This document shows, in pieces, positions 1 through 29,330 of a stretch of DNA of 29,330 bases. Each line of letters opens with the position of its first letter. Within the stretch, counting starts at the first letter, position 1. Source of the stretch: Opitutia bacterium (GTDB lineage Bacteria > Verrucomicrobiota > Verrucomicrobiia > Opitutales > T3Sed10-336); NCBI GenBank assembly GCA_050506795.1, contig JBJHCF010000014.1, positions 68,445-97,774 of the forward strand, given 5' to 3'. The notes beneath the pieces were generated by a model. That model saw only the letters and a list, made by a program, of their open reading frames with translations, was not told where the DNA came from and did not search any database. The position numbers and the translations under genes were made by a program.

Positions 1-135
1 TTTTTTTTTGTTTTTTTTTACGCCACCCCCAAAAAAAAAACCCCAAACTAAAACATTAAATTTTTACCTTTGTTTGGGTGTTTGGGGGGGGGGGATGGCC
101 GGCCCCCGTCCCGATTGTCCCCCCCCCGCGCCAGG
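1..135. other. Homopolymer-rich, probably error-corrupted contig end
   Basis: Runs of T9, A10, G12 and C11. The Rossmann motif GGGMAG (frame of ORF 8..238) and its expected continuation RQGLKVTLVQDRP (frame of ORF 78..2438) are out of frame with each other. Confidence 0.8.
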
Positions 136-2438
136 GGTTGAAGGTTACCTTGGTCCAGGACCGTCCGGTTCTGGGCGGCAACGCGTCCAGCGAGGTCCGG
201 CTTTGGGTTCTCGGGGCCACGGCGCACATGGGAAATAACAACCGTTGGGCTCGCGAGGGAGGTGTGATCGACGAGATTATGGTGGAGAACTGTTATCGCA
301 ATCCGGAAGGGAATCCGGTGCTGTACGATCCACTGATTTTGGAAAAGGTTGTCTCGGAGCCAAACATCACCCTTCTGCTGAACACCGCGGTTTACGAGGT
401 GGAGAAGCAGGACGGAGATCCCGACAAAATATCATTTCTGAATGCTTTCTGCAGTCAAAACTCAACACGTTACATACTGGAGGCGAAGGTATTTTGTGAT
501 GCTTCCGGAGATGGTGTTGTCGGTTTTCTTGCGGGCGCGGCGTTTCGAATGGGCGCGGAGGGGGCGGATGAGTTTGACGAGGGGTTCGCTCCGTCGCTGG
601 AGTACGGGCATTTGCTCGGACACTCGATTTATTTCATGACCAAAGACCTGGGCAGACCGGTCAAGTTCGTGCCTCCCAGTTTTGCGCACAAGAACGCTGA
701 GGAGCTTATCCCCCGTTTCCGTGAATTCGATATTGCCCACCAGGCCTGCCAGTTTTGGTGGATCGAGTACGGAGGACGACTGGACACCGTGCACCAGACC
801 GAGGAAATCAAGTGGGAATTGTGGAAGACGGTTTATGGCGTTTGGGATTATGTGAAGAACTCGGGTAAATTCCCGGAGGCGGAGACCAAAACGCTTGAGT
901 GGGTAGGGCACATTCCCGGCAAAAGGGAAAGTCGACGGTTCGAAGGTGATTACATGATGGTCCAGAAGGACCTTGTTGAACAGGTCCGCCATGAGGATGC
1001 GGTCAGTTTTGGCGGATGGTGTCTCGACCTGCATCCCGCCGACGGCGTTTTCACGGAGAAGCCAGGTTGTACGCAATGGCACAGTAAGGGTGTGTATCAG
1101 ATTCCGTACCGAAGCATGTACAGCCGCAACATCAAGAACCTGTTTCTTGCGGGACGGATAATCAGTTGTTCACATATTGCGTTCAGCTCCACGCGTGTCA
1201 TGGCGACGTGCGCACATGGAGCTCAGGCGGTGGGCATGGCGGCTGCGTTGTGTTGTGAGAACGACTGCCTACCCGCGGAGGTTTATGCAAGCGGACACAT
1301 TCCTGAGTTGCAGAAGCGTTTGCTTCGAATGGGCCAACATATTCCGCACGTCACGTTAAAGGATTCGGAGGACCTGATCCAGAGCGCGCGTATCGAGGCA
1401 TCGAGCCGTTATGCGCTGGATTTTCTTCCTGAAGATGGGCCTCTTTTGAAATTGAGTTCTTCGCGTGCGGTTCTGTTACCAGTGGCAGCCGGGAGGGTGC
1501 CTCGCTTCGAATTTAATGTCGCCGCCAAAGAGGATACGGAAATAAAAGTCGAATTGCGGGCGACGAGTCGCATCGGGAATTTCACACCGGATAGAATTCT
1601 GGCCAGCAAATCGGTCAAGCTTAACTCCACTGTCGCGGAATCCGTAGGCGCGGCTGGTATGGCTCAGAACCGCGACCGGGGGTCTCAAATCGCACTGGGC
1701 CGTCGAGACGGTTGGAGTGACGGGTCAGCGGAAGAGGCGGTTTCCGGTTCGAGGGGAGAGCCAGGGACGCAAACGATCACTATTGATTTTGACCGGGAGG
1801 TGGACCGGCCACAATACCTCTTTGTCTGCCTAATGGCCAATCCGGCGGTATCGGTGCGGGCTTCCCAGCATCGCGTGACGGGGGTGCTTTCCTTGGCAAA
1901 CAAGGTCAATTCCCGTGTGGCGAAAGACAGCATCCAGACGCCTCCCGACGAGTTGGGTTTTGATTCGTTTGAATTCTGGTTGCCGGAACGTCGCCCTAAG
2001 GGATGGAATTTGGCTATGAAGGTTGAGCCGGCTCTGGACGTGTTTGGCGAGGAAAACCTGCGTAGCGGGTGTGATCGGCCGTTCTCCGGTCCAAACGCAT
2101 GGGTTGCCGACCTTGGCGATAAGGCGCCAAGAATGACTCTTTCGTGGGAAACGCCGCAAAATATTCGACGTATTGATCTGGTTTTCGACAGCGACATGGA
2201 CAACCCTTTGGAGACCGTAATCTGGGAGCACAGCGATCGAGTCATGCCCTTCTGTACGCGCGTGTACCGGATTAGCGACGACAAGGGAAATGTAATTGCA
2301 GAGTGCGTTGACAACCATCAGACGATCAATCGGATCACTTTGCCCGAGGCGATTACCACGCGGGAGCTTCATGTTGACGTCGAACATCCCTCGGCACTGG
2401 TACCCGCGGCGTTAATGAGCGTTCGGTGTTACAGTTAG
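78..2438 (+). CDS. FAD-dependent oxidoreductase (FAD_oxidored/PF12831-like) with C-terminal beta domains; true start unresolved
   Basis: Motifs LVQDRPVLGGNASSE, FCDASGDG, GKRESRRFEGDY, YQIPYRSMYSRNIKNLFLAGRIIS and STRVMATC are typical of this family. Confidence 0.85.
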   Translation: MFGGGGWPAPVPIVPPPRQGLKVTLVQDRPVLGGNASSEVRLWVLGATAHMGNNNRWAREGGVIDEIMVENCYRNPEGNPVLYDPLILEKVVSEPNITLLLNTAVYEVEKQDGDPDKISFLNAFCSQNSTRYILEAKVFCDASGDGVVGFLAGAAFRMGAEGADEFDEGFAPSLEYGHLLGHSIYFMTKDLGRPVKFVPPSFAHKNAEELIPRFREFDIAHQACQFWWIEYGGRLDTVHQTEEIKWELWKTVYGVWDYVKNSGKFPEAETKTLEWVGHIPGKRESRRFEGDYMMVQKDLVEQVRHEDAVSFGGWCLDLHPADGVFTEKPGCTQWHSKGVYQIPYRSMYSRNIKNLFLAGRIISCSHIAFSSTRVMATCAHGAQAVGMAAALCCENDCLPAEVYASGHIPELQKRLLRMGQHIPHVTLKDSEDLIQSARIEASSRYALDFLPEDGPLLKLSSSRAVLLPVAAGRVPRFEFNVAAKEDTEIKVELRATSRIGNFTPDRILASKSVKLNSTVAESVGAAGMAQNRDRGSQIALGRRDGWSDGSAEEAVSGSRGEPGTQTITIDFDREVDRPQYLFVCLMANPAVSVRASQHRVTGVLSLANKVNSRVAKDSIQTPPDELGFDSFEFWLPERRPKGWNLAMKVEPALDVFGEENLRSGCDRPFSGPNAWVADLGDKAPRMTLSWETPQNIRRIDLVFDSDMDNPLETVIWEHSDRVMPFCTRVYRISDDKGNVIAECVDNHQTINRITLPEAITTRELHVDVEHPSALVPAALMSVRCYS

Positions 2439-2598
2439 TTTTCCCTGGAGGAATTGCGGGGGCTGCGGGAATGGGCTGACTCGCTGACTCGAATTGTTAT
2501 GAATTTTTGTTGAAATGGGACCTGGTCAGGTATTAGGATCCCTAACGGTTCTGTTGTTTGCCGTCCAATCCGGCTATTATTTTTAATTTCCGAAAAGT

Positions 2599-3798
2599 GT
2601 GGGTGGCAAGAGAAAAAACGTAAAACCAAAGGTTCGTGCCGGTAGTCCCGACAATCCGTGGATCATGGTACTAGTGGACACATCCACGACTTGGGGCCGT
2701 GAAATTATAAACGGAGTGATCCGGTTCACCAATCGGCGCCCCCTTGGGAGAATCTTCGTGGAGGCGCGCGGGATGCAGGAGAGGCTTCGGGTTCCTAAGA
2801 CCGTAAACGTCCAAGGAGTTATCGCTCGTGTAAGATCCGATGAGATGGCGAGTGACCTCAAAGCAATGAAGGTACCTGTCGTCAATGTCTCGGGCATCAA
2901 ACTTACAGAGTGTGTTTTTCCTCAGGTCACCAGCAATATGCGAAAGGTCGCCGAGTTGGCCGTTGAACACTTCGTGGAGAAAGGATTTCTCCACTTTGGG
3001 TATTTTGGCTTGAAGGGGCTGCGTTACGTCACAGAGCAGCAGCACCAGTTCGAGGAGAAAGTTTCCCAAATGGGGTATTCCTGTGCTTCCTTTCGAGAAA
3101 CGACCCACCGGGGAGTTGAACCCGATTGGTGCCACAATAGGGAATTGCTCCTCTGGATCAAAGAGCTTCCTAAACCGGTTGGGATTTTTTCTTGGAACGC
3201 AAGCAGCGCTCGCGAGATACTATATGCCTGCCTCGATGCGGGCCTGAGAGTTCCGGATGAAGTTGCTATTTTAAGCGGGTCAGAAGATGATTTGCTTTGT
3301 CAGGCCGCGCCTATTCCCATTTCGGCCGTCGTTCCCGCCACGCAGCTTCTTGGGTTTCGAGCGACTGAAGTTCTGCACAATCTAATCAGGGGAGGCCCTT
3401 CCCAAAGCGAGCCCATTCTGATTCCTCCGATCGGGGTGAAAACCCGTCAGTCGACGGAAATCCTCGCGGTACAGGACCCGGCATTGGTGAAAGCGCTCAA
3501 TTTTCTTTCACAGAATCCGGATAAACAAATCAACGTCGATTACCTGGCTCGTCAGGCGGGAGTTTCTCGTCGTGCCTTGGAGCGCCGCTTCCGGGATGTT
3601 TTAAAGCGGACGCCGGCGGACGAAATCCGCCGCGTTCGTCTCGAAACGGCACGTCGCTTGTTGGCGGAGACCGATTTGCCCATATCTGCGGTGGCTGATG
3701 CGCTCGGTTTTGAATCACAAGGTTATTTCGCCTCCCTGCACAGGAGATATTTCAAAAAATCACCGATTCAGTACCGTCTTGAGTGCCGCCCGCGTTGA
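2599..3798 (+). CDS. XylR-type transcriptional regulator (periplasmic-binding-like sensor domain + AraC double HTH)
   Basis: AVEHFVEKGFLHFGY, WIKELPKPVGIF, VPDEVAILS and IPPIGVKTRQSTE, followed by LARQAGVSRRALERRF...ISAVADALGFESQGYF...SPIQYR. Confidence 0.92.
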   Translation: MGGKRKNVKPKVRAGSPDNPWIMVLVDTSTTWGREIINGVIRFTNRRPLGRIFVEARGMQERLRVPKTVNVQGVIARVRSDEMASDLKAMKVPVVNVSGIKLTECVFPQVTSNMRKVAELAVEHFVEKGFLHFGYFGLKGLRYVTEQQHQFEEKVSQMGYSCASFRETTHRGVEPDWCHNRELLLWIKELPKPVGIFSWNASSAREILYACLDAGLRVPDEVAILSGSEDDLLCQAAPIPISAVVPATQLLGFRATEVLHNLIRGGPSQSEPILIPPIGVKTRQSTEILAVQDPALVKALNFLSQNPDKQINVDYLARQAGVSRRALERRFRDVLKRTPADEIRRVRLETARRLLAETDLPISAVADALGFESQGYFASLHRRYFKKSPIQYRLECRPR

Positions 3799-3869
3799 TC
3801 CGTTGGGGGAATCGTGTTGTTTCCGCGCGCCAAAAGAAAAAACCGGTGATCTATTGATAGGAAGTATAC

Positions 3870-3887
3870 ATATCAATTAATTGATAT
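3870..3887. promoter_or_regulatory. Perfect 18-bp palindrome, candidate operator
   Basis: ATATCAATTAATTGATAT in the intergenic region, ~35 bp upstream of motif copy 1. Confidence 0.4.
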
Positions 3888-3921
3888 AAAGCGAGTTGGG
3901 GGTTTTGTTCAGGTGGGAGAA

Positions 3922-3986
3922 TGACGCAAATTCAAAAAGTTATTCCGCAATTTTCCATAGTGCCGAAATCAATCTTTTGGTAAATT
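3922..3986 (+). promoter_or_regulatory. Conserved activator site + promoter, copy 1
   Basis: TGACGCAAATTC-AAAAAGTTA-TTCCGCAATTTT-CCA-TAGTGC-17bp-TAAATT, with extended -10 TG. Confidence 0.85.
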
Positions 3987-4070
3987 ACGAGTTAGATCTT
4001 TTCTGAAATTGATCTCCAAGAATGAGCGAGAATCTCTTCTTTATCGAAAACCCAACACGCAATCATTACA

Positions 4071-4865
4071 ATGAAATCCAAACCCTGCTTCTCTTGGTCC
4101 GTACGTCCGGTTGCGAGCTGTTGTTTTGACTATACCCCCGCAGTATCGTCTGACGCCCATAGGCAAACCGATACATTTGCCTTTAAAAAGTTTAGTCAAC
4201 ACGGATTTACCCTGATCGAATTGCTTACGGTGATTGCGATCATCGCGATCCTGGCAGCCATATTGATTCCGGTCGTCTCATCAGTGAGAAACTCTGCGCG
4301 AACAGCACAGGCGACCAGCAATGTTCGGGAGATTGGGACCCTTACCCATCTTTATATGGACGAGAATAACGGTAGGTTGCCAACCGACCTGTTCGGCAAC
4401 GCTAATGCCAAACCATGGATTGAAGATCTTTGGGAGATAGCTTATCCGGGGCGTGAGTTTCCGGAATTCAATGCCAGTGTCCATGGAAATGAATTGCGCG
4501 ATACGGTCTTTTACACACCGCTCCTGGAAGAGGAAGCGGCTAACGGGGGAATTGCGAGGAGCTTTGGCTGGAGCGTTTCGTTGCGGGTTAACTCTAGAGG
4601 GAGTGTTGCGCAAGGCATGTACCATGGGCACATTTCCGGCGTCCGCAACCCGTCATTGACGGTTGCTTTGTCCGATAGCATGAGCTCGAGTAATATTCGC
4701 GCCGGCAGTCCCCAGATAAATTTCCGCAATAATGGCCGGGCGCTTTTTCTCTTTCTGGACGGCCACGTTGAGTCGCTCAGGCCCGATCAGGTTCCTGAGA
4801 ATGAGAACCACGTGTTTTGGGGCGGGACAAGCGGTGACGAAAGCGGTCCGACTCCTCGCCGGTGA
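4071..4865 (+). CDS. Prepilin-type N-terminal cleavage/methylation protein with H-X9-DG-like C-terminal motif (paralog 1)
   Basis: G|FTLIELLTVIAIIAILAAILIP after a 45-aa leader; C-terminal FRNNGRALFLFLDGHVE. Confidence 0.92.
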   Translation: MKSKPCFSWSVRPVASCCFDYTPAVSSDAHRQTDTFAFKKFSQHGFTLIELLTVIAIIAILAAILIPVVSSVRNSARTAQATSNVREIGTLTHLYMDENNGRLPTDLFGNANAKPWIEDLWEIAYPGREFPEFNASVHGNELRDTVFYTPLLEEEAANGGIARSFGWSVSLRVNSRGSVAQGMYHGHISGVRNPSLTVALSDSMSSSNIRAGSPQINFRNNGRALFLFLDGHVESLRPDQVPENENHVFWGGTSGDESGPTPRR

Positions 4866-4962
4866 AGGGTCGAAAAAGACGGTTGAGGAGGTAGGGGGTT
4901 CACCGATGTGTCCCCTTTATGGCCTCCTTGAAATTCAAACGAATAAACGAAGTAAAGAAAAA

Positions 4963-6807
4963 ATGAGAGCAAATCTTATAACACTATTGATAGTTTCCGC
5001 CTTGAGTTTTTCATTGGCCAGTTCGGTAAGCGCTGATCTCAGGGTGTTCGAACCGTTCGATTTTACTGGTGAAAGACTGGATGGCGCCGGATCCGGAACG
5101 GGCTGGAATGGGGACTGGGTCGGGGGGACCAACGAAGGATTGGAAATGGCTGAGGATGGCCAAAGCCTGGCCTATCCGGATGGGGTTGATTTGGAGGCGA
5201 CGGGTGGGCGTGTCGATTCCTATCGCCCAATGGTTGACGGGGAGTTATCCGGTGCGGCAAGCGAGCGTCTATTGGAGAGCGATTTCGGCCTTGGGGCCGG
5301 GAATCCTACGTATTACCTGAGCTTCCTGGCACGCAAGGATGAGGACGGCTTCTTTCGAATTGAGGCGATGCGTTCCGACGGCATTTCGCGCTGGCGGGTG
5401 CGTGTTGGCGAAGAGGGATCCGTAGGTGTTGGGATGGACATTTGGAGCGACAGTGATGAGGGTGTGATCGAAAGCGGCAGCACGTATCTCGTGGTCAGCA
5501 AGTTTACACCCGGAAACCCGGCTGTTGCCCAGGTGAAAACCTTTGAGACTGGGGTGGACACGGTTCCCTCAAGCGACGCGGGTATCCAATGGGACGCCAC
5601 CGTCAACCGGGCAACCGGCGTGAGTCAGGATCGCTTCTTCATTGCCGTATCGGCCGGCCGGGTCGAGCTGGATGAGTTTCGGTTCGGCACCTCCTGGGAG
5701 GCGGTTGTATTGGGAGCGGAGAAGCCGACATTTGAGAGTTGGCAGGCAACGCACTTTACCCCGCAGGAGCGGGATAATCCGGCTATTAGCGGACCGGATG
5801 CCGACCCGTCCGGGGAGGGGGTGCCGAACCTGATGAAGTACGCCTTTTTCAATGTGGATCCCAAGGAACCGATTGCCAGAAGAATGCTGCCCCAACCTGA
5901 GTTTGTCGATGGGGTTCTTCAATTGACCTATCCCGAGCGTCCTGATGTCGATGACGTCCTGTATACTGTCGAAGTGTCGACGGACTTGGAGGAATGGAGC
6001 AGCGATGCTTCGAGGGTTGCGGAAGTCGCACGGGTCTTCGACGGTGAGTTTGCCGAGCAGGTGACGATGATGGCCTTGCAGCTGGGCGCTTTTTCGGTCG
6101 AGCCATTCGATCTGGCCGGAGACGGCCTGGACGGAAGCGGTTCTGGTAGAGGTTGGGACGGCGAATGGTTTACGACCGAGGGAGACGGTCTCGCTCTTGC
6201 CGCGGATGGCGAAAGCTTGGCGTATCCGGACGGAAGCCTGCTGGTTGCGAGCGGTTCGCGCGTGATGAGTGAAGTGCTGGGCGAGGAGGAAGTTGCGAGC
6301 ACGAGGTTGCTCCGCTCGCCGATTTCCCTCGCGGCAGGGAACCCTCCGATTTACATAAGTTTTCTGGCACGCAGGAGCGAAGACGGGAGTTTCCTTGTGG
6401 AGACCAGGCGCCCGGACGGAATTTCCCGCTGGGGAATCGATGTGTTGTCCAACGGAATCGTGGGGACTCGGGTCGGAGACTGGGTCGACAGCGATCCGGG
6501 AACCTTTGAGGCTAACAATACCTACCTGGTGGTGAGTAAGTTTATACCCGGGGTCGCGGACGTGCAAGTGAAAGTGTTCGAGGTCGGCGTCGACACCGTT
6601 CCGGAAGACGATGCCGACGTGGAGTGGGACGTGGCTGCCAGCGGCCTCACCGGCGTTCAACAGGATCGGATCTCCCTGACGATTCGATCAGGGACGGTCG
6701 AGCTGGATGAACTGCGGATGAGTTCCACCTGGAAGGGAGCGGTGATCGAGGACGAGTCGGTCGATCGCAACTTCATGCGAATACGGCTCACTCAGATTCA
6801 AGAGTAG
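4963..6807 (+). CDS. Secreted acidic protein with two copies of a ~225-aa beta-rich domain and a verrucomicrobial-type C-terminal domain
   Basis: ATG 4963 gives signal peptide MRANLITLLIVSALSFSLASSVSA. Internal repeat EPFD..G..LDG.GSG.GW.G.W ... TYLVVSKF.PG ... VELDE.R....W. Also contains W..THF...DADPSGEGVPNLMKYAF and YTVEVSTDLEEW. Confidence 0.85.
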   Translation: MRANLITLLIVSALSFSLASSVSADLRVFEPFDFTGERLDGAGSGTGWNGDWVGGTNEGLEMAEDGQSLAYPDGVDLEATGGRVDSYRPMVDGELSGAASERLLESDFGLGAGNPTYYLSFLARKDEDGFFRIEAMRSDGISRWRVRVGEEGSVGVGMDIWSDSDEGVIESGSTYLVVSKFTPGNPAVAQVKTFETGVDTVPSSDAGIQWDATVNRATGVSQDRFFIAVSAGRVELDEFRFGTSWEAVVLGAEKPTFESWQATHFTPQERDNPAISGPDADPSGEGVPNLMKYAFFNVDPKEPIARRMLPQPEFVDGVLQLTYPERPDVDDVLYTVEVSTDLEEWSSDASRVAEVARVFDGEFAEQVTMMALQLGAFSVEPFDLAGDGLDGSGSGRGWDGEWFTTEGDGLALAADGESLAYPDGSLLVASGSRVMSEVLGEEEVASTRLLRSPISLAAGNPPIYISFLARRSEDGSFLVETRRPDGISRWGIDVLSNGIVGTRVGDWVDSDPGTFEANNTYLVVSKFIPGVADVQVKVFEVGVDTVPEDDADVEWDVAASGLTGVQQDRISLTIRSGTVELDELRMSSTWKGAVIEDESVDRNFMRIRLTQIQE

Positions 6808-6961
6808 TAGGAGACAACCTGTCACTTTCGCATCATAAACCATCTACGCCATTACCGTCGTAGCTGCCTGCGTCGATATAGCCGTGAAAGAATTTAAAGT
6901 ATCCAACCAGTTCTTGACGTTAGGCGGCCCATATCGCAAGGCATTATGATTATATAATCCA

Positions 6962-9265
6962 ATGTTACACAAGACCAAGAATGAATGCGACCGGCCTATT
7001 GCGTTCAGGGTGACGCTGTCGGGCGTGGTTGTGGCAGCCGTTGCCTTCAGCCTTCGGGGTCCCATTCGCCTTGTTATTGGCGTGGTCCTCCTGGTGTTAT
7101 ATGCTGGGATCGCATCAATCTCGGTAGCGGAAACCCGGAAAACCGAGGGCCACGCCTTTCAGTTTGGTAGTGGTGGCTATCAATTGAGCGTCGAAACCAA
7201 AGCCTTTCGATTCAGCTTCATGGATTCCGAAGGCGCGATCCTGGCGCCGCCCCATGCCGACTCTGGCATTATGATTAACCATCGTCCGGTGCTCAGGGTG
7301 GAAAGGGGCGACAGTCGAGATAACGTATTCATTGTCGAAACGGAGGACGGCACGAAGGCTCGTATCCAGTTTCATCTCGAGGACGGGCACGTCGCTGTCA
7401 CGGTGACCCCTAAGAAGAGCGAGCTTCACAGAATTGCGATACAATTGGGCGGGATGCCGGCGGCGTACGGTCTTGGCGACCATGGAGGCTACCACCACTC
7501 CTTTAATCTTGTTGGCGACGAAGCAACCGAATTCCGTATAGCAGGGCGGCGATGGGTGAGTTCGTTTGCGATCCTTCCTCAGAATCAGCTTGGCGGCGTC
7601 GTTTTCGGTGGAAAGTCTCGCTCTGTGATCCTCGGGCCGGATCAATATACCATGACGGCTGATACCGTGGAACCGATTACGTTCCATTACTTTCTTGGGG
7701 ATCCTTATAAGATTTATGAGAGCTACCTGACGCTGCGGATTCGGGAAGGTTATCCGAATGTTAAACCGAAGTTTCGTTTCTTCGAACTCGGCTGGGAGTC
7801 GTGGGCCGCCCTTGGCTGGCAGGTCAATCAGGAGATGGTGATGCAATCAATCGCTGATTTTCAACGTAATGGCTATCCGATCCGCTGGGCGGTCACCGGG
7901 TCGGGCTTCTGGAGGGAAGGGGGAACCACCACCAGTTTTGGCGAATTCGGCGACACCTTCTCCGATCCCAGGAAATTCAGGGAGCAACTTCACGAGCGGG
8001 ATGTGAAGTGGTTGATTGGATTGCGTACCAATTTCGTTCCACCGGGAGGCCCGTACAAGCCCTATACGGAAAGGCGCGATGTAAATCTCGAGGTCGAGTA
8101 TTTCGATGGCAATCCGTTATCCGAAATCGCTATTGAGAAGGGGTATTTCCTGAAAGATGATGACGGCAACCTGTTCAGCAGACCCTCACCGGTCTTCCCG
8201 CTCGTCAACTGTTACCTTCTGGACGGTCGAAACGAGGCCGCCGCCAAATGGTTCGCCGAGCTGTTCGAAAAGTGGAATGTCGATGGTATCAAGGAAGATA
8301 CGATGATGAGTGTAGGGGAAGAATGGATTGACATCTTCAATCGTCCGCAAATCGAAATCGCGAAGAACGGACATTTGGTCATGGCGAGAAACGGTAGCTT
8401 CACCGCGCCAGGGACGCTTCTGCGTACTGAAGATACCCTGGGCACTCGAAGTTTGCGACACCGGCTTCCGGTCAACTACCTTCAATACGCCGCCTCCGGG
8501 GCGCCGAACGTTTATTCCGATACCATCGGTTTTCGAAATATGGACCGGTATTCCAAGGAGGTGATGCGGCACGGCTGGCTGATGGCCACCACTGCCGGTC
8601 TGTCTGTAGGGGAATCACCGACCGACTGGGCGCCGGATCAGCAGGCGATGTTCAAAAAGATCATCGACTTTCACTATCAGATCGGTCCCTACCTTTATGA
8701 TGCTGCGGTAAAATCCTATGAGACCGGTTATCCCTATACCTTAACCCCTCTGCCAATTGCCTATCCGCACGACCCGGCAACAAGTGAAACGCCCGACTTT
8801 CAATGGATGGCGGGAGAGTCACTGCTCGCCGTGCCGCCGGCAAAGCGACCTGACGAAGACACAATCGACGTGTATCTGCCGGAAGGGATTTGGTTCGATT
8901 ATGAGACAGGTGAACAATACAAAGGGCCGGTGATGCTGGAGGATTTTTTTATGCCGGTTGATAAAACGCCCGTATTTGTCGGAGGGAAGGGAGTCATGGT
9001 CATGAGAGAAAAGGACGAAGAGCTGTTGCGGGCCCGCGTGTATCCGATGGAGCGAGAAGATGAAGTGTTCGTGTTTCACCATCCCGACGGCACGTCAAAA
9101 AGCAGGATTATACTGAATGGCTGGGGCGAGGTTAAACCGATTGTAATCGACGAAGACACAGGAAAGGAAGTCCAGGTTCAGGAGCGAAAACCTGAGGGTA
9201 GTATTTCATTTTTCATCGAGCCAGGGCATAATTACAAGATACTTGAAACGAATGAAGGCTCCTGA
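6962..9265 (+). CDS. Glycoside hydrolase family 31-like protein
   Basis: N-terminal hydrophobic signal, GMPAAYGLGD, AIEKGYFLKD, putative nucleophile region VDGIKED, PYLYDAA...GYP..TPLPIAYPHD, QWMAGESLLAVP and VYLPEGIWFDYETGEQYKG. Confidence 0.85.
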   Translation: MLHKTKNECDRPIAFRVTLSGVVVAAVAFSLRGPIRLVIGVVLLVLYAGIASISVAETRKTEGHAFQFGSGGYQLSVETKAFRFSFMDSEGAILAPPHADSGIMINHRPVLRVERGDSRDNVFIVETEDGTKARIQFHLEDGHVAVTVTPKKSELHRIAIQLGGMPAAYGLGDHGGYHHSFNLVGDEATEFRIAGRRWVSSFAILPQNQLGGVVFGGKSRSVILGPDQYTMTADTVEPITFHYFLGDPYKIYESYLTLRIREGYPNVKPKFRFFELGWESWAALGWQVNQEMVMQSIADFQRNGYPIRWAVTGSGFWREGGTTTSFGEFGDTFSDPRKFREQLHERDVKWLIGLRTNFVPPGGPYKPYTERRDVNLEVEYFDGNPLSEIAIEKGYFLKDDDGNLFSRPSPVFPLVNCYLLDGRNEAAAKWFAELFEKWNVDGIKEDTMMSVGEEWIDIFNRPQIEIAKNGHLVMARNGSFTAPGTLLRTEDTLGTRSLRHRLPVNYLQYAASGAPNVYSDTIGFRNMDRYSKEVMRHGWLMATTAGLSVGESPTDWAPDQQAMFKKIIDFHYQIGPYLYDAAVKSYETGYPYTLTPLPIAYPHDPATSETPDFQWMAGESLLAVPPAKRPDEDTIDVYLPEGIWFDYETGEQYKGPVMLEDFFMPVDKTPVFVGGKGVMVMREKDEELLRARVYPMEREDEVFVFHHPDGTSKSRIILNGWGEVKPIVIDEDTGKEVQVQERKPEGSISFFIEPGHNYKILETNEGS

Positions 9266-9272
9266 CCTACCT

Positions 9273-9352
9273 GAATGCCACTCGGATAAGGCGCTTGATC
9301 GCAGCATTCCGTCTTGCAGGATGACCCTGAACAAGGAAGCGTTCTTCAATCA
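9273..9352 (+). repeat. Dispersed direct repeat, copy A (shared with 19296-19397)
   Basis: gaatgccactcggataaggcgcttgatcgcagcat...gatgaccctgaacaaggaagcgttcttcaatca aligns with copy B; 28 of 30 nt are identical in the gatgaccc...cttcaa block. Confidence 0.85.
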
Positions 9353-9420
9353 CAGATTGCACAGATGGGCACAGATAAGAATTTTCGTCTTTAAATCTGT
9401 GGTCATCTGAGCAATCTGTG
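9351..9420. repeat. Periodic palindromic repeat (3x CACAGAT / 3x ATCTG[T/A]G), REP-like stem-loop
   Basis: cacagat at 9351, 9360 and 9370; atctgtg/atctgag/atctgtg at 9395, 9405 and 9414. Confidence 0.85.
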
Positions 9421-9472
9421 GTCAAAAATATCCCTGATAGGCCAGAGCTGGAGGCGCCGAACCCTGGATAAG

Positions 9473-9537
9473 TGTCGGAAATTCAAAAAACCTTTGCGCA
9501 TTTCTCCATAGCGCCGGAATCGTTGAAGTGTTAGCTT
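9473..9537 (+). promoter_or_regulatory. Conserved activator site + promoter, copy 2
   Basis: TGTCGGAAATTC-AAAAAACCT-TTGCGCATTTCT-CCA-TAGCGC-17bp-TAGCTT, with extended -10 TG. Confidence 0.8.
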
Positions 9538-9626
9538 ATGAGAGGCGTATTCAACAGGGAATGATTGTTAAATAACAATTTAGCAGTATAATCAACATCA
9601 AGAATGTATCCAAGAAAAGGATTATA

Positions 9627-10424
9627 ATGAAACACAGAACCCCGTTTTCTCGATTGGCAGTTCCGTTTGCCGACTTTCGAACAGACTATTCCCCGGCGGC
9701 ATCCTCTGGTAGTCGGCGGCATCCAAGTACGTTTGGGTTTAGAAGGCCTAATCGACACGGTTTTACCCTGATCGAATTGCTTACTGTGATTGCAATTATC
9801 GCGATCCTGGCAGCCATATTGATTCCGGTTGTGTCATCAGTACGTAACTCTGCGAGAACTGCACAAGCAACCAGTAATGTTCGCGAGATTGGCACCCTGA
9901 CTCATCTTTATATGGATGAGAATAATGGTCGGCTTCCAAGCGACCTCTTCAATAATGCCAATGCGAGACCATGGATCAACGACCTTTGGAATATCGCCTA
10001 TCCAGGCCGTGCTTTTCCGGAAGGATTTGGTGCCGGTGGCCATGGAAGAGTATTGCGTGATACGGTCTTTTACACACCGCTCCTGGAAGAGGAAGCGGCT
10101 GACGGGGGAATTCCGAGAAGCTTCGGCTGGAGCGTTTCACTGCGGCTTAACACTGCCGGGAGTGTTGCTCAAGACAGATTTCATGGACATATTTCCAAGG
10201 TCCACAATCCGTCATTGACGGTTGCTTTATCCGATAGCATGAGCTCGAGTAATATCCGCGCCGGCAGTCCCCAGATAAATTTCCGCAATAATGGCCGGGC
10301 GCTTTTTCTCTTTCTTGACGGCCACGTGGAGTCGCTCAGGCCCGATCAGGTTCCTGAGAATGAGAACCACTTTTTTTGGGGCGGGACAGAAGGTGATGTA
10401 AGCGCTCCGACCCCGCGCCGATGA
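9627..10424 (+). CDS. Prepilin-type N-terminal cleavage/methylation protein (paralog 2)
   Basis: Same architecture as 4071..4865; the mature N-terminal ~58 aa and most of the C-terminal part are identical to it. Confidence 0.92.
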   Translation: MKHRTPFSRLAVPFADFRTDYSPAASSGSRRHPSTFGFRRPNRHGFTLIELLTVIAIIAILAAILIPVVSSVRNSARTAQATSNVREIGTLTHLYMDENNGRLPSDLFNNANARPWINDLWNIAYPGRAFPEGFGAGGHGRVLRDTVFYTPLLEEEAADGGIPRSFGWSVSLRLNTAGSVAQDRFHGHISKVHNPSLTVALSDSMSSSNIRAGSPQINFRNNGRALFLFLDGHVESLRPDQVPENENHFFWGGTEGDVSAPTPRR

Positions 10425-10491
10425 GTTTCGAGCCAGACAGTTGAGGAGGTAGGAGTTTCACCGATGTGCCCCCTTGAGAGCCTCCCCGAAA

Positions 10492-10746
10492 ATGTTTGAC
10501 TTTATGGATGCGCACTTGGATGGCGCCGATACCGTTCCGGAGGATGATGCCGATGTGGACTGGGACGTGGCTGCCAGCGGCCTCACCGGCGTTCAACAGG
10601 ATCGGATTTCCCTGACAATTCGAGCGGGAACGGTCGAGCTGGATGAACTGCGGGTGAGTTCGACCTGGAAGGGAGCGGTGATCGAGGACCAAGCGCTCGA
10701 TCGCAACTTCATGCGGGTACGGCTGACCCAGATTACAGAGGATTAG
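10492..10746 (+). pseudogene. Internally deleted remnant of a duplicate of gene 4963..6807
   Basis: FDF....LDGA (matches ~5056-5089) joined directly to DTVPEDDADV...RNFMRVRLTQI (matches 6592-6807); no signal peptide. Confidence 0.9.
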
Positions 10747-10845
10747 GAAGAGGAGGAGGACGACGAGGGGTAGGGAATAGTTGAATGTAACGATTTTGAG
10801 AGGGGCTCCAGGTCCGCACGCGAACGGACGCCCCCGGCAACGCTA

Positions 10846-13800
10846 ATGTTTTGTGATAAGAGGCCTATGTTTAGATATCCAATGTTCCGCAAGCGATCGA
10901 AGTTCTTTCTCCTCGGCCTGGCGTTCTCGTTAGGCGTCGGATGCCCGGCGGCGTTGGCGGGTTCCCTTGAAGACGGCTTTCGTAATCCCTCCGATACCGC
11001 CCGCCCCCATACATGGTGGCATTGGATGAACGGGCATGTTTCGAGCGAAGGGATTACTCGCGAGCTTGAGGCGATGAAGGAGGCGGGGCTGGGCGGTTTC
11101 ACGCTCTTTAACGCCAGCGAGGGCACCCCGGCGGCGGGGCCGGTGGATTATTTGAGCGAGGAATGGTGGGCGTTGCTCGAGCATACGATGCGGGAGGCGG
11201 ACCGGCTCGGCCTCGAGATGGGAATCCATAATTCCGCCGGATGGGCCACCACCGGGGGTCCGTGGGTGACGCCCGAGTTGGCGATGCAGGAGGTGGTTTG
11301 GACCGAGAAGCGGGTTGCGGGTCCGGCGACCTTCGACGGAGTGCTCGAAATACCCGAGCCGGCGCTGGGCATCGAGCGGGATATGGCGCGCGATCCCGAG
11401 GTGAACCAGAGGTATTATGTGCCGAGGGAGAAAGTGCGCGGTTATTATCGGGATATCGCTCTATTCGCGTTCCCGACGCTAGGTTCGGACGTAAGTGGCA
11501 GGCCGTTTCGGCTGGAGAACTGGCGTCCGAAGGCTGGCTTCGCGAAATTGAGAGGTGGGTACTCTCCCGATGACCGTCTGGCGCCGGTCGAAGACCGAAT
11601 CGATCCGAGTGAAATGATAGAGCTGACCTCCCGGCTCGACAGCGACGGACGGCTCGTGTGGGACGTGCCGCCGGGAGATTGGACGCTGCTTCGTATTGGC
11701 TATCAGCCCACCGGCCGGCAAAACCATCCGGCGCCCGTGGGCGGGCGGGGATTGGAGATCGACAAGCTTTCAGCCGCCGCGGTCGATCATCACTGGAGCA
11801 ACTCGATCGCGAAGATCATCCACGCCGCGGACGATAATGCGGGCGGGGCGTTCAATGCCGTCTTGATCGACAGCTATGAAGTGGGGCACCAAAACTGGAA
11901 TCATTCCATTGCTCAGGATTTTCGCCATCAGCGGGGTTACGACCTGACCGGCTATCTCCCCGCTCTGACCGGCCGCGTTGTCGGCGATGTGGAAACGACC
12001 GAGCGGTTTCTGTGGGATTTTCGCAAGACGATCAACGATTTGATGGTGCGTAACTACTTTGGCCGTTTTGCTGAGCTTAGTCGCGGAAGCGGTCTGACGT
12101 TTTCGGCGCAAACTTATGGAATATACGGCAACTTCGACGATTTTCTCGCATCCGGCGTCCCGGATCGGCCCATGACGGAGTGGTGGGCCTTTCGTAACAG
12201 TCCCTATTACGCCGTGACGGCGAAGATGTCCTCTTCCGCGGCGAACACTTACGGGCGGAAAATCGTCGACTCCGAAGCCTTTACCGGCCCGCCGGACAGC
12301 ATATTTGAAGAGCATCCGTACAGCTTGAAGGCGCAGGGAGATTACTTCTTCACCCTGGGTGTGAACCGGTACACGTTCCACACGTTCGTACACGATCCTT
12401 ACAATGTGCCGCCCGGCATCGGGCTGGGCACCTACGGATCGCGCTTCGATTCACGCAATACGTGGTGGCCTTATGCGCGAGCATGGACGGATTACGTCGC
12501 CCGCTGTCAGCATATGCTCCAGGAAGGCCGTTTTGTGGCGGATCTCCTCTATTTTACCGGCGAAGATGCCCCGCAGGAAGGGACGCCACGGGACGGGCTC
12601 GTTCCGCCTCCGCTCGCCGGTTTCGATTACGATTTCGGAACGCGGGAGATTCTGGAGCGAATCGAGGTCCGCGATGGGCATCTGGAGCTTCCGAGCGGAA
12701 TGAGCTATCGCGTGCTGGTCCTGCCCGACTCCCCGCACATGCGCCCGGATGTTTTGCGCACCATCGAAGAACTGGTGGCTGCCGGTGCGGTTGTCGTGGG
12801 ACCGAAGCCGGAACGGGTGCCCGGATTGGAAGGGGGAGTGGAGGCCGAGGAGAAACTCCTGCGGTTGGCGGATCGTTTGTGGGGAGAAAGTGACGGAGAG
12901 CCGGTCACGGTGAGCCGTTATGGAGAGGGACGCATCCACCGGGGAGCGCCGCTGGAGTCGATCCTTGCCGAAATGGAGTTGAAGCCCGACTTTTCCTTCG
13001 AGCTCCTGAGCGAAGGCGACTTCGGAGAAACCCAGTATCCCGGGGACGGCGTGGAATACATTCATCGCCGTGCCGATGACGCCGACTATTATTTTGTCAG
13101 CAATCAGCATCACAAGCCGAAGCGGATTGAAGCGACCTTCCGAATCTCCGGGCGGTTGCCGGAGTTGTGGCACCCGGATACGGGTCGAACGGAGATTGCG
13201 CCCCGGTTTCGCGACACGGGGGACGGGCGGACGGCGGTGACGCTCGACCTGGATCCCGCGGGCTCTCTTTTCGTCGTCTTCCGGCGCCCCATCGAAGGGC
13301 ATTCCGGAGTTGTGGCGGTGGAAGGAGGCGACGGCGGTTCCAATGACGTGTGCCTGCGACGAAACGGGGAAACCCTGGTTTTGCGGAGCCGTGAGCCGGG
13401 CGATTTCCAGGTAACGATGGAGGGAGGCCAGGTCAAACAGGCAACGGTTGCCTCGGTTCCCGCTCCGGTGGATTTATCCGGCCCGTGGGAAGTGTCGTTT
13501 CCGGAGGGATGGGGCGCACCCGAACGGATTGAAATACCCGAACTCATTTGCTGGACCGGGCATGAGGATTACGACGTGCGGCATTTTTCGGGAACGGCGA
13601 CCTATCGCAAGGAGTTGGACCTTCATGACGATCTGTTCAAAGACGACGTGGTATTGACCCTCGATCTGGGCGCAGTGGAGGTTCTGGCCGAGGTGTGGGT
13701 GAATGGCAGGAATCTCGGTGTCTTATGGAAGCAACCTTACGCGGTGGAGGTCACCGATGCGCTGCAACCCGGAAACAATGACATGGAGATCCGCGTGACG

Positions 13801-14076
13801 AACCTGTGGGTCAACCGGATTTTGGGGGACAGGCGCTACCCGGATGACTTGGAATGGACCGGGGATACCGGTTCGACGGCGAGAGGCGAAGGGTTGGCGG
13901 AATTTCCCGACTGGGTGATCGACGGTACAGCGCGTCCTGCATCGGAGCGCAAAACCTTTGTCACCTGGCGCTGGCCGCACATGGAAGACAAAGAGCTGCT
14001 GCCGTCCGGCCTTCTCGGCCCGGTCCGGGTGATCGCCGAGATCGAAGCGGAGGTCAATCGAGAGGAATCGCGATAA
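10846..14076 (+). CDS. GH106 alpha-L-rhamnosidase-like glycoside hydrolase (start may be 10867 or 10882)
   Basis: Signal peptide, ARPHTWWHWMNGH..EGITRELEAMKEAGLGG, LEIDKLS, LIDSYE, DSEAFT and C-terminal LDLG.V...AEVWVNG...LLPSGLLGPV. Confidence 0.92.
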   Translation: MFCDKRPMFRYPMFRKRSKFFLLGLAFSLGVGCPAALAGSLEDGFRNPSDTARPHTWWHWMNGHVSSEGITRELEAMKEAGLGGFTLFNASEGTPAAGPVDYLSEEWWALLEHTMREADRLGLEMGIHNSAGWATTGGPWVTPELAMQEVVWTEKRVAGPATFDGVLEIPEPALGIERDMARDPEVNQRYYVPREKVRGYYRDIALFAFPTLGSDVSGRPFRLENWRPKAGFAKLRGGYSPDDRLAPVEDRIDPSEMIELTSRLDSDGRLVWDVPPGDWTLLRIGYQPTGRQNHPAPVGGRGLEIDKLSAAAVDHHWSNSIAKIIHAADDNAGGAFNAVLIDSYEVGHQNWNHSIAQDFRHQRGYDLTGYLPALTGRVVGDVETTERFLWDFRKTINDLMVRNYFGRFAELSRGSGLTFSAQTYGIYGNFDDFLASGVPDRPMTEWWAFRNSPYYAVTAKMSSSAANTYGRKIVDSEAFTGPPDSIFEEHPYSLKAQGDYFFTLGVNRYTFHTFVHDPYNVPPGIGLGTYGSRFDSRNTWWPYARAWTDYVARCQHMLQEGRFVADLLYFTGEDAPQEGTPRDGLVPPPLAGFDYDFGTREILERIEVRDGHLELPSGMSYRVLVLPDSPHMRPDVLRTIEELVAAGAVVVGPKPERVPGLEGGVEAEEKLLRLADRLWGESDGEPVTVSRYGEGRIHRGAPLESILAEMELKPDFSFELLSEGDFGETQYPGDGVEYIHRRADDADYYFVSNQHHKPKRIEATFRISGRLPELWHPDTGRTEIAPRFRDTGDGRTAVTLDLDPAGSLFVVFRRPIEGHSGVVAVEGGDGGSNDVCLRRNGETLVLRSREPGDFQVTMEGGQVKQATVASVPAPVDLSGPWEVSFPEGWGAPERIEIPELICWTGHEDYDVRHFSGTATYRKELDLHDDLFKDDVVLTLDLGAVEVLAEVWVNGRNLGVLWKQPYAVEVTDALQPGNNDMEIRVTNLWVNRILGDRRYPDDLEWTGDTGSTARGEGLAEFPDWVIDGTARPASERKTFVTWRWPHMEDKELLPSGLLGPVRVIAEIEAEVNREESR

Positions 14077-14116
14077 ACCGCGTTTGGGGAACCAAACCCG
14101 CATCCCGGAAACGAAT

Positions 14117-14420
14117 ATGCATAGAACGTTCTTTAGCCGTTATTCTTTAGAGCATAACCGGACTCGGTCCATGGTAAGCTTTCTTCTTGGTCTTCGGGAG
14201 CGCGTTTGGCGCCGGGTTTTTTTCCCTGTCAGCGCGCACAAGCGAACGGTGCCGAGACCGGCAATGGCCGTTCTCGTTGCCGGCCTCGCTTTGAGCGGGA
14301 GCGTGAGCGCTGAAAGCGGTGGGGCGTCGTTTTCCGTGGAGGAGCAAGACGGTATTGTTCGGATCGCTACCGATCATTATACGATTCATGTGGAGCTCGA
14401 CGGCTTCCGCTACTCTTTCC
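14117..14420 (+). pseudogene. N-terminal fragment of a secreted protein resembling the start of the GH31 gene
   Basis: Signal peptide ending SVSA, then YTIHVELDGFRYSF, similar to YQLSVETKAFRFSF of 6962..9265; the ORF ends soon after. Confidence 0.55.
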
Positions 14421-14504
14421 CCCGTCATGGCTTTGCCGCGGTCAATGTCGAACCGAAGAAGAAGATCGTAAGGGTGCTGCCGGATGAGAATGCCCAGGGA
14501 GCCG

Positions 14505-14648
14505 GAGCGCGCCCCGGAGGAACTGTATGACTTGAGAAAAGACCCGTATGAAACGCACAACGTCGCGGATCACCCGCATTATCAGGAAGTGCTGGAGGGA
14601 CTCCGGGAGCGCCTGCGGCACTGGTCGCGCGAAACCGGCGATCCGGGA
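14505..14648 (+). pseudogene. Sulfatase C-terminal fragment
   Basis: RAPEELYDLRKDPYETHNVADHPHYQEVLEGLRERLRHWSRETGDP, with no upstream catalytic domain. Confidence 0.85.
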
Positions 14649-15075
14649 CAATCACTTCGAGGCGAGCTACTTCCCGCATTCATCCACCTTTGGCGGATTC
14701 ACAATCAACACCTATCTCGGAGCCGGAGGAGCCGATACGGGAGCCGAAGATCGCGCGATCCGGAACCTTGTGATCCGTGACAACACGTTTATCGATCCGG
14801 GCCGCGGAGCTCTTTGGTTGAGCAATGTGACGGATGTCGAGATTGCGGGGAACACGATCACGGCTCTGGAATCGACGCCGCTTTACGATGGAACCGGCCG
14901 AGGGATCTGGTTGGAGAACAGCACAGGGATCGTGATCAACGGGCTCAAACTGACCGACCCGAGGCCTTCGATCACCGGAGGTATTGTGATTGAAGCGGAT
15001 GTCGGGACCGTCGACTTGGTCGATCTCGAGTTTGAGTTGGCTCCCGGAAACGAGGAAATCGTCGATCATCGATAG
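14641..15075 (+). pseudogene. C-terminal fragment of a right-handed beta-helix protein
   Basis: IRDN repeats; NLVIRDN..ALWL..V.IAGNTIT..GIWL..I.INGLKLTDPRP..GGI parallels the C-terminus of 15344..17338. Confidence 0.75.
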
Positions 15076-15208
15076 GGAGGGGTGAGGTGATTCAGGATGA
15101 GTTCCCTCACCGGAACTTGATACAGCTAATAATTATGCAGGTTTGCTGTGCGGAGGGACTTGAAGGTGCTTGAAAATAAATGCGGACGAGACAGGCGAAT
15201 GGTCGGCG

Positions 15209-15273
15209 TGACGCAAATTCGAAAAAACATTCCGTAATTTCAGATAGCATCGGAATGGTCTTATCGGTAGGGT
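15209..15273 (+). promoter_or_regulatory. Conserved activator site + promoter, copy 3
   Basis: TGACGCAAATTC-GAAAAAACA-TTCCGTAATTTC-AGA-TAGCAT-17bp-TAGGGT. Confidence 0.85.
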
Positions 15274-15343
15274 GTCGAAGGGTTTTACCAAAAAAGAACC
15301 CGGAGAATGTATTCTGCCTCATATATAGCTCGAATCCGTTTGC

Positions 15344-17338
15344 ATGAAGATAATATCTCGCTTTTCCTGTCCGGTGAGCCCAGGTTCCGGGCCTGAGTCC
15401 AATTCTATATCACCGGCATTTTCAGGCGGTCGTGGACAACTCGGAGACGAAAACCGGGGAAACCATGGGCAACCCGGATTCACATTGGCCGAATTGCTCA
15501 CCGTGATCGGGGTCATCGGGATCTTCGCGGCCATATTGATCCTTGTTGTACGGAGTCTCGTTTATCCCTCTGAAACATTGAACGAGGGGGCCGTTACTCA
15601 TAGCCACGAGGGAGCCGAAGAGCCGTTTGACGTCGAAATCCACGTGAGCGATTTCGACGCGGTCGGTGACGGGGTGACGGATGACGGGCCTGCCATCGAA
15701 AGCGCGATCGAACATGCGTTGGCCACTCCCGGAGAGAGGCGAAGAGTGGTGTTTGACGAGAAGACTTACTTCGTCGGTGAGAGAATGGACCGCTGGCCCT
15801 ATTTCATCATTCGACAGCAGGAAGGATTGGTCATTGACGGCAATGGGGCGGAGCTTCTCTTTTCGCCTGCGCAGACCCCCTTCCGGATCGAGGATTCTCA
15901 AAACATCACGATCCGGAATATGCGGGTCGATTATGTCGAGCCCACCTACATGCAGGGACGGGTTGTCAAGGTGGATTCGGGTGGCTCGGGGTTTTCATTC
16001 GATGTTCAGGTTGATGAAGGCTATCCCTCGCCCCCGACGGGAGATAATATTGAAGGCGGTGGGGGGCGTCACGGCCTTGTCTTCGAGCCGGACCGGTATC
16101 ACCGAAAAGTGGCCTGCGGCAGTCACTTCAAAGTGGACTCGATCGCGAGCGCCGGCGAAGGGGTCTATCGCTTTTATCCGGCTGCACGGTATCCCCGGAT
16201 CCACAACATCGAAATCGGTGACCGCGTCACCCATGGCGGGCTCTTTCTGAAGCTTCCCCAGGAGTACCGCACAAATCAACGCTATGCCCAGGGGCGAATG
16301 TTCGCCTTTCAGATTGAGCGCAGCGCTGACATCCTGATTGAGGACGTGGCCCTTTACGCCACGGTAACGATGGCGTTCAACCTGATCGATAACCAGGGGG
16401 ATGTTGTGTTTCGCCGGACGGAGTTACGGCGGCGGCCGGGGTCCGACCGGCTGCTTGCTTCCTTATCGGACGGGATTCATTCGAGGAACAGCAGGGGCGC
16501 GGTGATTTTGGACGAGTGTTTCCTGGAGGCGGCGGGGGACGACCTGTTTGCCGTGACAGCGGATGAAGGGAGCGTGCTGGAAGTCAACGGGCCGAGCACG
16601 CTTGTGGTTCGCGGCAGCCGGGGAGCCGCGGTGAGGATTCACGACCGGCTATGGTTTCGCAACCCCGACGGCGACCTGGGCATGCGCACGGTTAGCCGGG
16701 TCGAGGATGGCGGCGGGGGCAGCGCGAACGTTACCCTCGACCAACCCATCGAAGGGGTGCAGCCAGGGACGACCACTTTTTTGAATCTGAATGAGACGGC
16801 AAGGGGAACGACCGTCCGCGACACGACCTTTCAGCCGGTGATGCGGCAGGCAATGCAGATCCGCAGGGTGACGGACGTCTCGATTGAGCGAAACGAGGTA
16901 AACGGATACGGCGGCGAGGTGGGCGTGGCCCTTGGCTCGCCGATGCCGGAGACTCTCCGCGTCCAGGGAAACCGTCTTCAGAATCTCGGGCTGTGGGGGA
17001 TCCGGGTGGGAGCGGATCTCTCCGACCGGGCGGTCGGAAATGTGGTTATCCAGGATAATGAGGTATCCATGCGTGACGGACATGCCCTCTACATTCATCG
17101 AAACATGGATGGAGTCGCGATCGCCGACAATCAGGTCACCATCGATGAGGGATCAACCCAGCACGGAATTTATATTACGGACTGCTTTGACATCACGATA
17201 GACGGACTCGTGCTGACCGACCGGAGGCCCGCGGCCGAGGCCGGCATTTTTTTTCTACGGGTGGATCCTTCGGAGGTTGTTCTCCGGAATATCGAGGCGG
17301 ACTTGGCGACCGGCGTGCCGGTTCACGTATTCAGATGA
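15344..17338 (+). CDS. Prepilin-like N-terminus fused to a right-handed beta-helix (GH110-like) domain
   Basis: 45-aa leader, then G|FTLAELLTVIGVIGIFAAILIL. Then VSDFDAVGDGVTDDGPAIESAI, IDGNGAEL, ITIRNMRVDY..P.YMQG.V and SDGIHS...AAGDDLFAV. Confidence 0.8.
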   Translation: MKIISRFSCPVSPGSGPESNSISPAFSGGRGQLGDENRGNHGQPGFTLAELLTVIGVIGIFAAILILVVRSLVYPSETLNEGAVTHSHEGAEEPFDVEIHVSDFDAVGDGVTDDGPAIESAIEHALATPGERRRVVFDEKTYFVGERMDRWPYFIIRQQEGLVIDGNGAELLFSPAQTPFRIEDSQNITIRNMRVDYVEPTYMQGRVVKVDSGGSGFSFDVQVDEGYPSPPTGDNIEGGGGRHGLVFEPDRYHRKVACGSHFKVDSIASAGEGVYRFYPAARYPRIHNIEIGDRVTHGGLFLKLPQEYRTNQRYAQGRMFAFQIERSADILIEDVALYATVTMAFNLIDNQGDVVFRRTELRRRPGSDRLLASLSDGIHSRNSRGAVILDECFLEAAGDDLFAVTADEGSVLEVNGPSTLVVRGSRGAAVRIHDRLWFRNPDGDLGMRTVSRVEDGGGGSANVTLDQPIEGVQPGTTTFLNLNETARGTTVRDTTFQPVMRQAMQIRRVTDVSIERNEVNGYGGEVGVALGSPMPETLRVQGNRLQNLGLWGIRVGADLSDRAVGNVVIQDNEVSMRDGHALYIHRNMDGVAIADNQVTIDEGSTQHGIYITDCFDITIDGLVLTDRRPAAEAGIFFLRVDPSEVVLRNIEADLATGVPVHVFR

Positions 17339-17403
17339 ACGGATTCTCTCGAAAAATACGCCATAGGGCATCCCCGTTCGGCGCCGCGGGAGCAGTGAAA
17401 GGG

Positions 17404-17673
17404 ATGGATCTTTTTCTTTTTCTCGGCCAGTCGAACATGCGCGGCCGGGGAAATCTGCAACCCGAGACGTGCGGGAGCAAGCGAATTGTCATGCTGCACC
17501 TGGAGGACGACCGGTGGTATTTGGCGCAGGATCCATTGCACGCCCGATCACCGGTTCCTTCTCCTGAGGAACGTGACAACGCCGGGGTTGGTCCCGGAAT
17601 GTCGTTTGCGAAGAAGGCTGCCGATTCGCCGAACAATATTTTGAACTATTCGAATGAAAGGAAAATCCAATAA
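17404..17673 (+). pseudogene. Truncated sialate O-acetylesterase (SASA/DUF303-like) N-terminus
   Basis: DLFLFLGQSNMRGRG, W.LAQDPLH and GVGPGMSFAK are present; the ORF stops before the later QGE and DxxH blocks. Confidence 0.8.
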
Positions 17674-17675
17674 AG

Positions 17676-19259
17676 ATGAGAACCTCGAATATGAATCCAG
17701 TAAAAACTAAAACCGCGATAATCATATCGCTTGCGACACTCGGTTCGATGGCAGGACTGATTCTTTCAGTAGCCGATGCCAACGCCACGGATCGGGAAAG
17801 ACCGAACATGATCGTGATCCTGGCGGACGACCTTGGTATCGGCGACATTGGGGCCTACCGTTCCATGTATCCGGGAGAAGATGACAAGCCCCGCGCCTAT
17901 CGGCACACGTCACAGCTCGATCGGCTTGCCGAGCAGGGGATTCGCTTCACCCGCGCCTATGCGACGAGTTGGTGCGCACCGAGTCGCCAGATGCTGCTGA
18001 GCGGTCAATGGGCCAATCGGACCGACGCTTACGATTATCCGTGGATCGGCGCCATGCTGCGTGAGCAAGGCTACGTTACCGGTATGATCGGCAAATCCCA
18101 CGGCGCCCGTCCCACTCACAAGGTCTTCTCAGACACCGATCCGAAAACGGCCGAGTTCGACGACGGCCTTCTCTTCATTGGGGGTGAGCGGGACTTTTAC
18201 ATGACGCGTGGCGAGACACTCCCGGGCCGGAGGGATTTCGAGGGGGCGCCCTTTACCGCCGAAGGGGGCGAATACCTCACCGATGTCTTCACGGACCGCG
18301 CCGTTGAGTTCATTGATCGGCACGCCGGCGGCGAGCGTCCCTTCATGCTCTACCTGGCTCATCTCGCGCCACATTCGCCGCTCCAGGGGGAGCCCGGGGA
18401 TATGCGCAAGCTCTTCCCCGACATCTTCGGAGACCTGTCAGATGAGGAAATTCGGGCCACCGGTTGGCCCTTGGGGCGGGGCGGCAAATACGAGGCGCAT
18501 CACTACGCCGCCCTGGTTTACTCGCTTGACCGCAGCCTGGCTCGCATCATGGAAGCATTGGAAAAAACCGGTGTTTCGGACAATACGCTTATTATCGTTT
18601 CCAGCGACAACGGTGCGGTCCATGGCTCGAACTACCCGCTTACCGGAAAGAAGTGGGATCTTCTGGAGGGCGGCATCCGCGTGCCCTTTATCGTCTGGTC
18701 GCGGGAGATCGCGAATTCGGCGGCATCCGGATCGATCTATGACGGCCTGGTCTCGCTGGCTGATATTGCTCCGACACTGCTGGCACGGGCGACCAACGAT
18801 GCTTATCCCCAACCGACGGATGGAATTGACTTAATTCCTTACGCCATGGGCGAGCGATCAATGCCCACAGCCCGGCTCTATTTCTGGGCTAATAGGTCGA
18901 TCCGGCAGTTCCTCAACGATTTCGACCTGTTTGAGCCGGAGGGTGAGCATCGGGAAATGGTCCAGTCGGTGTTGATCGAAGACCATCAGAAGCTGTTGCG
19001 CTGGCGGATTCCCGGAACGACGAGGATTGGCGCCGTTCACGTCCGTTTGCCCGACGCCCGGGGTGCTGCCGATCCGGTGGAAGTCCTGCGCGAACGGGTG
19101 CCGCGGGCGGGCGTGCTGCCCGAAGATGAAGCGGGAGGGAGAATGCTTCAAGAATGGCGTCAACTGGTGCTGACCCAAGAGACACTCTTCCCGGAATGGA
19201 CCGGAACCGAGTCGCAGCGCATGAAGGAAACCGAACCGTTTCAGATCAAGAATCACTGA
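17676..19259 (+). CDS. Sulfatase (S1 family, Cys-type)
   Basis: Signal peptide, RPNMIVILADDLG, CAPSR, PFMLYLAHLAPHSP, NTLIIVSSDNG and LEGGIRVPFIV. Confidence 0.92.
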   Translation: MRTSNMNPVKTKTAIIISLATLGSMAGLILSVADANATDRERPNMIVILADDLGIGDIGAYRSMYPGEDDKPRAYRHTSQLDRLAEQGIRFTRAYATSWCAPSRQMLLSGQWANRTDAYDYPWIGAMLREQGYVTGMIGKSHGARPTHKVFSDTDPKTAEFDDGLLFIGGERDFYMTRGETLPGRRDFEGAPFTAEGGEYLTDVFTDRAVEFIDRHAGGERPFMLYLAHLAPHSPLQGEPGDMRKLFPDIFGDLSDEEIRATGWPLGRGGKYEAHHYAALVYSLDRSLARIMEALEKTGVSDNTLIIVSSDNGAVHGSNYPLTGKKWDLLEGGIRVPFIVWSREIANSAASGSIYDGLVSLADIAPTLLARATNDAYPQPTDGIDLIPYAMGERSMPTARLYFWANRSIRQFLNDFDLFEPEGEHREMVQSVLIEDHQKLLRWRIPGTTRIGAVHVRLPDARGAADPVEVLRERVPRAGVLPEDEAGGRMLQEWRQLVLTQETLFPEWTGTESQRMKETEPFQIKNH

Positions 19260-19295
19260 TAGAACCCGTTCAGCTGACGCTCATGGGGATAAGGC

Positions 19296-19397
19296 GAATG
19301 CTACTCGGTAAGGCCCTCGCTCGTAGTATCGACGCTTCCATGCTCAACGAGCTCGTCGAAGTTCGATGACCCCGAACCAGGAAGCGTTCTTCAACCA
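19296..19397 (+). repeat. Dispersed direct repeat, copy B (3' exon side of the intron remnant)
   Basis: gaatgctactcggtaaggccctcgctcgtagtat...gatgaccccgaaccaggaagcgttcttcaacca; similarity to copy A ends exactly at the intron boundary. Confidence 0.85.
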
Positions 19398-19846
19398 GTA
19401 GAGTGGAGAGTGACGGGCGGCTGTCGCAGAGCGGTGCCTTTCCCGTCACTCCCCCTCGTCGAACCGGACGTGCGGTTTTCCCGCATCCGGCTCTCCTGCA
19501 AGCATTTCGTCATGGGCGTGTCAGTCCCAGTTTCTGGAGGTACTGATAATGTCTCATTCCCGGTGGTCGGGAGTATTTGCGTTGGCTGCGCCGGTTCAGA
19601 TGCGTGATCATTCTTTGGCGGGTGCAGTGGCCGAGGTCGCGGAACGTTTTTCGCGGATTGCCGAAGTTGAAGTACCCACACCACCCTCGCAGGAAGGTGT
19701 TCAGATCCTCCACGATCATCGGACTGGGCTTGTAACACATGCGCGGTCCAGTTTTCTCTCGGATCGCTTCACGTGCCTTGCCCAGGGACTTCTTTGAGGG
19801 GATCACATTCAGGTATTTTCGGTTACGACCGTCCAAGTCACGGTCG
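19398..19846 (-). mobile_element. 5'-truncated group II intron: maturase X-domain remnant (stop at 19510), domain V (19461-19493) and domain VI
   Basis: Minus strand GAGCCGGATGCGGGAAAACCGCACGTCCGGTTC (DV, AGC triad), then a GAGTGACGGG...CCCGTCACTC stem ending CCACTCTAC. Peptide PSKKS...LNTFLRGWCGYF...LGL. No YADD and no endonuclease domain. Confidence 0.93.
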
Positions 19847-19912
19847 ACAGGGCAGAACCCGCAGCAGTGGTATCGGTTGTTCTTGGCGCAATTTCGAAAG
19901 GTTTTTGCCAAG

Positions 19913-19977
19913 TGGCGCAAATTCGAAAATCATTTCCGCATTTTGGGGTAGTGCCGGGATCGATATTTCGGCACCAT
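19913..19977 (+). promoter_or_regulatory. Conserved activator site + promoter, copy 4 (extra half-site at 19884)
   Basis: TGGCGCAAATTC-GAAAATCAT-TTCCGCATTTTG-GGG-TAGTGC-17bp-CACCAT. Confidence 0.8.
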
Positions 19978-20031
19978 CAGGTATTCGCAAAAAGTTGAAT
20001 GATATTAACCCAAAAGATGAACCCAATAAAA

Positions 20032-20916
20032 ATGAAAACCTCCAAACTCACATCGTGCGCAGCGCTCGGCTCAGTCGCAGCCTTGCTGTTCTCGGCAGCC
20101 AATACCAACGCGGCCCTTATCGCCTACGAGGGCTTCGACTATGCCGGAGGTCAAAGTTTAACGGCTGTAACCGAGAACGGAGGCACCGGCTGGGCTGCTG
20201 CTTGGGAACAAGGGGTCACCGGTGTTCCTGGAATCCCAGTCAGCGGCACCGGCATGAGTCTGAATTTCTCCCAGTCTCCGGTCTTGATAAACGATGGGTC
20301 CAGTCACATTTTTGCAACGGGCAACACGGCAAATAAAAGAGACTTGGCGACCGGCGTAAATATGGGGTCCTCCACATTGTATGCAACGATGCTCATTCGA
20401 TCGTTTATCGATGATGATCAGTCTGGAGGCGGATCGCTGATGCGTCTGGAGTTCTTTGATGGTGCCGGGGCCACGGGGAACATGCGGGGAAATGTGGGAA
20501 TCGATAATGGCGCGCTCTTTGTTTCCGCTGCCAGCGGTGGTTTTTCTCCAGCAAGCGGCGATAGTTTGAGTGATGCCTTCCAGGACGAAACAACCTACCT
20601 GCTCGCGATGAAACGCACCGGCTCGGGCATTTCCGCCTCATTGATCGAGGCCGATGGCGACCTTTCGACCCTTGAACCGGAGCCAACTTCCTGGCAGGTT
20701 AACCACGACGGACTTACCGGGGTAACTTTCAACTCCTTGAGACTTATTATGAACGGAACGGACACGGGCCTGCGTGCGGATGAGTTGCGTGTGGCGACCA
20801 GCTGGGACGATGCGGTGGCGGGAATGGCTATTCCGGAGCCAGGCACGTACGCCGTCATGATGTCTCTACTCTGCGGTGGTTTGGTATTCTATCGCCGTCG
20901 AATGTCACGCAGATAG
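20032..20916 (+). CDS. PEP-CTERM sorting domain protein (start may be 20017)
   Basis: Signal peptide ending TNA; C-terminal IPEPGTYAVMMSLLCGGLVFYRRRMSRR. Confidence 0.92.
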   Translation: MKTSKLTSCAALGSVAALLFSAANTNAALIAYEGFDYAGGQSLTAVTENGGTGWAAAWEQGVTGVPGIPVSGTGMSLNFSQSPVLINDGSSHIFATGNTANKRDLATGVNMGSSTLYATMLIRSFIDDDQSGGGSLMRLEFFDGAGATGNMRGNVGIDNGALFVSAASGGFSPASGDSLSDAFQDETTYLLAMKRTGSGISASLIEADGDLSTLEPEPTSWQVNHDGLTGVTFNSLRLIMNGTDTGLRADELRVATSWDDAVAGMAIPEPGTYAVMMSLLCGGLVFYRRRMSRR

Positions 20917-20954
20917 TGCTTCAGTTAATTTCTTCGGAAATTCGTTCAAAATTT

Positions 20955-21000
20955 GGCCCGGTCTCTTAGCTGTCGCGCAAGGAGCACCGGGCCTTTTTCT
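20955..21000 (+). terminator. Probable intrinsic terminator after the PEP-CTERM gene
   Basis: GGCCCGGT...ACCGGGCC stem followed by TTTTTCT. Confidence 0.7.
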
Positions 21001-21160
21001 GATTCGAGACGGTTATCAAATAGCCGCCTATTTCAACTTTTGATTGCACCAGCAAGGAGGAGAGCGCCCTCCATTTCGGTGCACGAAAAGTTATTCTTTG
21101 CCCGGACCGGGGAAAGAAGCAGGCAGATTGAAAATGAGATTCTGAAAGAGCTTGATCTTT

Positions 21161-22642
21161 ATGAAAGGAAATACGTGGAAACCAGGAAAACAATTGTTTC
21201 ACCGGAAACTTCTTATGACCGGTTTACTGGCAGGCGGCACGTTGCTCGGTGGTTTGAGTAATAGTGAAGCAAGCAACGGGGAAAGGCCGAACATCCTGTT
21301 CATCCTGGTGGATGACCAGCGGAACGACACGCTCGGTTGTGCGGGACACCCGGTGATCCAGACGCCTCATATCGACAGACTGGCGCGCGATGGGGTGCGT
21401 TTCGAAAACGCCTTTGTCACCACCTCTATTTGTATGGCCAGCCGCGCGACCATTCTGACCGGTCTGACCGAGACCGGTCACGGTTACACCGGTGGTCAGC
21501 TCCCCGCGACGCCTTTGTTGAAGGAGGACATCGATACTTCTTTTCCCATCAAACTCCGGGACGTTGGGTATCGAACCGGTTTCTTTGGCAAGGTGCACCT
21601 CAGATTCCAGGAGGCGAAACAGGCTGAGATCGACCGTCTTTTTCACGAATTCGAGGAGATCAACCTCAACCCCTACTTCAAGGAGTTGCCCGACGGCACC
21701 CTGCGGCATGAGGCGGACTTAATCGGGGACTATTCGGTCGAGTTTCTCGAAGACCAGCCGAAGGAGCTGCCGTTCTTTCTCTACATGAGTTTCAATATCG
21801 CCCACGCCGAGGACAGCGACCACCGGCCCGGGATCGGCCACTTCCCCTGGCCCCCTTCGGCCGATGGATTGTATGAGGATATCGATCCGGCTCCGCCGCG
21901 TCTGGGCGACGAGCGTTATTTCGACGTTCACCCCGATTTCCTGAAAAACTCGCTCAACCGTGAGCGCTGGTACTGGCGCTGGGATACTCCGGAAAAATAC
22001 AGGCTCAATATGCGCGCTTATTACCGGATGCTGACCGGGATGGACAACGTGGTGGCCCGCGTGCACCGGAAGTTGGAGGACTTGGGGCTGGCCGACAACA
22101 CCGTGGTGATCTACAGCGCCGACAACGGGTTCTACATGGGCGATCGCGGATTTGCCGGCAAATGGAGCTACTACGAGGAGTCCTTGCGGGTGCCGCTGAT
22201 CGTTTACGATCCGCGTCTGCCCGAGGAACAACGCGGCCGGGTTGTCGATCCCCTGGCTTTGAATCTCGATTTTCCGTCGACGATCCTTGAACTCGCGGGC
22301 ACCGAGGTCCCCGAAAAGTACCAGGGCCGCAGCCTTTTGCCCATCATTCAAGGGGAGACGCCGGTCGACTGGCGGACCGACTTCTTCTGCGAGCACCGTT
22401 ACAATCACGAACAGTTGCCGAAGTGGCGCGGCGTGCGCGGGGAGCGCTTCACCTATGCGCACTATTATGAAGAGGACTACGAGTTCCTTTTCGACCTGAA
22501 GCGCGATCCCACGCAGTTCCAGAACCTGGCAAAGTATCCGAACCACCGATCCACGCTCGAGCAACTCCGGGCTCGGGCCAAAGAGTTTGAGGAGAAGTAC
22601 ACCCGCCCGGAGGTCGTGTCTTTCAAGGAAGTTCTTCAATAA
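21161..22642 (+). CDS. Sulfatase (S1 family, CxAxR variant)
   Basis: RPNILFILVDDQR, SICMASRATILTG, NTVVIYSADNG, GKWSYYEESLRVPLIV and FLFDLKRDP.Q..NLA. Confidence 0.93.
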   Translation: MKGNTWKPGKQLFHRKLLMTGLLAGGTLLGGLSNSEASNGERPNILFILVDDQRNDTLGCAGHPVIQTPHIDRLARDGVRFENAFVTTSICMASRATILTGLTETGHGYTGGQLPATPLLKEDIDTSFPIKLRDVGYRTGFFGKVHLRFQEAKQAEIDRLFHEFEEINLNPYFKELPDGTLRHEADLIGDYSVEFLEDQPKELPFFLYMSFNIAHAEDSDHRPGIGHFPWPPSADGLYEDIDPAPPRLGDERYFDVHPDFLKNSLNRERWYWRWDTPEKYRLNMRAYYRMLTGMDNVVARVHRKLEDLGLADNTVVIYSADNGFYMGDRGFAGKWSYYEESLRVPLIVYDPRLPEEQRGRVVDPLALNLDFPSTILELAGTEVPEKYQGRSLLPIIQGETPVDWRTDFFCEHRYNHEQLPKWRGVRGERFTYAHYYEEDYEFLFDLKRDPTQFQNLAKYPNHRSTLEQLRARAKEFEEKYTRPEVVSFKEVLQ

Positions 22643-22711
22643 CGGGAGAAAACCGGAATGATGAAAAAGGGTCCTTTGGAAGAATTCATGAGGCACTTCT
22701 TGCACTTAAGA

Positions 22712-23404
22712 TTACTCATTGGGTACCCCAAGTCCTTTGAGAATCTCAGGTAGAATCACGTACCGGCATGCTGTTTCGTCCGGGTGAACACCGTCCGGCA
22801 GATGAACAGCAAACAAATCGGGATGCTCGGCACGCCATTGATTCCAGGCGGCGTTGATATCGATTGAACGGATGTTCCAGGCTGCGGCCACTTCACGCAC
22901 CATCTGATAATATGCCGGGAGATTCCCACGGTAATAAGGGTGACTTTCCGGCCGTTCAGATGCTTCGCCTCCAACGGGATTCATAGTCAGCAGGATAATT
23001 TCAATATTCGGATTGTTTCGCTGCAGCTCAACGATCATGGCCACAAGATTTTCGCGTGCTTTCTTAACGGAAATATTCCGACTTGCAATTGCGTCATTCA
23101 TGGAAAATTCAATCGTCACCACATCCGGATTGAAAGACAGTACCCGATCAGCGATATTCTTAAGCCCCCACTCCGAATCCCTCCCGCCCGATGCCCGGCT
23201 CTGTGCTTTGATTAGATCTCCATAACGGGACCTCAGCACCTCGGTCGTTTGATCAGTCCACTCTCCGCTCGAAAGACTGGTTCCGTAATAGATCAATTCT
23301 TGCGGGTTGCCGGCTTCCAGGTTTTGAATCAATCGGGAGGGCATTTCGGCTGTCGCCAACGATCCCAAAGCAGCCGCAAATAAACTGAATAGCCAAATCT
23401 TCAT
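22712..23404 (-). CDS. SGNH/GDSL hydrolase (putative esterase)
   Basis: Signal peptide MKIWLFSLFAAALGSLATA; blocks YGTSLS, ASGG, IEFSMND and DGVHP. Confidence 0.88.
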   Translation of the reverse strand: MKIWLFSLFAAALGSLATAEMPSRLIQNLEAGNPQELIYYGTSLSSGEWTDQTTEVLRSRYGDLIKAQSRASGGRDSEWGLKNIADRVLSFNPDVVTIEFSMNDAIASRNISVKKARENLVAMIVELQRNNPNIEIILLTMNPVGGEASERPESHPYYRGNLPAYYQMVREVAAAWNIRSIDINAAWNQWRAEHPDLFAVHLPDGVHPDETACRYVILPEILKGLGVPNE

Positions 23405-23514
23405 TTTGCCCAATTTTTTGTTTTCTCTTCAAAATTCTCCCGCCTTCTTGTCATGATATTTCCTCTTTTAGTCCCTTAATTCTGAAATCTTGCGCAAATC
23501 GCGCAAAATTTTTT

Positions 23515-23578
23515 GGAAGGCAACGCTCCGCCGTTGCCGCCGGATCGGCGAATCGGCAACGGCGGAGCGTTGCCCTCC
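23515..23578. repeat. REP-like inverted repeat, 25-bp arms with 1 mismatch and a 14-nt loop
   Basis: GGAAGGCAACGCTCCGCCGTTGCCG ... CGGCAACGGCGGAGCGTTGCCCTCC. Confidence 0.88.
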
Positions 23579-23669
23579 ACGTAACTCCTTATTGGCACCG
23601 GCTTCGCCGGGTTGGGAGTCTGTCGGCGAAGCCCGACAGAGTCATAGCCTCGGCGGGTTCGTTGGGATG

Positions 23670-26600
23670 TCATGGTGCCACGCCGATCCGTTTTGTTTCG
23701 CTTTCGAAAGTGGAGCTGTCCGGGAGTTGGCCGCTGGCGCGGAATTCGAGGAAGTCAACGCCGTTGGGCACGGGGATGGTGAATTCGAAGGGATAATCCT
23801 CATCGGTCAGGCGGCCGGAATTGTCTCCGGCGGACCATTCGACCGTGAAGTTCCTGAGATCCTGCTGGTAGCCGGCATTCCAGATGAAGGCGCTCCAGTC
23901 ACCGGGCGCGGCCTGGATGGCGGCGGCGGAGGTTTTTGGGGCGCCTTCGGTTTGGACTTCGACGAAGCCCGGCGCGCTGGGTTCACCGGGATCGGAAAAA
24001 CGTTGATGGGTGGGCACTGAAATGGAGAGCCCGTCGATCCGGAGAACCACAAGCCCGCGCGGTTCGATCGTCAATGAGGCGGTGTTGTCGCTGAGGGGCA
24101 ATTCGGCGTTGTTGTCGCCGACAAGCCGCGCACGGGTGAAGTTGCCCGCCTGCGGCGAAATCGCCTCGGGATGCATGCGAACGCCGACGGTTTCGGACTC
24201 ACGGTTCTGGTTCATCAGAATGACGTAGAAGCTGTCCCCGTCATGGGCGGTGAGGTGGTTGATTTGCGGATTGTCCAGTTTCACCAGTCCCCGCCGCAAC
24301 CAGAGCCAGACATTGTCGTCGCCGAAAACATGGCCGGGGGCATGGCCGTACACGAGGTTGTCGAAGTAGGCGTAGTTGACCTGGCGCAGCCCGGGGAAGT
24401 CGACGGCGCCCTCGGAGAGAAGGAAGGCGTCGCTGACGAGGTAGTCGATATTCCAGGCGAGGTGCGTGGGAATGTGGTGGTAGTAGATGAAGCCGAAATC
24501 CGGACCCTCGTAGGGGAAGCTTGGATTTTGGGCGAGGTCGGTGAAGGTGGTGTAGTAGTAGCCGGGGTAATTGCTCCAGCGGCCGACGGTGGCGTTGCGC
24601 GCGTAGGCGGCGAACTGTTCGTCGCCGGTGTGGTGCGCCAGCCGCAGGAACCAGGGCGCCCAGTTGGCCATCGTGATCATGCGGCCGCCGTTGTCCCGAT
24701 AGGAGTAGGTGGAGGGCTGTTCCAGACCAAGCCCGACGTTGGAGACCAGCCAGTCGGCCACCCGGGTTTCGGAGACGTCGCCGGGAGCGATGGGGAAACC
24801 GAGACGAAAGGTTTCGCCTCCCTTGTGAAGGCGCAGGTGCATTTTGTCGCCGTCGATCCGGCCGCCCGGATGAATGGTGACCTCCTCCATTGCCGGGGTC
24901 GGCTGGGTCCACATCCCGGTCATGACCTGGCGGGCGCCGAAGACGGCAGCGTCGAGGAAGCGTGGCTCGCCGGTTACTTCGTAAAGCCGAAGCAAGCCTT
25001 CCCAGTCGGGCGTATGATGTATCAGAAAGAACCCGGAAATATTCACCTCTCCGGTGGAAGGAACCTCAAGGACCTCCTCGATATAGGCGTCCGCGGTGCG
25101 GATCGCGCGGTCCAGCGCGAACCGCTCGCCGGTCAGAAGATAGCGTTCCAGCCAGTCATTGAGACTGCCCCCCTTGACTTCGTCGCCGGAGAGCGCGATC
25201 TCCCGGAAAATGGGCGTGCGCTCGTTGAGGGCCTTCCAATAGCCGCCGTAAACAGCAGTCCCGTAGCCGCCGACCGGTCCGCTCATCCGGCCTCTCATAT
25301 CGCCGCGGAAGTCGGAGGGTACCGGGGCGAAGTGAAAGGCATCGCGCGAGAGCAGGTATTCGATGGTCGGGCGGGCGCGTCGCTCGAAAACCTCACGGTC
25401 GCCGGTGAGATTATAGAGGGAAAGGGAGAGCAGGGGGGAGGATTGGGTGACCGCGTTCCTGCCTTCGATCTGGTAGAAACCTTTCCCCTCCTTCCACCAG
25501 CCGCCGTAGGTGTCGTCCATGAACAGATCGATCATGTTGAGCACCGCCTCGGTCAGGGAAACCCGGCCGCTCTTGCGGTAGTCACGCCATTGAAAGATTT
25601 CATCGGCGCCGTGCGGTAGCCGGCGTACCAGTCACCGTTTTCGGCCAAAAGGCGAAGGGTGAACTCGATCGGTTGCCGCGCCTCGGCCGCCGCGTGCCGG
25701 GTGCCGATCAGCGGTCCGTAAATGGACGACTGAACCTTGCCATTGGGGCTGCGGATCTGCAGGCCGAAACGCGAATCGATGGGAGTGGGAAACTCGAATG
25801 GCACGGATTCGGCGTCCGCCGCCAGGCCGAGCGTAATCGAGCCCTCGGGATGCCGGAGCTCCGCCAGCGAAACGGGTGTCGGGCTGCTGGCTCCAAGCAC
25901 GGTGTAGGCTTGCGTGGGAAAGCGTCGCCGGTTGACCACCGGCGGCAGGAGAAGCTCCTGCACATCGGACATGTCGAATTCACCGGGGAAGAAGTAGCCC
26001 AGCGAGTATTGGCCCGAATGGGACGGGGTGAAGCGGAGACGGATTTTAACGCTCGTTTCTCCGGAGGCGAGCTCCCAGTCCGCTTCCAGGCGACCGGTTT
26101 CGCTGGGGTGGAATTCGAGTTGAATTCTGTTTTCCGAAGCCTGGCGAACGGATTGAACAATGAATTCCTCACCGATCCCGGCGTCCCATACGACGTACGG
26201 GGAGGTTGCGGTGGACACTTCGGTGCTCACACCATCGACTTCAATGCGGTTCGTCTTGTCCGGACGGTTGCTCCAGCGGGGATGAAAGGTGTTGACCACG
26301 CCCAGCAGTTCGGTTTCCGGAAGGGCGGAGAGGACTTGGTAGGATTCCGCCGACGGATCGCCGGGGAATGCGCGCCAGGAGTCGCCGTCCCGAACCCTTA
26401 TGACGGGCGCGGCGCTGTCTTGGCCGTTGCGGGTCACCGGGTGGAAGCGCACCTGGACGTGTTCATTCTCCAGCTCTGCCAGAACCACCGTGGAATCGAG
26501 GTTGCCGGCGGACGAGACCGGAACCGAAGGGTCGGGGAGCTCGATCGGAACGGACTCGAGGGCGGGAAGACCCATCTCGTCGAGCGTCCCCTCGGGCACG

Positions 26601-27085
26601 AAATCCGGGTCCGCGCTCAGGATGATTGCGTCGGCCCGGGCGAAGTGAACGCTGTCGTTGTCGGTAATGCTCAACAGTGTCTTGCCGCTCTCAAGCTCGA
26701 AACGGTCGCCTTTCTCCCATGTCCAGCCGCTTTTGCCGCTGACACCGAACGGGGTGGAGTTCATGCGTCCTCCAATGGAAACGTTGAAATACCGGCTCCC
26801 CGGATTCTGCTCCGGAAAATCGGTGGAGCGAACCCATAGCGTGTATCGGCCCTCGCGGGGAATTTGGACCGCGGTGACCGCCGGGGTGGAAGCGCCGTCG
26901 TTTCCGGAGAAAAGAATGCGACCGCCGGAAGCTCCAGGGGCTGAGGGGAGCTCCCAGTGGCCGGTGAGTTGGAAATCCTCGCATTCCAGGCCGTGGTTTT
27001 GAGCGGGAATCGTTGTCCAGGGCGACAGAAAGAGGGTCGCGAGAAAAGCTTTGAGGGCGACGGTGCGAAAGGTCGGGAGGTACAT
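23670..27085 (-). CDS. Large secreted protein of unknown function (~1140 aa), split by a single frameshift near 25605-25610
   Basis: ORF 25553..27085 has a signal peptide and reads ...GDWYAGYRTA. The adjacent frame continues ADEIFQWRDYRKSGRVSLTEAVLNMID into ORF 23670..25544. Helical motifs such as LLRLYEVTGEPRFLDAA suggest an alpha/alpha barrel. Confidence 0.8.
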
Positions 27086-27091
27086 GTATTG

Positions 27092-27156
27092 AATTTAACA
27101 AGCATATCTTTCCGCTACTATCGAATAATACGGAAAGAGTTTTAGGATTTGCGTCA
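27092..27156 (-). promoter_or_regulatory. Conserved activator site + promoter, copy 5
   Basis: Minus strand TGACGCAAATCC-TAAAACTCT-TTCCGTATTATT-CGA-TAGTAG-17bp-TAAATT, with extended -10 TG. Confidence 0.85.
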
Positions 27157-27390
27157 CTATAAGCTGTTGAATCGCGGGCGATGGGGCGTTTCGTCAAGGG
27201 TGGCAAGTATAAGGAATTAGTGGAGGAATCTCTCCAAGCCGAAGGACGTTGGCAATAAGTTGAGATCGTATAAGAGGGGAAGTGAGGTGCATTCATACTG
27301 GTCCTCTTCTTTAAATTTTCCTGATGCGTGCTTGTCTTTCGCATTGTTTCGCGAGAGAACTGCCGTGGGGAGACATGCCGTGGAGGGTAA

Positions 27391-28917
27391 ATGACGTTTT
27401 CCGATTCTTTCGTTATGACCGATTCCGATTCTGTTCAACAAACCGCTTCAATGCCGGTTCCCCCTGAGGAATTCGAGCGCGAACCGGTGCCCAAGCGTTC
27501 GCGCCTGGGTTTCAAAAATTTCATCGGCATGTATGCGGGAGAGCATACTGCCGGTACTGAACTGATGATCGGTCCGTTGTTCATTCTCGCCGGTGTCGGC
27601 GCGTTCGATGTGGTGGTGGGGCTTTTGGTGGGAAATCTGCTGGCCGTTTTGAGCTGGGTGTTTCTGACGGCACCGATTGCGACTCGGGCGCGTATGACGC
27701 TATATTTTCAACTCGAGAAAATAGGGGGGCGGAATTTTGTGGTCATGTACAATTTGGCGAACGGCGTTGCTTTCTGTTTTCTCGCAGGGGCGATGATCAC
27801 GGTTTCCGCCACGGCCGTGGGTGTCTGGTTCGGTTTTCCGATGCCCGGACTCCAGGACTGGTACCCCAATAGTATCGGCTGGGTTCTGGGCGTGGCGGCG
27901 GTCGGGGTGGTCATTGCCGTGGTCGCGGCGTACGGGTATCGATACGTCGCCTGGTTCGCGAACATTGCCGCCCCCTGGATGGTGCTTATGTTTCTGGTTT
28001 TCGGGTTGGTTTCTTTGCGTTGGTTCATCGATGCGACGGAAGCCGAGATGGCTTCGTTCGGCGATTTGTGGGAGCTCGCCGAAACGTCGATTTGGCCCGG
28101 TTACGAAGTGCCCGGGCAACTGCAGTTTACGGTCTGGCACGTGATCTTTTTCGCCTGGTTTGCCAATATGGCGATGCACGTGGGGATGTCCGACCTGTCG
28201 GTCCTGCGTTACGCGAAGAAGAGTTGGTATGCCGTCGCGTCGGGGGCCGGAATGTACCTGGGGCATTTCATGGCGTGGCTCGCGGCTTCGATGCTTTTCG
28301 CCTTCCAGTTGCACAAGGGGGGATTGACGAGTGAAGCGGCAATTGCCGCGGCGGTGGAAGCAGGCGAACTGCCCGCGCCGTTGCCCGGTCCTCTTGCTTA
28401 TGAAGCGGCCGGGGTGGCGGGATTGATCCTGGTGATCATTGCGGGGTGGACGACGGCGAACCCGACTATTTACCGTTCGGGATTGGCGTTTCAGGCGATC
28501 GTGCCAAAGGCTTCCCGGTTCAAGATCACTCTATTCACCGGGCTTCTGACCACGGTTGTCGCGATGTTCCCGGGGGTCACAATGCGGCTGTTGGAGTTCG
28601 TCGCCATATACGGGATGATATTGATGCCGATCGGGGCGATTATCTTCGTCGATTTCTGGGTGTTGCCGCGTATGGGGATGCAAAGCCAGATCGCTGAAAA
28701 GATCGGCGCCCGTTTCAACTGGGCGGCGTTCGCCACGTGGATTTTCACCGTTCTGGTCTGCCTCTTGCTCGTGCGGTATGGGGGCGTCGAGATTTTCTTC
28801 GTTTCACTTCCGGGTTGGTTTCTTGCAGCCCTCCTGTTTCTGGGGCTGAGCTACCTGTATCAGCGGTCGAGATCAGGCGGATTTATCAAACCGTCGGCAG
28901 GAGGCGGTGTGGACTGA
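27391..28917 (+). CDS. NCS1/purine-cytosine permease-like transporter
   Basis: About 12 hydrophobic segments; EFEREPVP, GLLVGNLLA, DLSVLRYAK, AGWTTANPTIYRSGLA and P.GAIIFVDFW. Confidence 0.8.
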   Translation: MTFSDSFVMTDSDSVQQTASMPVPPEEFEREPVPKRSRLGFKNFIGMYAGEHTAGTELMIGPLFILAGVGAFDVVVGLLVGNLLAVLSWVFLTAPIATRARMTLYFQLEKIGGRNFVVMYNLANGVAFCFLAGAMITVSATAVGVWFGFPMPGLQDWYPNSIGWVLGVAAVGVVIAVVAAYGYRYVAWFANIAAPWMVLMFLVFGLVSLRWFIDATEAEMASFGDLWELAETSIWPGYEVPGQLQFTVWHVIFFAWFANMAMHVGMSDLSVLRYAKKSWYAVASGAGMYLGHFMAWLAASMLFAFQLHKGGLTSEAAIAAAVEAGELPAPLPGPLAYEAAGVAGLILVIIAGWTTANPTIYRSGLAFQAIVPKASRFKITLFTGLLTTVVAMFPGVTMRLLEFVAIYGMILMPIGAIIFVDFWVLPRMGMQSQIAEKIGARFNWAAFATWIFTVLVCLLLVRYGGVEIFFVSLPGWFLAALLFLGLSYLYQRSRSGGFIKPSAGGGVD

Positions 28918-29020
28918 ATGCTCCGGGTGCGATTCTGACGGTAACGAAACATTTCCACGATAAACCGGAAGTATTGAAATACAGACATCCAAGCATAGTA
29001 CATTTTAATTTGAGTCACTG

Positions 29021-29215
29021 ATGCGTCGCATACTATTACAATTGATCTCGTGGGCTGCGCTGTTCTTCACGCTCCTTCCGGCAATCCTGTACCTTGCCGG
29101 CAGAATTGAGACGGAAACGCTGGCAAGAATCATGCTCGTCGCGAGCCTGGTCTGGTTTGCGGTCACACCGTTCTGGATGGGAAGGGAGTCCGGTGCTGGA
29201 GGGGAGCCGGACTAG
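29021..29215 (+). CDS. Small two-TM membrane protein
   Basis: 64 aa with two hydrophobic helices, ending WFAVTPFWM; directly follows the permease. Confidence 0.7.
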   Translation: MRRILLQLISWAALFFTLLPAILYLAGRIETETLARIMLVASLVWFAVTPFWMGRESGAGGEPD

Positions 29216-29220
29216 CGCTT

Positions 29221-29250
29221 GTCGGGCTTAGGCAACCGCCAAAGCCCGAC
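29221..29250. other. Short hairpin downstream of the small gene
   Basis: GTCGGGCTT...AAGCCCGAC 9-bp stem; no U-tract. Confidence 0.45.
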
Positions 29251-29330
29251 CGACACCTAGCGGAGCCAGTTTCCCGGTGTACCCGATTCTTGGGGCTGAG
29301 TTTACTAACCAGCCAACGGGACGGGGTTGA

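Follow-up and report, generated by a model that had tools for sequence, protein, structure and literature searches.

XylR-family regulators provide the closest described systems for the DNA considered here. In E. coli, XylR binds direct repeats that adjoin a poor -35 element and does not bind DNA without ligand, as stated in the sections of PMC3561964 drawn on here. The Vibrio protein XylRA is an activator with sites upstream of five genes; the sites came to light when genomes were compared and were verified by EMSA (excerpts of PMC12125979). For the present lineage, no published XylR-family motif was found in the literature.

We analysed a stretch of 29,330 nucleotides from an Opitutia bacterium (the window), for which the original prediction had described a five-copy promoter/operator motif. 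Judged from sequence, this repeat is very probably an activator-dependent sigma-70 promoter, bound by the inducer-loaded protein encoded at 2599-3798.

Probable operator motif

The five copies at 3922, 9473, 15209, 19913 (plus strand) and 27156 (minus strand) were confirmed in their coordinates, strands and ungapped alignment. The geometry proposed for them holds as well: half-sites begin at +0 and +21 in each copy, giving the 21-bp spacing, TAG lies at +36 in five of five, and the hexamers TAAATT, TAGCTT, TAGGGT, CACCAT and TAAATT occupy the -10 position at +59 to +64 after a 17-nt spacer, preceded by an extended -10 TG in three copies (3922, 9473 and 27156). The operator thus consists of two direct repeats, ~37 bp in total, beside the -35; the half-site core reads CGCA, with an invariant CG.

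The motif is well above chance. Ten intergenic regions yield a best five-way match over 48 nt of 143/192, versus 101.2 ± 1.6 in 20 dinucleotide shuffles, and with leave-one-out matrices each omitted copy ranks 5th–7th of 9,877,298 genome positions, the higher scorers being other copies only. Identity among the five copies is 0.82–0.86 in the half-sites versus 0.22–0.26 in the flanks and the 4-nt gap—columns 17–20 are unconstrained—and this contrast holds in non-paralogous pairs as well. Conserved boxes within near-random flanks fit selection on the blocks rather than a residue of duplication.

The prediction of a five-unit regulon stands for the window copies but is too narrow in extent, as the genome bears nine sites: eight spread across ~54 kb of contigs C14 and C57, and a ninth on C22. 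Four of the nine lie outside the window, all of them with TAnnnT at +59. The sixth site (C14:68179, window position -265) heads the gene of a PF12831 FAD-dependent oxidoreductase at 78..2438 (plus strand), whose true start lies before the window. The background amounts to 6 matrix matches in 4.94 Mb of genome. In the reverse direction, a matrix from foreign sites—partly circular, since these had been picked with this genome's matrix—ranks the nine sites 1st–9th at 32.9–49.7 bits, with the next position at 19.4. An order-wide pattern search gave 9 matches in this genome (G000) and 10 in 9 of 400 others; these 10 were set aside as chance, being all inside open frames and with TA at +36 in only 1/10. 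Five of the nine genomes concerned were searched and gave no homologue above 31% identity.

Predicted transcription units

Site 1 (3922..3986, plus strand) comprises half-sites at 3922-3938 and 3943-3959, a -35 at 3958-3963, an extended -10 at 3981-3986 and a predicted +1 at 3993. Its unit holds a prepilin-type gene (4071-4865), a gene for an exported protein without assigned function (~4966-6807) and a GH31-like gene (6962-9265), the product of which matches through its C-terminal part only. Site 2 (9473..9537, plus strand; predicted +1 at 9544) precedes a prepilin-type paralogue (9627-10424), a GH106-like gene (10846-14076) and gene remnants (14084-15075). Independent transcription of this unit could start from a near-consensus promoter at 9565-9592, though matches of this kind show no enrichment (12 versus 9.6 ± 3.4 expected). 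Site 3 (15209..15273, plus strand; predicted +1 at 15280) is followed by a prepilin/beta-helix fusion (15344-17338), an esterase fragment (17335-17673) and a sulfatase (17676-19259). Hence, three of the five copies precede paralogous prepilin-type genes.

Site 4 (19913..19977, plus strand; predicted +1 at 19984) heads the gene of an exported protein (19999-20916)—PEP-CTERM-like in its tail by eye, with no Pfam match—and a sulfatase gene (21152-22642). A degenerate 29-bp tandem copy of its upstream part (19884..19912, plus strand, 17.0 bits) lies directly before it and adjoins a truncated group II intron. Site 5 (27092..27156, minus strand) heads a gene at 27085-23670, frameshifted near 25600, for a ~1100-aa protein without assigned function, and a GDSL esterase gene (23413-22712). 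Its predicted +1 falls exactly on the A of ATG 27085, and hence the transcript is likely leaderless. The window also encodes a transporter protein at 27391.

Sites 1–4 were scanned for consensus promoters and none passes, in line with poor -35 and -10 elements. The region 4.2 helix of RpoD is identical to that of E. coli. TAG as a lineage-wide -35 was considered and dropped: in 1973 upstream regions it does not rise at 16–18 nt before strong -10 hexamers, a test of low power given that TTG itself was raised only weakly.

The XylR-type regulator

The gene at 2599..3798 (plus strand), whose start may rather lie at ATG 2665, encodes a LacI-like sugar-binding domain—an N-terminal periplasmic-binding-protein fold—fused to a C-terminal AraC double helix-turn-helix, which is the architecture of the XylR family. 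PF13377, PF12833 and PF00165 match above the Pfam cut-off, PF22177 weakly (24.1 bits versus a cut-off of 27). By phmmer, residues 23-393 match E. coli XylR (4FE4) over its full length with E 1.9e-42, and Foldseek ranks 4fe4_A first. It is the sole full-length XylR-type copy found in the genome. The helix residues R324, R325, L327 and E328 are invariant in 119/119 homologues.

None of the six xylose contacts of the E. coli protein is identical (Y18W, D65R, W135Y, R139Q, D219S, Q237P), two being conservative aromatic swaps; among the 119 homologues, position D219 is occupied by S, A, T or G and position R139 mostly by H or Q. Hence, the inducer is probably not xylose. Neither the window genes nor the classified neighbour proteins include a xylose isomerase, xylulokinase or ABC transporter. 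The assignment as a true xylose-responsive XylR orthologue is improbable, since the xylose contacts differ, the CGCA core departs from the gaAa-a-a-AAT consensus of such operators, and no link to xylose catabolic or transport genes shows among the genes classified.

Comparison across homologous loci

A matrix scan of relatives, as suggested with the original prediction, shows that the motif tracks the regulator. At a threshold of 14 bits, 65 matches are spread over 48 of the 82 loci of close homologues (888 kb; redundant and related to each other) versus 0 in 20 loci of distant XylR proteins (337 kb). Reversed controls gave 2 matches versus 66 real ones in an 87-locus set, and with regulators clustered at 75% identity the motif is present in 20/31 clusters. 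No match at 14 bits was found in 34 of the 82 close loci; these include 18 of the 56 loci in which the regulator matches over its full length and is flanked on either side by 300 nt or more; next to a 45%-identical homologue (G009), ~27 kb bear no site (best 9.3 bits).

The orientation toward the downstream gene, claimed for the window, recurs in these loci, where the motif adjoins the regulator gene and faces the adjacent gene. Of the 65 matches, 38 lie no more than 300 nt from the regulator gene, a zone making up 5.6% of the flanking sequence. Those on the strand of the regulator gene number 19 downstream and 2 upstream; on the opposite strand, 17 lie upstream, in divergent orientation, and 0 downstream. 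The genes downstream of foreign sites are diverse. Columns outside the matrix are conserved among 44 dereplicated foreign sites (T36 in 37/44, A37 in 30/44, G38 in 26/44); the -35 reads TAG, TAT or TAC in 29/44 and TTG in 2, and NAnnnT follows at a 16–18-nt spacer in 37/44 versus 2–9 at 18 other offsets.

The commonest conserved neighbour of the regulator subfamily is a homologue of the PF12831 flavoenzyme, in 32/82 loci; owing to this co-occurrence, linkage alone cannot fully separate the regulator from the pathway. A tblastn search of the 82 loci at E 1e-8 gave no match to the pilin, the PEP-CTERM-like protein, the protein of 4966-6807 or the 27391 transporter of the window. Hence, the pilin-like genes of these loci are of the same type, not close relatives.

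Proposed mechanism and alternatives

An inducer sugar would bind the 2599-3798 protein and allow it to dock on the pair of direct half-sites, each of 17 bp and spaced by two helical turns. The docked regulator would then recruit RNA polymerase, presumably with RpoD as sigma factor, to a weak -35 that is overlapped by the second half-site. It would activate and not repress. A shared base might explain why the -35 reads TAG and not TTG: its second position would also serve as the final position of half-site 2, the A at +37 being the counterpart of the conserved A at +16. This TAG might keep the promoter quiet without activator. In this way, one signal—a sugar, probably acidic or modified in another way, freed from the target glycan—could jointly switch on hydrolases, sulfatases, transporter, flavoenzyme and pilin-like surface proteins. 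The proposal that this regulator serves all copies gains support from four sides: the motif follows its close homologues, adjoins the regulator gene, shares the register of the E. coli site IA, and the gene is the sole full-length copy found in the genome.

It is improbable that the XylR-type protein binds but is insufficient or no simple activator, be it that a second factor reads a further box or that the unliganded regulator represses. Such a box, absent from the original prediction, is the CGGAAT-like element at +42 to +47 of the five window copies. Its identity of 0.80 (0.76 in non-paralogous pairs) stands out between adjoining blocks at 0.37 and 0.41, by eye the box and half-site 2 make up an imperfect inverted repeat, and a GntR/UTRA regulator is encoded at C57:24911. 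However, identity drops to 0.49 with three further genome sites and to 0.26 in the foreign sites (n=44), where the box is not conserved; the palindrome also failed as a second genome-wide motif, with 137 occurrences at 16-nt spacing versus 124–161 at other spacings. Repression without ligand is at odds with E. coli XylR, which in that state leaves DNA unbound (in the passages of PMC3561964 considered).

That another regulator or an alternative sigma factor reads the motif, with the XylR-type gene merely riding in the same module, appears very improbable. A cupin-AraC gene (C22:325) and the GntR gene lie near outlying sites, but neither has a homologue in the 82 loci, and no second regulator family recurs among the classified neighbour clusters. 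Also, the geometry equals that of a known XylR operator, and one distant homologue (L023) with similar DNA-binding helices keeps the motif despite a different sugar pocket, albeit as a single case. As for sigma factors, a second RpoD-like one is encoded on C19. ECF promoters combine a GGAA-type -35 with a conserved -10 ~16–17 nt downstream, and the CGGAAT box resembles such a -35; an ECF promoter was nevertheless rejected, as identity at +65 to +109, where the -10 is expected, is just 0.22. Least credible of all, and highly improbable, are copies that are leftovers of promoter-plus-gene duplication or ends of mobile cassettes without a common regulatory role. The paralogous genes behind three copies would suit this, as would the 181-nt, 92% identical duplicate that contains C57:24645 and C22:4156, and the repeats or intron remnant that some sites abut. 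Against it, the boxes are conserved between flanks of random identity, the motif turns up again with fixed -35/-10 spacing before unrelated genes in PVC loci that are themselves unrelated, and the sites have no Rfam match that would indicate structured RNA.

Pathway and significance

The cluster, very probably under activator control, comprises sugar-polymer genes of a likely uncharacterised sugar pathway. More tentatively, and with the odds somewhat against it, the operator might mark a PVC-wide pathway for acidic or modified sugars, with a core gene set, recurrent recruitment of surface proteins (pilin-like, PEP-CTERM, autotransporter-repeat) and the TAG -35 as a co-evolved lock. The core would consist of the XylR subfamily, the orphan ~780-aa PF12831 flavoenzyme, an anion-type sugar-acid transporter, a divergent GH31-like enzyme and an unclassified ~1000-aa protein. 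Literature searches did not find such a pathway, and on PF12831 they found only unrelated work; nothing relevant was found on Verrucomicrobia promoter maps or on co-regulated pilin/PEP-CTERM genes. No solved relatives were found for the flavoenzyme or the 1000-aa family, and Atlas matches were unnamed or generic and did not name the substrate.

A testable operator, predicted start sites and a regulon boundary are now available for this lineage. One sugar signal would tie together proteins to which no function has been assigned to date—the PF12831 flavoenzyme, the ~1000-aa protein, and the pilin-like and PEP-CTERM-like proteins. Once found, the inducer of this one regulator would indicate the substrate on which a module carried by many Verrucomicrobia, Kiritimatiellae and Lentisphaerae loci acts. 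If the lock is real, one base serves the activator at the expense of sigma-70 recognition.

Comparison with known systems

The original prediction drew on AraC. Its design of direct half-sites by a weak -35 applies here, whereas E. coli XylR, not AraC, is the closest model. At araI1-araI2 of E. coli, 17-bp direct half-sites with a 4-bp gap, the second overlapping the -35, are arranged as here; AraC, however, has a beta-barrel sensor and four bp in common with the polymerase site (part of PMC11983282), whereas the overlap here would be two. With E. coli XylR (PDB 4FE4/4FE7; sites IA/IF at xylAB and xylFGH), the LacI-type sensor and the AraC-type DNA-binding domain are common over the full length, with 107/378 aligned residues identical. 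The IA repeats begin 36 and 15 nt before the -35, in the same register as here; for IF, aligned by its -35, the fit is less clear. The core is CGCA here and GTGAA in E. coli, the -35 TAG here and TTG there, and nine mostly single sites contrast with a divergent pair. Vibrio XylRA likewise belongs to the XylR family and has direct-repeat sites near genes of a polysaccharide locus, the beta-1,3-xylan locus; it senses xylose with an AT-rich motif like that of E. coli (excerpts of PMC12125979), in contrast to the invariant CG cores and uncharacterised targets here. The control design itself is textbook, as in E. coli XylR and Vibrio XylRA, and hence comes as little surprise. New are the operator of this subfamily, a TAG -35 that operator overlap would explain, and a module, encountered repeatedly, that includes an orphan flavoenzyme.

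Architecture of the five window copies

The original prediction described five copies of a ~65-bp promoter/operator motif, at 3922, 9473, 15209 and 19913 on the forward strand and at 27156 on the reverse strand (sites 1–5). All five positions are borne out by the sequence, as are the half-sites at +0 and +21 (counted from the motif start), the TAG at +36, the 17-nt spacer, the -10-like hexamer at +59 in each copy and the TG before it in three. The best five-way 48-nt match among the ten intergenic regions of the window scores 143/192—against 101.2 ± 1.6 in 20 shuffles—and in leave-one-out scans over 9,877,298 positions each omitted copy ranks 5th to 7th, outscored by other copies only. Paralogous prepilin-type genes stand downstream of three copies, but conservation falls in blocks: identity is 0.86 in half-site 1, 0.25 in the 4-nt gap, 0.82 in half-site 2 and 1.0 in TAG, with flanks that are not conserved (0.26 upstream, 0.22 downstream). 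Pairs with non-paralogous genes show the same block values.

Extent of the proposed regulon

A matrix scan of the genome, suggested with the original prediction, adds four sites outside the window: C14:68179 (+), on the contig that holds the window, 265 nt before it and upstream of the flavoenzyme gene (PF12831; window 78–2438, +); C57:378 (+); and C57:24645 (-) and C22:4156 (-), the two copies of a 181-nt duplicate. All four carry TAnnnT at +59. Since C14 ends in sequence that uniquely overlaps the beginning of C57 (118/139 identical, low-quality end), eight of the sites likely span one ~54-kb region. A scaffold gap and low-quality sequence (C14:68435–68560, C57:1–110) interrupt the flavoenzyme gene start and the C14/C57 junction, and transposase-like genes flank the region at C14:65824–67344 (by eye) and C57:26164–27783 (Pfam DDE_3). 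The genome has ~20 pilin-like matches, yet only nine sites; hence, the motif is not a general pilin promoter. Regulator and motif are both absent from the two same-genus genomes searched (67% and 92% complete).

Gene content and probable rearrangement of the locus

The genes of the window form a glycan-utilisation cluster; judged by the source labels of homologues, it probably belongs to the Verrucomicrobia group. Beside the flavoenzyme and the XylR-type regulator (2599–3798, +), the window encodes three prepilin-type proteins, GH31-like and GH106-like enzymes, two sulfatases, a beta-helix protein, esterases, a probable transporter and gene remnants, while the C57 part of the region adds an SSS transporter, GH78-like and beta-helix proteins and two paralogues of a 1000-aa uncharacterised protein. 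At 15344–17338 (+), a prepilin-type N-terminal methylation motif is fused to a beta-helix enzyme-like body. The transporter candidate, a 508-aa membrane protein at 27391–28917 (+) divergent from site 5, is NCS1 permease-like by eye and matches neither a Pfam family nor a solved structure; its gene lacks a site. On the other side, 27085–23670 (-) is one gene in two frames, as the alignment with the 974-aa paralogue at C57:474 runs through both ORFs; the break near 25600 may be a real frameshift or an assembly error.

The locus looks recently rearranged, and three stretches are deletion remnants: the start and end of the 4966–6807 gene behind the second pilin gene (10425–10748), a fragment resembling the N-terminus of the GH31-like protein (by eye) and, behind it, a beta-helix tail (14084–15075), and a truncated SASA esterase (17335–17673). 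A group II intron 3' remnant (19398–~19830, -; Rfam RF00029 at 19398–19495, 49.1 bits), in which a frame resembling a maturase C-terminus (by eye) precedes the Rfam match, ends abruptly just upstream of site 4; the genome holds no full copy elsewhere. Palindromic REP-like repeats with many genome copies lie at 9272–9448, 19328–19398 and 23467–23616, two of them between genes, upstream of sites 2 and 4.

Comparative evidence for the regulator

The 2599–3798 protein, proposed as the activator of all five units, is the one XylR-type protein of full length that the genome search returned, and it aligns with E. coli XylR over its whole length, with a similar fold. We compared 82 loci around close homologues (mostly 42–60% identity; mutually related) and 20 around distant ones (27–34%), with a matrix of columns 0–29 built on the nine genome sites minus the duplicate (eight sites), at 14 bits. 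It yields 65 matches in 48/82 close loci and none in the distant ones, against a background of 6 in 4.94 Mb; in a slightly larger 87-locus set, reversed controls give 2 matches versus 66 real ones. Clustered at 75% identity, 20/31 regulator groups carry the motif. The 300 nt to either side of the regulator gene, 5.6% of the flanks, hold 38/65 matches, and 36 of these 38 face away from it toward an adjacent gene: flavoenzyme, MFS transporter, pilin-like, GH16, sulfatase, dehydratase or autotransporter-repeat proteins.

GntR and cupin-AraC genes occur near outlying sites and have no homologue in the 82 close loci. Against this protein as the regulator, no match at 14 bits is present in 34 of the 82 (18/56 with adequate flanks), nor at the homologue locus of another genome, G009. 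A 20.9-bit site (L023:1764, +) belongs to the locus of a 32%-identical XylR homologue whose DNA-binding helices are similar and whose sugar pocket is different. Co-occurrence with close homologues and position beside the regulator gene support the XylR-type protein as the candidate regulator; the motif itself is real, and its reading as the operator of this protein well supported.

Probable promoter character and proposed mechanism

The matches in other genomes (64 of 65 with full flanks, dereplicated to 44) are conserved outside the matrix columns: T36 in 37/44, A37 in 30 and G38 in 26. TA occurs at +36 in 30/44 and in 0–3 at other offsets within 30–57; NAnnnT follows a 16–18-nt spacer in 37/44, against 2–9 at 18 other offsets. 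A reciprocal matrix from these 44 ranks the nine genome sites 1–9, which is partly circular. At site 5, column 71, which is the canonical +1 position, coincides with the A of the start codon; this is an independent fit to the geometry, by which a leaderless mRNA is predicted. A CGGAAT-like box at +42..+47 shows conservation only among the five window copies (identity 0.80, versus 0.26 in foreign sites), and no genome-wide palindrome including it was found. Near-consensus sigma-70 matches upstream of the regulator (2510–2539, +) and the second pilin gene (9565–9592, +) are not above chance for the region.

AraC half-sites are described as 17-bp direct repeats, 4 bp apart, overlapping the -35 (PMC11983282). 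By this spacing, half-site 2 would cover +21..+37 and have two bases in common with the -35. The A at +16 is conserved (8/8 genome sites, 38/44 foreign sites); +37 would be its counterpart, and the same base turns TTG into TAG. Because the RpoD region 4.2 helix is identical to that of E. coli, we infer that TAG is a trade-off that serves both activator and sigma factor and holds basal transcription low. In many relatives, a divergent site lies no more than ~70 nt from the start of the regulator gene itself, which may allow autoregulation.

Inducer

The 2599–3798 protein differs from E. coli XylR at all six residues named as xylose contacts (PMC3561964) and is hence predicted not to be a xylose-type orthologue; some distant homologues retain three of these residues (W, R and D). 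Recurring neighbours are the flavoenzyme (32/82 loci), an MFS transporter (23; closest to the D-galactonate type at 217.6 bits, below the 395 cut-off), prepilin-type genes (16), the 1000-aa protein (14) and the GH31-like enzyme (7), and in one locus a sugar-acid dehydratase-like gene stands behind a site. An acidic or modified sugar would be our best, though weak, guess for the inducer.

Comparison with known systems

According to PMC3561964, E. coli XylR sites are ~37 bp long, with two direct repeats adjoining poor -35 elements, and XylR binds DNA only with xylose bound, recruitment of polymerase being proposed. In the K-12 record, the -35 of site IA lies 36 and 15 nt after the starts of its two repeats and the -10 is at +59, a register identical to that of the window copies; site IF fits less cleanly. 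At E. coli xylE, two adjacent XylR sites have unequal preferences (PMC6375646). The first recognition helix differs, SRRxLERR here versus SRSNLEKR in E. coli, which goes with the altered core CGCA; all 119 homologues keep the key residues of this helix. The system would operate in the manner of E. coli XylR, whose structural family it shares.

Our literature search, with most subscription journals and RegPrecise outside it, found no publication on XylR in Verrucomicrobia. The overall design is already known from Vibrio XylRA, described in PMC12125979 as a XylR-family activator with five EMSA-confirmed direct-repeat sites in one polysaccharide locus.

Follow-up and report, generated by a model that had tools for sequence, protein, structure and literature searches.

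The window analysed here, a stretch of 29,330 nucleotides from an Opitutia bacterium, contains a gene that begins like a type IV pilin and continues as a putative glycosidase. Whether this gene encodes an enzyme displayed on a pilus, an enzyme held in the membrane by a pilin helix, or a by-product of deletion is the question raised by the locus. The initial annotation, made from the letters alone, had described a pilin N-terminus joined in frame to a beta-helix, and this is borne out: nt 15344–17338 (+) form a single uninterrupted frame of 664 codons, encoding 664 residues.

The frame starts with a prepilin leader of 45 residues ending at Gly-1 (nt 15344–15478, +), which is disordered in the structural model. 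Its length and start are those of the leaders of the two other pilins in the window, pilin A (nt 4071) and pilin B (nt 9627), which also have 45 codons. A class III signal is described as a hydrophilic leader whose last residue is Gly or Ala, and after it a stretch of 20–25 residues that is mainly hydrophobic and has Glu at +5 (PMC10191384). The query has G45, the stretch F46–V69 and E50 at +5, and TIGR02532 scores 21.5 bits against a cut-off of 16.3. The intact cleavage site G45|F46, the Glu+5 and the hydrophobic helix through V69 had all been read correctly at the outset. The Pfam N_methyl match is borderline: against a cut-off of 21.2 bits it scores 20.1 in hmmscan and 25.3 when the genome is searched. 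The homology to the two pilins that had been noticed at the DNA level extends over 71 bp of pilin A at 79% identity (E 4e-10) and over 78 bp of pilin B at 73% (E 9e-6). The final ten residues of the leader have a net charge of 0, a value equalled or undercut in 6 of 48 pilins of the genome, and the last six residues contain no Lys or Arg, as in 3 of the 48.

Class III signals are reported to be targeted to Sec by SRP and to serve as membrane anchors, and cleavage by PilD to require no partner (PMC10191384). The genome encodes a PilD with peptidase and methylase domains; 54 matches to N_methyl exceed the cut-off, and there are 13 to T2SSE-family ATPases and 5 to secretins. This machinery, together with the intact G-1, F+1 and E+5, favours pilus or pseudopilus display, in which a selected enzyme is processed by PilD, its bare alpha1N helix is assembled into a filament, and the glycosidase is presented on the surface. 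Display also gains from the wide distribution of modular pilins with grafted domains, and some of these carry IPR039448, which we take to be the right-handed beta-helix entry. Over 1,200 modular pilins have been counted, and they fall into 264 architectures (bioRxiv 10.1101/2021.01.27.428410). The survey of 1219 proteins by Raynaud et al. (2021) includes the architecture IPR012902-IPR039448 in 3 proteins and IPR012902-IPR005543-IPR039448-IPR007742 in 2 (PMC8179133, supplementary file 2). On that survey, the combination of a prepilin motif with a beta-helix is rare and already in print.

The alpha1N hydrophobic helix from F+1 to V+24, with Glu+5 (nt 15479–15550, +; TIGR02532; helix at residues 48–73 of the model), is the sole portion of the mature pilin that is kept. 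Pilin homology ends at +24, and the remaining ~200 pilin residues are missing from the query; the mature lengths of the 35 major-class pilins of the genome are 206–254 residues. A pilin module has a long alpha1 helix with its C-terminal half lying on a beta-sheet head. The predicted model of the query has instead the helix at 48–73, then disorder, then the beta-helix from residue 97. The C-terminal region of H-X9-DG-like pilins, DG-bearing and belonging to mature proteins of ~230 residues, is also lacking, as TIGR04294 does not match the query; the same model gives weak matches, below cut-off, in pilins A and B. Compared with the H-X9-DG-like prepilin proteins of PVC bacteria (TIGR02532 plus a TIGR04294-like region), which pilins A and B represent, the query has the same leader length, cleavage motif, helix and upstream motif, but is without the rest of the mature pilin and its DG-bearing C-terminal region.

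The modular pilins PilB and PilC of S. sanguinis resemble the query in that a large functional domain comes after a class III signal. However, the solved PilB retains a full pilin module of ~180 residues, with a complete head, ahead of the grafted domain (bioRxiv 10.1101/2021.01.27.428410), whereas the query has only alpha1N; going by its predicted structure, it does not qualify as a modular pilin. The helix argues against display as well. The replacement of Pro+22 by Leu (CTT for CCG) had been seen before, and Ile+4 to Ala and Leu+16 to Phe are now added to it. A+4, F+16 and L+22 each occur in 0 of the 35 major-class pilins of the genome, so that three nearly fixed positions are altered. From G-1 to +24, all 6 changes that separate pilins A and B are synonymous, whereas the query is separated from pilin A by 12 synonymous and 7 non-synonymous ones. 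Since no second example of the fusion was found among the homologues screened either (see below), we consider pilus or pseudopilus display improbable. The original suggestion that the enzyme is built into, or anchored by, a pilus is thus to be divided. Incorporation is disfavoured, given that alpha1C, the head and a second example are all missing, and anchoring through the pilin helix stays plausible.

The remainder of the protein (nt 15632–17338, +) is predicted from Foldseek, Z-scores and alignment to be a right-handed beta-helix enzyme of the GH110 fold, with D376, D399 and D400 as catalytic residues. The AlphaFold2 model, built with 89 sequences, has a mean pLDDT of 88. Searched with Foldseek, this model retrieves GH110 chains at E 7e-26 to 1e-20 and the next family at 7e-8, and structural alignment gives Z 35.8–37.0 across 507–531 residues for the six best entries, which are GH110. 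The beta-helix with two inserted barrels that typifies GH110 is present in the model, since GH110 chains align over 505–531 residues and other beta-helices over 350 at most. A profile from 89 homologues matches nine GH110 sequences at E ≤1e-62, with the next family at 1e-21. Set beside the GH110 alpha-1,3-galactosidases of known structure (PdGH110B 7JW4, PdGH110A 9BEH, AgaBb 8YK1-3, AmGH110 8PVS, PpaGal 9I4F), the query has the same inserts, with Z up to 37.0, but its structural identity to them is 12–20%. Unlike the query, none of the GH110 homologues screened has a prepilin N-terminus.

In AgaBb, D351 is the acid and D328 or D352 the base (PMC11368712); PdGH110B is inverting, with D344 as the acid (PMC7939477). 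AgaBb D328, D351 and D352 correspond to D376, D399 and D400 of the query with the same spacing. These are the aspartates of the acidic motifs picked out in the initial annotation, DGIH (D376) and GDD (D399 and D400). D399 and D400 are invariant among the 89 aligned homologues, and D376 is present in 87 of them. The galactose subsite at -1 is different. By a hand-read sequence-profile alignment, AgaBb N355 is replaced by Ala403, the W509/E511 loop falls in a gap, and R475 becomes Gln502, with an Arg adjacent; R270 and D90 have no reliable placement in this alignment. The closest homologues show the same departures at N355 and W509/E511. The Pfam GLAA-B barrel models PF23763 and PF23764 give no match at E 0.1 in the query and five close homologues, and both score over cut-off in the homologue P0019 and at locus L161, in another genome of the order. 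Because several galactose-binding residues of GH110 are missing, alpha-galactosidase activity is doubtful. The term GH110-like therefore holds for the fold and the catalytic aspartates and not for galactose specificity, as the pocket residues are not conserved. We infer that the enzyme acts like an inverting glycosidase of the GH110 type; it is no more than a candidate for membership in GH110 and for alpha-galactosidase activity. The family is large, with 643 cluster representatives at E ≤1e-10, and uncharacterised, and its GH110 fold and catalytic residues combined with a different sugar pocket make it a candidate for a new specificity. At 72 conserved columns the query departs 12 times, compared with 13–15 times in its closest homologues. 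Relative-rate tests gave a chi-square of 0.01–2.5 in 10 of 10 comparisons, the rates being equal against five outgroups. As judged from these comparisons, the enzyme part shows no decay.

The window repeats one cassette, consisting of a conserved 42-bp motif, a pilin gene, and genes for secreted proteins. The motif, a probable operator or promoter, occurs at nt 3922, 9473, 15209 and 19913 on the forward strand and at nt 27156 on the reverse strand, and precedes pilin A, pilin B, the query and a PEP-CTERM-like gene (the copy at 19913). The copy ahead of the query (nt 15209–15250, +) has a leave-one-out score of 44.1, which is reached at 7 of 9,878,610 genome positions including the five training sites. 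The motif may belong to a local regulon of XylR/AraC type, for which the regulator gene at nt 2599–3798 encodes the likely binding protein. No sigma-70 consensus was found, with 0.4 expected by chance, so that this search is uninformative on expression. The product is probably made, because the 42-bp motif and the start both survive. Beyond the window, further copies lie on contig C14 of the same genome (G000), 265 bases before the window, and at C22:4156 (-), C57:24645 (-) and C57:378. The regulon would thus have about nine sites, and further GH110-like beta-helix genes share the loci of those on C22 and C57.

Cassette A (nt 4071–6807, +) is intact and has an H-X9-DG-like pilin (nt 4071–4865) followed by a secreted two-repeat protein. 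This protein, at nt ~4810–6807, consists of two repeats of a domain without a Pfam match, and the PEP-CTERM-like protein at nt 19999–20916, under the same 42-bp motif, is related to it. Cassette B (nt 9627–10748, +) has pilin B and a copy of the two-repeat gene that lacks ~1.65 kb: B matches A at nt 4172–4933 (84%) and again at nt 6586–6812 (89%), with nothing in between. The stretch upstream of the query (nt 14084–15075, +) is a patchwork of gene remnants, namely a fragment bearing a signal peptide, a C-terminal sulfatase fragment (nt 14523–14648) and the C-terminal end of a beta-helix paralogue (nt 14716–15075). A fragment at nt 14213–14527 was tried as a GH31 remnant and rejected, its match reaching E 0.05 only. 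Downstream, a truncated gene of the sialate O-acetylesterase family (SASA; nt 17335–17673, +) covers Pfam model positions 2–79 of 226 and then ends. At least four other remnants of deletion or truncation are present between nt 10400 and 17700, in agreement with the earlier remark that deletions are common in this window. The window also has a group II intron remnant at nt 19398–19920 (-), made up of Rfam Intron_gpII at 19398–19495 and a fragment of the maturase-specific domain. At nt ~9270–9430, between a GH31 gene and pilin B, lies a short repeated element with look-alikes on several contigs, where the assembly breaks.

The fusion could be an assembly artefact, in which a pilin repeat was joined to an unrelated gene; pilin 5′ ends occur dozens of times in the genome, and contigs break at pilins A and B. 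Mis-assembly is argued against by a contig of 11,209 bases in a separate assembly (run X1, from a mine-tailings metagenome), which covers nt 10578–18000 with 0 differences, 0 gaps and flat depth; run X1 is possibly the source of the window itself and hence not an independent sample. The pilin 5′ end of the query is also unique, reaching at most 88% over ~50 bases at any other place in the genome. An artefact is therefore very improbable.

The fusion was searched for elsewhere. The query is a singleton cluster with one member on one contig. A prepilin profile made from 48 pilins of the genome matches none of 176 further homologues, namely 20 other homologues, the best 150 of 1,969 matches and a few cluster members, most weak matches being outside this set; 141 of the 176 have a hydrophobic stretch at the N-terminus. 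No prepilin motif was found in frame in any of 139 beta-helix frames from 115 loci of other genomes and metagenomes. Among 712 candidates, a search with residues 1–140 of the query found, apart from the query itself, a single plain beta-helix protein. No orthologue was found in a search of the family, nor in 401 genomes of the order with up to three candidates scored per genome; in the latter, the best match outside the query genome has 26% identity, and 36 of the genomes have a match at E ≤1e-8. In the ESM Atlas, where the larger clusters were covered, the whole protein gave only beta-helix clusters at 0.90–0.91 and residues 1–200 gave values below 0.9, none with N_methyl. No prepilin-glycosidase fusion was found among the titles and abstract openings listed in literature searches that cover few subscription papers. 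Within this scope the homologues are without the prepilin motif and the fusion is confined to one genome, which is the first half of what had been named in advance as evidence against a pilus-displayed enzyme. Six to seven long pilin-bearing frames in related genomes were considered as fusions and discarded, as their motif lies 194–233 residues before the stop and they are ordinary pilins. The DNA pattern for Ala+4 occurs at 15 places in 10 of the 401 genomes, the 14 outside the query genome being pilins of 133–243 residues. In one genome (G066; L135, L145–L149), a short pilin-like gene with Ala+4 is present five times, in near-identical form and at scattered places.

The closest relatives are two cluster representatives, P0002 (65% identity) and P0003 (63%), with the members P0171–P0173. 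All five begin with a Sec-like signal followed by a stub of 65 residues. Genome-wide, the stub has a single match, the secreted protein whose gene follows that of pilin A (52% over 65 residues, E 3e-14), which ties these relatives to the locus of the query. The five proteins, which fall in two 90% clusters, themselves resemble deletion fusions, of a signal and the first 65 residues of the domain at nt 4811–6807 to a beta-helix. Scans for the DNA context of these homologues returned, in metagenomes, at least 78 loci with only distant beta-helices among the matches listed, and, in species genomes, one distant locus among 125 candidate stretches. A search for a full-length ancestor of the query's pilin among 50 candidates of shorter length gave none at E ≤10; it is insensitive to ordinary pilins.

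The presumed joint lies in an acidic, disordered linker (nt 15551–15631, +), where pLDDT falls below 50 at residues 74–87. Its short motifs SLxYP (nt 15554) and EPFD (nt 15620) recur both in the gene that follows pilin A and in the stub at the N-terminus of the closest homologues. Of 5000 shuffles, 370 scored as high for SLxYP alone and 59 for both motifs together; of 79 control linkers, 12 and 0 did so. The test of the pair was post hoc, and the motif order is reversed. This match is only weakly suggestive of a joint inside the stub.

We regard it as probable that an in-frame deletion joined the pilin of a third cassette to the enzyme downstream. The ancestral cassette would have had the operator, an H-X9-DG-like pilin and a separate gene for a secreted beta-helix; the deletion would have taken out the pilin past residue +24 together with the Sec signal of the enzyme. 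Several observations favour this origin: the pilin is represented by +1 to +24 only, the closest five proteins start with a Sec-like signal, the prepilin motif is in none of the other homologues screened, and deletion remnants abound at the locus. At L008 and L161, in two other genomes of the order, pilin and beta-helix are separate, overlapping genes, a state one deletion away from the query protein; the beta-helices of these two are distant from that of the query. Both loci have the conserved order sulfatase, pilin, beta-helix with overlapping genes (L008 528–3006, L161 697–3149). The initial annotation had offered such an in-frame deletion as the alternative to a pilus-displayed enzyme, and the remnants, the separate genes elsewhere and the Sec-like relatives make it the better supported reading. 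The gene is most likely a one-genome deletion chimera, real and unusual in its anatomy. The age of the fusion may reach back as far as the long branch leading to the relatives of 65% identity.

What such a chimera does is less certain than how it arose. We lean, at somewhat better than even chances, towards a deletion-born protein working, if at all, as a membrane-tethered glycosidase rather than as a pilus subunit. Its likeliest form is an inner-membrane-tethered, periplasm-facing glycosidase, and we infer each step of the path to it. The kept operator and start would drive expression together with the locus. SRP and Sec would take the hydrophobic helix, which would stay in the inner membrane with the leader inside and the acidic linker and enzyme outside; the seven acidic residues in the region 70–99 are consistent with this orientation. 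The PilD of the genome may cut after Gly45 and methylate Phe46. Without alpha1C and the pilin head, the protein would remain in the membrane pool. The beta-helix would hydrolyse a periplasmic glycan by an inverting mechanism, with D399 as acid and D376 or D400 as base.

The same deletion may instead have left a recent, selectively neutral by-product in a decaying polysaccharide locus, made or not, with no maintained function and bound to be lost as its neighbours were. A third of deletions, roughly, are in frame by chance. The singleton cluster, the lack of an orthologue in the order and the remnants on both flanks of the query are as expected for such a product. The remnant of cassette B, although deleted, retains a signal of purifying selection (dN 0.063, dS 0.29), so that deletions here may be recent and the intact enzyme cannot show selection after the fusion. 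The helix points the other way. Its substitutions are all apolar, as expected for 54% of single-base changes, with a chance of 0.04–0.08 for four or five changes, calculated post hoc, and its peak hydropathy is 3.13 in a range of 2.25–3.14 for 48 genome pilins. With drift of ~6% per site, matching the three unusual helix changes, the enzyme stayed stop-free in ~5% of simulations, and in 54% at 1.2%. A+4 together with F+16 might be taken as proof of decay, but both occur in a full-length pilin of 251 residues at L142, in a genome of the same family, so the pair need not mean decay. L142 has a tandem pilin pair (568–2232), whose second copy is full length with a strongly diverged helix. The apolar helix changes and the stop-free enzyme are weak hints in favour of a maintained anchor, and a neutral by-product, a serious possibility, is the less likely outcome.

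If the gene is only a deletion chimera, its import is small, yet it shows how a single step can swap a Sec signal for a prepilin anchor in sugar-utilisation cassettes whose first gene is a pilin. Such a swap is a route by which modular pilins may arise. The query could even be a modular pilin caught at birth, with a GH110-like glycosidase placed by the deletion on a bare helix that PilD and a filament machine would assemble, but we hold out little expectation of this. Were the protein processed and assembled, a hydrophobic pilin helix alone would be able to bring a 60-kDa enzyme into a filament. Display would mean that a Gram-negative bacterium exposes a catalytic glycosidase on a pilus or pseudopilus with no pilin head involved, and would offer a first handle on the role of H-X9-DG-like pilins, which occur by the dozen in PVC sugar loci. 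The class III-signal sugar-binding proteins of Sulfolobus likewise rely on a prepilin-type signal to expose a non-pilin, carbohydrate-active domain on the cell surface (PMC5023256). They are archaeal, conserved and binding, whereas the query is bacterial, a singleton and predicted to be catalytic. Sulfolobus AmyA was considered as a precedent and set aside, as it is described with a class II signal (PMC5023256).

Separately, 10 of 35 H-X9-DG-like pilin genes of the genome, that of cassette A among them, directly precede a gene for a secreted protein with a C-terminal Phe-x-Arg motif. The terminal motif is present in only 60 of 3567 frames of at least 300 residues; it was picked by eye, and kinship among the proteins was ignored. 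These counts hint that H-X9-DG-like pilins may be partnered by cargo proteins that have a sorting domain at their C-terminus.
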